Source of the DNA: a virus
Virus record (IMG/VR): IMGVR_UViG_3300021090_000723
Coordinates: 32,001-96,000 of that record
Length of the DNA: 64,000 nt
Reading direction: 5' to 3' (one strand)
Shown here: in pieces, positions 1-64,000 of the stretch
How positions within the stretch are numbered: the first letter of the stretch is position 1
Layout of the letters: each line of letters starts with the position of its first letter
Translations under genes and position numbers: made by a program
The notes under the pieces: generated by a model
The model's input: only the letters and a program-made list of their open reading frames with translations
Told to the model about the DNA's origin: nothing
The model's database searches: none

Positions 1-210
1 CTTCTCCAGCAGGTTCTTGACGTCGGACATGCACTCGCCGGATAGCTTGTCCTTCTCGTCCAACAGCCGGTTGTATTCGGCCGCATAGGCTTTCGCCGCG
101 GTCTTGCTGACCCCGACGTTCTTCCGGCGCTCGGACTTGGTCGCCGCCGCCTTTTTGGGAGCGGCAGGGGCCTTTCCATGGCCCTTACCGTTTGCTGCTT
201 TGCTTGCCAT
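1..210 (-). CDS. Partial ORF (runs off window); possible GapR/DUF2312-like nucleoid-associated protein
   Basis: Read manually from ATG at 210: MASKAANGKGHGKAPAAPKKAAATKSERRKNVGVSKTAAKAYAAEYNRLLDEKDKLSGECMSDVKNLLEK. The helix RLLDEKDKLS..DVKNL resembles the DUF2312 pattern RLEEEKK.I..DIK. GGAGGG RBS upstream. Confidence 0.45.
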   Translation of the reverse strand, partial: MASKAANGKGHGKAPAAPKKAAATKSERRKNVGVSKTAAKAYAAEYNRLLDEKDKLSGECMSDVKNLLEK

Positions 211-520
211 GCGTTTGGCCCTCCTTGGGCCCGTTCACCGCGTTGTTGAAAGCCCTGACGGCGGTGCGGCTTGCCGTTCGCTGGGCGATTGATTCTTGTG
301 GATGATTCTGACGCCAGGCTTCCAGGTGATCGCTGATCGTGACCGGCTCCGGCCCCAAAGCTTCCGTGACCAACTCGATCCGGAGCGCAACTTCAGGACG
401 GGGGAACGTGAGGCCCTTCTCGATTCTGTAGGTGTGACTGGGGCCTAGACCGAACAGTTCGCCCGCTTGGCGGAAGCTCAGTTCGTTCTTCTCGCGCCAG
501 CGAATCATCTGCATGCGCAC
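185..520 (-). CDS. XRE/Cro-like helix-turn-helix regulator
   Basis: WREKNELSFRQAGELFGLGPSHTYRIEKG..P is an HTH_3 pattern; divergent from the rightward early genes. Confidence 0.8.
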   Translation of the reverse strand: MRMQMIRWREKNELSFRQAGELFGLGPSHTYRIEKGLTFPRPEVALRIELVTEALGPEPVTISDHLEAWRQNHPQESIAQRTASRTAVRAFNNAVNGPKEGQTHGKQSSKR

Positions 521-574
521 GAGTCTATATGTTGCGGTGTTCTACAAACAGAAACGCCAGAGGCGCGTTCTTCT

Positions 575-603
575 TTGCAGGGCATGCGAAATCAGAGTAA
601 TGA
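575..603 (+). promoter_or_regulatory. Putative sigma70 promoter for the rightward early operon
   Basis: TTGCAG-17 nt-TAATGA in the divergent intergenic gap. Confidence 0.35.
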
Positions 604-632
604 TTCGCGTCACGAACTGAGGGGTTCAGCGC

Positions 633-797
633 ATGCCCGCGAGCCGTCGTAACTGCCGCCTTTGGCCGTTCACCACCATCGGAACCATCGTCTTTCTCGG
701 CGCCGCCGTGATCGTCGGCTACATGGGCTACTCGGCGTTCTGGTACATCGCCGCCAACCCGGATGAAGCCGCGCTGATGCTGGGGGCGCTCAAATGA
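633..797 (+). CDS. Small single-pass membrane protein (54 aa, not in ORF track)
   Basis: MPASRRNCRLWPFTTIGTIVFLGAAVIVGYMGYSAFWYIAANPDEAALMLGALK; GAGGGG RBS; stop overlaps next ATG (ATGA). Confidence 0.7.
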   Translation: MPASRRNCRLWPFTTIGTIVFLGAAVIVGYMGYSAFWYIAANPDEAALMLGALK

Positions 798-997
798 TGA
801 ACGAGCCAGCCGAGGGGCAGATATGGCGCGACAACGACAGGCGAAAGTTCCGCTTGGTCTACGTGATCTCGAACAGGGGTGGCTGGGTCCGCGTCTTCAC
901 CTGCGAAGAGGACGGCACCCAGAAGCGCGGCACCCGCGCCACTCACATCGCTGCTGACCGATTTATCGTGGACTTCACCTTTGCGAGGCAGAAATGA
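794..997 (+). CDS. Hypothetical protein
   Basis: ATGA-coupled on both sides; GQIWRD beta-rich small phage protein. Confidence 0.7.
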   Translation: MMNEPAEGQIWRDNDRRKFRLVYVISNRGGWVRVFTCEEDGTQKRGTRATHIAADRFIVDFTFARQK

Positions 998-1332
998 CCA
1001 ATGATCCCGTGCGGGTCCACCTGCTGAAAAGCTGGCCCGAATCGTTCGATGCGATCCTCTCCGGGGACAAGCCGTTCGATGTCCGGGTTGCCGATCGCGA
1101 CTATCAGGTGGGCGATTGGGTCAAGCTGCACAAATACGACCCGCAGCTGAAGGCCTACATGGGCGAGGTCTGCTACCGGCTGATCGGGTTCATGCAGCCC
1201 GTGATAATCGCCGAGGACACTTGGGAGGAGGGCATAGCGCACCGCTGGGATGTGCTGCATGAGCAAAGTGTCATCCTCGGCTACTCGTCCGGCGGCCATC
1301 CCGGCGACAACATCGTGATCGTCAGCCCATGA
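994..1332 (+). CDS. ASCH/DUF3850 domain protein
   Basis: HLLKSWPESFDAILSGDKPFDVRVADRDYQVGD.V.L..YDP matches the DUF3850/ASCH pattern. Confidence 0.8.
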   Translation: MTNDPVRVHLLKSWPESFDAILSGDKPFDVRVADRDYQVGDWVKLHKYDPQLKAYMGEVCYRLIGFMQPVIIAEDTWEEGIAHRWDVLHEQSVILGYSSGGHPGDNIVIVSP

Positions 1333-1532
1333 CAGGCGAAACCCCATACGACCTGGTCCTGGAGATCGCCGAACTGAAGGACACTCCGGCCGGGCAGGCC
1401 GCCTGCGAGACGGACCCGGCTCTCATGCTCAACACGATCATCGATCGAGCCAAGGCCGTGCTCAGAGGTGGCGGGCCGGCCCCGCCAACTGGCCGTGACT
1501 TCCATCGCGGGCGCGGCTTCGAGAACAGATGA
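1329..1532 (+). CDS. Hypothetical protein
   Basis: ATGA-coupled on both sides; phage-like codon usage. Confidence 0.65.
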   Translation: MTGETPYDLVLEIAELKDTPAGQAACETDPALMLNTIIDRAKAVLRGGGPAPPTGRDFHRGRGFENR

Positions 1533-2800
1533 CGGGGCACCTTCTCTTGATCGACGCCTCCGGCTTCGCCTATCGCGCCTACCACGCGATGTCCCCGCGG
1601 TTCCGGTCCGATGGTATGCCCACGCACGCCATCATCGGCTTCATGTCGCTGCTGTCCCGGATGATCGACCGCGCGGACAAGGACCCCTACCAACTCGCCG
1701 CGGCGGTGTTCGACGCGCCGGGCCCGACCTTCCGGCACAAGCTGTACCCCAAATACAAGGCGCAGCGCGTGCGGCCCGAGGATCTCAACCGGCAACTGCC
1801 CATCCTGCGCGAGGCCGCCCACGTCATGGGGTTCGAGCCGGTCGAACTCGACGGCTACGAGGCCGACGACATGATCGCGACCCTTGCCACCCTCGCCAAG
1901 GCGGCCAAGCTCCGGACCACCATCGTGTCGATCGACAAGGATTTCTGCCAGCTGGTGGAGGACGACGTGATCGAGATCGCCAACCCGGTCGAGCGGGTGC
2001 GCGTGCTCGAGTACGACGTGCTCCAGAAGTTCGGCGTGGCGCCGGACCTGGTCCCCGACGTTCAGGCGCTGTGCGGCGATGCCGTCGACAACATCCCCGG
2101 CGTGCCTGGCATCGGCCTCAAGACGGCGTCCGGCCTGATCCGCCGGTTTGGTTCGCTCGAAGGGCTCCGCAAGGCCCTCAGCCGGCCGACCGAGTGGACG
2201 GGGCGCACCCGGATTCGCGACTCCTTGCGGAAGGAAGCGCCGAACTTCCCGCTCTACCGGAAGCTGGTCACATTGAAGCGCAACGCGCCTTGGCCTGGTG
2301 AGATCCTATCCTTGCGGCCGCAGCACACGAGCGAGCCAGCGATCCGCGACATGCTCCGTCTGCTCGATGCTGGGGCGCTGTACGAGAGCATGTTCGAGCG
2401 CGGCGCGCGGCCGCCGCGCGTGGTCCAGGCCGATCCCGACCCCTATGCCTGGTGGAAGGAAGAACTGCTGGCCCGGGGGCAGGTGATCCCGCCCATCCCG
2501 CAATGCGGCTTCTACGAGCGGCGCCTGAACAAGTTCACCCAGCCGGTGGTGGCGCGCATCTGGCGCGAGCCCGAGCGCGACTTCATGACCGAGCAGCCGA
2601 CGGGCATGGACGTCCTGCGCTGCGAGGTCAACGGCGACCGCAAGGACCCCTACGATATGTGGGGCTATCTCTGCGCCAAGCCGATCACGCTCAAGGCCTA
2701 CGAGACCCGCAGCGGCACGCGCATCGAGACCATCAATTCCCCCGTCGATTTCACCAAACTCCCACCGCCGACCTTCGGCAGAAAGCGCAGCAAGACATGA
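1529..2800 (+). CDS. 5'-3' exonuclease/flap endonuclease (PolI N-terminal type) with C-terminal extension
   Basis: LLIDASGFAYRAYHA, FDAPGPTFRHKLYPKYKAQR, GYEADD, SIDKD, GDAVDNIPGVPGIGLKTA (H3TH). Confidence 0.92.
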   Translation: MTGHLLLIDASGFAYRAYHAMSPRFRSDGMPTHAIIGFMSLLSRMIDRADKDPYQLAAAVFDAPGPTFRHKLYPKYKAQRVRPEDLNRQLPILREAAHVMGFEPVELDGYEADDMIATLATLAKAAKLRTTIVSIDKDFCQLVEDDVIEIANPVERVRVLEYDVLQKFGVAPDLVPDVQALCGDAVDNIPGVPGIGLKTASGLIRRFGSLEGLRKALSRPTEWTGRTRIRDSLRKEAPNFPLYRKLVTLKRNAPWPGEILSLRPQHTSEPAIRDMLRLLDAGALYESMFERGARPPRVVQADPDPYAWWKEELLARGQVIPPIPQCGFYERRLNKFTQPVVARIWREPERDFMTEQPTGMDVLRCEVNGDRKDPYDMWGYLCAKPITLKAYETRSGTRIETINSPVDFTKLPPPTFGRKRSKT

Positions 2801-4299
2801 GCGACGAATTCGCCCGGTCCCCCAGCGTCAACCGTCAGCACAACAAGCCGCCGATCGAGGCGCCCACGCCGGTTGATGCTCAGGCCGATGTCAGGGAACG
2901 CTACCCCGATGTCGAGAAGCGCGCTGAAGAGCTTCTGGCCTCGGCCAAGCAGGTTCCGGAGCGCATCGAGGACGAGGCGACGGCCAAGGATGTCCAGACC
3001 CTGCTGCGCTCGATGACCGAAACTATGGGCGGCTGGAAGTCGCTGCGCACCAACGAGAAGGGCCCATGGCAGAAGGTCGCCGACACCGTCTATGCGTTCT
3101 TCACCACGCCGTTGGAGAAGGTCAAGAAGTCCCACGACGACATCAAGGCCCGCTACACCGCCTATCAGGAGATCGTCCGGGAGAAGGAGCGGCAGGCGCG
3201 GGAAGAGCGGGCCCAGAAAGAGCGGGATGAAGCCGCCAGGCTGCAAAAGGAGGCCGAGGAAGCGCGTGAGCGCCGGGAGAAGGCCGAGGCCGACGAGCGC
3301 GCGGCGCGTGAGCGCGAAGCCGAAGCCCAGCGCAAGGCCGCCGAGGCTGAGCAGCGTCGCATCGATGCCGACGCCGCGGCCGCACGGGCCAAAGCCGAAG
3401 CGGAACGCATCGCGCGCGAGAAGAAGGACCGTGACGACCGCGAGCGCCGGGTGCTGATGGACAACCTCTCGATGCTGCGCCGGCAGGCGACCCTGATCGA
3501 GCAGTTTATCGGCAAGGAAATCGCCGGCAAGATCGAGGAGGACGAACTGGTCCGGCTCGAAGACCTGCTCAGTCCCCATGGCTCGATGGCGCAGATGGCC
3601 GCGCCGATCCTGCGTGGGCTTGATCTCCTGGACGAAACCCAGCAGGCCGGGTTCAAGCTGATCCGGGAGCGGCGCTCGCTTCTGATCGCGGAGCGTGACA
3701 AGCGCATCGCCGACCACGTGGCCGAGGTCCGGCGCAAGGAGCAGGAAGAGGCCGACCGGCGCGAGGCCGATGCCGCCGAGGCACGCCGCAAAGAGCGGGA
3801 GGATGAAGAGGCCCGCCTTGAGACGGCCCGCCGTCAGCGTAAGGATGAGGAGGACAAGGCCGCCGCCGCCCGCCTCGATCAGAAGGCCGCCAAGGCAGAC
3901 GCGCGCGAGGCGAGGTCGGACGCGCGCGACGCCTATTCCGAGGGCAAGGACGCGGGCAAGACCGAGAAGGCCGCCGAAGCGATTGCCGAGAAGACCGACG
4001 CCAGGGCCGACCGGCTCCAGCGCTCGGCCGACGGCGCGACTGATGCCGACCTCACGCGGCTGCGGGGCGAGCACGGCACGGTCGGATCGCTGACCGCGCG
4101 CTGGACCGTTGCCGCCATCGACCACGACGTGGTCCCGCTGGAGAAGCTTCGCGGCTTCTTCATGGCCGACCACGTCGACGCGGCGATCTACCGCTACATG
4201 CGCGCCAACCAGGGCGAATGGGCGGGCAAGGAAATTGTGGATACCGCGCTTGAGGGCGTGATCTTCGAGCGGATTCCCGAGACCAGGATCAAGGGCTGA
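2797..4299 (+). CDS. Long coiled-coil phage protein in recombination module (500 aa, start MSDEF)
   Basis: ATGA overlap at 2797; E/R/A-rich helices; C-terminal W...D.....L..F....GV.F..I motif. Confidence 0.7.
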   Translation: MSDEFARSPSVNRQHNKPPIEAPTPVDAQADVRERYPDVEKRAEELLASAKQVPERIEDEATAKDVQTLLRSMTETMGGWKSLRTNEKGPWQKVADTVYAFFTTPLEKVKKSHDDIKARYTAYQEIVREKERQAREERAQKERDEAARLQKEAEEARERREKAEADERAAREREAEAQRKAAEAEQRRIDADAAAARAKAEAERIAREKKDRDDRERRVLMDNLSMLRRQATLIEQFIGKEIAGKIEEDELVRLEDLLSPHGSMAQMAAPILRGLDLLDETQQAGFKLIRERRSLLIAERDKRIADHVAEVRRKEQEEADRREADAAEARRKEREDEEARLETARRQRKDEEDKAAAARLDQKAAKADAREARSDARDAYSEGKDAGKTEKAAEAIAEKTDARADRLQRSADGATDADLTRLRGEHGTVGSLTARWTVAAIDHDVVPLEKLRGFFMADHVDAAIYRYMRANQGEWAGKEIVDTALEGVIFERIPETRIKG

Positions 4300-4586
4300 T
4301 GCCACACTATCTGGCGGAGTTCGAGTTCTACGACCGGGAACACACGGTCCACTCGACCAAGATCATGGTCGAGAGCCCCGACGATAAGGCCGTGGTCGAA
4401 GACATCCGCCGGTGGATGAAGCGCCGCCAGGAGTGCGTGCCTGAATGGTTCACGACCTATCTGGCGGTCAAGATCCACGGCTTCTTCATCGGGCGCGTGG
4501 ACGAGAAGGGCAGCATCGACCCGGGCATCCGCCACCGCGTCTACGAGTGGAAAATCGATCACGACACCAACCCCTACGGCACATAG
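4299..4586 (+). CDS. Hypothetical protein
   Basis: TGATG-coupled; normal codon usage. Confidence 0.65.
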   Translation: MPHYLAEFEFYDREHTVHSTKIMVESPDDKAVVEDIRRWMKRRQECVPEWFTTYLAVKIHGFFIGRVDEKGSIDPGIRHRVYEWKIDHDTNPYGT

Positions 4587-4594
4587 GAGCGACC

Positions 4595-5836
4595 ATGACG
4601 ACTGATCTTCCAGAAAATCTGCCCGCCATCACCAAGGCGGACTTGCAGGAGGTTGGATTCCCCGAGGGCATGCAGATGGCCGCGGGGCTTGCCGTCTTCC
4701 TGAACGACAGCCTCTTCAAGCGCTGCTCATCGATCGCGGTGCGCATGGCCAATGCGGCCAAGGAGGGCGTGCTCCCCAAGCATCTGGCCGACCGGCCGGC
4801 GGCGTGCTTTGCCATCATCAGCCGGGCCATCACCTGGAACCTCGATCCGTTCGCCGTCGCGCAATGCACCTATGAGACCCCGGGCGGGCGCATCGGGTAC
4901 GAGGGTAAGCTCGTCCAGGCCATCCTGGAGAACAGCGGTCACCTTGAGGGTGGCGTGCGCTACGAACACAGAGGCGATTGGAGCCAGGTCGAGGGCAAGT
5001 ACAAGATGATCGACAGCCAGAGGGGTGGAAAATACCCGAGCCCGACCTGGACGCCGGAGGACGCGAAGGGTCTTTCGGTTGTCGTCTCCGCCAAAGTGAA
5101 GGGCCGCGCCGAGGCTGAGACCCTGACCTTCAAACTGACGGAAGCCTTCCCGCTGAATTCACCGCTGTGGGCGACGGCGCCGCACCGGCAGATTTGCTAC
5201 ACGGCCGTGCGCGCGTTCGCGAACCTGTGCCTGCCCTCGATCCTCATGGGCGTACCATTCGACGTGGACCCGGTCTCGTTCTATGGCGACCCGATGCCGC
5301 CGACGACCGATATCACGCCGCGCAAGCCGGACGCGCCAGCGAAGGGCAATGAGTTCGACCGCTCGTCTCCGCGCAAGGACGCGGAGTTCAAGCCGGACGA
5401 GACGATCCCAGCGGGCAAGGCGGCCGACCCACCAGCCGTCCAGGAGACGCTCCAGCAGCAGGGCGAGCCCGCGCCCCAGGCCGAAACTCAGTCAACTGGA
5501 ACGCAGGAAACCCCGGCTCAAGTAAAGCCGATTCCCGAAACCCAGCCCCAGACCATCGTGGCCAAGGCCGAAATGGAGCCGCAGCCCGATCTGCTGGACG
5601 ATCCAGCCGCGCGGAAGCTGCAAGGCCTCAAGGACTACCTCGCGGATCTGATCGGGGGCGACCTCAAGAAGTGCAAGCACGTCCGCGACGTGACCGAGCT
5701 TTACAAATCCGAGGAGCACAACTTCACCGACCCGGAGCACAAGGCGCTTTTGGAGGAATGGGGCAAGTCCTGCAAGGCCAAGCAGCAGGAGATCATCGCC
5801 GCGGCCAATGCTCCGAAGGCCGGAGCCAAGAAGTAG
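4595..5836 (+). CDS. recT: RecT-family ssDNA annealing protein
   Basis: AGGAG RBS before ATG 4595; W.LDPFAVAQ.TY, GYEGKLVQA, LW...P..Q..Y.AVR.FA....P..LMGV motifs; low-complexity C-tail. Confidence 0.78.
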   Translation: MTTDLPENLPAITKADLQEVGFPEGMQMAAGLAVFLNDSLFKRCSSIAVRMANAAKEGVLPKHLADRPAACFAIISRAITWNLDPFAVAQCTYETPGGRIGYEGKLVQAILENSGHLEGGVRYEHRGDWSQVEGKYKMIDSQRGGKYPSPTWTPEDAKGLSVVVSAKVKGRAEAETLTFKLTEAFPLNSPLWATAPHRQICYTAVRAFANLCLPSILMGVPFDVDPVSFYGDPMPPTTDITPRKPDAPAKGNEFDRSSPRKDAEFKPDETIPAGKAADPPAVQETLQQQGEPAPQAETQSTGTQETPAQVKPIPETQPQTIVAKAEMEPQPDLLDDPAARKLQGLKDYLADLIGGDLKKCKHVRDVTELYKSEEHNFTDPEHKALLEEWGKSCKAKQQEIIAAANAPKAGAKK

Positions 5837-5839
5837 GCG

Positions 5840-6310
5840 ATGCCGACACTCTGGCTCAAACGCCGTCGCGGGCGTGCGCTCATGGAGTGGGCCGCCAAGG
5901 GCGGGAGCGCACTCGTGCCCTATGACGAATATGGCGAGGAAGAGATCAACGAGGTCCCGCTCGACCAGCCATGCCGCACGGTGCTGAACGTCTACAGCAG
6001 CGATCCCACCTTGCGCCGGCTCTTCCACGTGATCGTGGGCAAGGTGTCGAAGGGCACGGGGCGGAGCCGGGATGGCATCGTTGACGAACTGAAGGTGCGC
6101 GCCGGGCACTGCGAGACGTTCTTCATCGGCGAACACACGGTGAAGATGCCGAAATCGATCAGCGAGAAGAAGGGCTGCGACGAACTGAAGTTCCGGGAGT
6201 TCTTCGACGCGGCCATGGTCGCGCTCGCTGACGACCCCTTCAACATTGACCCTGCGGTGATCGAGGGCTGGATCGCCGAGGCCAGACAGAAGCGAGCACA
6301 AAGACGATGA
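5840..6310 (+). CDS. DUF1367/NinB-like recombination accessory protein
   Basis: LK..AGH.....PKSIS......F.EFF motif; follows RecT. Confidence 0.65.
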   Translation: MPTLWLKRRRGRALMEWAAKGGSALVPYDEYGEEEINEVPLDQPCRTVLNVYSSDPTLRRLFHVIVGKVSKGTGRSRDGIVDELKVRAGHCETFFIGEHTVKMPKSISEKKGCDELKFREFFDAAMVALADDPFNIDPAVIEGWIAEARQKRAQRR

Positions 6311-6687
6311 AACGACTGAGACACCGCACCGCCGATGAGGTTAAGCGTCTGATCGGCGCCCGCATCCGAGAGCGGCGCACGCTGGTAGAAATGACGCTGG
6401 AAAACCTATCGGAAATGATCGGTCTCTCCATGGGCCAGGTGGCGCGCTACGAGACCGGCGAGACGCCCGTGGACACCGTGACGCTGGTCCGGATCGCGCT
6501 CGCGCTGAACTGCTCGGTTGTCTCGCTGATGGCCGACTTCATGGAAGAACAACCGGCGCCAGCGCTGCCGCCCGACGTGATCGAGATCGCACACGCGGCG
6601 AACGCCATCAAGAACGGCGGGCTCCGCGGCGCGGTCAAGCAGCTGGCCGTCGGGCTCGCCAAGTGGGAACAGGCCAATGGGCGGTGA
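6307..6687 (+). CDS. XRE-family HTH transcriptional regulator
   Basis: IGARIRERR....MTLENLSEMIGLSMGQVARYETG...L..IA.AL. Confidence 0.88.
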   Translation: MKRLRHRTADEVKRLIGARIRERRTLVEMTLENLSEMIGLSMGQVARYETGETPVDTVTLVRIALALNCSVVSLMADFMEEQPAPALPPDVIEIAHAANAIKNGGLRGAVKQLAVGLAKWEQANGR

Positions 6688-6895
6688 GGACTACGTCGAG
6701 GTCGTCGTGGTGCTGAAGACGGTGCGGGAGAAGTCGATCCTCGTATCGGCGGCCGAGGACCGGACCGTTCAGGCCTGGATCGGGCGGAATTGCATCTATG
6801 GTCCGGACGAGCAGGGCCTGGGAAGGCTCCGCACGCCGCAAGAGACAACCATCCGCATGTTCCGCTGGGTGGCCGAGAAAGAGGGCCTGATATGA
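6677..6895 (+). CDS. Hypothetical protein
   Basis: Overlap-coupled; C-terminal W.AEKEGLI motif of small phage proteins. Confidence 0.7.
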   Translation: MGGEDYVEVVVVLKTVREKSILVSAAEDRTVQAWIGRNCIYGPDEQGLGRLRTPQETTIRMFRWVAEKEGLI

Positions 6896-7389
6896 TTAAG
6901 TGGACCGGCACTCGCAACGGCCGCCAGCTGCTCGGGATCGGTCTCGAGGAGGGCAACTTCAGGAAGCTCCGCGAGGGCATGCCCATCTTTGTCGATGGCA
7001 CCAAGATCAACCTGCCCATGGACCTCCTTATCCACTCTGGCCCTAGCAAGGAGGCGATGCTCACCGAGTTGAAGGCGCTGGGCGTGGAACTGCCGCCACT
7101 CCAGGACTGGATCGGGGCAGAGCACGTGGACCCCGGCGCCATGGTGCGGGAGGAAGAGCGCAACAAACACGCCCTCGCCAAGGACGAGATCATACAGATC
7201 CTGCCCGCCCATAAATGGGGCGGGTGCCTGGCGATCGTCAGCGAAGTCAAATCGTGGGGCGTGCTGGCCTATGTCACGGTCCCGGGCAGCGAAGGCATGC
7301 CGGCGGGCCACGCCCATATCCGGCTGGTCGCTGGCGACTTCGAGCGCATCGGGGCCAAGGCGACTTACATTCCAGCGGACGGCGGCTGA
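6892..7389 (+). CDS. Hypothetical protein (start MIKWTG)
   Basis: ATGA overlap at 6892; GC3-rich frame. Confidence 0.7.
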   Translation: MIKWTGTRNGRQLLGIGLEEGNFRKLREGMPIFVDGTKINLPMDLLIHSGPSKEAMLTELKALGVELPPLQDWIGAEHVDPGAMVREEERNKHALAKDEIIQILPAHKWGGCLAIVSEVKSWGVLAYVTVPGSEGMPAGHAHIRLVAGDFERIGAKATYIPADGG

Positions 7390-7601
7390 TGCAGTACCAC
7401 ATCAACGACTTCATCGAGATCATGAAGAGTCCCGCGCGCGTCGAGCAGTTCAAGCGCGATCACGCCGACGGCGAGCCCATCGAGCTATCGCTGGACGGCT
7501 ACAGCCTGGAAGAGCGCGAGCGCATCTGGACGCAACTGGCGGAAGGGTTTCGTCAACTGAACCCCGACCTGGTTGTGACCGACAAGAGGGGACGCGCGTG
7601 A
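7389..7601 (+). CDS. Hypothetical protein (start MQYHIN)
   Basis: TGATG overlap. Confidence 0.65.
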   Translation: MQYHINDFIEIMKSPARVEQFKRDHADGEPIELSLDGYSLEERERIWTQLAEGFRQLNPDLVVTDKRGRA

Positions 7602-7927
7602 CGATCGTCTACGCCAAGCACGAGCCGTGGGACCACAAGATCGGCGGCATCGTGGCCGACATGCGCCGCCTCGGCCCTCCGACGCTGCGCGCGGTCTACT
7701 ATGGCGGCTTCCACGCGCTTGAAGGATCGCACCGGCTCGCGGCCGCCCACTATCTGTGGCTCACCCCAACCCTGATTATCGAGCCACTGGACGCGCCCGA
7801 CGATGGACTGGCGGCGTTCTGGCTGAAGGCGCGCGATCGTCTGCCTTGGTACGACTTCCAGGGCTTGGTGGTCAGGTGGCCGATCGAAGATATGGGCGGC
7901 CGGTGGTATGGCAGCGCCGGCAGATGA
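7598..7927 (+). CDS. Minimal ParB/Srx-like domain protein
   Basis: GTG start after GAGGGG; ALEGSHRLAAA resembles the ParB-N DGxHRxxA motif. Confidence 0.55.
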   Translation: MTIVYAKHEPWDHKIGGIVADMRRLGPPTLRAVYYGGFHALEGSHRLAAAHYLWLTPTLIIEPLDAPDDGLAAFWLKARDRLPWYDFQGLVVRWPIEDMGGRWYGSAGR

Positions 7928-8567
7928 CCCCAAGGTCCGCGACCCCAGCCCCTGCATCGCCGCCGTCTTCGCGCAGCACCTGCCGCGCGTGGTGGGCAAA
8001 TGCCCATGGTGCGGGCTCGAACAGACCGACCGCACGCCGGTCAAGAAGCTGCTCAAGTTCATGCACAACGCCTGTCAGGCGGAGCTCGACGTCATCAAGA
8101 GTCCCGGCTATGCGCGTTGGCATGTCTGGAAGCGGGACCACGGGATCTGCGCGGAGTGCGGCGACGACTATTCGCAGATGTACCGGTTCGAGCCGGAGCA
8201 CCGCGATCGGATCACCAGGCTTCCCACGATCAGCTACGACATTCACGGCTGGAACACGAAGCACGAGGTCCGGATCGCCTACACCGCGCTCCGCGCCGTC
8301 TCGCTTTGGCACGTCGACCATAAGGTCCCGCTCTGGAAGGTCCGGCACATGCCGCCGCTCCAGCGCGTGGGATACTTCAAGCTCGCGAACCTGGTCACCC
8401 TGTGTGACCGGTGCCACGACAAGAAGACCCGCGAGGAGAACACCGACCGTGGGAAGTCCAAGCGCGCCGTCAAGCCGAAGGACAAGCCGAAAACGAAGTG
8501 GCCGAAGGGCCGGAGACTCCAGGGCCGCGGCTTCTCACGCGGCAAGCGTTCGATGAGAAGGCAATGA
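7908..8567 (+). CDS. HNH endonuclease with Zn-binding CxxC motifs
   Basis: CPWC, RDHGICAEC, VDHKVP, NLVTLCDRCHDKKT. Confidence 0.88.
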   Translation: MAAPADDPKVRDPSPCIAAVFAQHLPRVVGKCPWCGLEQTDRTPVKKLLKFMHNACQAELDVIKSPGYARWHVWKRDHGICAECGDDYSQMYRFEPEHRDRITRLPTISYDIHGWNTKHEVRIAYTALRAVSLWHVDHKVPLWKVRHMPPLQRVGYFKLANLVTLCDRCHDKKTREENTDRGKSKRAVKPKDKPKTKWPKGRRLQGRGFSRGKRSMRRQ

Positions 8568-8622
8568 GCCACCGCACCGTAGCAACCCCACACTTTAGAA
8601 ACCCAATGATTGCGAGCGAGCT

Positions 8623-9444
8623 ATGATAAAAGTCATCTACGGTGAAGGCTTTCCTGCCCGCTTCGAGGCGTCCACGTTCCCAGGCGGAGAACAGCACTTC
8701 CGGTTCAAGTATTTCGTGCAGCACCGGACCTGGGACATCCACACCGCGCTGACCTCGTCCGATGCCATCATGCAGCTGGCCATGGCTGTCGATGCCATCC
8801 GGCAACTCAACCCGCACGCGGATATCAAGCTCACCGCGCCCTATCTGCCCTACGCGCGCCAGGACCGCGTCTGCAATGATGGCGAGGCGCTGGCGCTCAA
8901 GGTCATGTGCCAGATGCTGAACGCGATGCGCTTCAGCGAGGTCGAGATCTGGGACGTTCACAGTCCGGTGTCGCTTGCGCTCCTCGATCGCGTCAGGAAC
9001 ATCCAGGCATCCCGCTTCGTCGATCGCATCGTCTACGAGGACCCGCTCAAGTATGTGCTCGTGGCGCCCGATGCTGGCGCGGTCAGCCGCGTTCGGGAGT
9101 GCGCCAAGCACCGGGGCATGGCCGTGGTGCGCGCGGACAAGATCAGGGACCCGAAGACGGGCGAGATCACCGATACCGTCGTCTATTCGGACCACATCGT
9201 GCACCACAACTTCCTGATCGTGGACGACATCTGCGATGGCGGCGCTACGTTCATCGCGCTGGCAAAGAAGCTCCGCCCACTGACGGACGGCGCCGTGTTG
9301 CTCTATGTGACGCACGGCATCTTCAGCAAGGGCCTGGAGGTCTTCCACGGCCTGATCGACCAGATTTACTGCCCGAACATTTGGCCGGGGGTCTCCATGT
9401 CGGGGAACGCCTCGGGGATTCTGTCACCCATAGGAGACGACTGA
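8623..9444 (+). CDS. prs: Ribose-phosphate pyrophosphokinase-like protein (likely Adps of NARP1)
   Basis: FPGGE, PYLPYARQDR, DVHS, APDAGA, IVDDICDGGATF, VTHGIFS. Confidence 0.9.
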   Translation: MIKVIYGEGFPARFEASTFPGGEQHFRFKYFVQHRTWDIHTALTSSDAIMQLAMAVDAIRQLNPHADIKLTAPYLPYARQDRVCNDGEALALKVMCQMLNAMRFSEVEIWDVHSPVSLALLDRVRNIQASRFVDRIVYEDPLKYVLVAPDAGAVSRVRECAKHRGMAVVRADKIRDPKTGEITDTVVYSDHIVHHNFLIVDDICDGGATFIALAKKLRPLTDGAVLLYVTHGIFSKGLEVFHGLIDQIYCPNIWPGVSMSGNASGILSPIGDD

Positions 9445-10937
9445 TGCCCTTCGACATCTTCATGCCGCACGCGACCGACTTCTATAAGACCGGCCATATC
9501 CGTCAGTACCCGGAGGGCACGTCGTTCGTCTATTCGAACTGGACATGCCGCTCGGACAAGCACGCGCAGGTGCTGCCCGACTTCGACCACAAGGTGGTGT
9601 TCTTCGGGCTCCAGGGCGTCTGCGACTGGATGCTGAACCAGCAGTGGCGCCGGTCGTTCTTCAACCGCCCGCTTTCCCAGGTCATCCGGCGGATCGAGAA
9701 GCGCATGGACGGCGCGCTCGGCGCAGGCGCCGTCGGCCTGGGGCCGTGGACCGCGCTGCACGGGCTGGGCTATCTGCCGGTCAAGATCAAGGCCGTGCCG
9801 GAGGGGAGCCGGGTGAACGTGCGCGTGCCGGTCTTCACGATCCAGAACACGCTCAACGAGTTCTACTGGGTGACGAACTACCTGGAGACCATGCTATCGG
9901 CGGAACTGTGGAAGCAGATGACCACGGCCACGACGGCCTACGAATACCGGCGCCTGCTCACGCGCTTCGCCCAGGCAACCGGTGCTGATCCAGGTTTCGT
10001 CCCCTGGCAGGGCCACGACTTCAGCATGCGGGGCTTGAGCGGGATATCCGACGCCACCCAGAGCGGCGCTGCGCACCTGACCTCGTTCCTGGGCACGGAC
10101 ACGATCTCCGCGCTGGACTACGTCGAGGAATTCTACGAGGGGGACGAGACCTTCATCGGCGGGTCCGTGCCGGCTACCGAGCACTCTGTCATGTGCATGG
10201 ACGGCGAGGGCAGCGAGATCGACACGTTCCGCCGCCTGATCTGCGAGCTTTACCCCAAGGGCATCGTCTCGATCGTCTCCGACACCTGGGACTTCTGGCG
10301 CGTCATCAACGAATATGCCCGTGAATTGCGGGAGGTAATCCTCAACCGGCAACCCGATGCGACCGGCAACGCCAAGGTGGTCTTCCGCCCCGACAGCGGC
10401 GATCCGGTCAAGGTGCTGGTCGGCGATCCGTCGGAGCCTTTCGGGTCTCCGGCGTTCAAGGGTGCGGTCGAGTGCCTGTGGGATATCTTCGGCGGGACGA
10501 CGAACGCCAAGGCTTATCGCACTCTCGACAAGCATGTCGGGCTGATCTACGGGGACTCGATCAGCCTCCAGCGCGCCCAGGAAATACTCGAGGGCCTGAA
10601 GCGCAAGGGCTTCACGTCCGGCAACGTGGTCTTCGGGCTCGGGTCATATACCTATCAGTATGTTACCAGAGATACGTTCGGCACAGCCATCAAGGCGACG
10701 TTCGGCCGCGTGAAGGGGCAGGACCGCGCCATCGCCAAGAAGCCGAAGACCGACGACGGCGTGAAGTTCTCCGCGCGCGGCCTGCTGCGCGTCGAGCAGG
10801 AGCGCGGCGAATTCGTGCTGCACGAGGACCAGGCCACCGAGCAGGAGGGCCAGGGCGTGCTGGAGACGATGTTCGAGGACGGGATTCTCGTGCGCCGCGA
10901 GAAGTTCTCGGACATTCGCAAGCGCCTCTGGCCGTGA
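9444..10937 (+). CDS. nadV: Nicotinamide phosphoribosyltransferase-like protein (likely Namat of NARP1)
   Basis: AGGAG RBS; TDFYKTGH, HDFSMRG, GTD, PATEHS, VSDTWD, RPDSGDP, IYGDSI, K.PKTD..K.S.RG. Confidence 0.92.
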   Translation: MPFDIFMPHATDFYKTGHIRQYPEGTSFVYSNWTCRSDKHAQVLPDFDHKVVFFGLQGVCDWMLNQQWRRSFFNRPLSQVIRRIEKRMDGALGAGAVGLGPWTALHGLGYLPVKIKAVPEGSRVNVRVPVFTIQNTLNEFYWVTNYLETMLSAELWKQMTTATTAYEYRRLLTRFAQATGADPGFVPWQGHDFSMRGLSGISDATQSGAAHLTSFLGTDTISALDYVEEFYEGDETFIGGSVPATEHSVMCMDGEGSEIDTFRRLICELYPKGIVSIVSDTWDFWRVINEYARELREVILNRQPDATGNAKVVFRPDSGDPVKVLVGDPSEPFGSPAFKGAVECLWDIFGGTTNAKAYRTLDKHVGLIYGDSISLQRAQEILEGLKRKGFTSGNVVFGLGSYTYQYVTRDTFGTAIKATFGRVKGQDRAIAKKPKTDDGVKFSARGLLRVEQERGEFVLHEDQATEQEGQGVLETMFEDGILVRREKFSDIRKRLWP

Positions 10938-11059
10938 ACTGGAATTCCTACTGGGTCCCATCACCATTGCGTCCGCTGTTCGTGCGGTTTAGGCGCTGGT
11001 GGTGGGCCCGCAAGCCGCGGAACGCCCACTATCGCGCGATGAGAAAGAAGCTTCGATGA
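10934..11059 (+). CDS. Small basic Trp-rich peptide (41 aa)
   Basis: GTGA and ATGA overlaps bridge both neighbours. Confidence 0.45.
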   Translation: MNWNSYWVPSPLRPLFVRFRRWWWARKPRNAHYRAMRKKLR

Positions 11060-12921
11060 CCCTACCGATCCCAGACGCAGCGCTCGCCCGGCACATCGCG
11101 GTCGTGGGCGAAACCGGAAGCGGCAAGACGCACGACACCAAGGCGGTGATCGAGTATGTCGTGGCGCAGGGCCACCGGGTGTGCGTGCTCGACACGATCA
11201 AGTCCGACTGGTGGGGCATCACGTCGAGCGCCAGCGGGAAGAAGCCCGGCTTGCCGTTCACGATCCTGGGCGGTCCGCGCGGGCACGTGCCCCTTCTGGC
11301 GAACTCCGGCAAGGCCATCGGCCAGCTGGTCGGCGAGGGCAAGCTCCGGCTCTCGATCATCGATATGGCGGACTTCGAGCCGGGCGGGCCCCAGCGATTC
11401 TTCGAACACTTCGCGCAGTCGCTGTGGAAACACATCAAGGGCGTCGTCTACCTCGTGATCGAGGAAGCCCACGAGATTGCGCCGAAGGAACGGGCCGGAT
11501 TCGAGAAAGAGAACATGGCCATCCACTGGGCGAAGAAGCTCGCGACCGGGAGCCGGAGCAAGGGCATCCGCCTGATTATCGCCTCGCAGCGGACCCAGGC
11601 GGTGCACAATGCGCTGCTCGGCAGCTGCAAAACGCTGATGGCGCACAGCCTATCGCTGCCGGCGGATCAGAAGCCGATCATCGACTGGCTGAAGGCGAAC
11701 GTCCGCGACGGCAGGCTCCGCGACAACATCGAGCGCGACCTGGCGTTTCTGCCGACCGGCACGGCCTGGGTGTGCAGCGCCAAGGACGAGTTCTTCAAGA
11801 AGGTCCATTTCCCGAAGATCGAGACATTCGACAATACGGCCACGCCAGATTTGGATGCCGACGAAGTCGAGGTTGAGACGGCGCCGGTCGATCACGAGGA
11901 ACTCAAGGCCATCATCGGCGAGGCGGTCAAGGAGGCCCTGGCGAACGACCCGAAGGCGCTCAAGGCAGAGATCGCCAAGCTGAGGATCGAGCTTGCGAAG
12001 AAACCGGGCGTGTCCATTTCTTCGCCCTCAAATGAGGCGGCAAAAACGAACATGGCCGCACTGCGGGCCGAACTCCAGAAGGGTGTGGACGAGGGCTACG
12101 GCCACGGCTTTGGCCGCGGCTATGCCGAGGGCCTGATGGATGGCTACAAGAACGCCGCAACCGAGATCGGCGTGGCCCACCAGGATCTGGCGCGCCGGGC
12201 ATCCGATGCGGTCGCGCGCTACAAGGAGATCGAGAGGGCGCAACGATCGCGCTTCGGCCAACACAAGCGGGTTCCCGAAACCCCCGTTCCAGCACAAGCG
12301 CCGTACACAAAGCCGGCTCCGGTGATCGACGCCAAGGACGGGTTCGCCCCATCCCTCACGACGCGCCCAGATTTCCAGGAGGCGCAGCGGCAAGAGACCG
12401 CCCGGATACGTGGCCTGCTTCAGAACGGGGAGGTTCAGATCACTGGCGCGGGCCAGCGCATCCTCGATGGTCTGGCGGAGCTCGAAGCGCTTGGCGTCAG
12501 CCAGGCGCCGCGCGTGCTGGTCGCGTTCCTCGCGGGCTATTCCCACCTACAGAGCAAGGGCTTCGTCAACGCGATCGGCGCGATCCGCTCGGCGGGGATG
12601 GTCGAATATACCGGGGATGGCGCGGTCTTCCTGACCGATGCCGGCCGCGTCGCCGCCCATCCGCCGGAGGTGGCGCTCACGACGCAGGACGTCCAGAAGC
12701 GCATCATGGATCTGCTCGGTGGCGCGTCGTCCAAGATCCTTGCGCCGCTGATCGAGGCCTACCCCGACAGCCTGCCACGCGAAGAGGTCGCGCAGCACGC
12801 CGGATACGGGCACCTTGGGAGCAAGGGGTTCGTGAACGCGCTGGGCCGGATGAAGACGCTCGGGTTCGTGGAATACCCGCAGCAAGGCCGCGTCCGCGCG
12901 AGCGATCTGCTATTTCCATAG
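11056..12921 (+). CDS. HerA/FtsK-like (DUF87) ATPase fused to coiled coil and duplicated C-terminal winged-helix-like repeats
   Basis: Walker A GETGSGKT, Walker B LVIEEAHE, GRSKGI..I.ASQR-like motif; two GY.HL.SKGFVNA.G.....G.VEY repeats. Confidence 0.82.
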   Translation: MTLPIPDAALARHIAVVGETGSGKTHDTKAVIEYVVAQGHRVCVLDTIKSDWWGITSSASGKKPGLPFTILGGPRGHVPLLANSGKAIGQLVGEGKLRLSIIDMADFEPGGPQRFFEHFAQSLWKHIKGVVYLVIEEAHEIAPKERAGFEKENMAIHWAKKLATGSRSKGIRLIIASQRTQAVHNALLGSCKTLMAHSLSLPADQKPIIDWLKANVRDGRLRDNIERDLAFLPTGTAWVCSAKDEFFKKVHFPKIETFDNTATPDLDADEVEVETAPVDHEELKAIIGEAVKEALANDPKALKAEIAKLRIELAKKPGVSISSPSNEAAKTNMAALRAELQKGVDEGYGHGFGRGYAEGLMDGYKNAATEIGVAHQDLARRASDAVARYKEIERAQRSRFGQHKRVPETPVPAQAPYTKPAPVIDAKDGFAPSLTTRPDFQEAQRQETARIRGLLQNGEVQITGAGQRILDGLAELEALGVSQAPRVLVAFLAGYSHLQSKGFVNAIGAIRSAGMVEYTGDGAVFLTDAGRVAAHPPEVALTTQDVQKRIMDLLGGASSKILAPLIEAYPDSLPREEVAQHAGYGHLGSKGFVNALGRMKTLGFVEYPQQGRVRASDLLFP

Positions 12922-12930
12922 GAGGACCGC

Positions 12931-13248
12931 ATGGTTGTTGACCTGAAGAAGCACGCCGAGCCCCGCTGTGGGAACTGCAAGCATGCCACCCCGCGCGATG
13001 GTGGTGATCCGGAGAAGAAGGGCTATCTCTGCCGCCGCTTCCCGCCCCAGGTGCAGCTGGTCCCGCTGTGCCCGGCGGTGATCCTGCCATACGTGCTCGA
13101 GATCGCCCCGGCGCCGGCGGCGCTGAAGGAGGCGGTCGCCGAGTTCAAGGGACTGCCGGTCTTCTACCCCCTGGTCAACTTCCCAGGCGTGGCGGGCGGC
13201 GATGTGTGTGGAGAGCACACCCCGGCACTTATGAGGGCGATGAACTGA
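12931..13248 (+). CDS. Small Cys-rich protein
   Basis: AGGAGG RBS; CGNCKH...CRRFPP...CGEH motif. Confidence 0.75.
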   Translation: MVVDLKKHAEPRCGNCKHATPRDGGDPEKKGYLCRRFPPQVQLVPLCPAVILPYVLEIAPAPAALKEAVAEFKGLPVFYPLVNFPGVAGGDVCGEHTPALMRAMN

Positions 13249-13526
13249 TGCCCGAGCCATGGTCGAAAGACAAACGCGCCCAGGTCGCGCGCAAGGTCAC
13301 CAAGGAGGCGGCGCGCGCGGCCGGACGGCTGGGCGCGAAGGCGGTGATGATGATCGCGTTCTTCCCGGAGGGCCGGGAGCATTTCCACATCATCGAAGGT
13401 GGTGTAATGCCTGGGTCGTCGGATGCGACATCGCCTCAAGACGCCAAGCGCAAGTTCTACCTGCAAATGGCGTCGATGTGCGAAGTGCTCGACCAGAACG
13501 ACGGGGAAGACGTCGCACTGAACTGA
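13248..13526 (+). CDS. Hypothetical protein (start MPEPWS)
   Basis: TGATG overlap. Confidence 0.65.
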   Translation: MPEPWSKDKRAQVARKVTKEAARAAGRLGAKAVMMIAFFPEGREHFHIIEGGVMPGSSDATSPQDAKRKFYLQMASMCEVLDQNDGEDVALN

Positions 13527-13580
13527 AAGGATGGTGATGGATAACACGCAGTCGCAAAGAAGGAATTCAGCGAAATGCTA

Positions 13581-13610
13581 GAGCCCCGGGGGTCCTTTTA
13601 CCCGGGGCTC
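13581..13610. terminator. GC-rich hairpin (possible terminator or processing site)
   Basis: GAGCCCCGGG-10 nt-CCCGGGGCTC perfect 10-bp stem; no clear U-tract. Confidence 0.4.
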
Positions 13611-13627
13611 ACTCACCGGAGGAACCC

Positions 13628-13870
13628 ATGCCATTTCCCAAGATTGACGACATCAAGCGCGGCGACAAGCTGATCGCCGATGGCGGCTTCACTTGCATCG
13701 ATGAAGACGAAGTCCTCGAAGTCATGGAGGATGAGGGCGGCCTCTACGTGTTCTGCCGCGGCGAGGACGGGCTCCACGGGCCCGGCAATCACCACTACCT
13801 GGAAGGTCAGGTCGATGACGACGACGGCGCGTGCGTAGGCTTCAAGTTCGCCCCGAAGGTCACTGCGTAA
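13628..13870 (+). CDS. Hypothetical acidic protein; last + strand gene before convergence
   Basis: GGAGG RBS; GD.LIADGGFTC motif. Confidence 0.75.
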   Translation: MPFPKIDDIKRGDKLIADGGFTCIDEDEVLEVMEDEGGLYVFCRGEDGLHGPGNHHYLEGQVDDDDGACVGFKFAPKVTA

Positions 13871-14273
13871 CCAGGTGCAGCCAGAAGCCAGTGCTACCGA
13901 TCACGGCGATCGCCACAAGGTAGGCCGCCGAGTTGAGCGCCACGCGCCGCACCGGCACATCGAACCGGAAGGCGGCCCAAGCAGTCAACGCGAGATAGTG
14001 GGCCACCGTGATAACCACGATCCCGATGAACACGGTGCTGATCGAGCCATGGAACTCGCCTGGCATCGCGATCATGATGTAGCCGCTGTTGATGTTCGTG
14101 AACCCCGCGCCCAGCGCGAAGAGCCAGACGGCGGCGCCCAGGCGGTCCTCCGTCCCTCGGCCATGGAGGAATTCATAGATCCGCGCTGAAAAGCCGTAGA
14201 CCACGCCCAAGGTCAGCGCCATCAAGACGCACCTTAAGCCGAACAGGGCCACCAGCATGCTAGTTGTCACCAT
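13860..14273 (-). CDS. Four-TM membrane protein at end of lysis cassette
   Basis: Four hydrophobic segments. Confidence 0.65.
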   Translation of the reverse strand: MVTTSMLVALFGLRCVLMALTLGVVYGFSARIYEFLHGRGTEDRLGAAVWLFALGAGFTNINSGYIMIAMPGEFHGSISTVFIGIVVITVAHYLALTAWAAFRFDVPVRRVALNSAAYLVAIAVIGSTGFWLHLVTQ

Positions 14274-14442
14274 TGCCGCCTAAGGCCTCCCTGAGCATCT
14301 TCCGTTCGCGGATGCGCCGGATGTCTTCTACGAGCTCATCCTTCTGCCGCTCGACGGAGTGCACGATGCGATCGAGGGATTGCTCCTTCTGGGCCTCCTG
14401 GGCCAACTCCCCCGCGGTCTTCCGTTTGAAGATGCTGAACAT
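14260..14442 (-). CDS. Small coiled-coil protein (start MFSIFKRK)
   Basis: ATG 14442 shortly after upstream stop; overlaps downstream start. Confidence 0.6.
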   Translation of the reverse strand: MFSIFKRKTAGELAQEAQKEQSLDRIVHSVERQKDELVEDIRRIRERKMLREALGGNGDN

Positions 14443-14447
14443 CGATC

Positions 14448-14651
14448 TCAGCCTTTCACTGCGGCTCTGAGTTCCGCGAGAACCTGAGCCGTTGACGACC
14501 CCAAAGAGATAACCTGATCGGTCAGCTTTTCGATCCGAGCGTCCTTCTGCTCGATGACCCTCTGCTGGGTCCGGATGATCCACCACGCGAGCACTGCCGC
14601 TGGCGCGAACGCGCCGAGAGACGGCAGGATCGTTTGAAAAATTTGGTCCAT
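14448..14651 (-). CDS. Putative holin (one TM plus coiled coil)
   Basis: GAGGGAG RBS; N-terminal TM then charged helix; lysis-cassette position. Confidence 0.55.
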   Translation of the reverse strand: MDQIFQTILPSLGAFAPAAVLAWWIIRTQQRVIEQKDARIEKLTDQVISLGSSTAQVLAELRAAVKG

Positions 14652-14654
14652 TAC

Positions 14655-14963
14655 TCACTCCCTCGAACACGCCTGGATCTGGATTTCGTCGAGGGCAAGC
14701 CACGTCCGGTAAATCCCCCGCGCGGCCCTGTAGATTTTTCCAAGCGTTTCGAAGTCGCCATCGGGCACTGCGGCGAGGTCTTCGTCATCGTCAGGCAAGT
14801 CTTGAGTGCGCGGCGGCCGGCGGTCGGGGCAGACCCGCTGCTCGACGCGGGGGACCTCCACGCGGATGACCTCCGCGGGCGGGCGTTCGGGCGTCGGCGG
14901 GGTTTGGCAGGCCGCTGATGCAAAAACGGCCGCAATTATGCAGAACCTATGCAAATTATTCAC
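14655..14963 (-). CDS. o-spanin (Rz1-like lipoprotein)
   Basis: GTG start overlapping i-spanin stop; signal peptide with lipobox SAAC; Pro-rich. Confidence 0.72.
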   Translation of the reverse strand: MNNLHRFCIIAAVFASAACQTPPTPERPPAEVIRVEVPRVEQRVCPDRRPPRTQDLPDDDEDLAAVPDGDFETLGKIYRAARGIYRTWLALDEIQIQACSRE

Positions 14964-15403
14964 GGCAAGGCCCCCCGGAGATACTTCTCGCCCGCGGAAC
15001 ATGAAGCGAGCGTGCCTGGGGTGGTCACCGTCGGGCGGGCCAGGATCAGGGCGGAGTTATCGAGCGCACCCTTGGCCTGCTTGGCCGTGGCCGCCATGCT
15101 CTTCTGAAGCCCCTCGTCCCTGGCCTTATCGCCGTCCTCGCGGTCCTTGGCGTTCTTGTCGACGTCGGCGATGGCCTCGCGCAGGCCGGTGGTGTTCGTC
15201 AGGCACTGGGTGACCTGGCGGGTGTAGCCGGTGTCCGGGTTCTCGATCCGCTCCTTGTAGCTGTCGCGATCTGCTTCAATTAACGAGATCCGCCAGGACC
15301 ACACGCCCCACTGCACGGCGTTCCCGATGAGCGCACCGAGGGCAATGATGCCGAAGAGCGGACCAGCGATTGGCCCGATGAAGAACTTCAGCAGCGCAGT
15401 CAT
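14960..15403 (-). CDS. i-spanin (Rz-like)
   Basis: N-terminal TM, helical periplasmic domain with Cys; directly upstream of lipoprotein. Confidence 0.72.
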   Translation of the reverse strand: MTALLKFFIGPIAGPLFGIIALGALIGNAVQWGVWSWRISLIEADRDSYKERIENPDTGYTRQVTQCLTNTTGLREAIADVDKNAKDREDGDKARDEGLQKSMAATAKQAKGALDNSALILARPTVTTPGTLASCSAGEKYLRGALP

Positions 15404-15621
15404 CCGGGGATGAGCTTCGCCACCGCAATGGCGCCCGCGAGCAGGCCGACACCGACGGCGGCGCCGACGATGGGCCCAACGGTCGCGACGGCCGTGGTCG
15501 TGAGCGCGCCGATCACAACGCCGCCCCAGAATCCGGTGAGCGGGTGCTTTTTGATGTACTGGCGGAAGAAGCCCCACTCTTCATCGAACTTCTTCTGCGC
15601 CTCACCTGTGTTCAGCGACAT
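15400..15621 (-). CDS. Small membrane protein (holin/antiholin candidate)
   Basis: AGGAGG RBS; hydrophobic C-terminal half. Confidence 0.6.
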   Translation of the reverse strand: MSLNTGEAQKKFDEEWGFFRQYIKKHPLTGFWGGVVIGALTTTAVATVGPIVGAAVGVGLLAGAIAVAKLIPG

Positions 15622-15623
15622 GG

Positions 15624-16169
15624 TCAGACCTCCTTGTTGGGCGAATCGCCGCCCGCGATCATGCCGGTCACGATGTGGACCGGCTTCACTTCCGTTGGCT
15701 GGAGCTTGTAGATCGGACGACGGCAGGCATGGAGCCGCGCCTTCTCCTTCGCGACGATCGTCACGGCATCGCCCTGGTTCCCGCCCAGGCAATAGAAGCG
15801 CGTCTCGTCCTCGCCGACATACAGCGCCACGTGGCCGCCGCCTTGCCGCTGGAACGTGAGCACGTCACCGAGCGATGGCTCCGGCGAGGCCACGCCGAAG
15901 GTCGCCCAGGACAGCGCGCGCAGCGGGACGGCGGGCGGGTTCTTGCCTGCGCGCTTGGCGATCAGCGCCATGAAGAGGCCGCACCACGGGACATCGTCGC
16001 CCGTGTAGCCGGCGTGATCGAGCCCGGTCTCTTTCGCCCACGCCATGATGGTCGGGTTGTTGCCCGGGCCAGGCGTCTCCAGGGTTCCGTAGAGCTTGAC
16101 GGCATGGACGACCATCAAGGGGCCGGTCAGGGCTGCGAGCCACGCGAATTGGGATGGCAGGGTGCTCAA
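15624..16169 (-). CDS. Endolysin, TIGR02594/NlpC-P60 (CHAP-like) family
   Basis: G..E.PG...NP.I..W, DDVPWCGLF, RA.SW..FG, R.GGGHV.LY.G, LGGNQGD.V. Confidence 0.88.
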   Translation of the reverse strand: MSTLPSQFAWLAALTGPLMVVHAVKLYGTLETPGPGNNPTIMAWAKETGLDHAGYTGDDVPWCGLFMALIAKRAGKNPPAVPLRALSWATFGVASPEPSLGDVLTFQRQGGGHVALYVGEDETRFYCLGGNQGDAVTIVAKEKARLHACRRPIYKLQPTEVKPVHIVTGMIAGGDSPNKEV

Positions 16170-16199
16170 GGCGGCTTTTCCTCACAGGTTTTGAGGGAA

Positions 16200-16240
16200 G
16201 CCGACGGACGAGCGCCGACGCGAACAATGACAACTTATCA
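16200..16240 (-). promoter_or_regulatory. Repeated late leader element, copy 1 (extended -10 plus GTCGGCG hairpin)
   Basis: TGaTAAGTT then GTCGGCG-ctcgtc-CGTCGGC upstream of the endolysin. Confidence 0.6.
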
Positions 16241-16291
16241 GGCCCATGGGACCGTTGGTAGAGGGCGGCGTGATTCGCACCAGGGATGGCG

Positions 16292-16381
16292 ATGCGCCTG
16301 TACGATTATTGCGTGTGGCTCGTGTTCGGGGGACCGCTTCTTCTCGCGATCCTGGTCGGCCTCATCAAGGTCTTCGCCTAG
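16292..16381 (+). CDS. Small hydrophobic peptide (29 aa), opposite strand to the late genes
   Basis: MRLYDYCVWLVFGGPLLLAILVGLIKVFA; AGGGA RBS; one TM helix. Confidence 0.55.
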   Translation: MRLYDYCVWLVFGGPLLLAILVGLIKVFA

Positions 16382-19300
16382 TCCGCTCCAGATATTCGGC
16401 GTTGAACATGCGGATGATACGTTCTTCCGCCTCGTTCAAGATCCGCACCTGCTCGTTGTAGCGCGGCCTCGCCATCCTGCCCTGCTCCAACGCCATCTTC
16501 GCCTGAGCGCGCGATGCCCTGATCTCGGACAGTTCCGTCCTGGCGTTGTTCGCGTCGTTGTAGAGCGAGAGCATTGCCCGATTCTCCTGGACGAAGCCAC
16601 GAGCCTCAGGTCTCCGGCCCTCGCGCTGGTAGTCCCTGGCATAGGCGCGCGACTGCTCGATCTTGTTGATCCGCTCGTAGAACGTCGCCTTGTCGATCCA
16701 GGGCGGCTTGGATGTGACGACGCGGCGCACGAAGGGGATGTCGTTGAACGTGATCGTGCTGGTCGGGTCGGCAAACTTCATGGGCAGATCGAGGAAGTTG
16801 CGCTCGTAGAACGTGCCTGCGGCGCCCCAGGCCACGCCGAACCCATAGTCCAGCCACTCGGGCGAAATCTCGATCAGTCCGGGCTCGACACCCGTTCCGC
16901 CCGAGGCCGTGCTCAGGAAGTCTGTGACCGCTTTGTAGGCGGGCGAGACCGAATTCCAATAGCGCTGGCTGTTCGGGACCTGTGGGCCGTACTGGGACTG
17001 CTCCGGCGCGATCGGCCGCCCGGCATAGTCCTTGTTCATGAAGAGATCGACGACCGGGTCCATGGTGGTGGGCGCGATCATGTTGAGCAGGTTCTGCGCG
17101 CCGCCAACCGGGTTGAACGAGTCCATGATGGTGATCGCGAGGTTGCCGGCCGACTCCAGCGGGTCCTTGCCACGCATAACCTCGGCGATCGAGCGGCCGA
17201 CGCCGTAGAAGATGTTGTAGCCGTAGGGCAGCGGGATCTTCGCCGCCACTCCGCCCTCGCTCGGCGTCATGACGATCAGGTTCCGGCTCTTATCGAACGG
17301 CGTCACCTTGTCGTAGAGCAGCTGGCCGTCATCGTCCTCATCGCTGACAAAGGCGTTGAGGAAGTCCAGCAGGAAGCCGGTCAGCACCGCGAACGCTGCA
17401 ACCTTGCGCACGCGCGGGGACTTCCAGGCGGTGAGCAACGTCGCGGTGCCTTGGATGCTCGCGTTATAGAACAGGTAGAGGCTGTTCATCAGCGGGCCCC
17501 ACGAGCCGCGGCGGTTGAAGTTCACCGTCAGGTTCTTGGCGAGAGACGCCGCCTTCGCCGGGGTGAAGCCACGCTCGCGCGCGTTCTTGTAGGCCGAGAG
17601 ACGGATGGCGTTTTCCACCCCGATGTTCGTGTTCTCGATGATGCGGCCGAGCGTCTTCATCGCCATGATCGGGTTGAGCTTGGACGTGCCGATCTCCCGC
17701 ATCTGACCGTCCAGGCGCTTCCGTAGCTCGAGCACGTCTTCCATCTGGTTGAAGTAGACGCGCCCGCCGTTCTCGCGGAACTCCTGGGCCCAACGGTCCC
17801 ACTCGGCCTGGTCCTTCGCCATCCACGGCATCAGGGTTTTGCCCGGCTCCGCCTTGAACGCGCTGCGGCTCGATGCCACCAGCGCCTTGCGGTAGTCCTT
17901 CACCGTTCCCTTGGTGATGCCCTTGATGTCGCCGTGCGCCTGGATGTTCGAGAGCGCGGTCTGCGCATCGCGGAAGGCGTTCGTGATGACGAACTCCGGG
18001 TTGAGCGTCGTGTTCACGTGGCTGAGAATCCGGTTGATCGCGCCAAAATTCCGGATCAGCAGGCTGATCTGATCCTGCCCCAGGCCCTTCAGGCCCTGGG
18101 CGAGATCGCGCGCGACCGGGTTGTTGCGGTTGAACGTGATGCGATGCTCTTGCCCGTCGATCTTGGTGGACAACGTGTACGGAGCATCTTCGGCGAGGAT
18201 GCGCCGGACCGGCCAGTATTGGACCTCCTGGCGGGCCTTGATCCACACCGGCCGCATCGCGACCTTGTCGACCTTCCAGAAGTTCTCGTTGGGCGCGGCC
18301 TTCGCCAGTTCGTAGATCGCGTTGCCGATACGATTGTTCTCTCCACGGATGATCGCTTCCTCGGCCTGCATGAACGCATAGGCCAGGATGTCACGCGCTG
18401 GCGACTGACGGCCGAAGGCACGGTGCGATTCCTTGCCCTTGACGTCGAAGCCCTTGCCCGGGCGCGGGCGGTCGGCCTCGACCTCAGGGTCCAGTTCGGC
18501 CACGCCGCGCAGCGGGACATAGTCGCGATAGGTGGCGCGCCAGGCCTCGGCCTGCTCTTCCGACATAAGACCCGCTTCGACGCGCGTGTTCAGCGCGAAG
18601 GCCAGGACGTCGTCGACCATGCCTGCCAGGGCGTCGAAGTCCGCGCGCCGGCCGGTCTTATCGACCTCGTCCATGATGCCGCGCGCATCTTCATCGCTCA
18701 TGCCCGAGCCAGCGATGCCCTCTTCCCGGAACTTCGGGTTGATCTCATTGATCCGCGCGTTGCGTTCCGGCGCGTGCCGGGCATAGAGGAACGTCTCAAG
18801 CTCTTCCCGGCTGATGCCGCGCTCGTGCATGGCGAGCACAAGCGGCCGGATTTGGCGCTCGAACAGATCCTCCAGCTTCGCGCCCTTGCGGCCGGACGAC
18901 AGTTCCTCGGCCAGATAGGCGTTCTCTTCCTCCGTGAGCGGACGACCCAGCATCTGCTCGATCGCCGCCTGCATGCGCGCGACCTTGAGATAGCGGTCCT
19001 GGAAGCCCACGCGCCACTTGTCGAACGACGCATTGATGGCGGAGAGCGAAGCGGCGCCCTTCAGCCGCTCCATCAGGGAGAGGTTCGAGTTGCGGAGATA
19101 GTCCACCACGCTCGGCTGCGGGGAGTCGGTGAACATCGTGAAGGCGTTCGCGCCGGGTGGCATGCGGCGGGCGAACAGGCCCTGGCCCTCCATCACGGAC
19201 TCGCGCATGGCAGGCGTCACGTCGAGCGAGTGCACGTCGATCACGCCCTGCTTCTTCTGTGGGTGGGTCTCGGCCACGGTCCACGACGGCTCCGATTCCT

Positions 19301-22300
19301 TGCCGGTGTCGATCTTGGTGGTCCCGACCTTCGCGTCCCACTTCTTGGCGTACCGGTTCAGGAACTGGGGCACGATCCTGTCGTAGAAGCCCTTCATGCC
19401 CTCGCCGCCGACGGTCAGGTCGAGGCCGGAGATTTCACGCACGCGCACACCAAGTCCGGCTGACCGCCCCTCTACTGGTGTTACAGCCAACAGCTTATCG
19501 GCAAGCTCCGCTCCGACCAGTTCCGCCAAGTCATCGCGCGACTCGATCTGACGATTGATGGCCTCCTCATTGCGCTTCCCGTAGGCAATGAGGTGCCCAC
19601 GTTCGAATGGCCCGTCCATCCGCGGGCGCCCAATCCCGCCGCTGACGTTGTCTGTCAGCCGGAGGCTGTTGACGTGCTTGGCAAGATTGTACCGCTCAGC
19701 CTGCTGCGCACCGGTCGTCCAGGCGAGGCGGTCGTAGCCGTTCTCGGCGGCGTAGCGCAGCATCCGCTTGAGGGCGATCTCGTGCCAGGTCGACTTGAAC
19801 GGCGCGTCCGGGACGCCGGTGCGCTTCTCGATCGCCTCGCCTTCCTTGATCGTCCAATTCGTCGTGTCCATCGGCGCTTGATCGTCACGATTCCACGCCG
19901 GCCGCCGCCCATGCTTATCGCGGATGAATTCCTGCGCCTGGTCCAGCGTCGGTCGAGTGCCTACCAGTTCGCCTTGATCGTCGAAGATTGAAAAGACCGG
20001 CGAACGGGTTTCCTTGACGCTATAGCCCTGGCGTCTGCCCTTCTGATGCCAATCGCTCTGGATCTCCTCGATGAAGAGCACCCTCTTGCCGTCGGCGTCT
20101 GCGCGATCCTTGAAGCGCACATGGGCCAGGATATTCGCCTCATCGAAGTGACCTGAGCGGAACTGGCCGCTGAGCGCATCGATCGCGAGGCTCCTGTCGC
20201 CGGGATACCGGCGCCGCATGACATCGATCCAATGCGCGTCGTTTGGGCCCTCGTATTTTTTCGTGACGCTATTGAGCACGATCGGGTCATCCCAGGTCCC
20301 AACCTTATGGTCGCCGTAGAAGACCGTGACGTCGCCCTGGGTGGTCGACCGACGATTGCGCTCGATGCGGACCTTGGCCGGGTCGAAGGGCACGCCGATC
20401 TGCGGCAGCGTCAGCAGCAGTTCGCGGTAGTTCTCGCCGCCAGGGAGGGTTTGGGACTCAAACTTGGTGGCGCCGCCCTCGGCGACGATCCCGGCATCAC
20501 GATGGATCGCTTCACGCGCTTCGATGAAGTCCCCGAAGTCGCCCAACTCTCGACCAGCCCGGATGGCATTTACGCGAGTAACCACTCCGCGCTGGTCGTA
20601 ATGGAACGTGACGCTAGCATCGTCAGCGTCAAAGGCCATTTCCGAATAATACCGTTGACCCTCAGGTTGGATGGTCCTTTCTTCATCGGGGAGCCAATCC
20701 TCGATATTCTCCGGATAGGGTCCCTCATCGTCGCCAGGCGCGCGGCCCTTCTCGACCTCCTCGATCTGGACGTTGTTCTCGCGGATGAAGTCGAGCAGCG
20801 CCTGCTTCGTGACCGGTCCCTGCTGGGACTCGAGCCATTCGTTCACGCCGGTCCACTCGGTCTCGTCCTTCGTGATGCCGCGCGCGTTCTTGATGAAGGC
20901 CTGCCACTGGATGCCCGACGCCTTCTCCTGCTTGGAGGCCTCGATCGTGCGCGCGAGCGTCGAGAAGAACGGCGCCGGCGGCTGTGGCTTCAGGGCGAAC
21001 TTCGCCTCGGACCTGGTGGGCCCGGCCTTGCCGCGCTTGCCGATCCTGCCGGACTCGATGCGCTTGAAGATGTCCTCTGGCGTCTGGAAGCCGCGGCCGC
21101 GGAAGAAGTTGCGCAGGCCCTCGAAGAAATTGCGCACGCGCTGGAGAACCTTTGTCGCCAGGCCTGCCTTCGCGAATTCGTTGCTAGGCTCATAGTTCTG
21201 CGCCGCGAACGCGATCGTTTCCTCGGTCTGGACGTCGGGCTTGTAGTATTTGCCGACGATATCGAACGTCCGTTTCCACTTGTCTTTTGCGGCCGCTTCG
21301 AGTGTGGCCCACTCTGACTTGGTGAAGAAGCCGAGATTGCGCAGGCCGTGGATGACCTCATGCGTGATGGTGCCGAACGGGTCCTTGGTATCGAGCGCAA
21401 TGGTGATGAGGTTTTTTGTGATGTCGAAGTGGCCGTCGGCCTCGTGGCCCTCAGGGTCCGCAATCGCATCGGCCACGCGCACGGCGAGCGGAAGGTTGCG
21501 ATTGACCAGATAGGCGCGGAGATCGGCGGCCAGCTGCTCGCGCTTCGCCTCGAACTCGGGGCTGAATGTGAAGGTGACGCCGTCGCCGGTCTCGATGACC
21601 GGTGGCGCCTGCGGGAGCCTTAGTCTTTCAAGGCCTCTTCCAACGCCTTCTGGGCGCGCGCCCTCGCCTGCTCCACCTCTGGGCTCGACGGCAAGTCCTT
21701 GGTCCTCGCCAAGAATCTCCGCAATGCCATCGGCGAACTGAGTGGGGGCGGTTCCTCGATCAGATACATTGACGACTCCAATCGCTTTCAGCGGCGAGGC
21801 GATGGCCTCGGCCCCGGCTTGCGCCATCGTATCGAACGTGGCCGCAAGGCTTTCCGGAACAACAACGGATGAACGGTAATCGATGAGGCCGGCGCGCGCT
21901 AGACCCACCGCGAAGTTATGGCTGAAGTTGGCGACGGCGAGGTTGCGATCGAGGCCCCGCTCGCGGATCAGCGAACGGCCGACGCGGCCCTGGGCGTTCT
22001 GCGATTCTTGCAGCATCTTGTTCAGGATGTCGGAGGGGCTGGACCACAGCGTCAGGTCCAGATCGGCGAAGGCCCGGCGCGTCTCGGGGGTGAGACGGGC
22101 GGCGTGCCACTGCCCCTCCGTGGTGTGGGCGATCATCCAGTCCAAGCCAGGGAGATCCAGCAACGTCAGGTCTGCGAAGGACAGGCCGTATGGCATCGTG
22201 TGGTTATGGTGGAACACGATCCGCGCATCTGGCTTGCTGAGCGCATCCTCGATCTTGCCCCGGAGGTTCACATATGTGTCCTTGCCGGAGGTCTCCGCCG

Positions 22301-25300
22301 CGATGACCGTCTGGGTGGCCGGGTCGTAGGCCACGGCCGCTTCGGTCTTGGTGCGCTCACCGAAGGCGCGGAGCCAGTCGCCGATCGCCACGTTCACGGC
22401 TGCTGGCGTCTTGGCCTTCTTCTTCGCGACGAATTTCCCGAGGTCGTCGGCCAGGTCCGAATTGCCCTCCACGATCCGGCGCGCGAGCATGCCCTCGTCC
22501 CTCGGCGGCCGGGCGGGCGGCGCCAAGCCCAGGCCTTCGCCAGGCGCCTCGCTCAGGATGAAGCCGGCGGAGCGGCGCGGCGGGAGGTCCGGCTCGGGCG
22601 CCCCGGCCACGGGCTGGGGATCGGCCTCGATGAGGCCAAGCGCCTGGTCGATCTTGCGCTGACGCTTCAGCGCCGCCTGGTATTGGTCCTCGCGCTCGAA
22701 CGGGACCTTGACCAGTTCCTTGAAGTCCACGAGCTTCTTCTTCGCCGTGTCGATCTTGGCCTGGCGATAGTCGATCTCGCCTGGGCGGCTCTTGAAGAAG
22801 TTCTCGATGCGGCTGATGGCGCCCAACTTGAGCGACTGGAGATCGAGCTCCACCTTGTCGGTCATCTTGCCGTGGATCACGGCCTGCGGCTGGTAGTAGC
22901 CGTCGACCTCAACCGAGATCGGGAAGCCGTACATCTTGCCGATCGGGATGTCCTCGATCTCGGCGTTGCGCTTCCGGCCCTGGGCCTCGTTCTTGGACTT
23001 CTGGAGGTTCCAGGCCTTCTCGATGATGTCGGCCAGCGCCTTGGACGCATCGACGCGCTTCTCATAGACCGTGCCCAGGATGGTGTAGTGCGGCTTGTCC
23101 TTGCGTTCGAGGTAGGCGGCGTGGTCGGCTTTGACCCGCCCGCGCGCCTCTTCCATCCCGGCGATCTCGCCCGGCAGGCGGTGGATCTGCCACTCCATTT
23201 CGTGGATGTTGTCGTAGTGCGCACCGCGCAGGCGCGAGAGACGATCGACGTCCGAGTCCGCCTTCGCCTTGTCCAGGATCAGCGGGTTGCCCGCGGCGAG
23301 GGCCTTGGCCTCGGCGAACGACAGCACCTGCTCATCGATGTCTTCGGCCTCGCGGACCGAGGGATCGCCGCGCTTGATCTGGTTGATGAAGCGGGCCTTG
23401 CGCTCGACGGTCTGCCACATATAGGCGTCGAACGATCCTTCGGTGACGTAGCGGAAGAGGTCGATCTCTTCGTTCGTGTTGCCCTGACGCTCGATGCGGC
23501 CCTCGCGCTGCTCGATGTCCGATGGGCGCCACGAGGGGTCGACGTGGTGGAGCGCCTTCAGGCGGTCCTGCACGTTCGTGCCGATGCCCATCTTCTCGGT
23601 CGAGCCCAGCAGGATGCGCTTGCGGCCGGCGCGCACGTCGGCGAAGAGGTTCGCCTTCTTCTGATCGGTGTTGGCGTCCTGGACGAACGCGACATCGTTC
23701 GCGTTCACGCCCTTCTTGACCAGTTCCTCCTTGATGTCGCGATAGATGCTGTAGGCCACGTTCGACGGGACCGACATATCGCAGAAGATGATCTGGGTGT
23801 GCTTTTCCTTGGCGCCCGCCTTGTAGATGCGCGCCGCGTTGCTCGCGACCTCGGAGGCCTTCCGGACCTTTTCCTTCCTCGCGGCCGGGTCCACCACACG
23901 CAGATCGAGCGATGCCTTGCGGCCGTCGGTCGAGATCAGCAGCATGTTGTCTTCGTCGGGCGTCACCTCGCGCTTGCGGACCGCCTCGGCGCGCTCGCCG
24001 ATCTCCGCGATGTAGGCCTTGAGCGCATCGCTCGCGGGCACGATGATGGTCTTGGGCCCGCCGCCGCTGATCTTCGGGAGCTTCACCTGGCCGGTCGCGA
24101 TCAGGTCGTCCTTGCTCACCAGGTCCGAGAACTGCCGGTACATCGAGATCAGTTCGGGGATGTTGCGGAAGCGCGCGAAGCGGGTCTTCAGCATCGCCTT
24201 TCCGCCCTCGGGCGTGATCTCGGCTTGCGTGACGGTGTCGCCGAAGGTCGAGGCCCAGGCGTCGAAGTGCGAGAGGCCGCGCTCGGCCAGCCCGCGCGGC
24301 TGGAGATAGCGCTGCATCGTGTACATTTCGGCCATCGAGTTCGAGATCGGCGTGCCGGTCATGAACATGAGGCCGCGGCCCGGCGTCATCTTGTCGATGT
24401 ACTTGGTCTTCAAATAGAGATCGAACGCCCGCTGGCTCGACGGCGGGTTCATGTTCGTGATCTTCGTCGCGAATTCCAGGTTCTTGAACAGGTGGGCTTC
24501 ATCGACAAAGATGCCGTCGACCCCCATTTCCTCGAACGACAGGCCCCGGTCCTTGTCCTTGGCCTGCATCAGTTCGCGGAGCTTTTCCTCACGGCGCTTC
24601 TTCGCGGCTTCCAGCTGCTTGACCGTCGGGCTGCGGCCCCCGGTGTCGGTCTCGCGCGCGGCACGGATCAGGTCCGCATATTCGGCGATCTCGTCGCGGA
24701 TATAGTCAGCCTGGAACTTGGCCGACATGCCGACGCGCTCGAAACTGGAGTGCGTCATGATGATCGCGTCCCAGTTTCCGGCCGCCGCACGGGCGACGAA
24801 GCGACGGCGATTGTCGCCAGCGAAGGCGCGCTCGTCCGCCACCAGGATGCTGGCGTTCGGGTACAGCTGCATGAACTCGCGGCTGAACTGCTCCAGCATG
24901 TGGTTCGGGACGGAGAACAGCGGCTTGCTCAGCAGGCCTATGCGCTTGGCCTCCATGGCGGCCGCGATGGCCGTGAACGTCTTGCCGGCGCCCACCAGGT
25001 GGTCGAGCAGCGTGTTGCCCGAGACCAGGTAGCGCCAGACGGCCTTCTTCTGGGTGGAGCGCAGTTCGATCGTGCTGCTGGAGCCAGGAAGCGTCAGGTG
25101 ATCGCCGTTGAAGGTGGCGACCCGGAGGTTGTTGAAGTTGTCGTTGTAGAAGCGGGACAGCCGCGCACCGCGCTCTGGGTCCTTCCAGATCCACTTGGAG
25201 AAGCGCTCCTTGATGTCGTTCTGCTTTTCCTGCGCCACGATGGTGGCGTTCATGTCCGTGTGGGTCTTGCCCTCGGAGTCCTGCCAGGAAATGACGGTCG

Positions 25301-28300
25301 ACTTCTGGTTAAGCGCATCGCGGATGAGGTCGATGCCGCGGCGCGCGATCGACTTGCCCTCGGCGCGCGAGGTCGTCCAGTTGACCGACCAGGTCTGGGT
25401 GTTGGGCGCGGTGCCCTCCTGGGCAATGCGCACGTGCCAGGTCGCTTCCTTCGGCACGTATTCAACGATGGCCTCGGTCTCGAGCAGTTCGGAAATGAAC
25501 CCCTCGACGTCCGAGTTGGGAATCCACGGCGTGCCCATGCGCACCGCGATCTGAGACGGCTTCAGATCGACTGGCTGGACGACTTCGAGCGCCTTGACGT
25601 TCTCGGCCCACTCGGGCTCGCCCTTGGCAGCGTCACGCGCGAAGGCCAACTTTCCGCGCACGTTGCCCGAGAGATAGACCTCGGACGGCTCGTAGGCGCC
25701 GGTCGCCGGGTTCTTGAAGATGCGGCCCTTGAGTTCGTTGAGGAACGTGCTCGGCTGACGGCCCAGGATTTTTGCCATGTAGGGCACGTCGACTATGCCC
25801 TTCATGTTCATGGACGCGATCAGCGCCTCGTCCGGCGTGTTCACGCGGAGGATTTCGCGCGTCGGCTCGACCACGCGATCGGTGAAGATCGGGCCTTTGA
25901 TGCCCTCGTTCTTCTCTTCATCGAAGCGCTCGAGCGCGGAGACCAGCGCCGCGTCCGGATCGTCACGGAACGCCAGCATGTTCGGGTAGCGGCGGTATTC
26001 GCGCACCTCACCGTCCGGCATCGTGCGCCGGCTGATCTGAACCTGGTTGATGTAGCCGAACGCCTTGACGAACTGGGCGTAGAGTTTCCCCAGTTCCTTC
26101 TGCGGCGCGACCCACGGGGCCGTGCCCTTGCCTTCCCACTCGCCGCGCTGCGCGGTCAAGATCTCGCGGGCCTTGTCGCGGAGCCTGATGAGCAGGCGCA
26201 CGCGCCCGGCCTGGCCGTCGGAGAGTTCGACCGGCACGGAGGATTGCAGCACGCGCTGGAACAGCTTGCCGTCACGTTCGAAGAAGGCGTTGTCCTTCAC
26301 CGTGTCGGGCGGCGGCGCCAGGTCATCGTATGTGTCCACGTCCCCGGCCTCGGGATCGAAGCGGAGCGCGGACTTCTCCATCATGGCCTGGACGGCATTG
26401 GCGATCTTCTCGCGCAGGCCCGTTGCCGTTCCGGTAACGGTGTATTCGTCCTCGCGGTACATGCCGCGCGTGACGGCGTTCGTCCCCAGGATCATGTTGG
26501 GGTTGTCTTTGAAATACTGATTGACCGTCGCCGGGCTCGTGCCGACGCGGAACTCCTTGGCCTCCAGCCAATCCGGCTTCCCGGCAGGCTCGCCCTCCTT
26601 CCGCTTACGGATGAACAGGATGTCCGTGACGACTTGGGTCCCGGCGTTCTCCTTGAAGGCGGTGTTGGGGAGACGGATGGCGCCGATCAGGTCGCCGCCG
26701 GCGTCCCGGATCATGGTGCGCGCGGTCTTGTCCTGCGAGTCCATCGTGTAGCGGCTGGTCACGAGCGCAAGCACGCCGCCAGGTTTGACCAGCTTCAGGC
26801 TCTTGAAGATGAAGTAGTTGTGCAGGCTGAGCGGGCGGCCCTTATTGTACATCTTGTCGGCCGGGCGAATGTCGCCGAACGGCACGTTGCCGATGACAAG
26901 GTCCACGCTGTCTTCCGGAAGCGCGGTGTCCTCGAAGCCCTGCACGAAGATGCGCGCCTCGGGGTAGAGCGCTCGCGCGATCTTGCCGGTGACGTCGTCA
27001 AGCTCCACGCCGATGAACTTCGGATCGCTGCCCTTCGGGCGCATGCCCATGAAGTTGCCGATGCCCATGCCGGGTTCGAGCACGTTGCCCGAGCCGGTGA
27101 AGCCGAGTTCGGTCACGCCGTCCCAGATGCCGCGAACCACATCCTGGCTGGTGTAGTGCGCGTTGATGGTGGTCGCGCGAGCCGACGCGAACTGCTCCGG
27201 CGTCAGCATGGCCTTCAGCTGCTCGCGGTAGGGGATCAGGCCGTAGTCGAGCCCGCGGCCCTCATCGAAGATCTTGGCGAGGCCCGTGGCGCCCCAGCCC
27301 ACGTAATGGGCAAGCTGCTCCTGGTCCTCACGGCTGGCGAGTTGCCCGCCCTTCTCCAGGTCGAGAGCGACCCGGATGGCTTCGATGTTCTTGACGATGC
27401 GCTGGGCTGGACTGCCGGTGGCATAATCGGCGTCTTCAGCGATGCGGAAGTTTAGTCCTCGTATCCCCCGCTTGGCCCGATCCCCGAGGCTTCCCTCTCG
27501 CTCATCGGGAGATACTCCCTCAGGGCGTCCGACTCCGCCATCAGGAGGGCGCTCCGCTCCAGCTTGATCCGTCTCTCCAGAGGCTCGTCCTGGCTCACTT
27601 GCGGAAGTTGGCTGTTGACCCAGTTCGCTATCGATTCCGATAGGTCCTGGACCCTCTGCTCCAGCTTCCCCTCCGCCTTCAGGCCCGCGAACTCCTGTGG
27701 TCGGTGCACCCGCAGGTGCCCTTCCACCTTGCTCCGGTAGCTTTCCGGGCTGACCTTTTGCACGTTTTTCCCTTTCGAGCTCGGCCCAGCGCTTCGGAAT
27801 ATCGATCTTTTTGAGCGCTTCTTCAACTGCCTGCTTGGAGTCGGGCAGCGGCGTGTAGGTCTTTTCCTTGAGCGATCCGTCCTCGTTCCACTCCAGCTGG
27901 TCGAGCAGGCCGCGCCACATCAGGGCGAAATTGGCGCGCTCTTCCTCGGCGGGATAGGGCGTGCCGCGATAGCCGGCTTCCTTGGTCGTCTGGCCTTCCG
28001 CCACCCAGCCATTGACCAGGTAGGGCGAGGTCTGCCCCTTGGCGGCCAGTTCATCGTAGATGAAGGACTCGAACGAGCGCGCCCACAGTTCCTCGGGCCG
28101 CACCCAGTATTTGCCAAGCTCTTGGGCGTTGCGCTTGAACTTGGTCGTGAGCTTCGCGCTCCACCCCTCGTTCTGCCAAAGGTGGTCCACGTACTGCTCG
28201 GCGGTCTTGAGCGGGCCCAGGCCTTGCCTGCCCCGGATGTGCGACCGGCCGGTGAGCAGATTGTCGACCATCTTGATCGCACCCTCCACGTCCCAGGTGT

Positions 28301-31300
28301 GGGAGAGCGTGCCGTTGACGCTTGCGAGCAGGGCGCGCGCACTCTGACCGGCGGCCAGCAGCGCCTTCTTCTCGGCCTGGAGCGGCTTGACCTTGTCGGA
28401 CAACTCCATCGAGTTGATCGTGCCCTCGCGGTTCCGCTTCACCAGCGCCTCGATCTCCTTGTCGATCGCCGGGACCCGGACGCCGCCTGCGCGCAGGTTG
28501 AAGTCGAGCGCATGGCCCCATTCGTGCGACAGGGACCCGTCGCCCTTGGTCTTGGTCAGGTTGATGACGTTGGTGTCTGGCTCGTAGTGAGCGGAGCCGA
28601 ACCCAGATCCGCGCGAGCCGAACGCCAGGCCCAGCTTACCGCCGATGGAGATTGCCTTCGCTGGCACACCCATTATCTCGGCGAAGTCCATGAGCGCGTC
28701 GTAGGCGGCGTTGACGTGCGCCTGGCCCTCGCGGCCGGTGACCCAGTTCCCGAACTCGACGCCGCGGAAGCCGAAGGTCTTGCGGAAGTCCTCGGCCTTG
28801 ACGTTCTTGCCCGCCTTCCGGCGCTCGGGCAGGCCCGGGCGCGTGATGTCCTCGATCCGGATGCTCGGCCGCACGAGGGGCGTGGCGCGTGTCGGCATCG
28901 TGTTGTCGTCGCGGAAGTGGGGCAGGCCTTCGTCCAGGCGCCACAGGTTCGGCCACGAATAGTGGTGCAGGTACGGCCGCAACGTCTTCTGCGCCCAGTC
29001 CGTGGCGATGACGCGCGCCGACATGCCTTCCGGGCGCTGGACCTCTTTGACGATCAGGCGCTTGAGCGCGGCGTGGATGTCCTCGACGTTCTTCGCGCCG
29101 GCGAGCGCATCGCCCAGGATCTCCATCGCGCCGATGTATTCGGCGGCGTTCTCCAGGATGGTCTCGCGCTTCTCCTCCCAGCGCTTCTCCAGCGTCTTTC
29201 TGAACGGCGTGCGCCATTTGCCACGGCCGCCGCCCTGGTTCTTACCCTCCTGCTCGGTGAAGGTGACGAACGAGCGGGAGACGAAGTCGGCGAAGACGTG
29301 GGCGCCGGTCGTGGCGTCAGCCGCCAGGCGGGAGCGGAGGTCCCGCGCGTCCAGAGCCTGCTCGAGCATCTTGTCCAGATCCTCGATCTTCTCGACCTTG
29401 GCTTTGGCCTGGGCGCGCTTGCCCGCCATGGCCTCGCCCACGTCCGTCATCTTCGGCATGGGCGCGCGGCGGTCGGTGACCGGCTTCCTTGGTTCTTTGA
29501 CCGGCCTCTTCTCGGGCGCCTCGATTGTTTCACGTGAAACATCAACGGCCTGGGGCAGAATCGCGGTGGTCGTGTCGCCCTCTTCGATCCACCGTTTGAA
29601 GTCGGCCACGTTCATTTCGAGGCCGCCGTTCTTCCGGCGCTGCGGCCCCGAGCCGTCCGAGTACCCGGCGTCATAGACCGCGATGGCCTGCTCCGGGGTG
29701 TCGACCGCGGCGATGGCCTTGTGCTCATCGAACTTGCCGGTCTTCGGATCGTACTGATCGATGACGAAGACCTTGTCGCTCTTCAGGTTCGGTCCGAGGT
29801 AAATGTCCAGCTTTTCCTGCTGGTTAGGCGGGGCGTTCGGCTTCGCATCCGCACCGATCGAGCGCTTGATGTAGCCGTAGTCGGCCAGGATGTTGACGTT
29901 CGTCCAGATCGGCTTGCCGTCCTCGCCCTCGGGCCCAAGGCGATCCGTGCCCTTCGGCGTCTCGATAGTGATGTCCAGGCCGTTCCAGTTCTCGATGTGG
30001 CCCTTGGCGTAATTCCCAGCCTCGCGCTGCGCCTCGGTCGTCTCCTTGGCGACCGCGTCACGCGCCGGCTGGATGTCTTCCTCGGTCTCCGGACGCTTGA
30101 CGGGGTTGGTCTTGGTGCCTTCCGGCGCCCGGGCGACGTGCTTGATCTTCGCAAGCTGCTCTTTGGCGCTGGCGATGAGGCCGAGGGCGTCCCGCTTCGC
30201 AGAGTCGGGCCAGCTGCCCGACATTGCCCGCTCGACATAGCTGGTCACATAGGCCTTGGCTTCGTCCAGCGTGGCGAATTCGTTCGCGTGCGAGCCGCCC
30301 ATGCCGCCCGCTTGGCTGGTGATGTTGTACGAAATGCGCGGGACCGTGTAGCGGGCCTCCTGCGGGTCGTAGACGATCATAAACGCGAGGTTGCTGCTGC
30401 TCTTCTTCGCCTTGGCCGGGAGCAGTTTGCCGGTGTCGAGCACCACTTCGCCGCGCTCCATGACGGCCTCGTGCTCGTCCCGGGCGACCTTCTCGCGCGC
30501 CCTCCGGGCGTCGTGCTCGGCATCCTCGGCGGCGCGCTGGCTTTTGGCTTCCTTGGCGATCGTCGGCCACTTGTACTCAAGGTCGGACTGCTCGGCCTTC
30601 GCCTTCGCGATGTCCACTTTGTAGCGCTCGATCTGGCTCTTCCACGTGTCGAGGTTGATCTTGGATGGCTTCTTCGGTCCCGCCAGGGCCTCGTCCATGC
30701 GCTTCTGCGTCTCGGCCATGTTGTGCTGGTAGGCCGAGAGGTGGAATTCGCGCTGGCGGTAGTCGTCCAGATCCTGCGCCATCGGATGCTCGGGGGCTTC
30801 CGGCTGCTCGCGCTCCACCAGGTAGTCGCCAATGTCCTTGACCAGGTCCGGGAACTTCTTGCCGTACCACTCCAGGCGCAGGCCCTTGGCCGCGGCGCGC
30901 GCGGCGTAGATCGACTTGTCCCAGCCCGGCTCCGGGGTGAAGCGCTCTTCCTGCGCCTCTTCCTCGGCGCGATCGGCCTCCATCTGGACGATCTCGTCCG
31001 TGGTGGGCTCCATCACGTCTTCGCCGGACTTCTCGCCGGGCGCGAGTTCGCGCGCTGGCGGGGTTATGAGACCAGGCAGCGGCTCAACGGGACCTTCGCC
31101 TTCGCGTTGCGCCATGCGCCGGGCTTCATCGGCGCGCTCATCGGCAATGCGCGTTTCCAGCGCCGCGCGCATCAGCCCGGTTTTGGTGTCGTAGTTCCGG
31201 AGGATGTGCTCCTGGAACACATCGGCGGCTTCCACGCCGAACGAGTCGGCATAGGCGCCCCACCAGTTCACGAATTCCTCAGGGGCGGCGGTGAAGGCCT

Positions 31301-33665
31301 CCTTGGCCTCTTTATCGAGCCGGTCCTTGGCCTTGGCGTTCTTCGGCGGCTTGCCGGTGGCGGGATCGTTGCCCGAGTCGATGTAGGCCTGCGCCGCGCG
31401 CAGCTGGTTGATGGGCTCTTCGAAGTGCCGCAACGCCTCATCGTGGAAGGCGCGCAGCGTTTCGGTGCGCTCTTCCGGCGTCTCGGCCGGGTTCTCGTCC
31501 CAGAAGCCGGGGCGTCCGGCTTCGCGCAGCGCTTCATCCGCAGGCTCGGGGAACGTCTTCTTGAAGTCGAAGGGCAGTCGTTTGCCGCTCGACTTCTTGC
31601 CCTTTTCCTTGGCGAGATCGGCGGCCTCGCGCTCGATCTGGGCCATTTCCGCCTCGACGTCCTGGGCGGGCTTGGTGCCCGGCACGGTGAACGTCTCCTT
31701 GGGCGGCGTCTCCCTGATCCATTCCTCACTAGGCTCACCTGGCGGCTGGGTGAGATCGGCGCGCTTGACGTCGCCGGTCTTCACGTTGTGCCAGCCGATC
31801 TGGTTGTCCTCTTCGTCGAAGAGCGCTTGCCAGTCCTTGCCACGGGGCTTGGGCGGCATTTCTGCCTTCGGCGGCTGGGTTGGTGGCTTGGGCGGTGGCT
31901 CTGGAGCCTGTTCGGCCGCACCCGCTGGCGGCTCTCCTGGCGCGCCTGGGCGCTCCATCGTGGGCTCGACGCGCGGCTTTTCCGGCTCGCCCTCGCCCCG
32001 GACGAACGGGTGCGTGGCCGCCGCGATCGTGCCGCCCATCACGCCGCCGGTGAGGCCCGCGGCGATCACTGCGCGGGTGGCTTCACCGAACGTCATCTTC
32101 TCGTTCAGGATGCCCATGGAATAGCCGGTCTGGAGCACCTGGGTGAACATTTCCTGGATGCCTTCGGCGCCTGCCGCCTTGAGCGTGCGCGGCAGGAACT
32201 TCCCGCCCTCCTTGATGATGATCCCGAGCGGGATTTTCTCGCCGGCTGTTTCGGCGAAGGCCATGAACGCGCCGTCGAGCGCGGCCTGGGTGGGCGAGCG
32301 GCCGTTCTTGGCGGACTCGCTGTACTGCTCCAGGCCGACCTGGCTTCCCATCATGGCGAGGCCGATGGCCGGGCTTCTGGTCAGGATGGACGCGCCGACG
32401 GTCGCCAGCATGGGCACGCCGGACTCGATGGCGTTGAAGTAGACACCCTTGATGCTGAGTGGATCGAGGTCTTTCGGGGCGCTCTCCTCGAGATCCTTGA
32501 GCGCGGCGAAGGCGATCTTGCCGCCGATGGTGCTGCCAGCGTCCTTGACCGCCTTCTCGCGCGCGGCGAGCATGCCCTGGTACGCCTCTTCGACCTGTGG
32601 CGGCAGCTTGCCGGTGAACGGATTGACCTGTTCGATCGGATAAGGGACCGGGGCCTGGTCCATGGCGAGAATCGCGCCGCCGATCATGTTCTTCAGGTGC
32701 AGCGGCACGCGCTCGGCGGCCGCCATGGTCAGTTCACCGAAGCTGGGCCCGGGGTCCTTCTTGCCGATGCCCGCGATGAACGCGCGCGCCGCGCCGGCGC
32801 CGACGCCTTCCACGTCGGGTTGCTCGATGGGCTTGAACGGCTTCTGTTTGGCCGCGAACGCCTCGGCGGCCGCGGGCGTCTCGAACTTGCCCATGTGCTG
32901 GCCGGTCTGCTTGTAGCGCTCGATGATCGCTTCGTCTGACTCGCCCTCGGTCAGCTGCGGGAGCACGGTCTCCTTGAAGATGCCGTTCTCCGTGAACTCG
33001 AACGAGCGCGTGCCCGCAAAGTCGCCCTTGTAGTTGCCCGGTTCGAGCAGGCCCGGCTCCTGGCGCACGAAGTCCGGCTTGTCAGCGACCGCCTGCGGCG
33101 CAGCGGTGATCGGCTCTTCGGAAACGATCGCATACGGATCATCGCCGCCGGGCGGCGCAGCGGAGATCGCCGTCGGGTCGATCGGCTCTTCGGAAACGAT
33201 GGCATACGGGTCGTCCTGCGGCCCCTGAGACATTTGGACCACGCGCTGGACGTAGTCGTTCGTCTCCGGGAACGGGATCTGGGCGATGAACTCGGCTTCG
33301 CTGATCTCGCCCTTGCGCGGATCGCCCAGGCGGTTGAGCCAGCCTTCGAGCGCGCCCGGGCCAGCGTTGTAGGCCGCACCCGCGAGCGCCGGGCTTCCAT
33401 AGCGCTCAAGCATGGCGGCCGCATAGTCGACGCCTACGCGGTCAAGCTCTTCCGGAGTGTCGTTCGCCGCCGGGCGGACGCCAAAGCCCGGGTCCTTCGC
33501 GGTGCCCGGCATAACCTGCATTTCGGAGCGCGCGCCCTTGGGAGAGACCGCGTTGATCGGGCTCGCTTCCGCGCGCCGGATGATGCTGGGGAAATCGACA
33601 GGCGTGGGCGCGAGCCCTCCGCCGTCCATCGGTTCTTCCGAGACGACGTCCCATTCGTTGACCAT
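16365..33665 (-). CDS. Giant polyvalent virion/ejection protein (5766 aa): SLT transglycosylase, PPase-like, LPD1-like, N6-adenine MTase + SNF2 helicase (DarB-like), JAB-like, zincin, LPD38-like
   Basis: AVSPKGA..EMQVMP/AAYNAGPG/ET.DYV (SLT); ADYGYI...GAD..D.Y.GP...DEHK (PPase); FGFRGVEFGNW..HEWGHALD; VLEPGMGIGNF and GNVPFG (MTase); VGAGKT, DEAH, TGTPISN, QREGRIERQGN (SF2); HHNH.....S.AD (JAB); HEVIH; IEEIQSDWHQ; NFNRRG..LYLFYNASIQG. Confidence 0.9.
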   Translation of the reverse strand: MVNEWDVVSEEPMDGGGLAPTPVDFPSIIRRAEASPINAVSPKGARSEMQVMPGTAKDPGFGVRPAANDTPEELDRVGVDYAAAMLERYGSPALAGAAYNAGPGALEGWLNRLGDPRKGEISEAEFIAQIPFPETNDYVQRVVQMSQGPQDDPYAIVSEEPIDPTAISAAPPGGDDPYAIVSEEPITAAPQAVADKPDFVRQEPGLLEPGNYKGDFAGTRSFEFTENGIFKETVLPQLTEGESDEAIIERYKQTGQHMGKFETPAAAEAFAAKQKPFKPIEQPDVEGVGAGAARAFIAGIGKKDPGPSFGELTMAAAERVPLHLKNMIGGAILAMDQAPVPYPIEQVNPFTGKLPPQVEEAYQGMLAAREKAVKDAGSTIGGKIAFAALKDLEESAPKDLDPLSIKGVYFNAIESGVPMLATVGASILTRSPAIGLAMMGSQVGLEQYSESAKNGRSPTQAALDGAFMAFAETAGEKIPLGIIIKEGGKFLPRTLKAAGAEGIQEMFTQVLQTGYSMGILNEKMTFGEATRAVIAAGLTGGVMGGTIAAATHPFVRGEGEPEKPRVEPTMERPGAPGEPPAGAAEQAPEPPPKPPTQPPKAEMPPKPRGKDWQALFDEEDNQIGWHNVKTGDVKRADLTQPPGEPSEEWIRETPPKETFTVPGTKPAQDVEAEMAQIEREAADLAKEKGKKSSGKRLPFDFKKTFPEPADEALREAGRPGFWDENPAETPEERTETLRAFHDEALRHFEEPINQLRAAQAYIDSGNDPATGKPPKNAKAKDRLDKEAKEAFTAAPEEFVNWWGAYADSFGVEAADVFQEHILRNYDTKTGLMRAALETRIADERADEARRMAQREGEGPVEPLPGLITPPARELAPGEKSGEDVMEPTTDEIVQMEADRAEEEAQEERFTPEPGWDKSIYAARAAAKGLRLEWYGKKFPDLVKDIGDYLVEREQPEAPEHPMAQDLDDYRQREFHLSAYQHNMAETQKRMDEALAGPKKPSKINLDTWKSQIERYKVDIAKAKAEQSDLEYKWPTIAKEAKSQRAAEDAEHDARRAREKVARDEHEAVMERGEVVLDTGKLLPAKAKKSSSNLAFMIVYDPQEARYTVPRISYNITSQAGGMGGSHANEFATLDEAKAYVTSYVERAMSGSWPDSAKRDALGLIASAKEQLAKIKHVARAPEGTKTNPVKRPETEEDIQPARDAVAKETTEAQREAGNYAKGHIENWNGLDITIETPKGTDRLGPEGEDGKPIWTNVNILADYGYIKRSIGADAKPNAPPNQQEKLDIYLGPNLKSDKVFVIDQYDPKTGKFDEHKAIAAVDTPEQAIAVYDAGYSDGSGPQRRKNGGLEMNVADFKRWIEEGDTTTAILPQAVDVSRETIEAPEKRPVKEPRKPVTDRRAPMPKMTDVGEAMAGKRAQAKAKVEKIEDLDKMLEQALDARDLRSRLAADATTGAHVFADFVSRSFVTFTEQEGKNQGGGRGKWRTPFRKTLEKRWEEKRETILENAAEYIGAMEILGDALAGAKNVEDIHAALKRLIVKEVQRPEGMSARVIATDWAQKTLRPYLHHYSWPNLWRLDEGLPHFRDDNTMPTRATPLVRPSIRIEDITRPGLPERRKAGKNVKAEDFRKTFGFRGVEFGNWVTGREGQAHVNAAYDALMDFAEIMGVPAKAISIGGKLGLAFGSRGSGFGSAHYEPDTNVINLTKTKGDGSLSHEWGHALDFNLRAGGVRVPAIDKEIEALVKRNREGTINSMELSDKVKPLQAEKKALLAAGQSARALLASVNGTLSHTWDVEGAIKMVDNLLTGRSHIRGRQGLGPLKTAEQYVDHLWQNEGWSAKLTTKFKRNAQELGKYWVRPEELWARSFESFIYDELAAKGQTSPYLVNGWVAEGQTTKEAGYRGTPYPAEEERANFALMWRGLLDQLEWNEDGSLKEKTYTPLPDSKQAVEEALKKIDIPKRWAELEREKRAKGQPGKLPEQGGRAPAGAPTTGVRGPEGGGEAGAEGPGPIGIDSELGQQPTSASEPGRASGETDQAGAERPPDGGVGRPEGVSPDEREGSLGDRAKRGIRGLNFRIAEDADYATGSPAQRIVKNIEAIRVALDLEKGGQLASREDQEQLAHYVGWGATGLAKIFDEGRGLDYGLIPYREQLKAMLTPEQFASARATTINAHYTSQDVVRGIWDGVTELGFTGSGNVLEPGMGIGNFMGMRPKGSDPKFIGVELDDVTGKIARALYPEARIFVQGFEDTALPEDSVDLVIGNVPFGDIRPADKMYNKGRPLSLHNYFIFKSLKLVKPGGVLALVTSRYTMDSQDKTARTMIRDAGGDLIGAIRLPNTAFKENAGTQVVTDILFIRKRKEGEPAGKPDWLEAKEFRVGTSPATVNQYFKDNPNMILGTNAVTRGMYREDEYTVTGTATGLREKIANAVQAMMEKSALRFDPEAGDVDTYDDLAPPPDTVKDNAFFERDGKLFQRVLQSSVPVELSDGQAGRVRLLIRLRDKAREILTAQRGEWEGKGTAPWVAPQKELGKLYAQFVKAFGYINQVQISRRTMPDGEVREYRRYPNMLAFRDDPDAALVSALERFDEEKNEGIKGPIFTDRVVEPTREILRVNTPDEALIASMNMKGIVDVPYMAKILGRQPSTFLNELKGRIFKNPATGAYEPSEVYLSGNVRGKLAFARDAAKGEPEWAENVKALEVVQPVDLKPSQIAVRMGTPWIPNSDVEGFISELLETEAIVEYVPKEATWHVRIAQEGTAPNTQTWSVNWTTSRAEGKSIARRGIDLIRDALNQKSTVISWQDSEGKTHTDMNATIVAQEKQNDIKERFSKWIWKDPERGARLSRFYNDNFNNLRVATFNGDHLTLPGSSSTIELRSTQKKAVWRYLVSGNTLLDHLVGAGKTFTAIAAAMEAKRIGLLSKPLFSVPNHMLEQFSREFMQLYPNASILVADERAFAGDNRRRFVARAAAGNWDAIIMTHSSFERVGMSAKFQADYIRDEIAEYADLIRAARETDTGGRSPTVKQLEAAKKRREEKLRELMQAKDKDRGLSFEEMGVDGIFVDEAHLFKNLEFATKITNMNPPSSQRAFDLYLKTKYIDKMTPGRGLMFMTGTPISNSMAEMYTMQRYLQPRGLAERGLSHFDAWASTFGDTVTQAEITPEGGKAMLKTRFARFRNIPELISMYRQFSDLVSKDDLIATGQVKLPKISGGGPKTIIVPASDALKAYIAEIGERAEAVRKREVTPDEDNMLLISTDGRKASLDLRVVDPAARKEKVRKASEVASNAARIYKAGAKEKHTQIIFCDMSVPSNVAYSIYRDIKEELVKKGVNANDVAFVQDANTDQKKANLFADVRAGRKRILLGSTEKMGIGTNVQDRLKALHHVDPSWRPSDIEQREGRIERQGNTNEEIDLFRYVTEGSFDAYMWQTVERKARFINQIKRGDPSVREAEDIDEQVLSFAEAKALAAGNPLILDKAKADSDVDRLSRLRGAHYDNIHEMEWQIHRLPGEIAGMEEARGRVKADHAAYLERKDKPHYTILGTVYEKRVDASKALADIIEKAWNLQKSKNEAQGRKRNAEIEDIPIGKMYGFPISVEVDGYYQPQAVIHGKMTDKVELDLQSLKLGAISRIENFFKSRPGEIDYRQAKIDTAKKKLVDFKELVKVPFEREDQYQAALKRQRKIDQALGLIEADPQPVAGAPEPDLPPRRSAGFILSEAPGEGLGLAPPARPPRDEGMLARRIVEGNSDLADDLGKFVAKKKAKTPAAVNVAIGDWLRAFGERTKTEAAVAYDPATQTVIAAETSGKDTYVNLRGKIEDALSKPDARIVFHHNHTMPYGLSFADLTLLDLPGLDWMIAHTTEGQWHAARLTPETRRAFADLDLTLWSSPSDILNKMLQESQNAQGRVGRSLIRERGLDRNLAVANFSHNFAVGLARAGLIDYRSSVVVPESLAATFDTMAQAGAEAIASPLKAIGVVNVSDRGTAPTQFADGIAEILGEDQGLAVEPRGGAGEGARPEGVGRGLERLRLPQAPPVIETGDGVTFTFSPEFEAKREQLAADLRAYLVNRNLPLAVRVADAIADPEGHEADGHFDITKNLITIALDTKDPFGTITHEVIHGLRNLGFFTKSEWATLEAAAKDKWKRTFDIVGKYYKPDVQTEETIAFAAQNYEPSNEFAKAGLATKVLQRVRNFFEGLRNFFRGRGFQTPEDIFKRIESGRIGKRGKAGPTRSEAKFALKPQPPAPFFSTLARTIEASKQEKASGIQWQAFIKNARGITKDETEWTGVNEWLESQQGPVTKQALLDFIRENNVQIEEVEKGRAPGDDEGPYPENIEDWLPDEERTIQPEGQRYYSEMAFDADDASVTFHYDQRGVVTRVNAIRAGRELGDFGDFIEAREAIHRDAGIVAEGGATKFESQTLPGGENYRELLLTLPQIGVPFDPAKVRIERNRRSTTQGDVTVFYGDHKVGTWDDPIVLNSVTKKYEGPNDAHWIDVMRRRYPGDRSLAIDALSGQFRSGHFDEANILAHVRFKDRADADGKRVLFIEEIQSDWHQKGRRQGYSVKETRSPVFSIFDDQGELVGTRPTLDQAQEFIRDKHGRRPAWNRDDQAPMDTTNWTIKEGEAIEKRTGVPDAPFKSTWHEIALKRMLRYAAENGYDRLAWTTGAQQAERYNLAKHVNSLRLTDNVSGGIGRPRMDGPFERGHLIAYGKRNEEAINRQIESRDDLAELVGAELADKLLAVTPVEGRSAGLGVRVREISGLDLTVGGEGMKGFYDRIVPQFLNRYAKKWDAKVGTTKIDTGKESEPSWTVAETHPQKKQGVIDVHSLDVTPAMRESVMEGQGLFARRMPPGANAFTMFTDSPQPSVVDYLRNSNLSLMERLKGAASLSAINASFDKWRVGFQDRYLKVARMQAAIEQMLGRPLTEEENAYLAEELSSGRKGAKLEDLFERQIRPLVLAMHERGISREELETFLYARHAPERNARINEINPKFREEGIAGSGMSDEDARGIMDEVDKTGRRADFDALAGMVDDVLAFALNTRVEAGLMSEEQAEAWRATYRDYVPLRGVAELDPEVEADRPRPGKGFDVKGKESHRAFGRQSPARDILAYAFMQAEEAIIRGENNRIGNAIYELAKAAPNENFWKVDKVAMRPVWIKARQEVQYWPVRRILAEDAPYTLSTKIDGQEHRITFNRNNPVARDLAQGLKGLGQDQISLLIRNFGAINRILSHVNTTLNPEFVITNAFRDAQTALSNIQAHGDIKGITKGTVKDYRKALVASSRSAFKAEPGKTLMPWMAKDQAEWDRWAQEFRENGGRVYFNQMEDVLELRKRLDGQMREIGTSKLNPIMAMKTLGRIIENTNIGVENAIRLSAYKNARERGFTPAKAASLAKNLTVNFNRRGSWGPLMNSLYLFYNASIQGTATLLTAWKSPRVRKVAAFAVLTGFLLDFLNAFVSDEDDDGQLLYDKVTPFDKSRNLIVMTPSEGGVAAKIPLPYGYNIFYGVGRSIAEVMRGKDPLESAGNLAITIMDSFNPVGGAQNLLNMIAPTTMDPVVDLFMNKDYAGRPIAPEQSQYGPQVPNSQRYWNSVSPAYKAVTDFLSTASGGTGVEPGLIEISPEWLDYGFGVAWGAAGTFYERNFLDLPMKFADPTSTITFNDIPFVRRVVTSKPPWIDKATFYERINKIEQSRAYARDYQREGRRPEARGFVQENRAMLSLYNDANNARTELSEIRASRAQAKMALEQGRMARPRYNEQVRILNEAEERIIRMFNAEYLERTRRRP
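21620..21769 (-). CDS. Nested overprinted small gene (49 aa) in +1 frame of the giant ORF
   Basis: GGAG-7 nt-ATG; MYLIEEPPPLSSPMALRRFLARTKDLPSSPEVEQARARAQKALEEALKD; GC3 bias shifts to this frame. Confidence 0.6.
   Translation of the reverse strand: MYLIEEPPPLSSPMALRRFLARTKDLPSSPEVEQARARAQKALEEALKD
27452..27763 (-). CDS. Nested overprinted gene (103 aa) in +1 frame of the giant ORF; TnpV-like helical protein
   Basis: AAGGGA RBS before GTG; Y.....HL..HRP.....L...GKL pattern; nested frame is GC3-rich while the host frame is a Gly/Pro/Glu linker. Confidence 0.75.
   Translation of the reverse strand: MQKVSPESYRSKVEGHLRVHRPQEFAGLKAEGKLEQRVQDLSESIANWVNSQLPQVSQDEPLERRIKLERSALLMAESDALREYLPMSEREASGIGPSGGYED
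29526..29541. promoter_or_regulatory. parS: Perfect chromosomal-type parS site
   Basis: TGTTTCACGTGAAACA, 16/16 match to the bacterial parS consensus palindrome; encodes VSRET in the giant ORF. Confidence 0.85.
33109..33215. repeat. Direct repeat (about 35 nt, 72-nt period) encoding DDPYAIVSEEPI twice
   Basis: ATCGGCTCTTCGGAAACGAT at 33109 and 33181; a third degenerate copy (WDVVSEEP) at the N-terminus. Confidence 0.8.
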
Positions 33666-33669
33666 GACG

Positions 33670-35058
33670 TCACTGCAACCTTACAGGCTTGCCGTTCTTG
33701 AGGGTCCACTTCTCGCCGCCGGAGAACGTGGTGACCACGCCCTCCTTGAGACGAGAAGCGACCTGCGGGGGCAAGGTCTTGGCACCACCCGCAGGAGCGG
33801 CAGCAGGCGCCGCGGCAGATGCCGGCGGCTTCATTTCGTCGGCTTTGACGACGCCCGCGCGCTGCTGCGGCAGCGGGAAGTTCGTCTTGAAGCCGGGATT
33901 GGTTGGCGTGTTCGCGTCGATCGGTTCGCCGGGCGGTGTGGCCAGGGCGCCTGCACGGGCGCGCACGTTCTTGATGGCCTGCTGCTCGGCAGTGGCGTCT
34001 TCGATGCCGAAATTGTTCTCCATGATGAGCTTCTTCTCGGCCTGGACCAGGCGCTGGAAGGTGCCGGGGTTCTGGACGCTCTCGCGTAGCATCCCGACAG
34101 CCTCCGGAATATCCTTGGCGATCCCGTTGTCCACATAGAACTTCGCGTTCTTCTCAAGCGTGGTGGGCGCATTGCTCGCATTGCTGATGGGCGTGGTGCG
34201 TTTCACGCCCGGGAAGAAGACTGGCGGGTCGTCGCCCGTGGTCGGGTAGCGATAGGAGCCCGCGACCTCCTTGCCGTCCGGACCGGGGCCTTGACCTGCT
34301 GACCAGGTGTAGCGGCCGCGCTCGGCCAGATCCTCGCGAGACTCGCGGTCGGCCGTGCGCTGGGCGATCTGGGCGTCGCGGTATTCGTTAAGTTCGCGCT
34401 CCCGCTGCATGCGCGCGGCGATGGCTTCCCTGTTCTGATCGGCCAGGCGCCCTTGCGTGAAGAACTGCTCGGCCAGGCGCTGGCGCTGATCCTGCGCTTG
34501 CCCTTCGGCGGTGGCCTCGTCCCAGCCGACCCCGGCTTGCGCGATGTCGAGTGTGTTGAGCGCCTTGGCCTGCTCGACCGCCGCGGCGCGCCGCTCGTCC
34601 ATCGCGCCTTGGCGCATCATGGCCGCGTTCGAGATCGCCTCGGAAAAGCGGCCCGTGCGCGTCGGCGCGCCGATGCCGAGCGCCCACGCCCGCTGCGGGT
34701 CGGGCATCAGCTTGTCGAGATCCTTGATGCGGATCTTGGCGTTTTCTAGCGCATCGCGCTTCTTCTGCGCCGCCTGCTGGCGCGCGTCCTTCAGCGCATT
34801 GGCTTGCGCGAGAGGTCCGCCGCCGAACTCGAGAAGCTCCGTGCCCCACTTGTCGAACGGGGTCTTGTTGCCGCCCGCCGACAGCGCGCCCTGCGCCCCT
34901 TCCGGGCGGTCAACCTGGAGATCGTCCTCGTTGCGCGTCGAGCCGGTCGCCGACAGCGCGCCGGCCACATCAGGCGCGCTCGGATCGTCGGCCATATCCA
35001 GCAGCTGCTGGAAGGGGCTCGGCGGACCTTGGAGGATGCTGGCGATAGGTGAGGCCAT
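33670..35058 (-). CDS. Putative DNA ejection/internal virion protein
   Basis: Ala/Gln-rich helical protein directly upstream of the giant protein. Confidence 0.65.
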   Translation of the reverse strand: MASPIASILQGPPSPFQQLLDMADDPSAPDVAGALSATGSTRNEDDLQVDRPEGAQGALSAGGNKTPFDKWGTELLEFGGGPLAQANALKDARQQAAQKKRDALENAKIRIKDLDKLMPDPQRAWALGIGAPTRTGRFSEAISNAAMMRQGAMDERRAAAVEQAKALNTLDIAQAGVGWDEATAEGQAQDQRQRLAEQFFTQGRLADQNREAIAARMQRERELNEYRDAQIAQRTADRESREDLAERGRYTWSAGQGPGPDGKEVAGSYRYPTTGDDPPVFFPGVKRTTPISNASNAPTTLEKNAKFYVDNGIAKDIPEAVGMLRESVQNPGTFQRLVQAEKKLIMENNFGIEDATAEQQAIKNVRARAGALATPPGEPIDANTPTNPGFKTNFPLPQQRAGVVKADEMKPPASAAAPAAAPAGGAKTLPPQVASRLKEGVVTTFSGGEKWTLKNGKPVRLQ

Positions 35059-35065
35059 TTCTCAC

Positions 35066-35989
35066 CTACGCCGCGCGACGGTACGACAGCGCTCCGCGCG
35101 AGTGCGCATAGGGGCGAGGACGGACGGCGCCGCCACGACGCATGCTGCCGCCTTGGAGGAACGACGCGAATGGCGACGGCGCGTAGGCTCCGGGATAGCT
35201 CGTCCCCACCTGCTGGGTCGTGTAGCCGCCGTACTGCGTCGGCAGACCGCGGATGATGTCCGACAGGTAGGTGAGGTTCTGGTACGGGAACGCGCGCTGT
35301 TCCGCGAAATCCCCATAGGCCTGGTCGAGATTGCCCTGGCGGTAGCGATCCTGAGCCGAGCCGGAGGCCGCCATCTGGCCGATGTCTCCAAGCCCCAGGC
35401 GTTGGCTGAGCGCGCCCAACTCGCCGAACTGCGCGCCGCCGGACATCATCTGGCCGCGCTGCGCAAGCGCTGCGTTCAATGCAGACCCGTAGCCGCCCGC
35501 CATCGCCTCCCCGATCGCGCCCTGGGTGTCGCGCGCGGCGCGCATGGTCATTTCCTGCTCTTGCGGGGACCGCGACTGCCCGGCGGAGACAAAGCGCGCC
35601 GAGATATCGGGGAGCAGGTTCTGGTTCAGGTTCCGGTTGAGCCCCTGGGTGACGTAGTCCTGGAAGGGGTTGAGGAACGGGGTGACGTCACCGGCCGACC
35701 ACGGCTTGGTCGCAGCCGAGGTGAGCGCGCCTGCCTGTTGCATGTACGGCTGATAGCCGCCCACGTTCTGTTGCCCCATCTTCCAGGCTTCTTGCGTGGC
35801 GCCCGACGGAGCAGCGATGCGCGGGCCCTGGTAGGGCTGATAGGGCTGGCCCGCGAGGTCGGTGGCCGCGCCGATCGTGTTGTAGATGGACTGCTGGAGC
35901 CAAAGCGGGAACTGGGTCGAGGAGTCCTGGCCGGTCGGAGCGGCGATCGGTGCCTGGCCCTGGAAGAGGAAGTCAAGTGCGCCAGCCAT
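35066..35989 (-). CDS. Putative DNA transfer/pilot protein
   Basis: YQPYQGPRIA, NPFQ..V, Q/G/A-rich; ejection-module position. Confidence 0.65.
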   Translation of the reverse strand: MAGALDFLFQGQAPIAAPTGQDSSTQFPLWLQQSIYNTIGAATDLAGQPYQPYQGPRIAAPSGATQEAWKMGQQNVGGYQPYMQQAGALTSAATKPWSAGDVTPFLNPFQDYVTQGLNRNLNQNLLPDISARFVSAGQSRSPQEQEMTMRAARDTQGAIGEAMAGGYGSALNAALAQRGQMMSGGAQFGELGALSQRLGLGDIGQMAASGSAQDRYRQGNLDQAYGDFAEQRAFPYQNLTYLSDIIRGLPTQYGGYTTQQVGTSYPGAYAPSPFASFLQGGSMRRGGAVRPRPYAHSRGALSYRRAA

Positions 35990-37125
35990 TAGCGACGTCC
36001 TCCCTTGGTGCCTGAGGCGAGATAGCTCATCGGCTCTTTCGATTTGCGCGGGATGACGCGCGGAGATCCTGTGGTGTGGCGCGCGAGGCGCGAGCGCATC
36101 TTGTCGAGCTTGCGCGCGCCCGCCTCATTTGACCCGTTGCCGAGCCTCGCGACTGTCGCGGCGTCCATCACGTACTCGCCGGCGGAGAGCTTCGCATCGA
36201 CGCTGTCGCTCTGGCCGTCGCCATCGCCCTGCACGAAACGATGCCCGGCGGCGGAATCGAAGGTGCCAGCGTTCGGCGGCATCCCGCCCTGGGCATCGCT
36301 GATGCGCGCCTGCGAGAGCGCGCCACCATGGGCGAGGTTCAGCTGGTTGTTGTTGAAGAACTGCGGCTGCGCCTGCGTGCCGTAGGAATACCAGTCGTTC
36401 GAGACCGGCTGATAGTTCTGGACCGGCGTCCGACTGATGTAGCCCGATTGCAGCGGCTTGTCGAAATAGGGCCCGCGTGTCGCGGCCGTGGTCTCAGGCC
36501 CAGGCATACCGCTGTAGTCCGGCTTGCCGCCCGCCGACAGCGCGCCGCCGAGCAGGTTCACGAGCCCCTTGCCCATGTTGAAGCCCTTGCCCTTGCCGTC
36601 CTCGCCCTTGGTCAGGCCCATGACGTTGCCGATGTCCGAGAGGAAGCCGCCTTGCGTCTTCCCGCCGCCACCACCACTCCAGTCGTCGATACCGAGGTCG
36701 AGCGGGTTGAAGCCGGGGCCGCTACTGAGTGCGCCGGCCGGGTTGCTGCCACTGCCGAACCCGCCAGCGCCCGGGATGTAGTTCCCGTCAGCGCCCATGG
36801 TGGCCTGACCGTACAGCCCCATGGCCCCCATCGTCTCCGGGAAGAAGTGGCTCGCGCCGCCCAGCGCGCCGCCGCCAAGACCGCCATAGAGCGCACCCTT
36901 GCCAACGTCGCCGCCAGACACCGCGGAAGATAGCGCGCCCACGCCTGCGCCGATCAAGGCAGGGGCGGCAACGCTCCCGATGATGCCTGCGGTCGCCGCG
37001 CCGACACCGGCGCCGGCCAGCGCCGAGGTGATACCACCGGCGATGAGGATCGAGAGCCCGAAATGGCACTCCCGCTTCGTCTTTGCGAGCCACCGTTCTT
37101 CATGTTCGTACTCGTGCCTCAGCAT
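35989..37125 (-). CDS. Putative ejection protein, Gly-rich with hydrophobic N-terminus
   Basis: AHGG motif; GDGDGQSDSV.AKLS.GEYV..A..V..LGNGS..AGA..L motif. Confidence 0.65.
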   Translation of the reverse strand: MLRHEYEHEERWLAKTKRECHFGLSILIAGGITSALAGAGVGAATAGIIGSVAAPALIGAGVGALSSAVSGGDVGKGALYGGLGGGALGGASHFFPETMGAMGLYGQATMGADGNYIPGAGGFGSGSNPAGALSSGPGFNPLDLGIDDWSGGGGGKTQGGFLSDIGNVMGLTKGEDGKGKGFNMGKGLVNLLGGALSAGGKPDYSGMPGPETTAATRGPYFDKPLQSGYISRTPVQNYQPVSNDWYSYGTQAQPQFFNNNQLNLAHGGALSQARISDAQGGMPPNAGTFDSAAGHRFVQGDGDGQSDSVDAKLSAGEYVMDAATVARLGNGSNEAGARKLDKMRSRLARHTTGSPRVIPRKSKEPMSYLASGTKGGRR

Positions 37126-37925
37126 TTGACGATCTCGAGCTTTCCGCTGACGAGACGGATCAGTCCGACATCCATGCGGATGGTCGGCGGATCTAGCGTC
37201 ACGAGTTCGATGGTCTTGTGCCGGGCTACCTGGGCCCAGCGATTGTACAATGAGACCGCCTTGGGCAACTGGCCGCCGATCATCATTTCAGTGCACGCGC
37301 CGACGATGCGGTTGTGGTCCAGGTCTTCCTCGTGCGGCGGCTCCGTGATTCCGATCTTCTTGGCCTGTTCGCGCATTTCCGCATGGGTGCGCGCGCCGAT
37401 CTGCTCCAGCATTTGGTCCTTCTGGACCCAGTCCTGAATGGTGATCGCGTAGAGATCGATGGGCGTGACCTGGCCCATGAAGCGGCTTCCGTCGGGCCGT
37501 GTCAGTTCGAACTTCATGCCCGCCGCGACCGAGAGGGTGCGCGCGGCCTGGTGTCCGTGCGGCACGCGGGTGACGACCTCGCAGGCGTCGGTGTTGCAGA
37601 ACATCCAGCGCAGGACGGCCTTGGCCATCGAGAGCGCCCAGGGCCCGCGCCCCTCAGGCCGCACGAGCGTGTGGACCTCGTAGAGAGCCGGCGTGAGCTT
37701 CAAGAGCATGCACCCGCCGTGCTCGCCCAAGAGCAGCACGTTGCTCTCGTTCCTGACCTGACCGGTGAGATCCAGCACGCCCTCGTCCGGATCGGCGATG
37801 AACGGGCGGATGTCTGGATGGTTGGCGAGCTCGTTCAGGCGCTTCGCCGCAAAGGAGCGCAAGACCTCGACCATGGGCCTTTGGGTCCGCGCGATCGGCG
37901 GCTCTTCCTTGCGCGAGGTCTTCAA
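37119..37925 (-). CDS. GNAT-fold/DUF2824-like virion-associated acetyltransferase
   Basis: YEVHT...P..RG.W......L.W.F motif; start may be ATG 37874. Confidence 0.65.
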   Translation of the reverse strand: MKTSRKEEPPIARTQRPMVEVLRSFAAKRLNELANHPDIRPFIADPDEGVLDLTGQVRNESNVLLLGEHGGCMLLKLTPALYEVHTLVRPEGRGPWALSMAKAVLRWMFCNTDACEVVTRVPHGHQAARTLSVAAGMKFELTRPDGSRFMGQVTPIDLYAITIQDWVQKDQMLEQIGARTHAEMREQAKKIGITEPPHEEDLDHNRIVGACTEMMIGGQLPKAVSLYNRWAQVARHKTIELVTLDPPTIRMDVGLIRLVSGKLEIVKC

Positions 37926-38096
37926 CGTGTCCTCCGGGCGCCGAGCGCGCCAGGCGTGGGCGGCGCGAGCTTGCGCTTCATGCGCGACTGAGAAAGGGCG
38001 CCGACCGCCGAGGGGGCGCTCATCCTCGGCATCCTCGGGCGCGGCCGCTTCACGCCAGCGCGGATCGCTGACGGCTTCTTCTTGCGGGTGCCCATG
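37922..38096 (-). CDS. Small Arg/Lys-rich protein (start MGTRKKK)
   Basis: Stop overlaps next start; weak RBS. Confidence 0.45.
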
Positions 38097-38176
38097 CTGA
38101 GGGGGGAGACGACGGACGGAAAGTCGGAACTGCGCATGCGGCTCTCACCCAAGATGGTGCGGCGGTTAGACCAACC

Positions 38177-38215
38177 GCCAGCGGGAGAGCACGCCGACGC
38201 AGAACGCGGAGCATA
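38177..38215 (-). promoter_or_regulatory. Repeated late leader element, copy 2
   Basis: TATGCT then GTCGGCG-tgctctcc-CGCTGGC. Confidence 0.5.
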
Positions 38216-38240
38216 AACGAGACGGTGACGATGCGAAAGG

Positions 38241-38315
38241 TGGCAGCTGCTGAGGGAGTCGAACCCTACGTCCCCGGAGTCAAAGTCCGGTGCCCTACCG
38301 TTAGACCAAGCAGCC
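38241..38315 (-). tRNA. trnQ: tRNA-Gln(UUG)
   Basis: CCGGA-CT TTG AC-TCCGG; TTCGA T-loop; CCA end. Confidence 0.92.
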
Positions 38316-38316
38316 G

Positions 38317-38392
38317 TGGCGCGCCCAGGGGGAGTCGAACCCTCCGTTTGCCGATTGAGAATCGGCGTTCCTGACCGTTAGAAGATGGGCGC
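38317..38392 (-). tRNA. trnE: tRNA-Glu(CUC)
   Basis: GCCGA-TT CTC AA-TCGGC; CCA end. Confidence 0.92.
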
Positions 38393-38394
38393 AT

Positions 38395-38468
38395 TGGCGC
38401 AGCTGCGGGGAATCGAACCCCGGTTGTCGGAGTGAAAATCCGCTCTCCGGCCACTAGAGGACAGCTGC
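38395..38468 (-). tRNA. trnE: tRNA-Glu(UUC)
   Basis: GCGGA-TT TTC AC-TCCGA; CCA end. Confidence 0.9.
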
Positions 38469-38471
38469 GAT

Positions 38472-38545
38472 TGGCGAGGGTGCGACGAATCGAACGCCGG
38501 TCATCGGGTTTGGAAGCCGAGGCCCTACCACTGGGCGACACCCCC
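38472..38545 (-). tRNA. trnW: tRNA-Trp(CCA)
   Basis: TCGGC-TT CCA AA-CCCGA (C31-C39 mismatch); G73; CCA end. Confidence 0.85.
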
Positions 38546-38550
38546 TGAAG

Positions 38551-38624
38551 TGGTGCGGACGGAGAGGATCGAACTCTCACCCCCGGGTTGGAAGCCCGGT
38601 ACTCTGCCGTAGAGCTACGTCCGC
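38551..38624 (-). tRNA. trnG: tRNA-Gly(UCC)
   Basis: CCGGG-CT TCC AA-CCCGG; A73; CCA end. Confidence 0.92.
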
Positions 38625-38625
38625 G

Positions 38626-38696
38626 TGCGGGTCGCCGGAATCGAACCGGCATCAGCGGAGTGGCACTCCGCGGCCCAGCCAATAGACCAGACCCGC
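38626..38696 (-). tRNA. trnG: tRNA-Gly(GCC), no encoded CCA
   Basis: GCGGA-GT GCC AC-TCCGC. Confidence 0.88.
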
Positions 38697-38701
38697 AAAA
38701 A

Positions 38702-38776
38702 TGGACATGCGCGCCGGAATCGAACCGGCTCATCGCGATTTTGCAGACCGCCGCGTTCCCACCTCGCCCGCGCATG
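38702..38776 (-). tRNA. trnC: tRNA-Cys(GCA)
   Basis: GCGGT-CT GCA AA-ATCGC; U73; CCA end. Confidence 0.9.
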
Positions 38777-38819
38777 CAAGCATCCAGTTCAGTTTGCGAA
38801 ATTTCGATATTTCGATATT

Positions 38820-38893
38820 TGGCGACCCCACATGGATTTGAACCACGATTTCCAGAGTCAGAGTCTGGCGGCCTACCGTTGGCCGATGGAGCC
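38820..38893 (-). tRNA. trnQ: tRNA-Gln(CUG)
   Basis: CCAGA-CT CTG AC-TCTGG; CCA end. Confidence 0.92.
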
Positions 38894-38900
38894 TTGGAAA

Positions 38901-38977
38901 TGGTTGCGGGGGTCGGAATCGAACCGACGACGCCTGCGCCTTCAACGCAGCGCTCTACCGGACTGAGCTACCCCGCC
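38901..38977 (-). tRNA. trnF: tRNA-Phe(GAA)
   Basis: CTGCG-TT GAA GG-CGCAG; G1-A72 mismatch; CCA end. Confidence 0.9.
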
Positions 38978-38995
38978 AAGAGGCAGCGCGTTGGC

Positions 38996-39043
38996 TTATC
39001 GCCAACAACCTCGTTCGGGAAATCGTTGCTGTCGATTGAGCAT
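38996..39043 (-). CDS. tRNA-block leader peptide D: MLNRQQRFPERGCWR
   Basis: ATG CTC AAT CGA CAG CAA CGA TTT CCC GAA CGA GGT TGT TGG CGA TAA; lists N,Q,Q,F,E,G,C,W, the amino acids of the surrounding tRNA block. Confidence 0.8.
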   Translation of the reverse strand: MLNRQQRFPERGCWR

Positions 39044-39048
39044 GCCAA

Positions 39049-39123
39049 TGGCTGCGGAGGACGGGCTCGAACCGCCGACCTCGCACTTAACAGGCGCTCG
39101 CTCTACCACTGAGCTACTCCGCA
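39049..39123 (-). tRNA. trnN: tRNA-Asn(GUU)
   Basis: AGCGC-CT GTT AA-GTGCG; G73; CCA end. Confidence 0.92.
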
Positions 39124-39147
39124 CTGCCGTCTCCATTGGTTGGCCCA

Positions 39148-39195
39148 CCAGGTGGGCGAGGCGCCGGTTTTGTCAACCGGGCCCCGAAATGTCAA
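39148..39195 (-). promoter_or_regulatory. Putative promoter of tRNA block D
   Basis: Two TTGACA hexamers (39195-39190 and 39176-39171); -10 poorly conserved. Confidence 0.55.
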
Positions 39196-39208
39196 GCAGA
39201 GTGTAAAG

Positions 39209-39284
39209 TGGCGTCCCCGGTAGGAATCGAACCCACGTCTGGCCGGATTAGAAGTCCGGTGCCTTTCCGCTAGGCTACGGGGAC
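39209..39284 (-). tRNA. trnR: tRNA-Arg(UCU)
   Basis: CCGGA-CT TCT AA-TCCGG; CCA end. Confidence 0.92.
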
Positions 39285-39286
39285 GT

Positions 39287-39361
39287 TGGAGGACCAGGCG
39301 GGGCTCGAACCCGCAACCGTTCGATTAAAAGTCGACTGCACCACCATCGTGCTGCTGGTCC
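39287..39361 (-). tRNA. trnK: tRNA-Lys(UUU)
   Basis: GTCGA-CT TTT AA-TCGAA; C8; CCA end. Confidence 0.9.
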
Positions 39362-39362
39362 G

Positions 39363-39434
39363 TGAACCGGGTGGGACTTGAACCCACAACCATCGGATTA
39401 AGAGTCCGCCGCACCACCATCGTGCTGCCGGTTC
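39363..39434 (-). tRNA. trnK: tRNA-Lys(CUU), no encoded CCA
   Basis: GCGGA-CT CTT AA-TCCGA; D-arm identical to Lys(UUU). Confidence 0.88.
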
Positions 39435-39465
39435 AAAACGATCGCCGACTATAGTCGGCGGAAGT

Positions 39466-39540
39466 TGGCGTGCGCGGAGGGAGTCGAACCCACAGCTTCC
39501 AGATTCGTAATCTGGCGCTCTTCCGTTGAGCTTCGCGCAC
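39466..39540 (-). tRNA. trnR: tRNA-Arg(ACG)
   Basis: CCAGA-TT ACG AA-TCTGG; A8; CCA end. Confidence 0.92.
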
Positions 39541-39544
39541 AAAC

Positions 39545-39619
39545 TGGCGTTCCCGGGTGGATTCGAACCACCGCCCTTCAGATCCGGAATCTGACGCTCC
39601 TCCGCTGAGCCACGGGAAC
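39545..39619 (-). tRNA. trnR: tRNA-Arg(CCG)
   Basis: TCAGA-TT CCG GA-TCTGA; CCA end. Confidence 0.92.
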
Positions 39620-39649
39620 AAGTCAAAAATCGCCACATCTGACGTAAAC

Positions 39650-39724
39650 TGGCGCGCGTTAGGGGTATCGAACCCCTGACCTTCCGGTTGACAACCGGGT
39701 GCTCTCCCTCTGAGCTAAACGCGC
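39650..39724 (-). tRNA. trnD: tRNA-Asp(GUC)
   Basis: CCCGG-TT GTC AA-CCGGA; G73; CCA end. Confidence 0.92.
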
Positions 39725-39728
39725 AGTC

Positions 39729-39805
39729 TGGTCGCAGGGGCTGGGATCGAACCAGCGCATGACGCCCTTATGAGGGGCGGGCCTTTCCAGCTTGGCTACC
39801 CTGCG
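39729..39805 (-). tRNA. trnM: tRNA-Met(CAU) elongator (or Ile2)
   Basis: CGCCC-CT CAT AA-GGGCG; paired 1:72; CCA end. Confidence 0.85.
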
Positions 39806-39877
39806 TCGTTCTGGATGGTCTCGAACCACCGTCCTCACGATTATCGGTCGCGCGCTCTACCACTGAGCTACAGAACG
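39806..39877 (-). tRNA. trnI: tRNA-Ile(GAU), no CCA, abuts tRNA-Met with zero spacer
   Basis: CGCGA-CC GAT AA-TCGTG (C33). Confidence 0.85.
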
Positions 39878-39881
39878 TCAT

Positions 39882-39956
39882 TGGTACGCGCAGAGGGGAT
39901 CGAACCCACCGTTTCCGGGTCCACAACCCAGCGTCCTTCCATTGGACGATGCGCGC
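39882..39956 (-). tRNA. trnH: tRNA-His(GUG), alphaproteobacterial type
   Basis: CTGGG-TT GTG GA-CCCGG; no G-1; G1-U72; A73; CCA end. Confidence 0.92.
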
Positions 39957-39960
39957 GAAT

Positions 39961-40037
39961 TGGTCTGAGCGGCAGGATTCGAACCTGCGTGTACCTGGTC
40001 CCAAACCAGGTGCGTGACCAGGCTACGCTACGCTCAG
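39961..40037 (-). tRNA. trnP: tRNA-Pro(UGG)
   Basis: CCTGG-TT TGG GA-CCAGG; C1-G72; CCA end. Confidence 0.92.
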
Positions 40038-40042
40038 GAAAA

Positions 40043-40119
40043 TGGTCGCCCCTGCACGGAATCGAACCTGCGACCTCCCGGGTGTAGGCCGGGCACTCTA
40101 CCAGCTGAGCTAAGGGGCG
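40043..40119 (-). tRNA. trnV: tRNA-Val(UAC)
   Basis: CCCGG-CC TAC AC-CCGGG (C33); one-base T-stem bulge; CCA end. Confidence 0.85.
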
Positions 40120-40171
40120 GCGCGGTGAACGGGGGAGCGGGCGTGGGCCCGCGGTGAGGGACGAGGTCGCC

Positions 40172-40249
40172 TTAGGCGACGACTATCCTATGCGGTCGAA
40201 TGGACATTCGCCGCTTTCTTGGATCTCGTGGTTTGAGAACCGTGCTCAT
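40172..40249 (-). CDS. tRNA-block leader peptide C: MSTVLKPRDPRKRRMSIRPHRIVVA
   Basis: ATG AGC ACG GTT CTC AAA CCA CGA GAT CCA AGA AAG CGG CGA ATG TCC ATT CGA CCG CAT AGG ATA GTC GTC GCC TAA; contains V,P,H,I,M,D,R,K, all downstream tRNA identities. Confidence 0.8.
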   Translation of the reverse strand: MSTVLKPRDPRKRRMSIRPHRIVVA

Positions 40250-40257
40250 GGCCGGGG

Positions 40258-40286
40258 TGTATGACGGATCATCTTGTTGTCGTCAA
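40258..40286 (-). promoter_or_regulatory. Promoter of tRNA block C (leaderless start)
   Basis: TTGACG-17 nt-CATACA, 8 nt before the leader ATG. Confidence 0.65.
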
Positions 40287-40294
40287 CAACGTGA

Positions 40295-40381
40295 TGGTCG
40301 GAGCGGAGGGATTCGAACCCTCTAGCCGCAAGCGGACCGGATTTACAGTCCGGCGCAACCCACCGTCTTTGCCGCGCTCCG
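40295..40381 (-). tRNA. trnY: tRNA-Tyr(GUA)
   Basis: CCGGA-CT GTA AA-TCCGG; long variable arm; C1-G72; CCA end. Confidence 0.92.
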
Positions 40382-40417
40382 TATATCAAACAGGCCGTTT
40401 CGGTATACGTTTGAGAT

Positions 40418-40499
40418 TGGTAGGCCCGGAGAGATTTGAACTCTCACGCCGAGGCGCCTGCTTCTGAGGCAGGTGTGTCTGCCGTTCCACCACGGGCCC
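40418..40499 (-). tRNA. trnL: tRNA-Leu(CAG)
   Basis: CCTGC-CT CAG AA-GCAGG; variable arm; CCA end. Confidence 0.92.
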
Positions 40500-40501
40500 A
40501 C

Positions 40502-40578
40502 TGGTAGGCGCGGAGAGACTCGAACTCTCAGATGTCGGGATTTAACGCCGATGCGTCTGCCGATTCCGCCACGCGCCC
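40502..40578 (-). tRNA. trnL: tRNA-Leu(UAA) lacking the long variable arm
   Basis: Leu-type D-arm GTGGCGGAATCGGCAGACGC; TCGGC-GT TAA AT-CCCGA; 5-nt variable loop; CCA end. Confidence 0.8.
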
Positions 40579-40585
40579 GAGAAGC

Positions 40586-40627
40586 TCAGGCAAGTCGTAA
40601 GGTGCGGTATCGTAGGTTCGTGCGCAT
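40586..40627 (-). CDS. tRNA-block leader peptide B: MRTNLRYRTLRLA
   Basis: ATG CGC ACG AAC CTA CGA TAC CGC ACC TTA CGA CTT GCC TGA; Leu x3 and Tyr ahead of Leu, Leu, Tyr tRNAs. Confidence 0.75.
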   Translation of the reverse strand: MRTNLRYRTLRLA

Positions 40628-40633
40628 GCGATC

Positions 40634-40666
40634 CTTCTTGCATTTCCCCGCGCGGCTGTCTACAGA
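40634..40666. promoter_or_regulatory. Overlapping divergent promoters for tRNA blocks A (+) and B (-)
   Basis: + strand TTGCAT-17-TACAGA (40638-40666); - strand TAGACA (40662-40657) with weak -10. Confidence 0.55.
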
Positions 40667-40675
40667 GCGGCCACC

Positions 40676-40738
40676 ATGTTCCGAACGCGAACCACTCGAG
40701 CGGCACGAGCCGCAACACGATCAAGTTCCTCTTCCTGA
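40676..40738 (+). CDS. tRNA-block leader peptide A: MFRTRTTRAARAATRSSSSS
   Basis: ATG TTC CGA ACG CGA ACC ACT CGA GCG GCA CGA GCC GCA ACA CGA TCA AGT TCC TCT TCC TGA; Thr/Ala/Ser ahead of Ser, Ser, Ala, Thr tRNAs. Confidence 0.82.
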   Translation: MFRTRTTRAARAATRSSSSS

Positions 40739-40741
40739 TAC

Positions 40742-40829
40742 GGAAGGGTGGCAGAGTGGTTTATTGCGGCGCACTGCTAACGCGCCGGACCTGAAGGTCC
40801 CGTAGGTTCGAATCCTATCCCTTCCGCCA
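40742..40829 (+). tRNA. trnS: tRNA-Ser(GCU)
   Basis: GCGCA-CT GCT AA-CGCGC; long variable arm; G73; CCA end. Confidence 0.92.
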
Positions 40830-40834
40830 ATCTC

Positions 40835-40923
40835 GGATGGGTCCGCTGCGTGGGCGGCAACCGGCTTCGAATACCGGCATGGGGTCCGTCAGGGCAGGGG
40901 TTCAACTCCTCACCCATCCGCCA
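40835..40923 (+). tRNA. trnS: tRNA-Ser(CGA), probable 8/4 fold
   Basis: CCGGC-TT CGA AT-ACCGG; acceptor GGATGGGT/ACCCATCC (8 bp); 4-bp T-stem; G73; CCA end. Confidence 0.8.
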
Positions 40924-40942
40924 ATCTTCCAGATCAGGATAA

Positions 40943-41017
40943 GGGCTCGTAGCTCAGCGGGAGAGCACCGGCTTTGCATACCGGGTGTCGTGGGTTCGAT
41001 TCCCACCGGGTCCACCA
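40943..41017 (+). tRNA. trnA: tRNA-Ala(UGC)
   Basis: CCGGC-TT TGC AT-ACCGG; G3-U70; CCA end. Confidence 0.92.
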
Positions 41018-41027
41018 GTTTGGAAAT

Positions 41028-41104
41028 GCCGGCGTAGCTCAGATGGTAGAGCAGTGTCTTTGTAATTCACAGGTCGCGGGTTCGAGTCCTCGCCGCCGGC
41101 TCCA
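41028..41104 (+). tRNA. trnT: tRNA-Thr(UGU), weak anticodon stem
   Basis: GTGTC-TT TGT AA-TTCAC; GCCGGCG acceptor; CCA end. Confidence 0.82.
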
Positions 41105-41108
41105 AACC

Positions 41109-41429
41109 TCACCCGAGGGTGCAGATCGTGAATCGACCGCGCTTCGAGAACAGCTGCTTGGTCGCGTCCGTGTACCGCAGCTGGACGTGCCAGTTACCGG
41201 CTTGATCGAGTTGTCCGATGGTGAAGGTGTAGGTCACATACTCGTTGGGGAGGAACGTGCCGACCTCCGTCACGATTTCGAGCGCGCCCAGTTCCACGGC
41301 GGGGTTGGTCACCACCAGCGTGGTGTTGTCCGGCTTGGTGAAGGTGAGTTCGAGCCCGGTGAAGGCTGACATATCGTAGCCGACACCGAAGCGGATCTGG
41401 ACGCCGAAACTACCAACGAAAATGGTCAT
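41109..41429 (-). CDS. Small beta-sandwich virion protein (BppU-like)
   Basis: L.FTKPD.T, Y.F..G.LDQAG.W..Q motif; GAGGGG RBS. Confidence 0.6.
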   Translation of the reverse strand: MTIFVGSFGVQIRFGVGYDMSAFTGLELTFTKPDNTTLVVTNPAVELGALEIVTEVGTFLPNEYVTYTFTIGQLDQAGNWHVQLRYTDATKQLFSKRGRFTICTLG

Positions 41430-41449
41430 GCTGGCTTAGCCCCTCTGTG

Positions 41450-41500
41450 GACCAGCCAGCGGACAAGCGCCGACCCTGCTTCGCGACTTGTAGCATATCA
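41450..41500 (-). promoter_or_regulatory. Repeated late leader element, copy 3
   Basis: TGaTATGCT then GGGTCGGCG-cttgtc-CGCTGGCTGGTC. Confidence 0.65.
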
Positions 41501-41692
41501 CGGGCATGCGCACCCCGGCTCATAGACATCAATCGTGGCCTGCCCCATGGGCGAGCACGGCTTCGCGGCGAGCGTGTCCAGCATACTGCTCCACACATTG
41601 AGCACGTCCATCATCGCCGCCGGCTCCCCGGGACACAGTTCCGGGGTAACGTCGATTGGCCCTTCACTGATGGATGCACATGGGTCCGGCAT
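41498..41692 (-). CDS. Small Cys/Pro-rich protein (start MPDPC)
   Basis: GAGGAGGAG RBS. Confidence 0.55.
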   Translation of the reverse strand: MPDPCASISEGPIDVTPELCPGEPAAMMDVLNVWSSMLDTLAAKPCSPMGQATIDVYEPGCACP

Positions 41693-41693
41693 G

Positions 41694-42335
41694 TCAGCAC
41701 TCCTCCTCGCAGCATGGGTTTCCATCAACGGCGAAATTGTCGGTCATCGGCGCATAGACCGCGAACGTCGGGACGAACGGCGGGGGTGGTAACTGCCCCG
41801 TTGCGAACGTGGACAAGATCGCGCCGGACAGTTTTGGCCTCAGCCTGATCGGCTCGGAGAGCGGCTGGAACCACTTCGAGACGAGCGTGGTCTCGGGCAG
41901 CGTCATGCCGAACGGGCTGATCGTGGTCGTCATCTGCAACGATGCGCGCAGGCCGCGCTTCAGCCGCGCCGGCTCGCGCCACGGGGCGTACCATTTGTCG
42001 AGCGTGACGACCTCGGTCTGGAAGTGCCAGACCATGGCCAGCTGGAACGCAACCGGCCGCTTCGTGCGGATCGGCTGGGAGAGCGGGATCAGCCAGCGAT
42101 CGACCGTCACGGCCTCCGCGTCCGTCATACTCTGCGGGTCCATCGCCGTCGCCTGCTGCTGCGATGGCTTGAGCCCTTGCACGCGCGGTGTCGGCACGTT
42201 GAGCGGCGCGAACCACTGGCTCATGAGGATCGGCCCGCCCACGCTCGTATCCGGCGCCTCGAAGCGCTGTAGCGCCTCTCGTAGCCGCGGCGGCTGGCGC
42301 ACGGGCTCGGATAGAGGGCGGAACCAGTCGTCCAT
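41694..42335 (-). CDS. Protein with five W(F)xPLSEP-type repeats
   Basis: WFRPLSEPVR, WFAPLNVPTP, WLIPLSQPIR, WYAPWREPAR, WFQPLSEPIR. Confidence 0.72.
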   Translation of the reverse strand: MDDWFRPLSEPVRQPPRLREALQRFEAPDTSVGGPILMSQWFAPLNVPTPRVQGLKPSQQQATAMDPQSMTDAEAVTVDRWLIPLSQPIRTKRPVAFQLAMVWHFQTEVVTLDKWYAPWREPARLKRGLRASLQMTTTISPFGMTLPETTLVSKWFQPLSEPIRLRPKLSGAILSTFATGQLPPPPFVPTFAVYAPMTDNFAVDGNPCCEEEC

Positions 42336-42622
42336 TACCTGATCCCATAGGATTCGAGCGAGCGTTGGCGTTCAAGCTGCCGTTCGATCTGCTGCTCGAG
42401 ATCCTTCTCGAACGGGATGCAGGCCGCGCCATTGGCCATGAGACCGGTGCAGCGCGGGCAGAGCAGGCCGGTGCAGCGCGGGCACATTCCCCCGATGTCC
42501 TCGGGGCGCTCGCGCGGCTTGATGTGCGAGTGGCGCTGGCAATGCTTGCACATGAAGGTCTCGCCCTCATGCACCTTGCCGTCGAGGTCCGTCTCGAAGG
42601 TGTACCCGCTCGGCTTGAGCAT
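42335..42622 (-). CDS. Small Zn-finger protein
   Basis: CKHC...CPRCTGLLCPRC...C. Confidence 0.75.
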   Translation of the reverse strand: MLKPSGYTFETDLDGKVHEGETFMCKHCQRHSHIKPRERPEDIGGMCPRCTGLLCPRCTGLMANGAACIPFEKDLEQQIERQLERQRSLESYGIR

Positions 42623-42644
42623 CGCTTACCCCTATCAGTCGGAA

Positions 42645-42672
42645 GGGCGGGAGCGCTTCTGCTCTCCCGCCC
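42645..42672. terminator. Intergenic GC hairpin
   Basis: GGGCGGGAG/CTCCCGCCC 9-bp stem, no U-tract. Confidence 0.35.
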
Positions 42673-42701
42673 CCCGGTAACTTGACGATCAGCGCGAAGG
42701 C

Positions 42702-43169
42702 TTACTCTTCGTGCATCATCGTGCAGGTGGCCGTGCCGGTGTAACCGGCCGAGAGCGCGCGGAAGGCCACGCCGTTCTCGTCCACGGCCGGGATGATGAG
42801 TTCGGAGCCCGGGTTCGCGACCCAGCGATACGAGGCCCGCTGGTTGACGCCGATGAAGAACAGCGACGACGCGGCGGTGATGGTGCCTTCGGCGGTGTAG
42901 TTCGCCTCCGCGATCGAGCCCGCAGCACGGTTGCCCGGATCGATCAGGACGGGGAGGACCGCAGTCGCGGTGCCGGCGGCCGTCTGCCTGGAGATATCGT
43001 ATTCCAGGAAGTTGTCGGCAGGCGTCCCGTTCGTGCCGAAGAGCACGTCATAGACCTTGGCGTTCGTGAGGGTGGCGGTCTCGGCCGTCAGCGAGAGCAG
43101 CGTCTTGAAGGTGCCCGAAATGGCCTGCTGCACGCCACCGAGGTCATTGTTTGAGGAATAGCGCGCCAT
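42702..43169 (-). CDS. Putative virion structural protein
   Basis: GGGAG RBS; Thr/Ala/Gly-rich beta protein. Confidence 0.65.
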   Translation of the reverse strand: MARYSSNNDLGGVQQAISGTFKTLLSLTAETATLTNAKVYDVLFGTNGTPADNFLEYDISRQTAAGTATAVLPVLIDPGNRAAGSIAEANYTAEGTITAASSLFFIGVNQRASYRWVANPGSELIIPAVDENGVAFRALSAGYTGTATCTMMHEE

Positions 43170-43201
43170 AAAATATCTCCCTGGCTTGGCTCAGATTGCG
43201 A

Positions 43202-43256
43202 GACCAGCCAGCGGACAGGCGCCGACCCTGTGGTGATGCTTCGCGGAAGATAGCAC
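43202..43256 (-). promoter_or_regulatory. Repeated late leader element, copy 4
   Basis: TGcTATCTT then GGGTCGGCG-cctgtc-CGCTGGCTGGTC. Confidence 0.65.
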
Positions 43257-43270
43257 CGCGCCCGGTGCGA

Positions 43271-43510
43271 TCATAGTCCGAGCTTACGCAAACCCTCGTT
43301 CACCTGGTGGGCCCAGGCCTGCCAGGTCGCGAAGCCCGTCGGGTCTGGGATACCCAGGCCGGAGAGCGCCGGGACCGTCAACAGGCTGCGCCCAAAGGCC
43401 TCCCAGTCCTCTTCGCGGGGCTCCACCGGCACGTTGCCGATCGCGGCAATGTCGAAGGCCGTGTAAGTGCCCCATTCCTCGAACGTCAGGCCTCGTGGAT
43501 CGTAGGGCAT
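43271..43510 (-). CDS. Small tail-associated protein
   Basis: DPRG.TF.EW...W...P.P..F..WQ.WA motif. Confidence 0.7.
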   Translation of the reverse strand: MPYDPRGLTFEEWGTYTAFDIAAIGNVPVEPREEDWEAFGRSLLTVPALSGLGIPDPTGFATWQAWAHQVNEGLRKLGL

Positions 43511-44107
43511 CTACTCTTCGGTGAAGTCTGAGAGCGGCGTGGACGGGATGGTCAGCGGCGGGTCGACTGGGATCGCGGTCCGGTCTGGCGGCGTGCTGAG
43601 CGGCTTGCCGGTGCCTCCCGACATCTTCTGATCGCCCGCCTCCACATGGAGCACATTGCGGCCGAAGATGTAATCGCCGTTCATCGTGTTGGACTCGAAG
43701 ATCACGCGCAGATACCGACGCGACATCTTCAAGCCCACCAGCTGCTCGTCCGAGTTGGCCGGGTCGGCCTTGAGGATCGCCGCATCGGTCGGGATATCCG
43801 ATGCGCGCGGGTTGAAGCCGCCCGAGCCGATGATGGCTATGTCACCCTGCTGGATAATGTCGGCCTCGAGCAGCCCGGCGCTGACCCCGTGCGAGTCGGG
43901 AGGGTTCGCCATTGGTCCCCCGAAAAATGGCGTCGACACATAGGCGCGGATCGGCGTTGCGCCTTCGCGGGTGATCTTGTTCTTGCCCAGTGTCTCATGC
44001 AACCACAGCTGATACTGGTTCGAGCTTGGCGGCGTAGGTCCGCTAGTCTCGTAGATGAACACGATCACGCCCTGACCGCCGATTCCGCTCTCAGCCATCA
44101 CTGCCAC
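43511..44107 (-). CDS. C-terminal part of tail tube/nozzle (P22 gp10-like) protein
   Basis: LWLHE.G, RR..RV.FESN...GDY..G motifs; in frame directly after the upstream TAG. Confidence 0.6.
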   Translation of the reverse strand: MAVMAESGIGGQGVIVFIYETSGPTPPSSNQYQLWLHETLGKNKITREGATPIRAYVSTPFFGGPMANPPDSHGVSAGLLEADIIQQGDIAIIGSGGFNPRASDIPTDAAILKADPANSDEQLVGLKMSRRYLRVIFESNTMNGDYIFGRNVLHVEAGDQKMSGGTGKPLSTPPDRTAIPVDPPLTIPSTPLSDFTEE

Positions 44108-45091
44108 CTACTGGATATCAACGAACCCGGCCCCTGCGCCGCCACCGTAGAGACCGCCGCCGCCGCCCAAGCCATCGAAGGCAAGGGGGAGACCGCCGCC
44201 ACCACCACCACCACCACCACCCGGGCCAGCCCATTCAAGTGTCTCGCTGTCCTGCCAGGTCTGGCCATCGCCGCCGTGGCCGCCGTCGACCTCGCCAACA
44301 GGTGCTTCGACCGCCGGGCTCCCGCCGCGTCCGCCGCCACCGAGCGTTCCGTTCGGGGCATCAGGACTGAGCGTTCCACCGCCGACACCTTCGCTGTTAT
44401 TGCCGCCATCGCCGGCTAAAGCATACTGGCCGGTGAGAAGAGTGGCATCGATCTGGCCATCGCCGCGGAAACTAGGCCAGCCGACGCCGTCGGGGTCCAC
44501 GATCGCGCCCCCACCGCCGCCTTGGGCCCTGCCTAAGTTGACGGGGTTAGCCTGGATCGCAAATCCGGCACATCCGGAATCGAGGGGGTTGGGGCTGTCG
44601 ACAAACTTGCGTGTTCCGCCCGCAGCGCCACCCGACAATTCCTGGTTCTCACCACCCCAGCTTACGCGCCCATCATTTGGGAGCGGCGCATGGAAGGTTT
44701 TGCCGCCACCTGTGTCTGGGCACGGCACAGGCACGGTGGTCGGGTTGAAGCCGATCCCCCAGCCGACATAGCCTGGAGGGGCAAGGATCATGAGGGCACC
44801 GTCAGCGTCCTCCATCCAGGTCTCGGCCACCGCCAAATCGGCCACGTCCTGGTCGTAGGGTTGCCCGATCTGCAAATTGACCAACGCACCCGCCTGGAGA
44901 TTGAAGCCCGCTGCGTCAGCGCCCGTGATGCCGATATAGGCTCCGCCAAAGCCGCCGTGGCCGTTATCGACACCGTTGCCGTCCAGGCCGTTCCCACCCG
45001 CGCTGATCGCGTGGATGGCGACCAGGGAACTGAAATCGGATGGGATCTCGAATTCAGTACCAGCGGTGATGATGAGTATCTTCTGGGCCAC
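44108..45091 (-). CDS. Glycine-rich tail fibre-like domain inserted in the nozzle gene
   Basis: GTG after AGAAGGA; P.D.......HAI.AGG.G and poly-Gly, paralogous to 53554..54432. Confidence 0.6.
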   Translation of the reverse strand: MAQKILIITAGTEFEIPSDFSSLVAIHAISAGGNGLDGNGVDNGHGGFGGAYIGITGADAAGFNLQAGALVNLQIGQPYDQDVADLAVAETWMEDADGALMILAPPGYVGWGIGFNPTTVPVPCPDTGGGKTFHAPLPNDGRVSWGGENQELSGGAAGGTRKFVDSPNPLDSGCAGFAIQANPVNLGRAQGGGGGAIVDPDGVGWPSFRGDGQIDATLLTGQYALAGDGGNNSEGVGGGTLSPDAPNGTLGGGGRGGSPAVEAPVGEVDGGHGGDGQTWQDSETLEWAGPGGGGGGGGGGLPLAFDGLGGGGGLYGGGAGAGFVDIQ

Positions 45092-45108
45092 AGCAAGATG
45101 ATCCTTCT

Positions 45109-46284
45109 TTATGGCGTGGGCGGAGCCATGTTCTCGACGCCGGTCATGATCGGGAAGCGGAAACCTTGGGCAAAATGTCCCGCCGAGCGACCGCCCTCGG
45201 GCAGCACCGTGTCGTACCAGCACTTCTCGCGGATGTTGTAGATGGCTGCGTGGCTCGGCTCGGTCGCGCCGAAAAGCGGTGCGCAGAACCAAATCTCGCC
45301 GTAGCGCGGGACCTTGAACGCGAACGATTTGCCCGCGTAGCTCGGGTTCAAGTTGTCGAAGAACCAGTCGGCGTTGAAGCTGTTCGGGATCTCCACCACC
45401 GTCCCGTTGAACATCAGGAAGCGATCGACGCCCGCCCAATAGTAGAGCCCGTCGTTCTCGATGACGGTGGCACCTGCCAGGATCGAGGACGACGGCGAGG
45501 CGGTGTTGAATCGGAACCACTCGGGCGGGCCGGTGAAGTTCGCGGACACGACCTCTGACAGCGACCAGAAGAGCGCAGCCGGCGAATTGGCGCCGCCGCC
45601 GCGCAGCGGCATGCCCGCCACGAACTTCTGGGCGGAGACGCGCGCGATGCCTGCGCCGATCGTGCCTCCCGAGATTCCAAGCGTGGTCGGGATGTTGGGC
45701 GCTGACCAGCCAATGCGACCGTCGCTGTCGAACGAGAACAGGAACGGCTGGACGCACACGATTCCGCCCGCGACCTGGGGCTTGGTGTAGTTGCCGCCGA
45801 AGGTGCTGGACGGGTTGCCAAGCTGCTTCAGCGGCTCGGTATCGTCCATGAGCCCGATGAAGGGCGGCGTGCGGACGTTGGTAGGAACCACGCCCACGTT
45901 CGGCGTGGAGTGCGCGATGATCTGCACGGCCTCGCTCGTGGTGTCGAAGAGTGCGTCGATGGTCCAGCCTGGCTCGATGCCGCCGATGAAGTTCGCTGGC
46001 GTGCGGTCCACGCGGCTGATGAAATTGCCTTCTAAGTCGAAGACGACCTTGTCGATGCCGTGGCTGTGCCCGATATGCCCAAAGACCTCGCGGCCCTGGT
46101 AGAACATATGGATGCGGCGGCCGATGCCCCCGATCCCGTCCGTGATGGTCCGGTAGCCGCCCATCTTGCGCGGCCGCCCGTTGCGCCAGCGCGTCCACTG
46201 GGCATCGACCGAGCACTTGGAGTCCACGCGCGTCCCATCGCGTTGCACTCCGGGCTGGAAATCAAGCGGGTATGGTCGGCTCAT
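45109..46284 (-). CDS. N-terminal part of tail tube/nozzle (P22 gp10-like stabilization) protein
   Basis: PGVQRDGT, W.RW..GRPRKMGG, YW.GVDRF..FNG.V, KVPRYGEIWF, IYN.RE..WYD. Confidence 0.72.
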   Translation of the reverse strand: MSRPYPLDFQPGVQRDGTRVDSKCSVDAQWTRWRNGRPRKMGGYRTITDGIGGIGRRIHMFYQGREVFGHIGHSHGIDKVVFDLEGNFISRVDRTPANFIGGIEPGWTIDALFDTTSEAVQIIAHSTPNVGVVPTNVRTPPFIGLMDDTEPLKQLGNPSSTFGGNYTKPQVAGGIVCVQPFLFSFDSDGRIGWSAPNIPTTLGISGGTIGAGIARVSAQKFVAGMPLRGGGANSPAALFWSLSEVVSANFTGPPEWFRFNTASPSSSILAGATVIENDGLYYWAGVDRFLMFNGTVVEIPNSFNADWFFDNLNPSYAGKSFAFKVPRYGEIWFCAPLFGATEPSHAAIYNIREKCWYDTVLPEGGRSAGHFAQGFRFPIMTGVENMAPPTP

Positions 46285-48824
46285 AGGTTGTCCGTCCAGC
46301 CGTAGCACATCAGTGCGTTGTTCGCGCCTTGCGATGCCCAGTAGAGGTCGCCCGATTCGAGCATGAACGTGACTGTGTCGGTGACCGTGTTGGACGAACC
46401 CGGGCTCGCCAGGTCGATCTGCGGAGCGCCCAGTGGGTTGGAGAACGCGCCGCCATAGGTGCTGTTCGGCGCGACGATCACAAGCCCGTTGGTCCCGGTG
46501 GCCTGGGCAACAACGGTGACCTCACTCGCGGTCGGAGGCGCGAAGTTGGACGTCGACACCGGTATCCAGTTCGGGATGGAGATCGAGCCCGCATCGCCGG
46601 TCGCCATGGCTTGCAGCGCTTCGGTGTACCGCCCCTGTCGGCCGTATTGCAGGGTGCGCCGGAATTGAGCAGATCCGTTTGTCCGCACCGCGCCGACGCG
46701 GCCGAAGAACGTGTAGCCGGCGGGAAGTGTGGGCGTGGAGAAGTTGGTCGAGATCAGGCCCGCCGTCGTGGTCCCGTCCGAGATCACGTAGACCGCGTAC
46801 CAGGTGTTGTTGCCGAGCGAGCCAGCGTCCAGACCATTGGGCACGCCCACGGCGAGCCCGTTGATGGTGACCGCGACGTTCGTCCGGATCAGCACCGGGC
46901 TTCCGCTCACCGGGGCAACGCCCACCGATTCCGCGCTGACATCGATCTGGGATGCGGGCGTGCCGGAGTTGTTCGCGACCCGCAGGCGTGTGAACGAGCT
47001 CCGCGCGCCGCCGCCACCACCGGTCGAGCCAGCGAAGGCCGGATTCATAAATTCCCAGCGGGTGTTGGCGAAGTCGTAGCGCAGGATCGCCTCGTACCCA
47101 GCAGCGGCAATGTCGCCCACCACAAGCGGCTGGCCGCCCAGCTTCACGATGGGATTCGCGGTGAGCGCGTTCGGCTGGAACGTCGGGGCGACGACGGTGT
47201 TGGCGCCGATTGCTCGGAAGCTCAGGAGCAGGCCATCGGTCAGAGCCGCGATGGCGGGGCTGTAGGCGCCGCTGATGACGTCTGGTGTGCCGCCCGCGAT
47301 GACCCAAGGGATGCCGCCGCCAGCGCCGCCGCCTGACGCCGGATTCATAAGCTCCCAGCGGGTGTTGGCCAGGTTGTAGCGCAGGATCGCTTCGAAGCCA
47401 GCGCCCGAGATATCGCCCGCTGCGAGCGCGATGCCGCCCAGCTTGGTGATGACTTGCGCGCCCAGCACATTGGGATTGAACGTGGGCGTGGCCGTGACGT
47501 TCGCTGAGATCGCCCGGAAATACAGCAGCAGGCCGTCCACCAGCGCGGCAACAGGCGGGTCGTAGGTCGCCGTGATGGCATCCGGCGTGCCGCCCGCGAC
47601 TACCCAAACGCCTGCGGAATTGTCGAGAAAGAAGGTCCACCAGGTGCCGTTCGGCGATGCGCCATCGGTCACGATCAGCGCGGACGCACCTTGCTTGATG
47701 ACCAGCGGCGCGGCGAGCGCCCCGGTGTTGATCTGGTCAGCAGCCGGCGGCTGAATCGTCACATCGCCGCCCTGGGCGAGCACACCGATGAAGTAGTCGG
47801 CGCCGACCGTTCCGGCCTCGGGCAGGTTGATGGTCAGCGCGGCCGTGGCGACATACATCGTGCCGGCGTTGGTATCGTCGAGGGTCTGGTCCGTCGCGAC
47901 CGTGCTTTCAACCAGCAGGCTTTGCTGGATGCCGAGCAGCGTCAGGACCGCGGCGGCCGACGGTGCGGTGAAGATCGCAATGCCGATGGCCGTTCCGCCG
48001 AAGTTCGTCAGCGCGCCCAGCGCCGTGGTGGCGCCGGTGCCACCGGCCGAGATCGGGACCGGGATGGGCTGCGCGCCGAAGACGTGGAAGCCCGTCGATG
48101 AGGCGACGATGATCGCGGTGTAGCGCAGATCCGTGGTCGCGGGCGGGAGCGTGAACGACGGCAGGCCCTGGTTGATCGTGTCAGCGCCGGAGGCGTCGAT
48201 GGTCAGAACGCCGTCGGATTCGTTGGTGACCATCGCCCACCAGCCGGGCTTGAGCGTGCTCGAGGTCCCATCCCCGATAGCTGAAAGCTGGAAGGTGTGA
48301 TCGTTCGGACCAGTGAGCACCGCGGCGTTGGCGCGGTGCGTCTCGGTCAGCGTCAGGTCCTCGTCAGCTGCGAAGACGGTGGCGATCTTGGACCGGAGCA
48401 GCGTGAGGTTCGCTTCGAGCCCCGCGCCAGCGAGCGCGCCGGCTTGCGCGTCCGACGTCATGGCGCCCAGCTGCACCACGCGCCACAGGCCCGCCTGCGT
48501 CGTGTTGTCGGTCAGCAGGATGACCCAGGCGGTGCCCGGATCGACCATCGTGATCTGCGCGCCGGAGTTGTCCTGAAGCTCGAAGGAGTCCGTGCCGATG
48601 TTCGCGATGATGAGCGAGATACCGGTTGCGGCCTGGCGCGCATCGGGCATGCGGATGAAGTCGCAGTCCGTCGAGTCCACGTCGATCCAGTCGGCCACAT
48701 AGGGCACGCCGGACTGGCTCTCGGTCGGCCAGACCAGCGTCACATCGCCCGTCGGCTCGATGAGTTCGTACTCGGGGAAGGCTGAACGCTGGGCAAGTCC
48801 CGAGAAGAGGTTCTGCCAACTCAT
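46281..48824 (-). CDS. Tail fibre/spike protein
   Basis: 847 aa, Ala/Gly/Thr-rich; GGTGATT motif; internal 100-aa duplication. Confidence 0.8.
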   Translation of the reverse strand: MSWQNLFSGLAQRSAFPEYELIEPTGDVTLVWPTESQSGVPYVADWIDVDSTDCDFIRMPDARQAATGISLIIANIGTDSFELQDNSGAQITMVDPGTAWVILLTDNTTQAGLWRVVQLGAMTSDAQAGALAGAGLEANLTLLRSKIATVFAADEDLTLTETHRANAAVLTGPNDHTFQLSAIGDGTSSTLKPGWWAMVTNESDGVLTIDASGADTINQGLPSFTLPPATTDLRYTAIIVASSTGFHVFGAQPIPVPISAGGTGATTALGALTNFGGTAIGIAIFTAPSAAAVLTLLGIQQSLLVESTVATDQTLDDTNAGTMYVATAALTINLPEAGTVGADYFIGVLAQGGDVTIQPPAADQINTGALAAPLVIKQGASALIVTDGASPNGTWWTFFLDNSAGVWVVAGGTPDAITATYDPPVAALVDGLLLYFRAISANVTATPTFNPNVLGAQVITKLGGIALAAGDISGAGFEAILRYNLANTRWELMNPASGGGAGGGIPWVIAGGTPDVISGAYSPAIAALTDGLLLSFRAIGANTVVAPTFQPNALTANPIVKLGGQPLVVGDIAAAGYEAILRYDFANTRWEFMNPAFAGSTGGGGGARSSFTRLRVANNSGTPASQIDVSAESVGVAPVSGSPVLIRTNVAVTINGLAVGVPNGLDAGSLGNNTWYAVYVISDGTTTAGLISTNFSTPTLPAGYTFFGRVGAVRTNGSAQFRRTLQYGRQGRYTEALQAMATGDAGSISIPNWIPVSTSNFAPPTASEVTVVAQATGTNGLVIVAPNSTYGGAFSNPLGAPQIDLASPGSSNTVTDTVTFMLESGDLYWASQGANNALMCYGWTDNL
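47037..47610. repeat. Tandem domain duplication in tail fibre (300-nt period)
   Basis: GGATTCATAA..TCCCAGCGGGTGTTGGC at 47041 and 47341; WV.AGGTPD...ANTRWE.MNPA twice. Confidence 0.85.
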
Positions 48825-49480
48825 GGCTTGGTCCTTTCAACCGCGCGATCGAGGATGCGCTGGAGATCCTGGCCGTTCAGAAGCCCAAGGGCCTCGTTGA
48901 ACTTCTTCTCCCAGACCGGGATTCGCTCATCGTTCTTGAGGTACGGGGCGGCTTCGAGCAGCGCCCCATAGAGCAGCGCGTTGGGGGTGTAGATCGCGTA
49001 GAAGTTCGTTTCGTTCTGTTCGTCCAGCAGCTGCGGCTGCATGTAGAAGACGCCGAGCATCGGATAGGTCGCCTGGGGCGTCGGCACGATCAGGTAGTGC
49101 TGATAGTCGTAGTCCGCGTAGAACTCCGGCACGCCGACCGCCGTCTGGTCGGGCCAATACATCTGGCAATACTCCAGCGAGCGCGGGAAAAGCGGGTTGA
49201 GCGTGTTGGCGCCCGTGCCCGTGCCGAACTTCAGCGAGACCGTCTGCCGCCACCGGTCGGGCTTGGTGATGATCGCCTGATTTATGACCAGGCCGGACAG
49301 GTCGCGCAGCACTTCGATCTGGCCGAGCAGCTTCAGCCGGTCGGAAATGTTGCGCTCGCTCGCGTTGATGAGACGCGGGATCTGGGCAAAGACCTCAGGG
49401 TCCGACGTGGCCGAGCCGCCGCGCTCCAGATACGTCTTCATGTCCGTCCGCAGACTGTTGAATGTGGTCGTTTCAGGCAT
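48821..49480 (-). CDS. Head-tail adaptor protein
   Basis: IP.LI..SER.I...LK, G.P.FYADY, PTP...Y, LLYG.L.EA.PYLKNDERI.VW. Confidence 0.75.
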   Translation of the reverse strand: MPETTTFNSLRTDMKTYLERGGSATSDPEVFAQIPRLINASERNISDRLKLLGQIEVLRDLSGLVINQAIITKPDRWRQTVSLKFGTGTGANTLNPLFPRSLEYCQMYWPDQTAVGVPEFYADYDYQHYLIVPTPQATYPMLGVFYMQPQLLDEQNETNFYAIYTPNALLYGALLEAAPYLKNDERIPVWEKKFNEALGLLNGQDLQRILDRAVERTKP

Positions 49481-49487
49481 GGCTCAC

Positions 49488-49676
49488 CTACTTCAGCGCG
49501 ATCGAGTCTTGGCTCGATCCGCCGATGGTCATCAGCTTGAGCGGCGGCGGCCGCTCGGGACGCGCCTCGAACTGCGCAAAGACGGCGGTGGGCAGCTGAC
49601 GCCGCCTGAACAGGTGCGGCGGGTTCATCGTGCCGAACGGGCCTGCGGCGACGGCGTCTTCCGGGGGTGTGGCCAT
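49488..49676 (-). CDS. Hypothetical protein (start MATPPE)
   Basis: TGATG-coupled. Confidence 0.5.
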   Translation of the reverse strand: MATPPEDAVAAGPFGTMNPPHLFRRRQLPTAVFAQFEARPERPPPLKLMTIGGSSQDSIALK

Positions 49677-50182
49677 CAGGGCTCTCCAGCGGTGAAGTAG
49701 ACGCCGGTCGCGCGCGGCCACTCGGGCGGGTCGTCTCCGCTCCACCCGTCCTCGAGGACCACGATCCACGGCTGGGGCAACGTCGTGTTCTCCGAGTTCG
49801 GGTCCTGCGGCACGATGGTGTCGCCCTTCCGGTAGAAGGTGCGCGGTTGCCACACGCGCGCGGGGCGCAGCTGCGTGATCGGCGCGCCACCCACGGCCGA
49901 GACGTTGTTAACGATCGGGTTCAGCTGGTTCGTGCCGTAGAGGGGCGTCGGGCCCAGGTCGGCGATCCCCACGTCCGGGCGCGGATGGTCGAGGCTGATG
50001 TCCTCGGTCTGGCGCGCCGGCAGACGCCACGGGTCGAACTGATCCTTGTCGTCCTTGCAGACGAACAGGCCCGGGATGTTCGGGTCCTCTTCGAGTTCGT
50101 CGTAGGGGAATTTTTGCGAGCAGCGGCCGCAGATCGCGATTGCAATCTTGGTGCGTCCCCTTGTGTCGATAAATTTCGGCAT
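49676..50182 (-). CDS. Virion morphogenesis protein with CxxC
   Basis: AIC.RC..KFPY..L..DPN.PGL.VC...D.FDP...I.L..PRPD; C-terminal W.P.T.Y..GD module. Confidence 0.7.
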   Translation of the reverse strand: MPKFIDTRGRTKIAIAICGRCSQKFPYDELEEDPNIPGLFVCKDDKDQFDPWRLPARQTEDISLDHPRPDVGIADLGPTPLYGTNQLNPIVNNVSAVGGAPITQLRPARVWQPRTFYRKGDTIVPQDPNSENTTLPQPWIVVLEDGWSGDDPPEWPRATGVYFTAGEP

Positions 50183-50185
50183 CGC

Positions 50186-51304
50186 TCACCTCGTGTAAGG
50201 CGAGATATCCGGCGTGATCCGGATCGGCGCCTTCGTGCGCTCTTCCGACCAAGCCAGCATCCGGGCTTCCTTGGCCCGGCGTTCGCACAGGTCCAGGCGC
50301 TGCTTGCGCTCCGCGAGCCTCAGCTGGGTCAGTTCGGGCGGATCGGCGAGCAGGATGTTGGCCGGGATCTCGGACATGATCTTCTCGGCCAAGGTCCACT
50401 GGACGCACTCGATCCAGCGCCGCGGGATTTCCAGATCGTCCCGTAAAGTGCCTGGGTCCTGGATGTAGCGCCGGGTCAGGGCGGTGACCGTGCCCGCGTA
50501 GAAGGCCGAATTGTCCGGCACACCCCAGATTTTCAGGATCGGGCCATCGATGCCGTCGGTGATCTGGCGGTCCACATAGGCCACGACCGGCCGGTTGGAC
50601 TGCTGGGCCTTGTTCGGCAGGGTGAAGTAGTCATCGATGTTCTCGACGCCGAGCGGGGTATCGATGCCGTTCGCCAGGCCGAACTGCATGTGGTTGATCG
50701 CGATCGTGCCGATGCCGGTGTAGTTCACCCGCACGTACTGGGCCTGGGTGGAGGGATCGAGGTCGAAATACGCCCAATGCCCCGGGGTGAAGGTGGTTTC
50801 CGGAAGCAGCTGGCTGGTCGTCCAGGTGACCCCGTCCTCCGAGGTCTGGACCTGGAAGGCTGTCACCACGTCGACCGAGCCGCCCAGCAGGATACCGATG
50901 GTGTTCAGTATGCTGACCGTCGTGAAGTCGACCGAGACAAAGCTGGTGTTAACGTCGGGCCCATCCTCCGCTGCGAAGAGCGTCGAGTTCGGCCCGCCCG
51001 AGACGGTGCACACCCCACGGTACGGGTTGAAGGACCGCCAATAGGACTGGAGCACGTCCACGACGCCGCGCGGGAAGATGACATTGGGCGACCCGGGCGT
51101 GATGCCGAGCAGCAGGTATTGCCGCGTCCAAAGCGGGAAGCCTGCGTTGATGAGGTCGGTGCACAGCGAATAGAGCAGATCCAGGGCGATCGTCATGCCC
51201 TCGCTGGTGATCTTCTGGACCTCATAGCCCGCGCGCATGAAGGCGTGATCCATGATCTTGCGGATCGGATACGGGTGCGCGCTGACCGTGCCGGAGGTGG
51301 CCAT
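50186..51304 (-). CDS. Head-tail connector protein with inserted discoidin-like domain (start MATSGT)
   Basis: MATSGT, N.G..LW, DY..LPNK....RP, IQD.G.....IP.RW, EER...PI...P.ISPYT. Confidence 0.72.
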   Translation of the reverse strand: MATSGTVSAHPYPIRKIMDHAFMRAGYEVQKITSEGMTIALDLLYSLCTDLINAGFPLWTRQYLLLGITPGSPNVIFPRGVVDVLQSYWRSFNPYRGVCTVSGGPNSTLFAAEDGPDVNTSFVSVDFTTVSILNTIGILLGGSVDVVTAFQVQTSEDGVTWTTSQLLPETTFTPGHWAYFDLDPSTQAQYVRVNYTGIGTIAINHMQFGLANGIDTPLGVENIDDYFTLPNKAQQSNRPVVAYVDRQITDGIDGPILKIWGVPDNSAFYAGTVTALTRRYIQDPGTLRDDLEIPRRWIECVQWTLAEKIMSEIPANILLADPPELTQLRLAERKQRLDLCERRAKEARMLAWSEERTKAPIRITPDISPYTR

Positions 51305-51308
51305 CAGG

Positions 51309-51881
51309 TCACCATTTGCAGGACGGCTTGTCGACCGAGCCACCGTGCGAGAAGCGCTTCGGCAGCGCCTCGGCGGGCGTGGACGGCGGACGGCGGCCCT
51401 GCTCGCGGGCCTTCTCGCCGATCGCGCGCGCCTTCTGCCCCTCGGCCTCGAACTGATCGAGCCGCCGGTGGTGGCGCTCGGGCTGGGTCTGGACGCCACG
51501 GCGCCGGCCCTTCGGGTTCAGCACGCCTTTGCCTGGCGACGGCATTTCGTCCCAGGTCTCGTAGAAGTTGTCGATGTCCTCGGTGCGTTCGCGCGCGCTT
51601 TGCGGACCAGGCCGCACGGCTGCATCGCCGCGCGCCGAGATCATGTTCATCCGCTCTTGCGCCTCTTCGCGCAGATCGTCCTCGGTGCGGCTGACCGAGC
51701 CGCCCTTGGCCAGGTGCTGAAGCTTCTTCGTGCGCTCAGGGAGCCGCGACACCTTCTGGCCGTGCGATTCCTTCACGAACTTCTTGGCGACTTTCGGGCT
51801 GATCTTCAGGCGCTCGGCGACCTCGGGGTCAGCCGCGGCGGCGTGCATAAAGCGGTTTTGTGCCTTGGAGCGCATGGGCAT
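51309..51881 (-). CDS. Small basic virion-associated protein with xxGGxV motifs
   Basis: AGGAG RBS; MP..SKAQ.RFM.AAA.DP..A....I...VAK.F; AKGGSV, SHGGSV. Confidence 0.7.
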   Translation of the reverse strand: MPMRSKAQNRFMHAAAADPEVAERLKISPKVAKKFVKESHGQKVSRLPERTKKLQHLAKGGSVSRTEDDLREEAQERMNMISARGDAAVRPGPQSARERTEDIDNFYETWDEMPSPGKGVLNPKGRRRGVQTQPERHHRRLDQFEAEGQKARAIGEKAREQGRRPPSTPAEALPKRFSHGGSVDKPSCKW

Positions 51882-51900
51882 TGGCTGATCTCCTGATTGC

Positions 51901-51943
51901 GACCAGCCAGCGGGCAACGCGCCGACCCAGACTCACTGTAACA
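51901..51943 (-). promoter_or_regulatory. Repeated late leader element, copy 5
   Basis: TGtTACAGT then GGGTCGGCG-cgttgcc-CGCTGGCTGGTC. Confidence 0.65.
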
Positions 51944-51947
51944 CGGC

Positions 51948-52169
51948 TTAGTCGGTTGTGTCGTCCGCGCGCGGATGTTCGGTGATCGGCTCGGCGGGCA
52001 ACGGCTCATCGGGCACATTCGGGTCGTTCTGAAGGCGCCCGATCTGTCGCGAAGCCTTACCCAGAAAGAACGCGACCGACGCGCAACCCTCGCCGCCATC
52101 GGCCTCGTACATGCGGGCCCACTCCTCGAGCGCGTGGCGGTGAGCCCGCATAATCTCCGGCGTCATCAA
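51948..52169 (-). CDS. Hypothetical protein
   Basis: Coupled to upstream stop. Confidence 0.55.
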   Translation of the reverse strand: MMTPEIMRAHRHALEEWARMYEADGGEGCASVAFFLGKASRQIGRLQNDPNVPDEPLPAEPITEHPRADDTTD

Positions 52170-53524
52170 TGGACCTTGCCTCCTGAACGCAGCGTGGTGA
52201 TCGGCTGCATGCCGTTGTTCTGCGGGAGCATGGTGTTCGCCATCGGTGGCCCGCCCATGCCCATGCCCATGCCAAGGCTCGGATCAACCATACCGCCCAT
52301 ATTGAGCTTGAGCTTCGTCGGCCTCTGGCCCTTGTGCATGCCGGTCTCGTGCTGGCGGACGCCCTTCTTGACCATCGCGCGGTCCTGGGAGACGTCGCCA
52401 TTCACAGATCCGCCCTTCGCCATGCGCATCTTGCCCTGGGTCTTACCGGCGATCCGCTTGGCGATGATCTTGCCCGCCATTTCGCCAAGGCTCGAACCCG
52501 CTTGCGCGAGTGCCGGCGGCAGCGCCACGCCGGTGTCACCCTGGCTGCGCCCGTTGCCCTGAAAGCCGGGCGTCGGCTGCGGCGGAGCCATCGGGCCTGA
52601 AGGCTGGGTCGTCTGGAACGGGGCCTGTTGGGCCGCCTTGGCGGCGGTCGCCTTTTGCTGCATCGCCTGCATGATGGTGCCGATCATGCCGCCTGCGGGG
52701 GCGACCTTGCCGCCCGTGGCCATGGCGCGCCTGGGCACGCCCGCGCGACGGCTGACTCGGCTGGCGAGATCGTTGACCGCCGTCTGCATCACCGGTGGCG
52801 GCAGCGTTTGCGTCGGCATGCCCGGACCAGGCTGCGCGCCTGGGAGCTTCCCGGCGTCCATGGTCGCCGTGCCGCCGAACGTCTGCGGGTTGAGTGGCAC
52901 GGGCTGCGCCATCGGTGTCGGCGGCGCCATGGGCGTCGGTTTGGCCATCGTGAGCGCGCCAGGCTGCATGGGCGTGATCCCGCCAATCGCGTATTTCTTG
53001 ACCTTGCCGCCCTTGGCGTATTTCTGCTTGGCGGTGGCTTTACCGGCCCCTCCGGCCGCCGCTCCGGCGTCGCCAGCCTTGGAGAGCGCCTTGTTGACCT
53101 TGTCCATGGCGTTGCCCATCGGGTGGGCCTTCACGACTGCGCCGAACAGGCGCTCCGCGAGCGAGGGCGCTGGCTTCTTCACCGTGCCGCCTTCGGCATA
53201 ACCCTTCTTCGCCATGCCGCCGCGGCACATCTTCTGGGCCTGTGCGGCGCGCATCAGATTGGCGTTGCGGTCGCCCTTGTTGACCTTGCCGCCCTTCTTG
53301 AAGCCGTAGCCGCCGCTCTGCCGCCAGTTGTGCTCGGCCTTGTTGTCCGCCTTCGCCTTGTCCGACGTCGGATCGGTCGAGGGGTTCAGCTGTCGGTTCG
53401 TGACCGGGCCCCCATTGGCGAACGCCTGCGGCTTGTGTCCTGACGGCGAGAACACATGGCGATTGTCGAAGTCTCTTCCTCCGAAGTCCTTGCCCTCGGG
53501 CAGATAACGAAGCGTTTTGCTCAT
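52166..53524 (-). CDS. Low-complexity protein with about ten (F/Y/M/L)xxGGx(V) motifs
   Basis: FANGGPV, FKKGGKV, MCRGGMA, YAEGGTV, YAKGGKV, YAIGGIT, MATGGKV, MAKGGSV, LNMGGMV, LRSGGKV. Confidence 0.75.
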   Translation of the reverse strand: MSKTLRYLPEGKDFGGRDFDNRHVFSPSGHKPQAFANGGPVTNRQLNPSTDPTSDKAKADNKAEHNWRQSGGYGFKKGGKVNKGDRNANLMRAAQAQKMCRGGMAKKGYAEGGTVKKPAPSLAERLFGAVVKAHPMGNAMDKVNKALSKAGDAGAAAGGAGKATAKQKYAKGGKVKKYAIGGITPMQPGALTMAKPTPMAPPTPMAQPVPLNPQTFGGTATMDAGKLPGAQPGPGMPTQTLPPPVMQTAVNDLASRVSRRAGVPRRAMATGGKVAPAGGMIGTIMQAMQQKATAAKAAQQAPFQTTQPSGPMAPPQPTPGFQGNGRSQGDTGVALPPALAQAGSSLGEMAGKIIAKRIAGKTQGKMRMAKGGSVNGDVSQDRAMVKKGVRQHETGMHKGQRPTKLKLNMGGMVDPSLGMGMGMGGPPMANTMLPQNNGMQPITTLRSGGKVH

Positions 53525-53553
53525 GGTCGACTCACCCTTTGGTTGACGTGATA

Positions 53554-54432
53554 CTACCCGACAAGGCCGGGGATTGATGTTCTTCCTGTTGGCGGCACGA
53601 GCGGCGTGTAATCGAGCACGAGCAGACCTTGGCCGCCGTCGCGTGGTGAAGCGTTTCCCGCGCCGCCGCCGCCGCCATAGGTGGCACCTTGTCCGGTCAC
53701 TCCCGCTGCTTTCCGCCCGCCGCCACCGCCGCCGGAGCCGTGTGTGGCATCAAATGCTTGGTCCATCGCGCCGTTGAAGCCACTCTGATTGCCAGCGACG
53801 CCGCCCGCGCCGCCACCGCCCGTACCAGGGGTGCCTGGATTACCGGCCGTGCCGCCGCCCGTGCCGCCTACGCCGTCACCACCTTGCCCTTGCCCATCGG
53901 TGTTGCCCGCTTCACCACTATTTGCACCGCCGCCACCGCCCGCTGGCTGAGCGCTGATACCGTTGCCGCCTGCACCGCCTGCGCCACTCGGCCCACCGGC
54001 ACCGCCGCCGGCACCACACGCTGTATTGCTACCGGCCGCTCCGGGTCCGGTCCCACCCGTGCCGCCATTTGCGTTTCCGTCCGGCCCTGTGCCCCCGGTC
54101 CCGCCCGTTCCAGCCTGACCAAAATTGCCGCCGTTCTTGGCTTCAAGGATGATCGTGCCGCCGCCGCCGTTCTGGTTTTTCAACCATGTTCCGGCCACGG
54201 CGTTGCCAGCGTTCGGGGCCACCACATTGATGTCGTAAGCCCCACCAGCGACAAGACCGGCCGGGTTGTTGATGCGCCGATACTCGCCACCACCGCCCGC
54301 GCGAACGGTCGCTTGATTGGTGCCGCCTTGGCCGCCGGCACCGATCGCGTGCCACGCCGCGGCGGCAGGGTCGTAATCGGCCGGCAGTACGATCTGGCTG
54401 GCCCCGAGCGTGGTGTAGAAAACCAGGGTCAT
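53554..54432 (-). CDS. Glycine-rich tail fibre-like protein
   Basis: HAIGAGG.GG, GGGGEY, poly-Gly, GGQGLLVLDY. Confidence 0.75.
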   Translation of the reverse strand: MTLVFYTTLGASQIVLPADYDPAAAAWHAIGAGGQGGTNQATVRAGGGGEYRRINNPAGLVAGGAYDINVVAPNAGNAVAGTWLKNQNGGGGTIILEAKNGGNFGQAGTGGTGGTGPDGNANGGTGGTGPGAAGSNTACGAGGGAGGPSGAGGAGGNGISAQPAGGGGGANSGEAGNTDGQGQGGDGVGGTGGGTAGNPGTPGTGGGGAGGVAGNQSGFNGAMDQAFDATHGSGGGGGGRKAAGVTGQGATYGGGGGAGNASPRDGGQGLLVLDYTPLVPPTGRTSIPGLVG

Positions 54433-54755
54433 GAGGGCCCCGCCGATCGGATGGTGGGGCTGACCCCCGGATCAAGCTCCTGGTCCTTCTCCCGCTCGAC
54501 GCGGCCGGCCTCAACCTGGTCCATGCGCTGGAGTTCGGCATGGATGGCGGGTGGCAGTCCTTTGTCGCTGGCCTCAACGCAGGCCCGGTGCAGCGAGCGC
54601 TGATCGGTGCAGGCTCGATAGACCCGCGCATCGAGGATGACTTGGGTGTGGCCCTTCGGGTTGAAGGCTGGGTCGGTGGCGAGCGCCTTGGACGACGCGC
54701 CCGAGACGGTGATCGCGATCAAGCCCTGCTCATCGAAGATGACCGCGATCGTCAT
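54429..54755 (-). CDS. Hypothetical protein
   Basis: ATGA-coupled on both sides. Confidence 0.65.
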   Translation of the reverse strand: MTIAVIFDEQGLIAITVSGASSKALATDPAFNPKGHTQVILDARVYRACTDQRSLHRACVEASDKGLPPAIHAELQRMDQVEAGRVEREKDQELDPGVSPTIRSAGPS

Positions 54756-55327
54756 GACTTGCGCACCCTCAGACCGAGCTCCACCCGCTCGATGTCCGTC
54801 ACGCTGTCGACGTTGAAGCGGTAGGTGTCACCGGCCGCGAACGCCGTATCCCAACCGGTCAGCGTGTTGTCCTGCGACTTGTCGGATGGCCCTGAGATCG
54901 TGGGGGGCGTACCACCTGACGTGATGGAATCGGCGTCCGTCGGCGGGTAGTTGGCATAGGTGTCCTTCCAGATGTCGATGACGATTGCGCCTGATTGATC
55001 GGCGAGCATCGTATAGCCGAGCAGTTCGCCATCGAAGTCCCAGTGGTGATCGCCCTTGATGCCGGTCGTGATCTCCGCGCCGCCGCCGTCGATGACGATG
55101 GGCAGCGTCGTGATGTTGTCGACCCAGGACGCATCGAAATCGGTGCCCGAATCCTTGTGCAGGATCTGGCCCGCCGCGCCGCCGGTCGGGAGCGTGCCAG
55201 GAACAGGGCCGCCGCCTTCCCAGTCTGCATCGAAGTTGTCGTTGGATTCCTTGGTCAGAACCTGCCCGGTGAGACCACCTGGTGGCAGACCAGGGGTTGC
55301 TACGACTCCAGCCCCGCCGACGCTCAT
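54752..55327 (-). CDS. Tail-associated structural protein
   Basis: Two LP.GG..GQ.L.K.S...FDA.W repeats; IDGGG..I.TG.KG; DQSG.IV.DIWK. Confidence 0.72.
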   Translation of the reverse strand: MSVGGAGVVATPGLPPGGLTGQVLTKESNDNFDADWEGGGPVPGTLPTGGAAGQILHKDSGTDFDASWVDNITTLPIVIDGGGAEITTGIKGDHHWDFDGELLGYTMLADQSGAIVIDIWKDTYANYPPTDADSITSGGTPPTISGPSDKSQDNTLTGWDTAFAAGDTYRFNVDSVTDIERVELGLRVRKS

Positions 55328-55494
55328 GACGTCAATCCCTTCTTGGGCTCGAGATCGGCATCGATCAGTTCAGCGAACTCGAACTCTTCCGGCGGCTCCG
55401 GATCAGGCTGAACGATGCCCGAGACTTGGCTGACGCCCGCGCCCGAGACGACACCGCCAGAAAGCGACACCCCGGTGGAGGTGCTGACACCCAC
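55324..55494 (-). CDS. Small protein (56 aa, not in ORF track)
   Basis: GTG start; MGVSTSTGVSLSGGVVSGAGVSQVSGIVQPDPEPPEEFEFAELIDADLEPKKGLTS; fills the gap and its stop overlaps the next ATG. Confidence 0.6.
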   Translation of the reverse strand: MGVSTSTGVSLSGGVVSGAGVSQVSGIVQPDPEPPEEFEFAELIDADLEPKKGLTS

Positions 55495-55498
55495 AAGG

Positions 55499-55846
55499 TC
55501 ACCGCCCTGTGCTCTGGATGATCGTCAACTGCCCGACGTCGGTCCCATTGGCATCTGCGGCAAGCCGGATCGCCCTGACCGAGAAGGCGTAGTTGCCGTC
55601 CTCGTCCGCAACCATGGCCGCCATGGTCGGATGGCTGAACCACTTCGCATTGGCGTTGTAGAGATCCGCCGACGCATACGACCATGGGTCCTCGAAGCAA
55701 TGCTGGACCGTGAAACCCGTCGTGTTGCCGTTCGTGTTGAACCCCATGCCGACGTTGAAGGGGTTCTCGTAGATGTCCATCGGGCACGGCGCGCTCAAGC
55801 TGGGCGTAGCGCCATTGCCGGTCAGGGTTAGCGTAACAGGCCGCAT
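55499..55846 (-). CDS. Virion structural protein
   Basis: GGAG RBS; D.Y..PFNVG, TVQH.F.DP, W..HP, GNYA..V.AIRL. Confidence 0.72.
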   Translation of the reverse strand: MRPVTLTLTGNGATPSLSAPCPMDIYENPFNVGMGFNTNGNTTGFTVQHCFEDPWSYASADLYNANAKWFSHPTMAAMVADEDGNYAFSVRAIRLAADANGTDVGQLTIIQSTGR

Positions 55847-55861
55847 GGGATTCTCCGCCGG

Positions 55862-56245
55862 TTACGGGTTGGGGCTGTCGCCCGTTCCCGTGGCTGCTGG
55901 GGCTCCGTCACCCGTGGGTGCTGGCGTGCCTTCGCCCGTCGGCGCGGTGCTTCCATTGCCTGTCGGCGCTGGCGCTCCAGCTGGGCCCGACGTGGTTTCG
56001 GGTCCATCGGCCGGTGCATCGCCCGTGCCGGACTCTGCCGGCGGTGCGGGAGGCTGCTGGGGCAGAGGCATCTGCTCTTCCTCGACCTCGTCCGGCGGCC
56101 CGTCAAAGGCGGCTGAGATACCGGCCTGAATGGCAACCTTGACGTCATCGAAGCTGGGCGCGCCGCGATAGGGCTGGGCCGCAAAGGCTGCGTCGATGCT
56201 CTTGCCGATGTGCGCCAGCATGCGAGCCTTCGTTTCGTCGTCCAT
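55862..56245 (-). CDS. Pro/Ala/Thr low-complexity protein (start MDDETK)
   Basis: GAGGA RBS; APTG repeats. Confidence 0.6.
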   Translation of the reverse strand: MDDETKARMLAHIGKSIDAAFAAQPYRGAPSFDDVKVAIQAGISAAFDGPPDEVEEEQMPLPQQPPAPPAESGTGDAPADGPETTSGPAGAPAPTGNGSTAPTGEGTPAPTGDGAPAATGTGDSPNP

Positions 56246-56306
56246 GGGACTTCCTCTCTTGAGGGCTGGACCTGCCGCGACCACGCGGCCGCAGCAGGCC
56301 TAAACC

Positions 56307-57230
56307 TCAGCTGTTGAAGGCCGCGCCGTTCACCAGGCCGGCTGCATCGTAGTTGCCGGTGAAGATGACGTTCGGCTGGCCGCTGATGTCGAACTGAGCC
56401 GCGATCAGGGCCGCATCGGCGAAGAAGTTTCCGCAGATGAGAGCCGAGTTCGCCGCCAGATCGCCCGCAGCGCCCTGGTCCATGTCCGCGTAGACGAACG
56501 CCGCCCCGACGGTCATGAAATAGTTCGCCGCGATCAGCGTATTGAGGAAGATGCCCGCGCCGCCGCCCGAGACGTTGACCAGCGACTGGAGATCCACGGC
56601 GTTGCCGACGAAGCGGTTGCCGATGACCCTGTTGTCGGTGGTGCCCACGCCCGATGGATTCGCCGCGTGCTGGAACGCCAGCCCGTAGCCCGCCGCGTTG
56701 CCCCGGAACAGGTTGCCCTGGATGAGGCCCTCGGATGCGGTGTAGCCGTCATCCGCTGCGAGGCCGACCAGGCGCAGGAGCGCTTCGGTGGCGCCTTGAC
56801 CGTCACCGTCGAACACGCAGCCAGTGTACTCGAAGCCGTTGCCGTTCTGCTGGACAACGTCCGAATCCGCCGAAGAGAGGCGGAGATTGCGGGCGATGAA
56901 GCCTTGGGCCTCGACTTTGAGGGTCACGCCCGCGCTCGCGACCAAGTCCGGCTTGCCGTAGCCCGACAGGTTCGCGCCCATGATCGTGATGTAGTCCTTG
57001 GTGATGACCAAGTTCTCGTCGTACTCGCCGGGGAAGACGAAGATGGTGTCGCCGGGGCGCGCGGAATCGTAGGCGTTCTGGATGGCTGGGAACGGTTCGG
57101 CAGGGCTGATGCCCGTGCCGGCCGCCGAGCCGTTTACGAACCAGACCTTGCCGTTGACGCTCGGGATCGAGACCCCTGGTGTCAGGAGCGGCATGCCTGC
57201 TCCGAAAACCATGTCTGAAAAGCTCGTCAT
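56307..57230 (-). CDS. Right-handed beta-helix (pectin lyase-like) virion protein
   Basis: WFVNG...G.S...PF..IQ.A.....GDTI.V.PG.Y.E; repeated I.GN.F. Confidence 0.75.
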   Translation of the reverse strand: MTSFSDMVFGAGMPLLTPGVSIPSVNGKVWFVNGSAAGTGISPAEPFPAIQNAYDSARPGDTIFVFPGEYDENLVITKDYITIMGANLSGYGKPDLVASAGVTLKVEAQGFIARNLRLSSADSDVVQQNGNGFEYTGCVFDGDGQGATEALLRLVGLAADDGYTASEGLIQGNLFRGNAAGYGLAFQHAANPSGVGTTDNRVIGNRFVGNAVDLQSLVNVSGGGAGIFLNTLIAANYFMTVGAAFVYADMDQGAAGDLAANSALICGNFFADAALIAAQFDISGQPNVIFTGNYDAAGLVNGAAFNS

Positions 57231-57295
57231 GACTGTTCTCCCTGTGCTGATGGCGTGACGCGATTAAGCGCCACGCCCCAGCGAAGAGGCCTCGG

Positions 57296-58210
57296 TTAGA
57301 GACCGGCGGTGCCGAACACGGTGCGCGGGTCGGTCCATCCGGGGATGTACCGTTCCGTCGCCTTGTAGCGGGCGGTGTCGGTCTCGAAGTCGCCTTCCAT
57401 GGACCGCTTCAGGCCACGGCGCTTCACGAGCTTGAGGCCCTCGGGAGCGTTCGTGTTGACCCACCACGCCGTCGTGGAGGTCAAGCGGCTCATGTTGTAC
57501 TGGCCCTCGGTCAAAAGTTGCATACTTTTGATCGGGTTGATGTCGTTGTTCGCAGTTCCCGTGCGAAGCGCGGACTTCAAGATCGTCTCGGCCTGGAAGA
57601 TGTTCGAGGGCGAGCAGGTGATCGCGCGCGGCATGAGCCGGATCTTCTTGCCGTTGTTGTCGACGGCGCCGCGGACCTGGATGAGCATCTGCTCGAGCGA
57701 GGTCTGCGAGAGCACCGCGGCGATGGCAAGCTGATTGCTGAACGTGCCGTTGGCGATCGGGTGGGCAGTCGAGACAAGCGAGACGCCATCGCCGCCAGGG
57801 AACGCGCCGTTGAACGCCCGATTGAGGATGTTCGCGGTCAGCGTTTCCTTCGTTTCGATCAGCGACTGCGCCAGGTGGCGCGAGTAGATCTGGCCGATGC
57901 GGATGTGGTCGCCGTCTTCCACCAGGATCTGGGTGAGCGCGAACGCCAACCCGAACACGCGATACTGGTAGCGCTTGATGAACAGGGTTCCGCCCTGCTG
58001 GTAACTCACTGGCATACCATCAGGAATCTCGGGTGCGGCTCCAAAACCGAACAGCACCGGTTCTTCATGATAGTTACGCGGCGTCCCGGTGATTTCTTTG
58101 AACGGACCCTTCCATTCGTCGGTACGCTGCTCGTAAAGACCGTCGAATTCCTCGTTGAGGATGGGCTCGACGATTGCTCTGAAGTCTGTGGACCTCATTG
58201 CGATGGACAT
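57296..58210 (-). CDS. Major capsid protein (start MSIAMR)
   Basis: AGGAG RBS; P.LN..F...Y, EE....GFG.AP, LA.S...TKE...AN.LNRAF, GGDGV.L....HP, GDFET...RYKA.ERY..GW.DPR..FG. Confidence 0.88.
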   Translation of the reverse strand: MSIAMRSTDFRAIVEPILNEEFDGLYEQRTDEWKGPFKEITGTPRNYHEEPVLFGFGAAPEIPDGMPVSYQQGGTLFIKRYQYRVFGLAFALTQILVEDGDHIRIGQIYSRHLAQSLIETKETLTANILNRAFNGAFPGGDGVSLVSTAHPIANGTFSNQLAIAAVLSQTSLEQMLIQVRGAVDNNGKKIRLMPRAITCSPSNIFQAETILKSALRTGTANNDINPIKSMQLLTEGQYNMSRLTSTTAWWVNTNAPEGLKLVKRRGLKRSMEGDFETDTARYKATERYIPGWTDPRTVFGTAGL

Positions 58211-58286
58211 GGGACTCTCCTTCAAGTTCTGGTCAGAAGGCGGAGGAACCGAATTAGGGCGCCCCCGAGACTGGTCAGGGCTCTCC

Positions 58287-58883
58287 TTAGCCGGGTGAGG
58301 TCTGGAAGCCGGACACGGCTTGCGGGTAGCTGATCGCAACGATCAGGTCGGTGAACGCATCGCCGACAAGCTCGTTGATGCCTTCGCCGAATTCGATCAG
58401 CTGCAACTGGCCCTGCACGCCCACGCCGACCGCGGCTGCTGCCGCCGTCATGGCCGAGAGGCCCGTGACGGTGCTGCCGGCGGCGAAGTTCGACAGGTTG
58501 AACTGGTCGCCATAGGCGGCCTGAGCGACCGTGCCGTCCGCTTGGATGCGGAAGCGCATGTTGTCCACCCATGCCGGGCAGATGCAGGCCTCCATTTTGT
58601 CGAGCCCTGCCACATAGGTGGAGCCCGACGGCCAGAAGTCCGCCACCACCGGGCGTTGGCCCGTTGGCGTGTATTCGACGCCCATGAACACGCCGTAGAT
58701 CTTGTCGGTCGTCGCCGTGACCGGGGTGATGGTCCCGTTGACGGTGTCAAGCTTCACGGCCTGGTACTTGAAGATGTTGGCGGCGAGCCCGGACGCGATC
58801 CCGTTCTTCAGGACGAGCGGCCGGACCGTGCCGGAAAAGTCGCTGATGGGCTGGAGCCCATAAGGCGCTGCTGTTGCACTCAT
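58287..58883 (-). CDS. Minor capsid/decoration protein
   Basis: AAPYGL.P, GVF.GVEY; directly upstream of the major capsid gene. Confidence 0.72.
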   Translation of the reverse strand: MSATAAPYGLQPISDFSGTVRPLVLKNGIASGLAANIFKYQAVKLDTVNGTITPVTATTDKIYGVFMGVEYTPTGQRPVVADFWPSGSTYVAGLDKMEACICPAWVDNMRFRIQADGTVAQAAYGDQFNLSNFAAGSTVTGLSAMTAAAAAVGVGVQGQLQLIEFGEGINELVGDAFTDLIVAISYPQAVSGFQTSPG

Positions 58884-58938
58884 TGTGGTCTCCCACGGTC
58901 AAGGTTTCACCGTGGGCGCGAACAAGGTTTGGAGGTCT

Positions 58939-59577
58939 CTAGCTCGAGAACTCCGGCATTGGCCGCGCCCGTTGGACGATATCGGCCGTACCATCGCCTT
59001 CCTCAGCGATTCTGGTCCCCACTGTCTGCGCTGCATCCTTGAGGCCTGTGACGACGGCCCGGAGCTTTTCTTCTTCGGCTCGGGGGAGCGTGTCGTGGAC
59101 CTCAACCATGTAGCGGTTGTAGAGGCGGAGAGAGATTCGCGCCGCGACCATTTCGTTGACGCTGATGACGCCCTTGTATTCCCCGGACTTGAGGCTTTCG
59201 CCTCTCCAGCCAGCGATCATGTCCTGCGTGATGAGCTCGTAGCCCATACGGACTCGCATCGCGATGCTGTCTCGGGGATTGGTCGTCGTCAGCCAACAAA
59301 GATGGTAACCCGGCATAGGTGGAAGGTTCGGTAGGACCGATTGCACGATCGAGGACTGGAAGAGAGCGAAGCGTTCGTCCTCGGTCAGTTCCCGATCTGG
59401 ATTGTTGATGTCCCGCTCGTTGTGGTCTGTGTCGCGGCCATCATCCTGGCCCTCGCGTGACGTCTCACGGGCGGCATCCGCTTGCGCGGCGGCAGGCTTA
59501 GAACGGGTGCGCGCATTTTTAGGCGCAACGCCGTCGCCATCTGCCAGGCTCGATTCCGTGTGTTGTTTCGCGGCCAT
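58939..59577 (-). CDS. Conserved head-morphogenesis protein
   Basis: LP.LP..PGYH.CWL.TTN..D.I..R...GYE motif. Confidence 0.7.
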   Translation of the reverse strand: MAAKQHTESSLADGDGVAPKNARTRSKPAAAQADAARETSREGQDDGRDTDHNERDINNPDRELTEDERFALFQSSIVQSVLPNLPPMPGYHLCWLTTTNPRDSIAMRVRMGYELITQDMIAGWRGESLKSGEYKGVISVNEMVAARISLRLYNRYMVEVHDTLPRAEEEKLRAVVTGLKDAAQTVGTRIAEEGDGTADIVQRARPMPEFSS

Positions 59578-59589
59578 GGATTACGTCCC

Positions 59590-60921
59590 TCAACTCTTGG
59601 TCAGACCGTGTGTGCGGTCGAAGTCCGCATACTGCCGGAGCATGCGCTGGAATTTTGGTGGGTCAGCGATTGTGCCGTCGGCTTGGACGACACCGGCATC
59701 GATGAGTGCCTTCTTGCGTTCGGGAGTGACCTTGACTTGGTTCTTCCCGCCTCCGGACGACCGCTGCTCGGCCGCCCCACTGGTCATTGGCCCACGCCGT
59801 TCCGGCTGAGCCTGTTGCCGTTCGCGCCGCCCATCGCCGTTCGCGTGGCCATTGGCCTGGCGTCGGGCGGGCTGGCGTTCTTGACGCTGCTGGCGGTCGC
59901 CAGCGTCGTCCTCGTCCTCGAAGTGTTCCGGGAGGCGCGCAGCCAAGCGCTTGTTGAGTTCGTCCCAGTAGTCGTCGTTCTCGGGGTTGAACCCGGCCTT
60001 GCGGACCTGGTTGTCGATGAAGATGGTCAGCTGCGAGTCTTCGTCGCCGCCGTTCGGATCGAACCAATCGTGCTGGGCGCAGAACTCGTCCACGCGGCGG
60101 AGGCCACGGGCGCTCAGCTTGCTGGCGGGCTGGTCACGCCGCGGCCGACGGTCACCACCATCGTCCTGGCGGTTCTCGCTGCGGTTGCCCCGGTTGTCGC
60201 GGTCGTCATCTTCCGGTGCTCTGCGCTTGTACTCGTCGCGCGCGCCCTCGGCCTGGAGCTTCGCAACAAATGCTGCTTGTTGCTTGTCGAGGGCGGCTAC
60301 AACCGTCTCCTCATCACCTTCGCGCAGCGCCTTCGCGAAGGCCTTCTTTGCCGCATCAAGCTCGGCGGTGGCGGCGGTGACGTTGTTCTCGAGGTTGGTG
60401 GCGGCTTCCTTGGAGAAGCGCTTCTCGATGTGGGCGAGGCGCGGCTCGGTCTCATCTTGCGCGGCCCGTAGACGCCGGATCTCGGCCTTCAGATCGTCGT
60501 TCTCTTTGTCCTTGCGGGCGCGGGCATTGCGCTGGCGCTCGCGGCGTGAAGAGCGGCTTTCCCAGCGCTCGTTGCCACGGCCCTTGCCGTTGATGAGCGG
60601 TTCATCGTGCTCGCCGCGGCCCTGGTCGTCTTCCGAGAGCGTGGCCTCGCGGCGGTCGGGATCGTCATCGTCCTGGCCGTCATCGACCTGGTCGTCCCGA
60701 CCCTGGGTGGCAGGGTTGAGCGGTCTGCCTTTGTCGTCGACCTCGAAGGCCTCGAACTGGTCGTCGGCCTGTTGCTGGGCGTTCCTCAGGACGGGCTGCT
60801 GGGGAGCAGCGAGCCGTTCGAGCCGTTCATTGCCGTTGACCACGACTTCGCGGCTCTCGCCGTCATCGCCGTCGTCCTCGGTGATTACGTTCGTCTTCTG
60901 GGGTGCAGCTGCGCGGGCCAT
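59590..60921 (-). CDS. Putative capsid scaffolding protein (start MARAAA)
   Basis: Acidic N-terminus, coiled coil, WF......D......GF.P....YW.EL..RL...P..F, V..TPER. Confidence 0.7.
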   Translation of the reverse strand: MARAAAPQKTNVITEDDGDDGESREVVVNGNERLERLAAPQQPVLRNAQQQADDQFEAFEVDDKGRPLNPATQGRDDQVDDGQDDDDPDRREATLSEDDQGRGEHDEPLINGKGRGNERWESRSSRRERQRNARARKDKENDDLKAEIRRLRAAQDETEPRLAHIEKRFSKEAATNLENNVTAATAELDAAKKAFAKALREGDEETVVAALDKQQAAFVAKLQAEGARDEYKRRAPEDDDRDNRGNRSENRQDDGGDRRPRRDQPASKLSARGLRRVDEFCAQHDWFDPNGGDEDSQLTIFIDNQVRKAGFNPENDDYWDELNKRLAARLPEHFEDEDDAGDRQQRQERQPARRQANGHANGDGRRERQQAQPERRGPMTSGAAEQRSSGGGKNQVKVTPERKKALIDAGVVQADGTIADPPKFQRMLRQYADFDRTHGLTKS

Positions 60922-60934
60922 GTTCGCGATCTCA

Positions 60935-61609
60935 TCAATCCAGGAAGGCTTTGACTTTGAGGGGGTCACCCGTAATGACGCCGAGGATGTCCTTCGCCTT
61001 GAACAGGCAGAAGATGATCTCCTCGCGGCGCGTGCTGGGCTCGAAGTGATCCGAGCCCGGCTCTTTCAGGCGATAGACGTGGTCGTACTCGACAGCGAAG
61101 CGGTCGCCGCCGTATCTGGGGACACGGACGTATTCGCCCAGTTCAAACCAGGCGCCCTCCACGTAGGGCACCATGATGTCGTGAGGGGCCTCGCCAGCGA
61201 TGGCGGGCTGGACCTCTTTCACGGTCTTGAAGCAAAGCGGCCCTAAGGCGATCACCTTGGCCACCTGGGTGTTGTAATACTCGGTCGCACGGGTCTCCGC
61301 GACCAGTTCCACCCCGCCGGCGCTGAAGCGCTTGGGCTGGCGGATCTGGACTAGCACCACCGCCCCGAGGGGCTTGATGCCTGGGTCGATCGCCGGGAAG
61401 GCTTCGTCGAGCGAGTCGTACTTGAACCCCAGCGCGTTGCCCGAGGTCAGCAGCGACTGTGCGTCCCCTTGCTTGGATGGCGCCTGGTCGTACCGGCTTC
61501 GGGTCCGGGTGGGCGTTTTGTTGAACTCTGCGATTGGTGCAGCCGCCCGGCGCCTGGTCCGGGCCGTCTTCAGTACCGTGACGTTGGAAGCAGCCGCCCT
61601 GGAAGCCAT
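60935..61609 (-). CDS. groES: GroES-like co-chaperonin
   Basis: IKPLGAVVLV, SAGGV.L, KVIALGP, W...G.YV...RYGG, DILGVI. Confidence 0.78.
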   Translation of the reverse strand: MASRAAASNVTVLKTARTRRRAAAPIAEFNKTPTRTRSRYDQAPSKQGDAQSLLTSGNALGFKYDSLDEAFPAIDPGIKPLGAVVLVQIRQPKRFSAGGVELVAETRATEYYNTQVAKVIALGPLCFKTVKEVQPAIAGEAPHDIMVPYVEGAWFELGEYVRVPRYGGDRFAVEYDHVYRLKEPGSDHFEPSTRREEIIFCLFKAKDILGVITGDPLKVKAFLD

Positions 61610-61806
61610 TAGTCGTGGTCTCCCGTGAGCGCCATGTCCTTGCGGCCCGCTTCGCGCATCAGTTCGACGGCCTTATCCAGGCCGCGACAGATGCCCTTAA
61701 GCTCCGTCAATCCATGGGAATCGCCGTTGGCCAACTTCATTGCCGAGTCCGCCATCTTTCGCTTTTCCGCATCGATCAACTGCTCAAAGTGGGTCTTTGC
61801 CGCCAT
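61609..61806 (-). CDS. Small helical protein (start MAAKTH)
   Basis: G...GL..A motif typical of the gene preceding phage GroES; TAATG coupling. Confidence 0.65.
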   Translation of the reverse strand: MAAKTHFEQLIDAEKRKMADSAMKLANGDSHGLTELKGICRGLDKAVELMREAGRKDMALTGDHD

Positions 61807-61998
61807 CGGTGCCGCGAGGGTTGCGGCAACCAGAGTAGGAGCGCAATCCCTCACCACAAGATGTGCGATTGCGCGCTATAGGTTGCGATAGGCTTGCAAC
61901 GGCGTTGGATTATTTTCATAACCATCGCGACACCAGAGACGGCGATTCGTTCCGCCGGTCTTCCGCGCAGAGGTGCAGGTGCCTCGAATCAAAGCAGG

Positions 61999-62277
61999 AT
62001 GGCGCCAGTGAACGACACTCCGGCCCGGGCCTATCTCTCCCGCAAAGAAGCCGCCGACTATCTCACCGAAAAATACTTCCCGATCTCGAAATACGCGCTC
62101 GCCCGATATGCGATGGACGGGACTGGCCCCGAGGCGCGCACGCGGCCAGGCGGCGGCCAATGCCTCTACCTCAAGACGGAGCTCGACACCTGGGCCAATG
62201 CGTTCCCGGTCGTCGGCGGCCACAAGCAAAGGAAGCGCCAGCGTGGTGTTGGCGCGCTATCAGGAGCAAAGCGATGA
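61999..62277 (+). CDS. Excisionase/AlpA-like HTH DNA-binding protein
   Basis: YLSRKEAADYL......S...LA..A..G.GP.......LY....LD.W. Confidence 0.78.
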   Translation: MAPVNDTPARAYLSRKEAADYLTEKYFPISKYALARYAMDGTGPEARTRPGGGQCLYLKTELDTWANAFPVVGGHKQRKRQRGVGALSGAKR

Positions 62278-62531
62278 GCACGAGCACCCGCGGATTCGCG
62301 TCGATGGACCCAGTGAAGCAGCGTGCGATAGCCAGCAAGGGCGGCTCGAGTGTCGACCCGGCAAAGCGATCGTTCTCGCAAAGCAACGATCTCGCGAAGG
62401 CCGCCGGGCGGAAGGGCGGGGAGAACGTAGCGCCCGAGAGCCGGTCGTTCTCACAGGACCGGACGCTTGCCGCCAATGCCGGCCGCAAGGGCGGGCTCGC
62501 ACGTGGCCGTCAGATCAAGGGCGAGCCATAG
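62274..62531 (+). CDS. KGG-repeat stress-induced protein (YciG/GsiB/Con-10-like)
   Basis: RGFASMDP.KQR.IASKGG; RSFSQ...LA..AGRKGG twice. Confidence 0.88.
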   Translation: MSTSTRGFASMDPVKQRAIASKGGSSVDPAKRSFSQSNDLAKAAGRKGGENVAPESRSFSQDRTLAANAGRKGGLARGRQIKGEP

Positions 62532-62775
62532 GGGCCAACTCGGCGAGGATTTCCTGGGCCGAGCGCCCCTGCTTGAGCATGGCCCCGATCTTCGGCCCGA
62601 AGTTAACGTCCTTCTCGATCAGCGCGCGCAGCTGGCGCGCGGCGGTCGCCTCGCGGATCTCTTCGTTGATCTCGGTCCCTGATCTGGGCGCGATGAACGG
62701 CGCGCCAGCTGCCTTCGCCTGCTCATAGCCGAAGCCCATCCGGCCAGCGGCCGGTCCGTCTGCGTGTTTTGGCAT
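62515..62775 (-). CDS. Hypothetical protein (start MPKHAD)
   Basis: GAGGG RBS; GC3-rich. Confidence 0.6.
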   Translation of the reverse strand: MPKHADGPAAGRMGFGYEQAKAAGAPFIAPRSGTEINEEIREATAARQLRALIEKDVNFGPKIGAMLKQGRSAQEILAELAPMARP

Positions 62776-62866
62776 TGCCCTACCCTCGATTGACGCGACG
62801 GGTGACCCGCTGCCGGCTCTTCCCACCAGCTGCCCACGTGGCCGGGCCACCCGCGCTCAGATCATG

Positions 62867-63181
62867 TCAGTCGAACGTCACGCGATCAACGGTCTTTCCG
62901 GCCGCGTTCTCGACGTAGGCCGCGTAGTAGAAATCGACCTCTTTCGCGAAGCCTTCTGGCTTCGGCCTGTTGCGGTTGGCGATGTAGTAGGCGGAGTAAG
63001 CGTTCGGGCCGCCCGGCGGATGGGTGATGGCGACCTCCATGAGTTCTTGTGACCGGAGGGTGTGGACCGCGACCTCAGTCGCCTCAACAATAAATGTGGA
63101 GAAGCGCTTCAAAGTCGTCGGGCCGCCCGGGGCATCGGGAACATCTTCTACGCGCTCAAGCATAATCTTCACTGTCAACAT
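62867..63181 (-). CDS. Hypothetical protein (start MLTVKI)
   Basis: AGGAG RBS; AYVEN..GKTV motif. Confidence 0.7.
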   Translation of the reverse strand: MLTVKIMLERVEDVPDAPGGPTTLKRFSTFIVEATEVAVHTLRSQELMEVAITHPPGGPNAYSAYYIANRNRPKPEGFAKEVDFYYAAYVENAAGKTVDRVTFD

Positions 63182-63191
63182 GGTGCTGCTC

Positions 63192-63227
63192 CTGTTTCTG
63201 TTTCTGCTGCTTCTGCTGCTTCTGCTG
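63192..63227. repeat. Short tandem repeat (CAGCAGAAG)x3 plus CAGAAA on - strand
   Basis: Lies between tRNA 3' end and RBS of the next gene. Confidence 0.7.
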
Positions 63228-63231
63228 TGGT

Positions 63232-63308
63232 TGGTTGCGCAGGAGGGATTTGAACCCCCGACCTTCAGCTTATGAGGCTGACGAGCTACCGGGCTGCTCC
63301 ACCGCGCC
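63232..63308 (-). tRNA. trnM: tRNA-Met(CAU), initiator-like
   Basis: fMet-type D-arm TGGAGCAGCCCGGTAGCTCG; TTCAAAT T-loop; 1:72 mismatch; TCAGC-CT CAT AA-GCTGA; CCA end. Confidence 0.9.
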
Positions 63309-63311
63309 ACC

Positions 63312-63453
63312 AGTCCCGCCACCCGCCCGACCCTTTCGGGTCGGGCTTCGTGGCGACTCGCGACCAAGAAGGTCTGTCCGTCCTACGCCAGGTCCCGGAG
63401 GAGCACTGATCCGGATAGCCTCGCCCACTGATTCGCGAACCCGGATTATGCCA
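63312..63453 (-). ncRNA. Structured leader or possible ncRNA upstream of tRNA-fMet, with extended -10
   Basis: TGgCATAAT at 63453-63445; long hairpin 63312-63358 capped by GAAA; second CCGGA/TCCGG stem. Confidence 0.4.
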
Positions 63454-63688
63454 CGCTTGGTGACGATGGGGTGGCGTCGTTGTGCTTCTTGCCCTTGTAG
63501 GCGGAGTTCGAGCGAATCCATTTGTGGAAGTGCGAGCCGATCGACTTCGCCTTCTTCAGTTCCTCGTACACCTGGACCGGGACGGGCGTGTATTCCCAGA
63601 CCTCGCCGGACTGGAACTGGACGTAGAGCGTCTTGTCCTCGTGGGCCAGCGCCTTGATGTTCGTGGATTGGACTGGCTCGAGCTTCAT
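63446..63688 (-). CDS. KTSC domain protein
   Basis: PVQSTNI.......TL.V.F.SG....Y..VP..VY..L..A.SIG..F...IR. Confidence 0.9.
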   Translation of the reverse strand: MKLEPVQSTNIKALAHEDKTLYVQFQSGEVWEYTPVPVQVYEELKKAKSIGSHFHKWIRSNSAYKGKKHNDATPSSPSVA

Positions 63689-63909
63689 TGGCGCGGCGTT
63701 CCGTCTGGTTGGCGCGTGATGGCGACGTTCGCCCACATCGCGTTCGAGCGGTGGGCCCGCATGATGAAGGTCTTGTCGGGACCGTCGGGCAGTTCGGCAT
63801 CGAGCACGTCGGCGTAGACCTTGGCCGCGGCTCGGACCTTGGCCATGCGCTCGACCTGTTCATCCGTTGGCTTCAGATACTCGAACGTCGATGGGTGCAG
63901 AACCGTCAT
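63685..63909 (-). CDS. Acb2/Tad1-like helical-hairpin protein (putative immune-signal sponge)
   Basis: AGGAG RBS; F.Y..P...Q......R......A......P....K.......MWAN.AI.R. Confidence 0.6.
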   Translation of the reverse strand: MTVLHPSTFEYLKPTDEQVERMAKVRAAAKVYADVLDAELPDGPDKTFIMRAHRSNAMWANVAITRQPDGTPRQ

Positions 63910-63998
63910 GCCCGTCTCCTTGTGGTTAGGCCGCGCTCCGCGATATCGCAGAGCCGTTCGACCGCAGCGAATTCGATGGTCAGGCTGTTGGCGAGCGG
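63906..63998 (-). CDS. 3' end of an ORF entering from outside the window
   Basis: Open frame PLANSLTIEFAAVERLCDIAERGLTTRRRA ending in an ATGA overlap. Confidence 0.45.
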   Translation of the reverse strand, partial: PLANSLTIEFAAVERLCDIAERGLTTRRRA

Positions 63999-64000
63999 GC

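What the first reader, a model, noticed from the sequence alone, without database searches (positions are those of the whole stretch)
16170..51943. Five-copy promoter + hairpin leader element with an alternative RBS-proximal stem
Seen on the - strand in five intergenic gaps (cores at 16200-16219, 38177-38198, 41455-41474, 43207-43226, 51906-51926). Each has a TAnnnT -10 (four of five TG-extended), followed 8-20 nt later by GTCGGCG-(6-8 nt)-CG(C/T)(T/C)GGC, a 7-bp G-U-rich stem. In four copies the 3' arm can pair instead with a downstream AGCC(A) next to the RBS/start: GCTGGCT/AGCCAGC at 41.4 kb, TGGCTGGTC/GATCAGCCA at 51.9 kb, GGCTT/AAGCC before the endolysin, and CTGGCT/AGCCAG at 43.2 kb. Inference: an undescribed cis-regulatory switch timing late and lysis genes, such as a translational operator, antiterminator loading site or sRNA target.
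Basis: partly seen in the sequence, partly recalled or inferred. Interest (0 to 1): 0.7.

Follow-up and report, generated by a model that had tools for sequence, protein, structure and literature searches.

The report
Repeated promoter-leader module locking ribosome sites

Summary
Three near-identical copies (41.47, 43.22, 51.92 kb; GGGTCGGCGC-N4-5-CCGCTGGCTGGTC, minus strand) and two diverged ones (16.2, 38.2 kb) lie in intergenic gaps. Each sits 8-20 nt after a TAnnnT -10, TG-extended in four.

TGNTANNNT occurs only 15 times on that strand of the genome, and four of those precede the motif.

At equilibrium its 3' arm pairs with the AGCCAG/RBS region (H2, 12-15 bp).

The cost of opening the RBS ranks 1, 2, 4 and 8 of 56 genes. 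Shuffling the leader removes the effect (P 0.007-0.07). 44 distant homologues of one downstream gene show no such lock. Forcing H1 returns access to genome-typical values.

Two relatives keep the motif invariant while its flanks diverge. More than 130 others lack it. Rfam has nothing like it.

Best reading (about 0.4): a host-type promoter plus a default-off leader that is opened through the conserved 5' block by an unknown sequence-specific factor.

Main rival: the motif is a late promoter inside the hairpin, as in T4 gene e, possibly for an EcfG-like sigma that I found outside the window. Its consensus does not fit the motif.

The scan has noted RBS-sequestering phage leaders before on other DNA, but not this sequence.

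The parts
16232..16240 (-). W1 extended -10 (TGATAAGTT)
16200..16219 (-). W1 hairpin H1: GTCGGCG / CGTCGGC, loop CTCGTC. Diverged copy, 15.1 bits
16172..16203 (-). W1 RBS lock: CGGCUU+CCUCA pairs with UGAGG+AAGCCG and contains the SD GAGGAAAA. TTG start at 16169
15624..16169 (-). Gene after W1: CHAP / tail-lysozyme-like, 181 aa
38210..38215 (-). W2 -10-like TATGCT (no TG), directly after the last tRNA of the array
38177..38198 (-). W2 hairpin H1: GTCGGCG / CGCTGGC with an 8-nt loop. Weak copy, 11.3 bits
38141..38190 (-). W2 RBS lock: GCUCUCCC pairs with GGGUGAGAGC around the inner hairpin GGCGGUUG/UAACCGCC. ATG at 38137
37922..38137 (-). Gene after W2: 71-aa very basic ORF. It heads the block that contains the head-morphogenesis-like gene and the 5766-aa giant gene
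41492..41500 (-). W3 extended -10 (TGATATGCT)
41450..41476 (-). W3 canonical motif: block A GGGTCGGCGC, loop, block B CCGCTGGCTGGTC. H1 = 41474-41455
41430..41460 (-). W3 H2: 12 bp, with the SD GAGGGG in its loop and 3' arm; the stem ends at the ATG (41429)
41109..41429 (-). Gene after W3: 106 aa, unknown
43247..43255 (-). W4 extended -10 (TGCTATCTT), overlapping a terminator-like hairpin GCACCG-GGCG-CGGTGC
43202..43228 (-). W4 canonical motif. H1 = 43226-43207
43181..43211 (-). W4 H2 (12 bp). The SD/AUG (ATG 43169) pair further out with the H1 loop and block A
42702..43169 (-). Gene after W4: 155-aa all-beta jelly-roll-like protein with 421 homologues
51935..51943 (-). W5 extended -10 (TGTTACAGT), 4 nt after the upstream gene's stop codon
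51901..51928 (-). W5 canonical motif with a 7-nt loop. H1 = 51926-51906
51882..51909 (-). W5 H2: UGGCUGGUC / GAUCAGCCA covers the SD AGGAG. ATG at 51881
51309..51881 (-). Gene after W5: 190-aa virion-structural-like protein

Best explanation
Each element is a host sigma-70-type promoter that relies on an extended -10, followed by a transcribed 5' leader.

Shown by computation: in the finished leader the conserved block B (CCGCUGGCUGGUC, or its diverged equivalent) pairs with the segment that holds or abuts the Shine-Dalgarno sequence and start codon (H2). The first gene of each unit is therefore translationally off by default.

The invariant 5' core GUCGGCG can pair with the first seven bases of block B (H1). 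H1 is the best fold of the nascent RNA. It is mutually exclusive with H2, and when enforced it returns ribosome-site access to genome-typical values.

Inferred: H1 costs 3.5-14 kcal/mol relative to the equilibrium ensemble, and both blocks are sequence-invariant across paralogues and lineages. Opening therefore probably needs a sequence-specific trans-acting factor, most simply a late phage RNA-binding protein that stabilises the H1 side. This would work like Mu Com on mom mRNA. The result would be coordinated timing of virion and lysis gene translation. The factor itself is unidentified.
For: Promoter: four of the 15 minus-strand TGNTANNNT sites precede the motif. Between orthologues the -10 changes only at degenerate positions: TGTTACAGT/TGTTAGAGT and TGATATGCT/TGATATGTT. 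No -35/-10 consensus promoter occurs in 41.0-52.1 kb.

Structure: H2 is the minimum-free-energy fold in all copies. Its complementarity has P of about 0.03 in each of the three canonical copies. W1 carries a U-A to C-G compensatory change in H2, read. The canonical copies fold 4-7 kcal/mol better on the sense strand.

RBS lock: opening energies are 13-16 kcal/mol against a genome median of 8.6, ranking 1, 2, 4 and 8 of 56; W2 gives 18.3. Shuffling the leader gives P 0.007, 0.073, 0.013, 0.007 and 0.020. 44 distant homologues give uniform P values. Enforcing H1 lowers the opening energy to 4-10 kcal/mol. H1 is the nascent fold.

Sequence-specific constraint: the motif is invariant in G001 and in both L154 copies while the flanks diverge. 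In W1 and W2 the two H1 arms are the parts that stay conserved, while loops and flanks differ.
Against: There is no strict covariation for H1, because the arms are invariant or change on one side only. The chance of a 7-bp complement between two conserved blocks is roughly 0.03-0.05 (my estimate).

The equilibrium probability of H1 is <= 0.03.

In the L154 orthologue of W4 the motif and H2 lie 136 nt from the start codon. The RBS there is locked by a separate local hairpin, and enforcing H1 lowers the opening energy only from 16.8 to 12.2. The motif therefore keeps a fixed distance to the promoter, not to the RBS.

No Com-family protein is encoded, and no candidate factor was identified.

All energies are nearest-neighbour predictions. 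No transcript ends are known.
Confidence: 0.4

Rival explanations
1. T4 gene e-type device. The motif itself is a late promoter, for the phage's ECF sigma or another modified RNA polymerase. Long transcripts from upstream contain block B and are translationally silent. Transcripts that start just after GGTC lack the 5' strand of H2 and are translated.
For: The phage encodes an ECF sigma at genome 29319-29789. It is present in the motif-bearing relative G001 and absent from five distant complete relatives. The motif has promoter-like geometry: two conserved blocks, a variable centre and a one-base length variation. It can be read as GGGTC-N19-20-GTC, compared with the published GGAAC-N17-20-GTT (PMC6599016). 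The motif-to-ATG distances of 19, 20 and 32 nt are typical for such promoters. T4 gene e, soc, 49 and I-TevI work this way (PMC3014915).
Against: The sigma is EcfG-like: its bacterial homologues follow nepR-like genes. Its region 2 and region 4.2 residues are invariant with those homologues, so it should read GGAAC...CGTT. The motif lacks the AA of the -35 element, and its spacing is 1-2 nt long. W1 has no GTC at the right distance. The conserved extended -10 upstream has no role in this model. Far more of the 'spacer' is invariant than a promoter needs. In M4 such a transcript would still carry the local RBS lock.
Confidence: 0.17
2. A static 5' structure without a switch. The long irregular hairpin formed by the motif and its 3' partner protects promoter-proximal mRNA ends from decay, or is an RNase III/E processing site. 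It incidentally sets a fixed low translation rate.
For: The hairpin starts 0-13 nt from the predicted transcript start. H2 is kept even in M4, where it does not touch the RBS. A different lineage (L073) has its own repeated paired hairpins before genes.
Against: A stabiliser or RNase site needs shape, not 23 invariant bases across paralogues and lineages. It does not explain why the unpaired block A is the most conserved part.
Confidence: 0.15
3. A DNA operator. A phage DNA-binding protein binds the motif just downstream of the promoter and blocks, or times, transcription of late units. This would resemble promoter-proximal operators or mycobacteriophage stoperators.
For: The distance to the -10 is constrained to 8-20 nt in all eight copies, whereas the distance to the start codon is not. 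The motif has one orientation, strict sequence invariance and a bipartite form. Several HTH proteins are encoded, for example the 470-aa IclR-HTH protein.
Against: It does not explain the conserved complementarity of downstream RNA to block B. It does not explain the G-U pairs, which exist only in the sense RNA. At the DNA level the repeat is a poor palindrome (5 of 7).
Confidence: 0.13
4. A promoter-proximal antitermination RNA, put- or nut-like, that modifies RNA polymerase for read-through of long late operons.
For: The element lies directly after promoters of long units (8.6 kb after W5; more than 20 kb after W2). A terminator-like hairpin follows the 155-aa gene.
Against: No U-tract terminators were detected in 41-52 kb on the minus strand apart from one inside a gene. 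There is no similarity to known put/nut RNAs. The model does not explain the RBS locks.
Confidence: 0.07

Closest known systems
Bacteriophage Mu com-mom translational activation (Com hairpin plus translation inhibition structure)
   Same: The start signals are buried in a stem. An adjacent upstream hairpin, when bound by a small phage protein, shifts the fold and exposes them (PMC6483171). This is the same logic as H1 versus H2.
   Different: Mu has one site, here there are five. No Com-family zinc ribbon is encoded, there is no sequence similarity, and no binding protein is known.
T4 gene e / soc / 49 / I-TevI leaders (RBS-sequestering hairpin with a late promoter in its 5' strand)
   Same: Late and lysis genes whose RBS is locked by an upstream strand lying immediately before the RBS (PMC3014915). 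W1 also precedes a lysozyme-like gene.
   Different: No recognisable late promoter lies inside the 5' strand. Instead a conserved host-type -10 lies upstream of the whole structure, so the locked RNA is the promoter's own product. The 5' strand is a shared invariant motif.
Start-associated and extended start-associated sequences (SAS/ESAS) of Cluster K mycobacteriophages
   Same: Lineage-specific, single-orientation repeats placed before many genes. Some have imperfect inverted repeats with a variable spacer. A role in translation is proposed and the factor is unknown (PMC3203893).
   Different: SAS is the RBS itself, 3-7 bp from the start, in non-structural genes and in dozens of copies. Here the conserved block is the anti-RBS strand plus a 5' block. 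It is tied to a promoter and has 3-5 copies before virion and lysis genes.
MS2 maturation-gene leader (delayed folding, kinetic trap); from my own knowledge, not checked in a paper here
   Same: A 5' hairpin that forms first delays a more stable long-range pairing that closes the RBS.
   Different: That case is an RNA phage with a single gene, and no trans factor is needed. Here refolding by strand displacement would probably be fast.
EcfG-dependent promoters of Alphaproteobacteria (GGAAC-N16-17-CGTT)
   Same: Bipartite, with similar overall length and distance to start codons.
   Different: The -35 AA is missing, the spacing is 1-2 nt longer, and the central part is invariant.

Membership tests
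Any Rfam 15 family | Score at or near a family's gathering threshold | tested here: not met
   Only tRNAs pass in the whole window. Permissive scans of the three canonical loci give only 13-20-bit chance hairpin hits.
Mu Com/mom-type translational activation | RBS and start codon sequestered in a stem (translation inhibition structure) | tested here: met
   By prediction only: opening energy is 13-18 kcal/mol against a median of 8.6, and the effect depends on the leader.
Mu Com/mom-type translational activation | Adjacent upstream hairpin whose occupation opens the inhibitory stem | tested here: inconclusive
   H1 exists, is exclusive with H2, and lowers the opening energy when enforced. There is no covariation, and M4 is uncoupled.
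Mu Com/mom-type translational activation | Com-family zinc-ribbon activator encoded by the phage | tested here: not met
   PF10122 finds nothing in the six-frame genome.
T4 gene e-type promoter-in-hairpin | RBS-sequestering hairpin on long transcripts | tested here: met
   (prediction).
T4 gene e-type promoter-in-hairpin | Late promoter within the DNA that encodes the 5' strand | tested here: inconclusive
   The motif is bipartite and the phage has an ECF sigma. The motif does not fit the EcfG consensus, and the sigma's recognition regions are conserved.
EcfG (ECF15) promoter | GGAAC-N16-17-CGTT upstream of a gene | tested here: not met
   One match in the genome, on the plus strand inside a CDS, against 2.8 expected. 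The motif reads GGGTC-N19-20-GTC.
Single-subunit phage RNA polymerase promoter (T7 type) | Phage encodes a T7-like RNA polymerase | tested here: inconclusive
   The PF00940 genome search found nothing, but its controls were silent too. No RNA_pol domain occurs in the 30 largest ORFs scanned. The 5766-aa ORF was not scanned.
Intrinsic terminator / attenuator | G+C-rich stem followed directly by a U tract | tested here: not met
   The scanner found no site at any of the elements in 41.0-52.1 kb. H1 and H2 are followed by GGUC and AUG respectively.
SAS/ESAS (Cluster K mycobacteriophages) | 13-bp repeat containing the SD, 3-7 bp from the start codon | tested here: not met
   The conserved blocks end 19-136 nt before the start codon and do not contain the SD.

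The most novel reading that the evidence does not exclude
The motif is the receiver of a small phage 'translational regulon'. A so far unrecognised, sequence-specific RNA-binding protein of this phage clade binds the GUCGGCG hairpin in five leaders and unlocks virion and lysis genes together. That would be a multi-target version of the single-target Com/mom principle, built on host-type promoters instead of a late sigma.
Probability: 0.25. Interest if true: 0.6.

Novelty: new variant of a known kind. Interest (0 to 1): 0.42.

Why it matters
Late-gene timing in most uncultured phages is assumed to be transcriptional. Here five late units carry what look like constitutive host-type promoters and ribosome sites that are among the most tightly locked in the genome. 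All are tied to one invariant RNA/DNA word. If a factor opens them, this would be a compact, portable translational timer for phage structural and lysis genes, and a defined RNA-protein pair to look for. If not, it is a clean natural example of promoter-leader cassettes spreading within a genome. Either way the element gives usable markers (promoters, leaders, unit boundaries) for annotating this soil-phage clade.

Tried and rejected
- Exact-pattern scan of IMG/VR for the motif: 66 hits, 65 of them chance matches inside coding DNA. Only G001 is a relative.
- megablast of 11 kb against GenBank phages: no match. tblastn with the 155-aa protein: one remote hit.
The contexts of the closest homologues P0002 (83% identity) and P0003 (79%) could therefore not be fetched. 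This is the main limit on covariation analysis.
- Relatives from IMG/VR and metagenomes (160 loci): the motif occurs only in L154.
- Covariance model against five alphaproteobacterial genomes: only 19-24-bit noise.
- Antisense RNA reading: the canonical copies fold worse on the plus strand.
- sRNA target: no complementary locus was found beyond a 12/13 match inside a CDS.
- sigma-54, leaderless-mRNA and tRNA-like/RNase P readings were considered by eye. They were dropped because spacing or sequence did not fit.
- Leader peptides: short ORFs cross the motif in W3 and W4 but in different frames, so no conserved peptide is encoded.
- A relay model for M4, in which the freed GAGGCAA pairs with the anti-SD UUGCCUC, is not favoured thermodynamically.
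- MAFFT misaligned W2, so pair counts for H1 were read by eye rather than with the count of structure pairs.
- Fold search for the 155-aa protein gave only weak jelly-roll matches.


Full report
CONTEXT. The window is bases 32001-96000 of a 104,903-bp IMG/VR virus record. The record has 64.6% G+C and a terminal repeat of about 190 bp. It carries 29 tRNA genes and a 5766-aa ORF. Almost all genes between 14 kb and 64 kb of the window lie on the minus strand.

The genes that follow the five sites are these:
- W1: a CHAP / tail-lysozyme-like protein.
- W2: a 71-aa very basic ORF, followed by a head-morphogenesis-like gene and the giant gene.
- W3: a 106-aa protein of unknown function.
- W4: a 155-aa protein with 421 homologues. 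Its confident model (pLDDT 91) is an all-beta sandwich with only weak jelly-roll matches.
- W5: a 190-aa virion-structural-like protein.

OBSERVATION. Three copies share GGGTCGGCGC, 4-5 variable bases, then CCGCTGGCTGGTC: W3 at 41476-41450, W4 at 43228-43202 and W5 at 51928-51901. Neither block combination occurs anywhere else in the whole genome.

A covariance model built from these three copies and three orthologues scores the six training sequences at 46.6-50.8 bits. W1 scores 15.1 bits (E 0.056), which is third among the non-training hits. W2 scores 11.3 bits (E 0.86), which is within noise. By sequence alone, then, this is a three-copy motif with one probable and one doubtful diverged copy.

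All five, however, have a TAnnnT element 8-20 nt upstream, and four of these are TG-extended. TGNTANNNT occurs only 23 times in the genome and 15 times on the minus strand. Nine of those 15 lie in crude non-coding DNA, and four of the 15 are these sites. My estimate of the chance of that co-occurrence is below 1e-7. A consensus scan finds no -35/-10 promoter in 41.0-52.1 kb. Extended -10 promoters are therefore the only candidates there.

RELATIVES. Two relatives carry the motif.
- An IMG/VR fragment about 80% identical (G001) covers only the W5 locus. It keeps the motif, H2 and the start region identical.
- A soil metagenome contig (L154), whose 155-aa protein is 73% identical, carries orthologues of W4 and W3.

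In both, the 23 conserved motif positions are unchanged apart from one G-to-A in M3, while the sequence between the -10 and the motif diverges strongly. The -10 elements change only at their degenerate positions.

About 160 further loci encoding homologues of the 155-aa protein lack the motif. A pattern scan of IMG/VR gave only chance hits in coding DNA. Five alphaproteobacterial genomes gave only noise. Rfam gave nothing.

One distant lineage (L073) has its own, unrelated, repeated paired-hairpin element directly before the SD of four genes, including the 155-aa homologue. Repeated structured leaders may therefore be a habit of this phage group.

STRUCTURE. H1 (GUCGGCG/CGCUGGC) is worth about -9.6 kcal/mol. 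It is the best fold of the nascent RNA up to block B in every copy. In the complete leader it is never in the minimum-free-energy or centroid structure, and its pair probability is <= 0.03.

Instead, block B pairs with the downstream AGCCAG(C) region to form H2 (12-15 bp). This holds in all canonical copies and orthologues. In W3, W5, M3 and G5 the SD lies in the loop or 3' arm of H2, and the stem ends at the AUG. In W4 the SD and AUG pair one layer further out, with the H1 loop and block A. W1 and W2 have equivalent locks made of different sequence.

The statistical and comparative support for H2 is as follows:
- Block B complementarity to the downstream segment has P 0.027, 0.027 and 0.034 against dinucleotide shuffles in the three canonical copies. 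My Fisher combination gives about 0.002.
- W1 shows one two-sided compensatory change in H2 (U-A in W4 becomes C-G), read.
- M3 changes a G-U pair to A-U.
- On the antisense strand the canonical copies fold 4-7 kcal/mol worse, as expected from the G-U pairs.

H1 itself shows only one-sided changes, so it has no covariation support.

RIBOSOME-SITE LOCK. For 56 genes with a recognisable SD I computed the ensemble cost of opening positions -14 to +3 in a -70/+30 context. W4, W1, W3 and W5 rank 1, 2, 4 and 8, with 13.3-15.9 kcal/mol against a median of 8.6 and an sd of 3.1. The chance of four picks all landing in the top eight is 1.9e-4. W2 gives 18.3.

Shuffling only the leader (-70 to -15) removes the effect: P = 0.007, 0.073, 0.013, 0.007 and 0.020, and about 1e-5 combined. 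As a control, the homologous gene in 44 distant phages has a median opening cost of 6.2 and uniform P values. The lock therefore belongs to the motif-bearing clade.

Enforcing H1 lowers the cost to 4.1-9.9 kcal/mol. Removing the RNA up to block B lowers it to 2.9-10.7. The H1 state costs 3.5-14 kcal/mol.

A SIGMA FACTOR OUTSIDE THE WINDOW. A six-frame search found Sigma70_r2 and r4_2 domains at genome 29319-29789 on the minus strand. G001 has a 73% identical orthologue. Five distant complete relatives have none. Bacterial homologues (42-50% identity, mostly Hyphomicrobiales) sit directly after a small gene that ends in a NepR-like peptide. I take this, from established knowledge of the nepR-ecfG operon, to mark them as EcfG-type.

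The published target of such sigmas is GGAAC-N16-17-CGTT, written GGAAC-N17-20-GTT in PMC6599016. The phage has a single match, inside a CDS on the other strand, against 2.8 expected. The motif reads GGGTC-N19-20-GTC at best. The sigma's region 2 and region 4.2 residues are invariant with its bacterial homologues, so a changed specificity is not expected. This lowers the reading that the motif is the sigma's late promoter, but does not remove it.

COMPLICATION. In L154 the W4 orthologue (M4) has about 100 extra bases between H2 and the start codon. Its RBS is still strongly locked (17.9 kcal/mol, P < 0.007), but by a separate local hairpin. Enforcing H1 helps only partly, from 16.8 to 12.2. 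Across all eight copies the motif keeps its distance to the -10 (8-20 nt) but not to the start codon. The motif-plus-H2 module therefore has a value of its own, linked to the promoter or to the 5' end, and RBS locking is an associated theme rather than its only readout.

MECHANISM.
Shown by computation:
- a conserved extended -10;
- a conserved bipartite motif directly downstream;
- mutually exclusive H1 and H2, with H2 dominant;
- exceptional, leader-dependent RBS occlusion.

Inferred:
- transcripts start at these -10 elements;
- translation of the first gene is off by default;
- a sequence-specific factor acting on the invariant blocks opens it.

I put this at 0.4. The rivals are a T4 gene e-type internal promoter (0.17), a static stabiliser or processing hairpin (0.15), a DNA operator (0.13) and an antitermination RNA (0.07).

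COMPARISON WITH KNOWN SYSTEMS. It works most like Mu com/mom (PMC6483171) and shares the RBS-locking principle of T4 e, soc, 49 and I-TevI (PMC3014915). As a multi-copy lineage-specific repeat before genes it recalls the SAS/ESAS elements of Cluster K mycobacteriophages (PMC3203893). It is a member of none of these. No Com protein is encoded. No late promoter is recognisable in the 5' strand. The conserved word is not the SD.

Earlier notes of this scan describe many RBS-sequestering phage leaders on other DNA. None shares this sequence.

VERDICT. The element is real and was described accurately. Three canonical and two diverged copies form a phage-clade-specific promoter-leader module that locks ribosome sites. 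It is a new variant of a known kind of control. Its opening mechanism is unresolved, and only eight sequences are available.

Noticed in passing
outside the window: G000:C1:29319-29789 (-) = L233:9319-9789: The phage encodes an EcfG-like ECF sigma factor, 42-50% identical to alphaproteobacterial general-stress sigmas. Its DNA-recognition regions are invariant with those homologues. It has no adjacent nepR or phyR, and no GGAAC-N16-17-CGTT site occurs in phage intergenic DNA. It may act on host general-stress promoters. No paper in the library pairs 'EcfG' with 'phage-encoded sigma'.
   Followed up: partly
L073:4672-4790, 7264-7342, 9914-9950, 17214-17300: A distant relative (IMGVR_UViG_3300043159_000017) has its own repeated element, CGTAGGGCGCATTAGCGG..., forming paired hairpins closed by GTAGGGCGC/GCGCCCTAC. 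In four places it lies directly before an SD and start codon.
   Followed up: partly
window 44108-46308 (-): Two long ORFs in different frames (44108-46216 and 45109-46308) overlap by about 1.1 kb. This could be a frameshift, programmed or an error, in a tail gene of about 730 aa.
   Followed up: no
window 42640-42675 (-): A strong G+C-rich hairpin (GGGCGGGAGAGC-AGAA-GCGCTCCCGCCC) with a short U tail lies directly after the 155-aa gene. It is a likely attenuating terminator inside the W4 unit.
   Followed up: no
outside the window: L232:1675-4323 (-): The large terminase ORF (882 aa) carries a LAGLIDADG homing-endonuclease/intein-like insert.
   Followed up: no
outside the window: genome 27376-27316 (-): Another extended -10 (TGGTAGCAT) is followed by a 9-bp hairpin (CUCCGUCGG...CCGACGGAG) and an SD. 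It is conserved in G001. The architecture is the same but the sequence differs, and the RBS lock is ordinary (10.1 kcal/mol).
   Followed up: partly
L077, L085, L088, L163, L166 upstream of the 155-aa homologue: Tandem GATCCCTGATCCC-type repeats fill the leader of the homologous gene in another lineage.
   Followed up: no
window 8907-10937 (+): A NAPRTase/NAMPT-like NAD-salvage gene lies in the plus-strand block.
   Followed up: no

Follow-up and report, generated by a model that had tools for sequence, protein, structure and literature searches.

A 49-codon open reading frame (ORF) nested in the +1 frame of a giant phage gene very probably represents a true small gene and not a chance ORF, because relatives keep it after the same JAB-type domain and because its +1 reading is conserved better than that of the giant protein. 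These relatives show that there is such a nested gene, that selection acts on it and that it occurs together with the JAB module. As judged from the alignments, the copy described here would be best explained as a divergent member of the same post-JAB family. We consider the reading as a whole probable, namely a real embedded +1 gene of the post-JAB family whose product would be a dedicated partner of the JAB domain. The DNA analysed (64,000 nucleotides, hereafter the window) is part of a 104.9-kb IMG/VR virus contig, and the host gene encodes a polyvalent protein in which SLT, InPase, LPD1, N6-adenine methylase, SNF2/ResIII helicase, JAB-like, HExxH and LPD38 domains were recognized, Pfam being among the bases of the assignment. 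The features under discussion are listed in Table 1.

Table 1. Coordinates, strand and basis or role of the nested gene and of the features surrounding it in the window.
Feature	Position	Strand	Basis or role
Host gene, 5766-aa polyvalent (DarB-like) protein	16365..33665	-	ORF list and translation, Pfam
JAB/JAMM (RadC-like) module, aa 3756-3965, motif HHNH x6 S xx D at aa 3818	21771..22400	-	
Shine-Dalgarno-like GGAG	21776..21779	-	6 nt before the nested ATG
Very likely nested +1-frame gene, 49 codons plus TAA	21620..21769	-	GC3 trough, codon usage, L042 match, A7 alignment
Host-frame 'linker', aa 3966-4015, G/A/E/P/R-rich, passenger frame	21620..21770	-	
Next domain, HExxH zincin-like, aa 4025-4265	20871..21593	-	3' edge of the cassette formed by JAB module and nested gene
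TnpV-like nested +1 gene, first linker, before the methylase-helicase	27452-27826		Low host GC3

The nested ORF runs on the minus strand from an ATG at 21769-21767 to a TAA at 21622-21620, in the +1 frame relative to the 5766-codon ORF, and its ATG lies one codon past the end of the domain that folds as JAB/JAMM. The preliminary description had reported a 49-aa +1 ORF opened by GGAG, 7 nt and ATG; its location, length, frame and GGAG are as given there, but the spacer measures 6 nt. Among the 17 +1-frame ATG ORFs of at least 40 codons in the host gene, this is the only one to carry a Shine-Dalgarno (SD)-like motif, and a +1 stop is found 7 codons ahead of its ATG. The product had also been described as helical, which agrees with the family model of a two-helix hairpin; in the window copy an N-terminal LI[DE]EPxPL motif is followed by a C-terminal half that is predicted to be helical.

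The domain preceding the nested gene had been labelled JAB-like, a label that the analysis supports. Alignments A5 and A6 of the module show E, H, N, H, S and D to be invariant, and the catalytic motif of the window copy reads HxH x6 S xx D, its spacing being one residue less than in the canonical JAMM motif, E ... HxH x7 S xx D. The AlphaFold model of the module (pLDDT 84, pTM 0.82) has a predicted JAMM/MPN fold. When it was compared with the PDB using Foldseek, nearly all top matches were JAMM/MPN-family proteins (AMSH, JAMM1 and an Rpn11 homologue), the leading rows having probabilities of 0.9-0.99 but E-values of only 6e-3 and TM-scores of about 0.3; RadC appears at rank 25 with a probability of 0.51. 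Pfam gave no match to the module of the window even at E up to 10, and the homologous module of L045 falls below the Prok-JAB and RadC cut-offs (16.1 and 15.2 bits versus 25 and 22.1, respectively). In polyvalent proteins, JAB domains have been assigned to the RadC type, with nucleic acids and not ubiquitin-like tails proposed as their targets (Iyer et al. 2017, PMC5512222). Both the type of domain and the class of host protein in that study match the window; its text contains none of the words 'overlapping', 'frameshift' and 'linker'. The ubiquitin-like setting of the preliminary description (CBASS Cap2/Cap3, Bil) is conjectural for this phage polyvalent protein.

The codon composition of the host gene changes abruptly at the nested ORF. 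The GC content at host codon positions 1, 2 and 3 is 0.80/0.56/0.46 inside the ORF versus 0.64/0.44/0.86 gene-wide, an effect stronger than the atypical host-frame codons of the preliminary description had implied. The edges of the GC3 trough coincide exactly with the nested start and stop, GC3 reaching 0.80 over the 25 codons upstream of the ATG and 0.92 over the 25 that follow the stop. A recent foreign origin of the low-GC3 stretch is ruled out, because the remainder of the JAB cassette has a GC3 of 0.79-0.88. The other linkers of the host gene stay at or above 0.68. Log-odds of codon usage are higher in the +1 frame than in the host frame in two stretches only, out of 5717 scoring windows along the gene: the nested ORF and the first linker. 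The codon-usage test did not bear out a third GC3 dip, at 20550-20699. Composition and comparative evidence, unlike ORF length, are far beyond chance.

Comparative evidence comes from 7 genes of the Agrobacterium phage Atu_ph08 type, which share 86-99% nucleotide identity. All 7 contain a conserved island of 288 nt that directly follows the JAB module and in which variable sites number 0.10 per nt versus 0.25-0.30 in the flanks. Nucleotide conservation in the island is high at all three codon positions and host-frame synonymous variation is reduced about 8-fold, the variable host third positions numbering 8/96 against an expected proportion of about 0.66 (binomial p 3e-32). The +1 frame is the sole one of six that is open across the island in 7/7 genes, and its stop is conserved; antisense or +2 genes can be dismissed, as every such frame is closed. 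The only public gene call of the nested peptide that we found is on a contig of 624 nt (P0157), where a gene caller predicted the Atu-type version. Atu_ph08 is a sequenced phage whose recorded host is A. tumefaciens C58, which should make the prediction bench-testable; its nested ATG is at position 26137 of NC_070876.1 (L004:11672), and the predicted peptide has 69 aa.

More widely, conservation of the ORF beside the JAB-like domain, on which the preliminary description depended, was borne out across 48 related records, the nested peptide being present in 16/16 of those bearing a JAB domain and in 0/32 of those lacking it. The pair also occurs, with a different downstream domain, in the window and in the separate lineages of L042, another viral contig, and L122. 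The L042 +1 ORF is recovered (E 6.8e-7) by a family HMM from which L042 had been left out, and in L122, a further case of a JAB module plus nested ORF, GC3 reaches its gene-wide minimum at this place. An ATG with a purine-rich motif 6-11 nt upstream opens the ORF in 19/19 family members, and the stops comprise 17 TAA, one TGA and, in the L122 copy found later, a TAG. Across the wider family, the mean pairwise differences at +1 codon positions 1, 2 and 3 are 0.29/0.24/0.44, and mean identity is 0.63 in the +1 frame versus 0.44 in the host frame over the same DNA. Most of the more diverged loci also have the higher identity in +1 (for example 59 versus 40% and 57 versus 36%), and it is the host third positions that vary least. 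Both signs of dual coding, suppressed host synonymous variation and +1 codon periodicity, are found in the relatives, and the window lineage displays their compositional equivalent.

The family consensus is LIDxPSPFDTLxxW followed, in the family model, by a helical hairpin. In-frame homologues occur within ordinary proteins (P0158-P0163, E 9e-18 to 1e-7); in the free-standing homologues the domain forms the C-terminal end of a larger protein in which no JAB domain is recognisable. Searches of Pfam, PHROGs and NCBIfam, each made with several nested peptides and none with all, returned nothing above noise, and the ESM Atlas gave no usable match. Nothing was added to the family by a plasmid scan for further cases or by scans of viral contigs in which P0009 or the peptide alignment served as query, and a scan of metagenome contigs yielded only the contig of L045 again, as L047. 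The closest relative (P0003) keeps the HExxH zincin-like domain with 67% identity and has an ART-type cassette where the window has the JAB module and the nested gene. The JAB module was found in none of the 33 methylase-helicase loci examined; L002, from the first locus scan, proved to be a CRESS-type virus and was discarded as a false match.

The assignment of the window copy to this family is based on several comparisons. When the L042 peptide was used as a phmmer query, the window ORF came top among 1424 six-frame segments (E 0.0023, the next being 1.3); the L110 and L122 queries also placed it first of 1424, and it ranked 1 with a profile of the free-standing homologues plus L042 (E 0.13). 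Between the window and L042, identity is 28% in the +1 frame versus 14% in the host frame, with Smith-Waterman z values of 5.5 and 1.4, respectively. The copy is collinear with the family in alignment A7 and occupies the same place, as a +1 ORF with an SD-like motif and ATG just after the JAB module. Its L-I-E-E-P-P-P-L aligns without gaps to the family motif LI[DE]xPxP[FWL]. It is shorter than the others, starting one residue before the conserved motif. The near-invariant D-T-L-x-x-W is absent and S-S-P-M-A-L stands there instead, and the LKQAR helix is likewise absent, only the invariant Ala of the second helix being kept (A7). The Atu-type family HMM misses the window copy (E about 2), and direct comparison with the Atu peptide reveals no similarity to it. 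Since no close relative of the window phage with the cassette was found in the collections scanned, viral and metagenome contigs among them, selection on the window's own copy is inferred from composition only.

These losses are what would be expected if the nested family were real and the window copy a decaying, non-functional relic, whose ORF and low host GC3 were mere leftovers. The blindness of the family HMM and the length of only 49 aa point the same way. We nevertheless regard this as unlikely: ATG, SD-like motif and TAA are all intact, and the +1 identity to L042 is still twice that of the host frame. Moreover, the trough is codon-exact while the rest of the cassette is at the genome GC3 (0.79-0.92), to which a segment released from selection should have drifted likewise. 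That there is no gene at all, and that the ORF arose by chance in a GC-rich gene, appears extremely improbable. A hydrophilic linker would have few +1 stops, its G/A/E/P/R codons would raise +1 GC3, and its amino acids account for the high host GC1. ORF length is in itself unremarkable, as the host gene has 14 +1-frame ATG ORFs of at least 49 codons and 43 stop-free +1 stretches at least that long. Chance, however, leaves unexplained the low host GC3 and its exact match to the limits of the ORF, the presence in every relative of a homologous ORF that has an ATG and an SD-like motif, the excess of +1 over host-frame identity and the in-frame homologues; the comparative data already contradict it.

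Two further explanations accept a constraint at this site but not a separate gene. The DNA or RNA itself might be under selection, whether for an RNA structure, for an internal regulatory site or for a pause at rare codons where two domains meet. The location at a domain boundary and the conservation of all three codon positions in the Atu clade would suit such a function, which is very improbable given that RNA folding is no better than in shuffled sequences (z -0.26), that no promoter-like site was found and that GC3 in the remaining linkers of the gene does not fall below 0.68. In addition, the diverged family follows the periodicity of the +1 frame and has homologues that are ordinary in-frame proteins. 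Those carrying the domain at the C-terminus of larger proteins bring to mind a programmed frameshift, by which the +1 peptide would form an alternative C-terminus of a giant protein truncated after the JAB domain. We give this equally little credence, as +1 stops precede the conserved ATG by 5-7 codons in several lineages, the window included, and as the loci have in common not a slippery motif but the SD-like motif and ATG. A compensated frameshift was also considered and rejected, blastx of the gene against 150 homologues giving no significant +1 match to their host frames.

The embedded gene would belong to a family whose proteins, of 50-70 residues, are encoded immediately downstream of the RadC/JAMM-like domain in DarB-like polyvalent genes. 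Its translation most likely takes place on the mRNA of the giant gene, by independent initiation at the SD-like motif and ATG. The G/A/E/P/R-rich 'linker' would be a passenger reading that accommodates whatever the small gene requires, and its rare codons would be there because the passenger frame tolerates these needs. The product is predicted to start with a short extended acidic/proline motif and to continue as a helical hairpin. The small gene and the JAB domain are inherited as one cassette, from which we infer that the product would be a dedicated partner of this domain; it would be made in the producing cell and serve there as inhibitor, chaperone or adaptor. Co-inheritance is the evidence that suggests a role as regulator, immunity factor or partner; that the product binds the JAB domain, and which way any regulation runs, is presumptive. 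A possible but doubtful extension is that the polyvalent proteins of phages and plasmids are assembled from interchangeable units, each pairing an enzyme domain with a cognate small gene overprinted on the linker that follows. The extended LIDxPSPF motif of the post-JAB product might then bind the active-site groove of the JAB domain and silence it in the producing cell, until the giant protein, once packaged, is injected free of the small product.

Embedded same-strand genes are known in phages, as in the case of lambda Rz1, which lies inside Rz in the +1 frame, and of phiX174 E inside D. Like these, the nested gene is small but complete, lies wholly within a larger gene on the same strand and starts independently in a different frame, neither reading being interrupted. 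It differs from Rz1 and E in that the host is a 17-kb multi-enzyme gene and that the embedded gene lies in a disordered inter-domain linker, which is the less conserved of the two readings, the pair moving with one enzyme domain as a cassette. A parallel can also be drawn with polymorphic toxins, where an effector domain and a small adjacent immunity gene are exchanged as a unit, much as the ART-type cassette of P0003 replaces the JAB module and the nested gene. In contrast to toxin-immunity cassettes, the small gene is here overprinted on the host frame and not placed downstream, and its immunity role is putative.

As giant polyvalent genes are annotated as single ORFs, embedded genes of this kind are missed by gene callers. 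The present one would be a clear natural example of a large protein whose 'linker' arises as a by-product of a second gene. Nested genes could also explain rare-codon islands in GC-rich phage genes, which might mislead annotators, and apparently conserved motifs in disordered linkers are probably a shadow of the other frame and, as such, an annotation trap. Should each embedded gene serve the neighbouring enzyme domain, it would offer a handle on how phages control their injected effectors.

The suggestion in the preliminary description that nested +1 genes recur in the linkers of polyvalent genes finds support within the same host gene, whose first linker holds another one, TnpV-like and conserved in about 25 loci. 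This gene resembles the post-JAB gene in the class of its host gene, its +1 frame, its location in a linker, its SD-plus-ATG design and its low host GC3; it differs in protein family, in the linker occupied and in the neighbouring domain.

Within the 104.9 kb IMG/VR virus record, the host gene is a single 5766-codon ORF whose product has Pfam matches to SLT, InPase, LPD1, an Eco57I-type methylase, a ResIII/SNF2 helicase and LPD38, and is a phage "polyvalent" protein as defined by Iyer et al. 2017 (PMC5512222). The preliminary description reported a +1-frame ORF nested in this gene and opened by GGAG and an ATG; the ORF exists, is 49 codons long, and its GGAG-ATG spacer is 6 nt rather than 7 nt. 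A +1-frame stop lies seven codons 5' of the ATG. The 210 residues preceding it form a conserved module that Pfam does not recognise in the window's copy, and one relative's module falls just under the threshold for Prok-JAB and RadC. Across alignments with relatives, the module never varies at one Glu, an H-N-H triplet, a Ser and an Asp. In a Foldseek search of the PDB, almost all of the top matches to the module's AlphaFold model (pLDDT 84) belong to the JAMM/MPN family (AMSH, JAMM1, Rpn11 homologue), with RadC lower in the list; the leading rows have probabilities of 0.9–0.99 and modest E-values. Given these invariant residues and structural matches, the initial "JAB-like" label is right. 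The JAB domains found in polyvalent proteins have been assigned to the RadC type and proposed to target nucleic acids rather than ubiquitin-like tails (PMC5512222).

Coordinates of the host gene and nested ORFs (window positions unless a locus is named)
Feature	Coordinates	Strand	Basis
Host ORF, 5766 codons	16365-33665	-	single ORF
First nested +1 ORF, between LPD1 and methylase	27452-27826	-	GC3, HMM, Pfam TnpV E 0.013
Nested ORF after JAB module, 49 codons, +1 to host	ATG 21769-21767, TAA 21622-21620	-	sequence
Two +1 ORFs of Atu_ph08 (L004)	L004:5084-5389; L004:11672-11878		each at host GC3 minimum
61-codon +1 family ORF after the JAB module in a giant ORF (L122, IMGVR_UViG_3300047539_000030)	L122:5157-5339	+	host GC3 minimum

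The length of the nested ORF alone is not above chance. In the host gene (65% G+C, GC3 0.86), the +1 frame holds 14 ATG-started ORFs of at least 49 codons and 43 stop-free stretches of such length, numbers compatible with a chance ORF; composition speaks against that reading. With a 50-codon sliding window, the gene-wide lowest host GC3 values were found at aa 1978–2081 and aa 3966–4015, and the latter trough coincides exactly with the nested ORF. Host GC1/2/3 across it are 0.80/0.56/0.46, and the same bases read in the +1 frame give 0.56/0.46/0.80, near the gene norm of 0.64/0.44/0.86. The edges are sharp to the codon: host GC3 is 0.80 over the 25 codons that precede the ATG and reaches 0.92 over the 25 that follow the stop. 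Recent foreign DNA does not explain this low-GC3 stretch, since the JAB module itself is at 0.79–0.88. By codon-usage log-odds, just two stretches among 5717 windows score higher in the +1 frame than in the host frame, the nested ORF and the first linker. At the nested ORF, RNA folding was no better than that of shuffles, and a search for a promoter-like site found none. The third-lowest host GC3 (0.52) lies at 20550–20699 (-), together with two 52-codon +1 ORFs (20570–20728 and 20411–20569); there codon usage does not favour the +1 frame over the host frame, and no family matches were found.

The JAB module occurs at ~28% identity in Agrobacterium phage Atu_ph08, in a gene annotated as "DarB-like antirestriction", in six related IMG/VR viral records and one A. 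tumefaciens genome contig, presumably prophages, in 16 further related records, and in the viral contigs L042 and L122, the latter reached by a search with a free-standing homologue (P0158). Directly after the module, host GC3 is at or near the lowest of the gene in Atu_ph08 (0.48), L042 (0.45) and L122 (0.40, the gene's minimum, where its +1 ORF sits). In Atu_ph08 (NC_070876.1 14466–29099), one annotated CDS holds two unannotated +1 ORFs.

Selection was assessed in seven Atu_ph08-like sequences differing by 1–14% in nucleotides. Host third positions are variable at ~33/50 in normal parts of the gene versus 8/96 in a 288-nt island after the JAB module (p 3e-32), where overall variability per site drops from 0.25–0.30 to 0.10. 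Among the six frames, only +1 is open through the island in all seven sequences, with a conserved stop and an almost invariant peptide; beyond the island it accumulates many stops and changes. In most of the more-diverged loci, +1 identity exceeds host-frame identity over the same bases (for example 59 versus 40%, 57 versus 36%, 45 versus 28%), and in these records the bias is unambiguous. When 11 family members are aligned by codon, identity is 63% in the +1 frame versus 44% in the host frame, and mean pairwise differences are 0.29/0.24/0.44 at +1 positions 1/2/3, so that the host third position is the least variable. An ATG with a purine-rich SD-like motif 6–11 nt upstream is present in 19/19 sequences, the window included; the stop is TAA in 17, TGA in one and TAG in the L122 copy, a later addition. 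Several family members have a +1 stop 5–7 codons 5' of the ATG, which argues for independent initiation over frameshifting.

The peptide was found (E 1e-29 to 1e-34) only in the 16 of 48 related records that bear the JAB module, a count that overstates independence as these records are kin; the sole other match among the 48 was weak and stop-containing. L042/L122 and the window represent separate lineages, and the domain following the cassette differs in the window. Among its relatives, the giant protein is closest to P0003 (6014 aa), which retains the downstream HExxH domain (67% identity); between the same flanks an ADP-ribosyltransferase-type cassette replaces the JAB module and linker, and module and nested ORF therefore behave as one exchangeable cassette. 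At the swap site (window 21593–22460 (-) versus P0003 aa 4053–4258), an ART-PolyVal-type module occupies the site that the JAB module and nested gene have in the window. Our searches found no close relative of the window's phage carrying the JAB cassette. In four further proteins (P0132, P0024, P0066, P0009), the host-frame tail after the JAB module shows [AS]-D-R ... A-M-A, which resembles the trace that the nested gene's L-I-D and Trp codons leave in the host frame, as seen in L042/L122; the nested gene is therefore suggested to be present in their genes too.

The window's ORF occupies the homologous position, aligns collinearly with the post-JAB nested small proteins and has in common with them L-I-[DE]-E-P-x-P-L, a central L-P and an invariant Ala. 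The L042 peptide ranks it first among 1424 six-frame segments (phmmer E 0.0023; next match 1.3), and it also comes first, non-significantly, with the peptides of L122 and a further relative, L110, and with a profile of the free-standing homologues and L042. A family HMM built without L042 recovers L042 at E 6.8e-7; the Atu-type HMM misses the window copy, which is shorter than other members and lacks the Trp and other near-invariant residues. The similarity to L042 is not a shadow of host-frame conservation, because the +1 frames score z 5.5 versus 1.4 for the host frames (28% versus 14% identity). The copy is probably a divergent, live family member, as a sharply bounded GC3 trough in an otherwise equilibrated cassette would be hard to explain if it were dead.

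Three grounds indicate that the family encodes a protein. With a nested-peptide profile, in-frame homologues turn up in ordinary 130–326-aa proteins (P0158–P0163, JGI/ENA metagenomes; E 9e-18 to 1e-7), which carry one or two copies of the domain, mostly C-terminal, and in which it matches no Pfam or NCBIfam family. The Atu-type peptide is publicly called as a gene on a 624-nt compost-metagenome contig (P0157). Finally, the family model has an unstructured N-terminal stretch with LIDxPSPFDTLxxW followed by a two-helix hairpin (pLDDT ~85).

The comparison shows a small gene overprinted on the linker that is inherited with the JAB domain and, in the relatives, kept by purifying selection. Its translation would begin from the internal SD and ATG, on the mRNA of the giant gene; the linker could adopt whatever sequence the small gene requires, and the small protein could act with or on the adjacent JAB domain as an inhibitor, chaperone or adaptor. 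An immunity factor, as initially proposed, would be an attractive idea by analogy with toxin-immunity cassettes; the domain may also bind something other than JAB, because its free-standing homologues lack a JAB domain.

A literature search found no paper on TnpV-like nested genes or the post-JAB nested gene of polyvalent genes. The first-linker ORF lies at the lowest host GC3 of the gene (0.34–0.50), and an HMM of ~19 homologous first-linker +1 ORFs from related phages ranks it first in the window (E 0.0015). Its family, present in ~25 loci, is always better conserved than the host frame (for example 83 versus 66%, 74 versus 42%), with an ATG in all and a GGAG/AGGA-type upstream motif in most members shown. 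Elsewhere in the window, a stop-to-stop segment at 43274–43510 (-) weakly matches the nested-peptide profile (E 0.012–0.06) over a G-L-x-I-P-D-P-x-x-F-x-T-W-like stretch, and could be a chance match or a distant free-standing relative.

Follow-up and report, generated by a model that had tools for sequence, protein, structure and literature searches.

Phages carry embedded gene pairs in which both genes lie on the same strand, as with Rz1 inside Rz of lambda (in the +1 frame) and genes B, K and E of phiX174. In the Rz/Rz1 and phiX174 pairs the embedded gene is the evolutionary newcomer, and both products are known to be made. Another phage protein of relevance here, P1 DarB, is an anti-restriction protein. 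Overprinting, as it is treated in two reviews (PMC8227390, PMC6195259), denotes the de novo appearance of reading frames over existing genes. Polyvalent proteins, those of the phage type included, and the list of their domains have been described for phages and for conjugative elements by Iyer et al. 2017 (PMC5512222), in whose text the words TnpV, overlapping and frameshift are absent. For TnpV, an Xis-like role has been postulated but is unproven (PMC3158075).

The locus described here resembles the Rz/Rz1 and phiX174 pairs in that a larger gene contains, in a different frame, the whole of a small gene with a start of its own, and both frames are open. Unlike in those pairs, the embedded gene appears to be the older partner and the surrounding frame the new one, and the arrangement is known from sequence alone. 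As in overprinting, in the form in which those reviews portray it, one frame shows the genome's codon signature and a wide phylogenetic spread and the other is compositionally odd, disordered and restricted. In contrast to overprinting so portrayed, the new frame would here be a spacer that joins two older coding regions across a whole gene, and not a new gene.

The giant gene and the frame nested in its linker

The window, a 64,000-nucleotide stretch of DNA, comes from an IMG/VR virus record of 104,903 bases that is 88% complete. It contains a giant ORF (table 1) whose 5766-aa product carries six Pfam domains, namely SLT, InPase, LPD1, an Eco57I-type N6-adenine methylase, a ResIII helicase and LPD38. 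Many unrelated enzymatic domains are thus combined with LPD domains, including the phage-only InPase and LPD38, and the genes around the ORF are virion genes (head morphogenesis, tape-measure-like and tail lysozyme). In this domain content, and in its position among virion genes, the host gene is like the phage polyvalent proteins (PMC5512222). The Eco57I-type methylase match covers aa 2251-2318 and the ResIII match aa 2885-3075, and homologues carry the same methylase-helicase module. This module, which follows the nested gene, resembles P1 DarB. Read by eye, its first in-frame start-type codon is the GTG of 'HYVGWG', about 50 codons in; because there is no start codon of its own near its beginning, the methylase module would depend on read-through.

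Fully inside the giant ORF, between the LPD1 domain and the DarB-like module, lies a complete ORF on the same strand and in the +1 frame relative to ORF 16365-33665. It has its own start (GTG, 27763-27761) and its own stop (TAA, 27454-27452), which enclose 103 codons, and therefore has the structure of an embedded gene. The TAA overlaps the L-N codons of 'LNFRIAEDADY', the conserved beginning of the methylase module, which agrees with an earlier note made from the sequence, according to which the nested frame stops where the methylase region begins. In the most conserved dual-coding piece the small frame encodes the tail IGPSGGYED and the stop, and the host frame reads DRAKRGIRGL; the host motif over this piece is also present in the proteins P0003-P0006 and in the related locus L010.

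Ahead of the GTG stands the hexamer AAGGGA, a putative ribosome-binding signal of the nested gene that the earlier note had pointed out together with the GTG. It is unchanged in L002, an independent assembly of a closely related locus, and is similar to the aagggagg that precedes the gene of a 307-aa neighbour. As a Shine-Dalgarno sequence it is weak and non-canonical, and it is located within a translated ORF. No promoter-like or terminator-like sites were found in 27200-28300. The single RNA run, X16, contains 4% of the words and covers small conserved pieces only, outside the nested ORF.

Table 1. Features of the giant gene and of the frame nested in it, in window coordinates.
Feature	Positions	Strand	Basis or remark
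Host gene, 5766-aa phage-type polyvalent protein	16365..33665	minus	ORF, Pfam
LPD1 domain, aa 1851-1925, just upstream of the nested gene	27891..28115	minus	Pfam PF18796, E 6e-14
Upstream extension of the open +1 frame	27764..27826	minus	ORF list; reaches back to TTG
Shine-Dalgarno-like AAGGGA	27769..27774	minus	5 nt ahead of the GTG; read from sequence
Host-frame low-complexity linker, ~aa 1963-2071	27453..27779	minus	Composition, rare codons, GC3 flip
Nested TnpV-like gene, 103 aa	27452..27763	minus	ORF and translation, homologues, GC3, selection, AF2
Most conserved dual-coding piece	27452..27484	minus	Alignments A2, A3
DarB-like N6-adenine methylase and helicase module	24441..27452	minus	Begins 'NFRIAEDADY', aa 2072

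Relatives of the nested protein, alone and nested

A phmmer search of 1.84 billion representatives with the nested protein returned 18 matches, the best being 58% identical (E 1e-27). With the exception of one spurious repeat protein, these are proteins of 64-146 aa that align end to end, and most share the C-terminus. A word-indexed search added 12 further small proteins, all single-copy 'hypothetical' entries. The family is marked by an N-terminal 'Y...HLxxHRP', a helical core and a near-invariant tail, 'AES[DE]ALREYLPxDE...IGPSGGYED'. AF2 run on the family alignment predicts four helices (pLDDT 87, pTM.74), as expected from the helical product proposed earlier; the conserved C-terminal tail has low pLDDT in the monomer model. 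None of the 1.84 billion representatives searched with phmmer is a large protein with a TnpV-like domain in frame, and an in-frame domain broken by two compensating frameshifts was ruled out on this ground.

The earlier note had called the small protein TnpV-like. Against the Pfam TnpV model (PF14198) it scores 16.1 bits (E 0.011), below the gathering threshold of 27, with residues 9-78 aligned to profile positions 26-95; the genome search gave 15.4 bits. TnpV is nevertheless matched by 8 of the 18 family members, and two of them lie above the threshold, P0131 (38.1 bits) and P0137 (42.1 bits), whose E values against the nested protein were 2.5e-10 and 7.7e-5, respectively, in the search of 1.84 billion proteins. 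The kinship thus holds through these relatives and fails for the nested protein taken by itself, which is best described as TnpV-like, a distant branch outside the Pfam family that is linked to it transitively. Like TnpV of Tn4451 and of Clostridial elements, which is carried by mobile elements, it is a small helical protein of the ~100-110 aa class. Unlike TnpV, it extends past the Pfam model in a conserved C-terminal tail specific to its family, it falls below the Pfam threshold, and it has no TnpX-type neighbour: no resolvase (serine recombinase) or tyrosine-integrase domain was found in the 105-kb record (88% complete).

Other searches for kin returned little. Scans of the viral collection for close relatives, whether by the nested protein, by the methylase piece or by alignment A3, gave no match, and tblastn against annotated phages and plasmids gave none for the nested protein, nor against plasmids for P0136. 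The nested protein has no PHROGs family. In PDB and BFVD, Foldseek found nothing at E <= 0.001, and a sequence-profile search of the PDB matched designed helical proteins and talin only. The top structural match of the model in VIA-align was 2apl_A (PG0816; Z 6.4, rmsd 3.1, 67 residues aligned), a Z within the chance range for helical bundles. PG0816 of Porphyromonas gingivalis (PDB 2apl) is a DUF1896 protein. No sequence match to DUF1896/PG0816 was found in Pfam or the PDB, and what hints, weakly, at a DUF1896 kinship is this structural match at Z 6.4.

Nine loci with relatives (L002-L010) were recovered. Six metagenome loci, L003-L008, have the small gene by itself, with neither of the other frames open; the host-equivalent frame contains 1-8 stops in the five loci counted, compared with 0 in the nested cases. 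Beside these stand-alone relatives lie genes of the kind usual in small mobile elements, encoding HTH_17, a Rep-like protein and an IS1595 zinc ribbon, and no methylase-helicase was found in their short contigs. Because the small gene occurs alone elsewhere with its other frames closed, the nested gene appears to predate the linker that covers it. In L002, whose giant protein is 89% identical, and in L010, whose giant ORF is 56% identical, the gene is nested as in the window and the host frame is open; in L009 the gene order is as in the window, but there are many frameshifts. Between the window and L010, 27 of 42 residues of the nested tail are identical, compared with 17 of 42 in the host frame. 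The host-frame linker is otherwise alignable only among close kin, the exception being the shadow of the nested tail.

The stand-alone members also bear on where translation of the nested gene would begin. The +1 frame remains open upstream of the GTG, and one could propose that it has no start of its own and that ribosomes slip into the +1 frame near 27826-27763 and terminate at the TAA, giving an SLT-to-LPD1 product with a TnpV-like C-terminal domain. Although the open stretch ahead of the GTG measures 21 codons in the window and ~30 in L002, and P0122 was called with a similar upstream extension, the N-termini of the stand-alone members align at the GTG. The piece 27764-27826 varies and has no slippery or shift-prone motif common to the window and L002, and its only A-rich run (CTC AAA AAG) would, judging from the sequence, favour a -1 shift into the third frame. 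We regard such a shift as very unlikely. The extension is probably excluded from the translated small protein, given where the family N-termini align, and we infer independent initiation at the GTG.

Nesting could be followed further in the giant proteins P0004, P0005 and P0006, which are 45-50% identical, by decoding the +1 frame from their linker protein sequences rather than reading it from DNA. Their linkers can encode a full-length homologue in the +1 frame, with best decoding scores of 403, 350 and 343 against shuffled nulls of 273 +/- 7, 256 +/- 9 and 282 +/- 12, respectively. In P0004 and P0005 the decoded frame has no forced stops and retains AESDAMREYLP and IGP[ST]GGYED. The same decoding found no nested homologue in P0007-P0016, where the largest z was 3.6 (P0007). 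An exact co-coding test of each small against each giant protein, in which representatives come from different contigs, returned the window's own pair only. Pfam does not list LPD1 for P0005 and P0006; for this reason the nested gene and the methylase-helicase appear to travel together behind different upstream parts. In the tree of the small family the main group lacks resolution, and a single origin of nesting cannot be read from it.

Coding signature and selection in the two frames

Over the whole giant ORF, codon positions 1/2/3 have GC of.64/.44/.86. The host frame departs from this between ~27815 and 27426, with averages of.82/.66/.42 and.84/.68/.36 in the most extreme 150-nt interval (host GC3 range 0.36-0.46). 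The nested frame has about.68/.40/.84, that is, the genome's normal signature. This GC3 flip at the nested ORF is the sole strong flip in 17.3 kb. Rare codons make up 46% of the host frame over the nested ORF compared with 6% elsewhere in the gene, and 10 of 103 codons in the nested frame, for which the frame-wise GC comparison gave a GC3 of 0.83, bearing out the GC3-rich +1 frame noticed earlier.

The host frame has the low-complexity linker composition that the earlier note had ascribed to it. Among 104 linker residues there are 26 G, 13 P, 11 A, 11 E and 10 R, and 88% of the host-frame residues over the nested ORF are G/P/E/R/A/S/D/T/Q. Relative to the nested gene this linker lies in the -1 frame, and it contains zero stop codons. 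Wider spread and genomic codon usage thus fall to the nested frame, and a restricted, compositionally deviant product to the host frame, the pattern by which overprinting is recognized. The nested ORF is far beyond chance, since the GC3 flip is unique in 17.3 kb and full-length homologues are found with E down to 1e-27. A chance ORF in GC-rich DNA was ruled out by the homologues. So was an assembly frameshift, by two independent samples (L002 and run X2) in which the frames are identical, without indels.

We then compared the window with L002. Over the nested ORF 33 of 309 nucleotides differ, without an indel, and the null was obtained by placing 33 mutations at random with the observed transition share kept. 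In the nested frame 13 residue changes were observed, against 23.0 +/- 2.3 expected (P about 1e-4), and in the host frame 21 against 21.9 +/- 2.4 (P 0.42), the basis of the test being this one close pair (33 differences) together with two variant sites. The nested-frame changes between the window and L002 are also milder by BLOSUM. One of the differences, TCG-to-AGC, keeps the Ser of the nested 'AESD' and turns the host VG into ER. In the freshwater run X3 both listed differences are nested-synonymous and host-nonsynonymous, and the independent run X2 has zero differences within the nested ORF and no indel. The nested frame is under purifying selection, and the host-frame residues evolve without constraint, at the neutral rate. 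The proposal that the nested gene is real therefore gains support from homologues, codon signature and selection, and the close homologue shows no interruption of the +1 frame.

A small gene that had been engulfed in the fusion and had ceased to be expressed could for a while look similar, its signature and open frame having yet to decay. The weak Shine-Dalgarno sequence and the great rarity of the family would fit such a dead relic, and a coding signature may outlast function for some time, but residue changes in the nested frame run at about half the neutral expectation with the host frame neutral, and the switch between Ser codon families preserves the nested Ser. Moreover, the frame and all family motifs persist where the giant proteins are only 45-56% identical. 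Decay in progress is in our view improbable.

The neutrality of the host frame raises the converse question of whether the 5766-aa ORF is three genes that merely appear fused, the GC-rich -1 frame being stop-free by accident. If the nested protein and the local codon usage are taken as fixed, chance alone would leave the host frame open in 12% of instances. This probability of 0.12 is far from negligible and, like the neutral evolution of the host residues, speaks for such an accident. The host frame is, however, open in all lineages that have the nested gene (the window, L002, L010 and P0004-P0006) and closed 1-8 times in the stand-alone relatives, and this recurrence suggests selection for an open host frame. 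Ribosomes must in any case read through, no stop being present, the methylase module offers no in-frame start-type codon (by eye) until 'HYVGWG', ~50 codons in, and two independent samples agree on the frames. We give three separate genes hardly any credence.

Proposed origin and function

We consider it likely that this is a dual-coding segment in which an older gene has been run over by the giant ORF, its -1 frame serving as a tether and the small gene being translated separately from the GTG. The small TnpV-related gene of 103 aa would have come first, before the host-frame linker, and the giant ORF would have arisen, or been rebuilt, by reading straight across it. That the giant ORF fused across the small gene follows from the existence of the small gene on its own elsewhere, and the suggestion that neighbouring genes fused across a retained gene stands. 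The -1 frame of the small gene would thereby have become a G/P/E-rich spacer of ~105 residues tying the LPD1 part to the methylase-helicase, a spacer that would need only to be open and flexible. The small gene would keep its own start (AAGGGA, 5 nt, GTG) and yield a separate four-helix protein.

The unstructured, invariant C-terminal tail (LPxDE...IGPSGGYED) of this protein would dock onto a partner, and a docking peptide for a partner protein is, we infer, its most likely role. That the partner is the adjacent methylase-helicase module is a guess, and one we hold to be somewhat doubtful. Alternatively, the partner may be a DNA-processing protein of the host or of the element, by analogy with the stand-alone members in small mobile elements. 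None of the results supports the role of chaperone, inhibitor or partner of the DarB-like module that the earlier note had proposed. The short contigs of the stand-alone relatives lack a methylase-helicase, which argues against an obligate or universal partnership with that module. A still stronger version, in which the DarB-like module has the nested protein as its dedicated partner (an assembly or packaging adaptor, or an inhibitor that quiets the module in the producing cell) and the gene-in-linker arrangement was itself selected, seems to us unlikely. If it were true, nesting in the linker would tie the presence, dose and inheritance of the small gene to the methylase-helicase module, and a gene in a linker would be a recurring way for polyvalent proteins to carry helpers.

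Embedded same-strand genes and overprinting are already known. What is unusual here is the reversed polarity, the use of overprinting as a means of fusion and the site inside a polyvalent protein. The usual polarity of overprinting would be turned around, with the embedded gene old and constrained and the surrounding frame a newcomer that serves as a tether only. A conserved protein at the nested ORF seems to have escaped standard gene finding, because a protein called from this ORF of the window was among the results of neither protein search. Further genes of this sort may be concealed in phage and plasmid giants, in long disordered linkers whose codon signature is shifted. A family with an invariant C-terminal peptide directly before a DarB-like module is a candidate for interaction experiments. 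The locus also points to a possible route by which giant polyvalent proteins grow, in which neighbours would be fused by read-through of an intervening gene and that gene would be kept intact.

Relatives and occurrence in other metagenomes

In the relative L010, which corresponds to contig DATKMS010000186.1 (positions 1-4998, GC content of 64%), a single open frame spans the whole contig and is 56% identical to the methylase-helicase of the window, while the start of the contig carries the tail of the nested gene. This contig, binned as Candidatus Margulisiibacteriota, probably represents part of a phage or prophage, and its binning may be wrong. The relative L009 (690-4287) retains the order seen in the window, the small gene followed by the methylase-helicase, with at least six changes of reading frame; the small gene is broken too. 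Either this locus is a decayed copy, or its assembly contains many errors.

Window positions 26800-28600 are also contained in a freshwater-sediment metagenome (X2), whose sample is not the likely source of the window, with no differences from the window within the nested ORF. A close variant of positions 27527-27893 is present in a freshwater run from 2025 (X3).

Codon signatures elsewhere in the giant gene

Codon-position GC did not indicate a second frame in the two P/E/A-rich linkers of the giant protein listed in the table, which are ordinary low-complexity linkers. A second, weaker shift of codon signature was found at 21576-21785 on the minus strand, where GC1/2/3 of the host frame is.82/.57/.55. 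It coincides with a 49-codon ORF in the +1 frame, which begins with ATG (MYLIEEPPP...). Blastn of this piece against L002 returned no match, which gives no measure of conservation either way.

The antisense open frame is interpreted as a side effect of the high GC3 of the coding strand and not as a gene. It terminates at the exact point of the coding-frame flip, and its end marks the frame change in the giant gene.

Window coordinates of the features discussed
Feature	Position	Strand	Details
P/E/A-rich linker of giant protein	31836-31985	minus	GC1 high, GC3 stays.66-.68
P/E/A-rich linker of giant protein	31026-31175	minus	GC1 high, GC3 stays.66-.68
Open frame antisense to giant gene	21918-27455	plus	1845 codons
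tRNA array	38241-41104		28 genes

Phage tRNAs and linker codons

The tRNA array includes Gly-UCC, Pro-UGG, Ala-UGC, Gln-UUG, Glu-UUC, Arg-UCU and Leu-UAA tRNAs, and the A-ending codons that these read are rare in the GC-rich phage. Such codons abound in the host-frame linker, where GGA is used 15 times and GCA, CCA, CAA and GAA also occur, so the phage-encoded tRNAs may aid its decoding.
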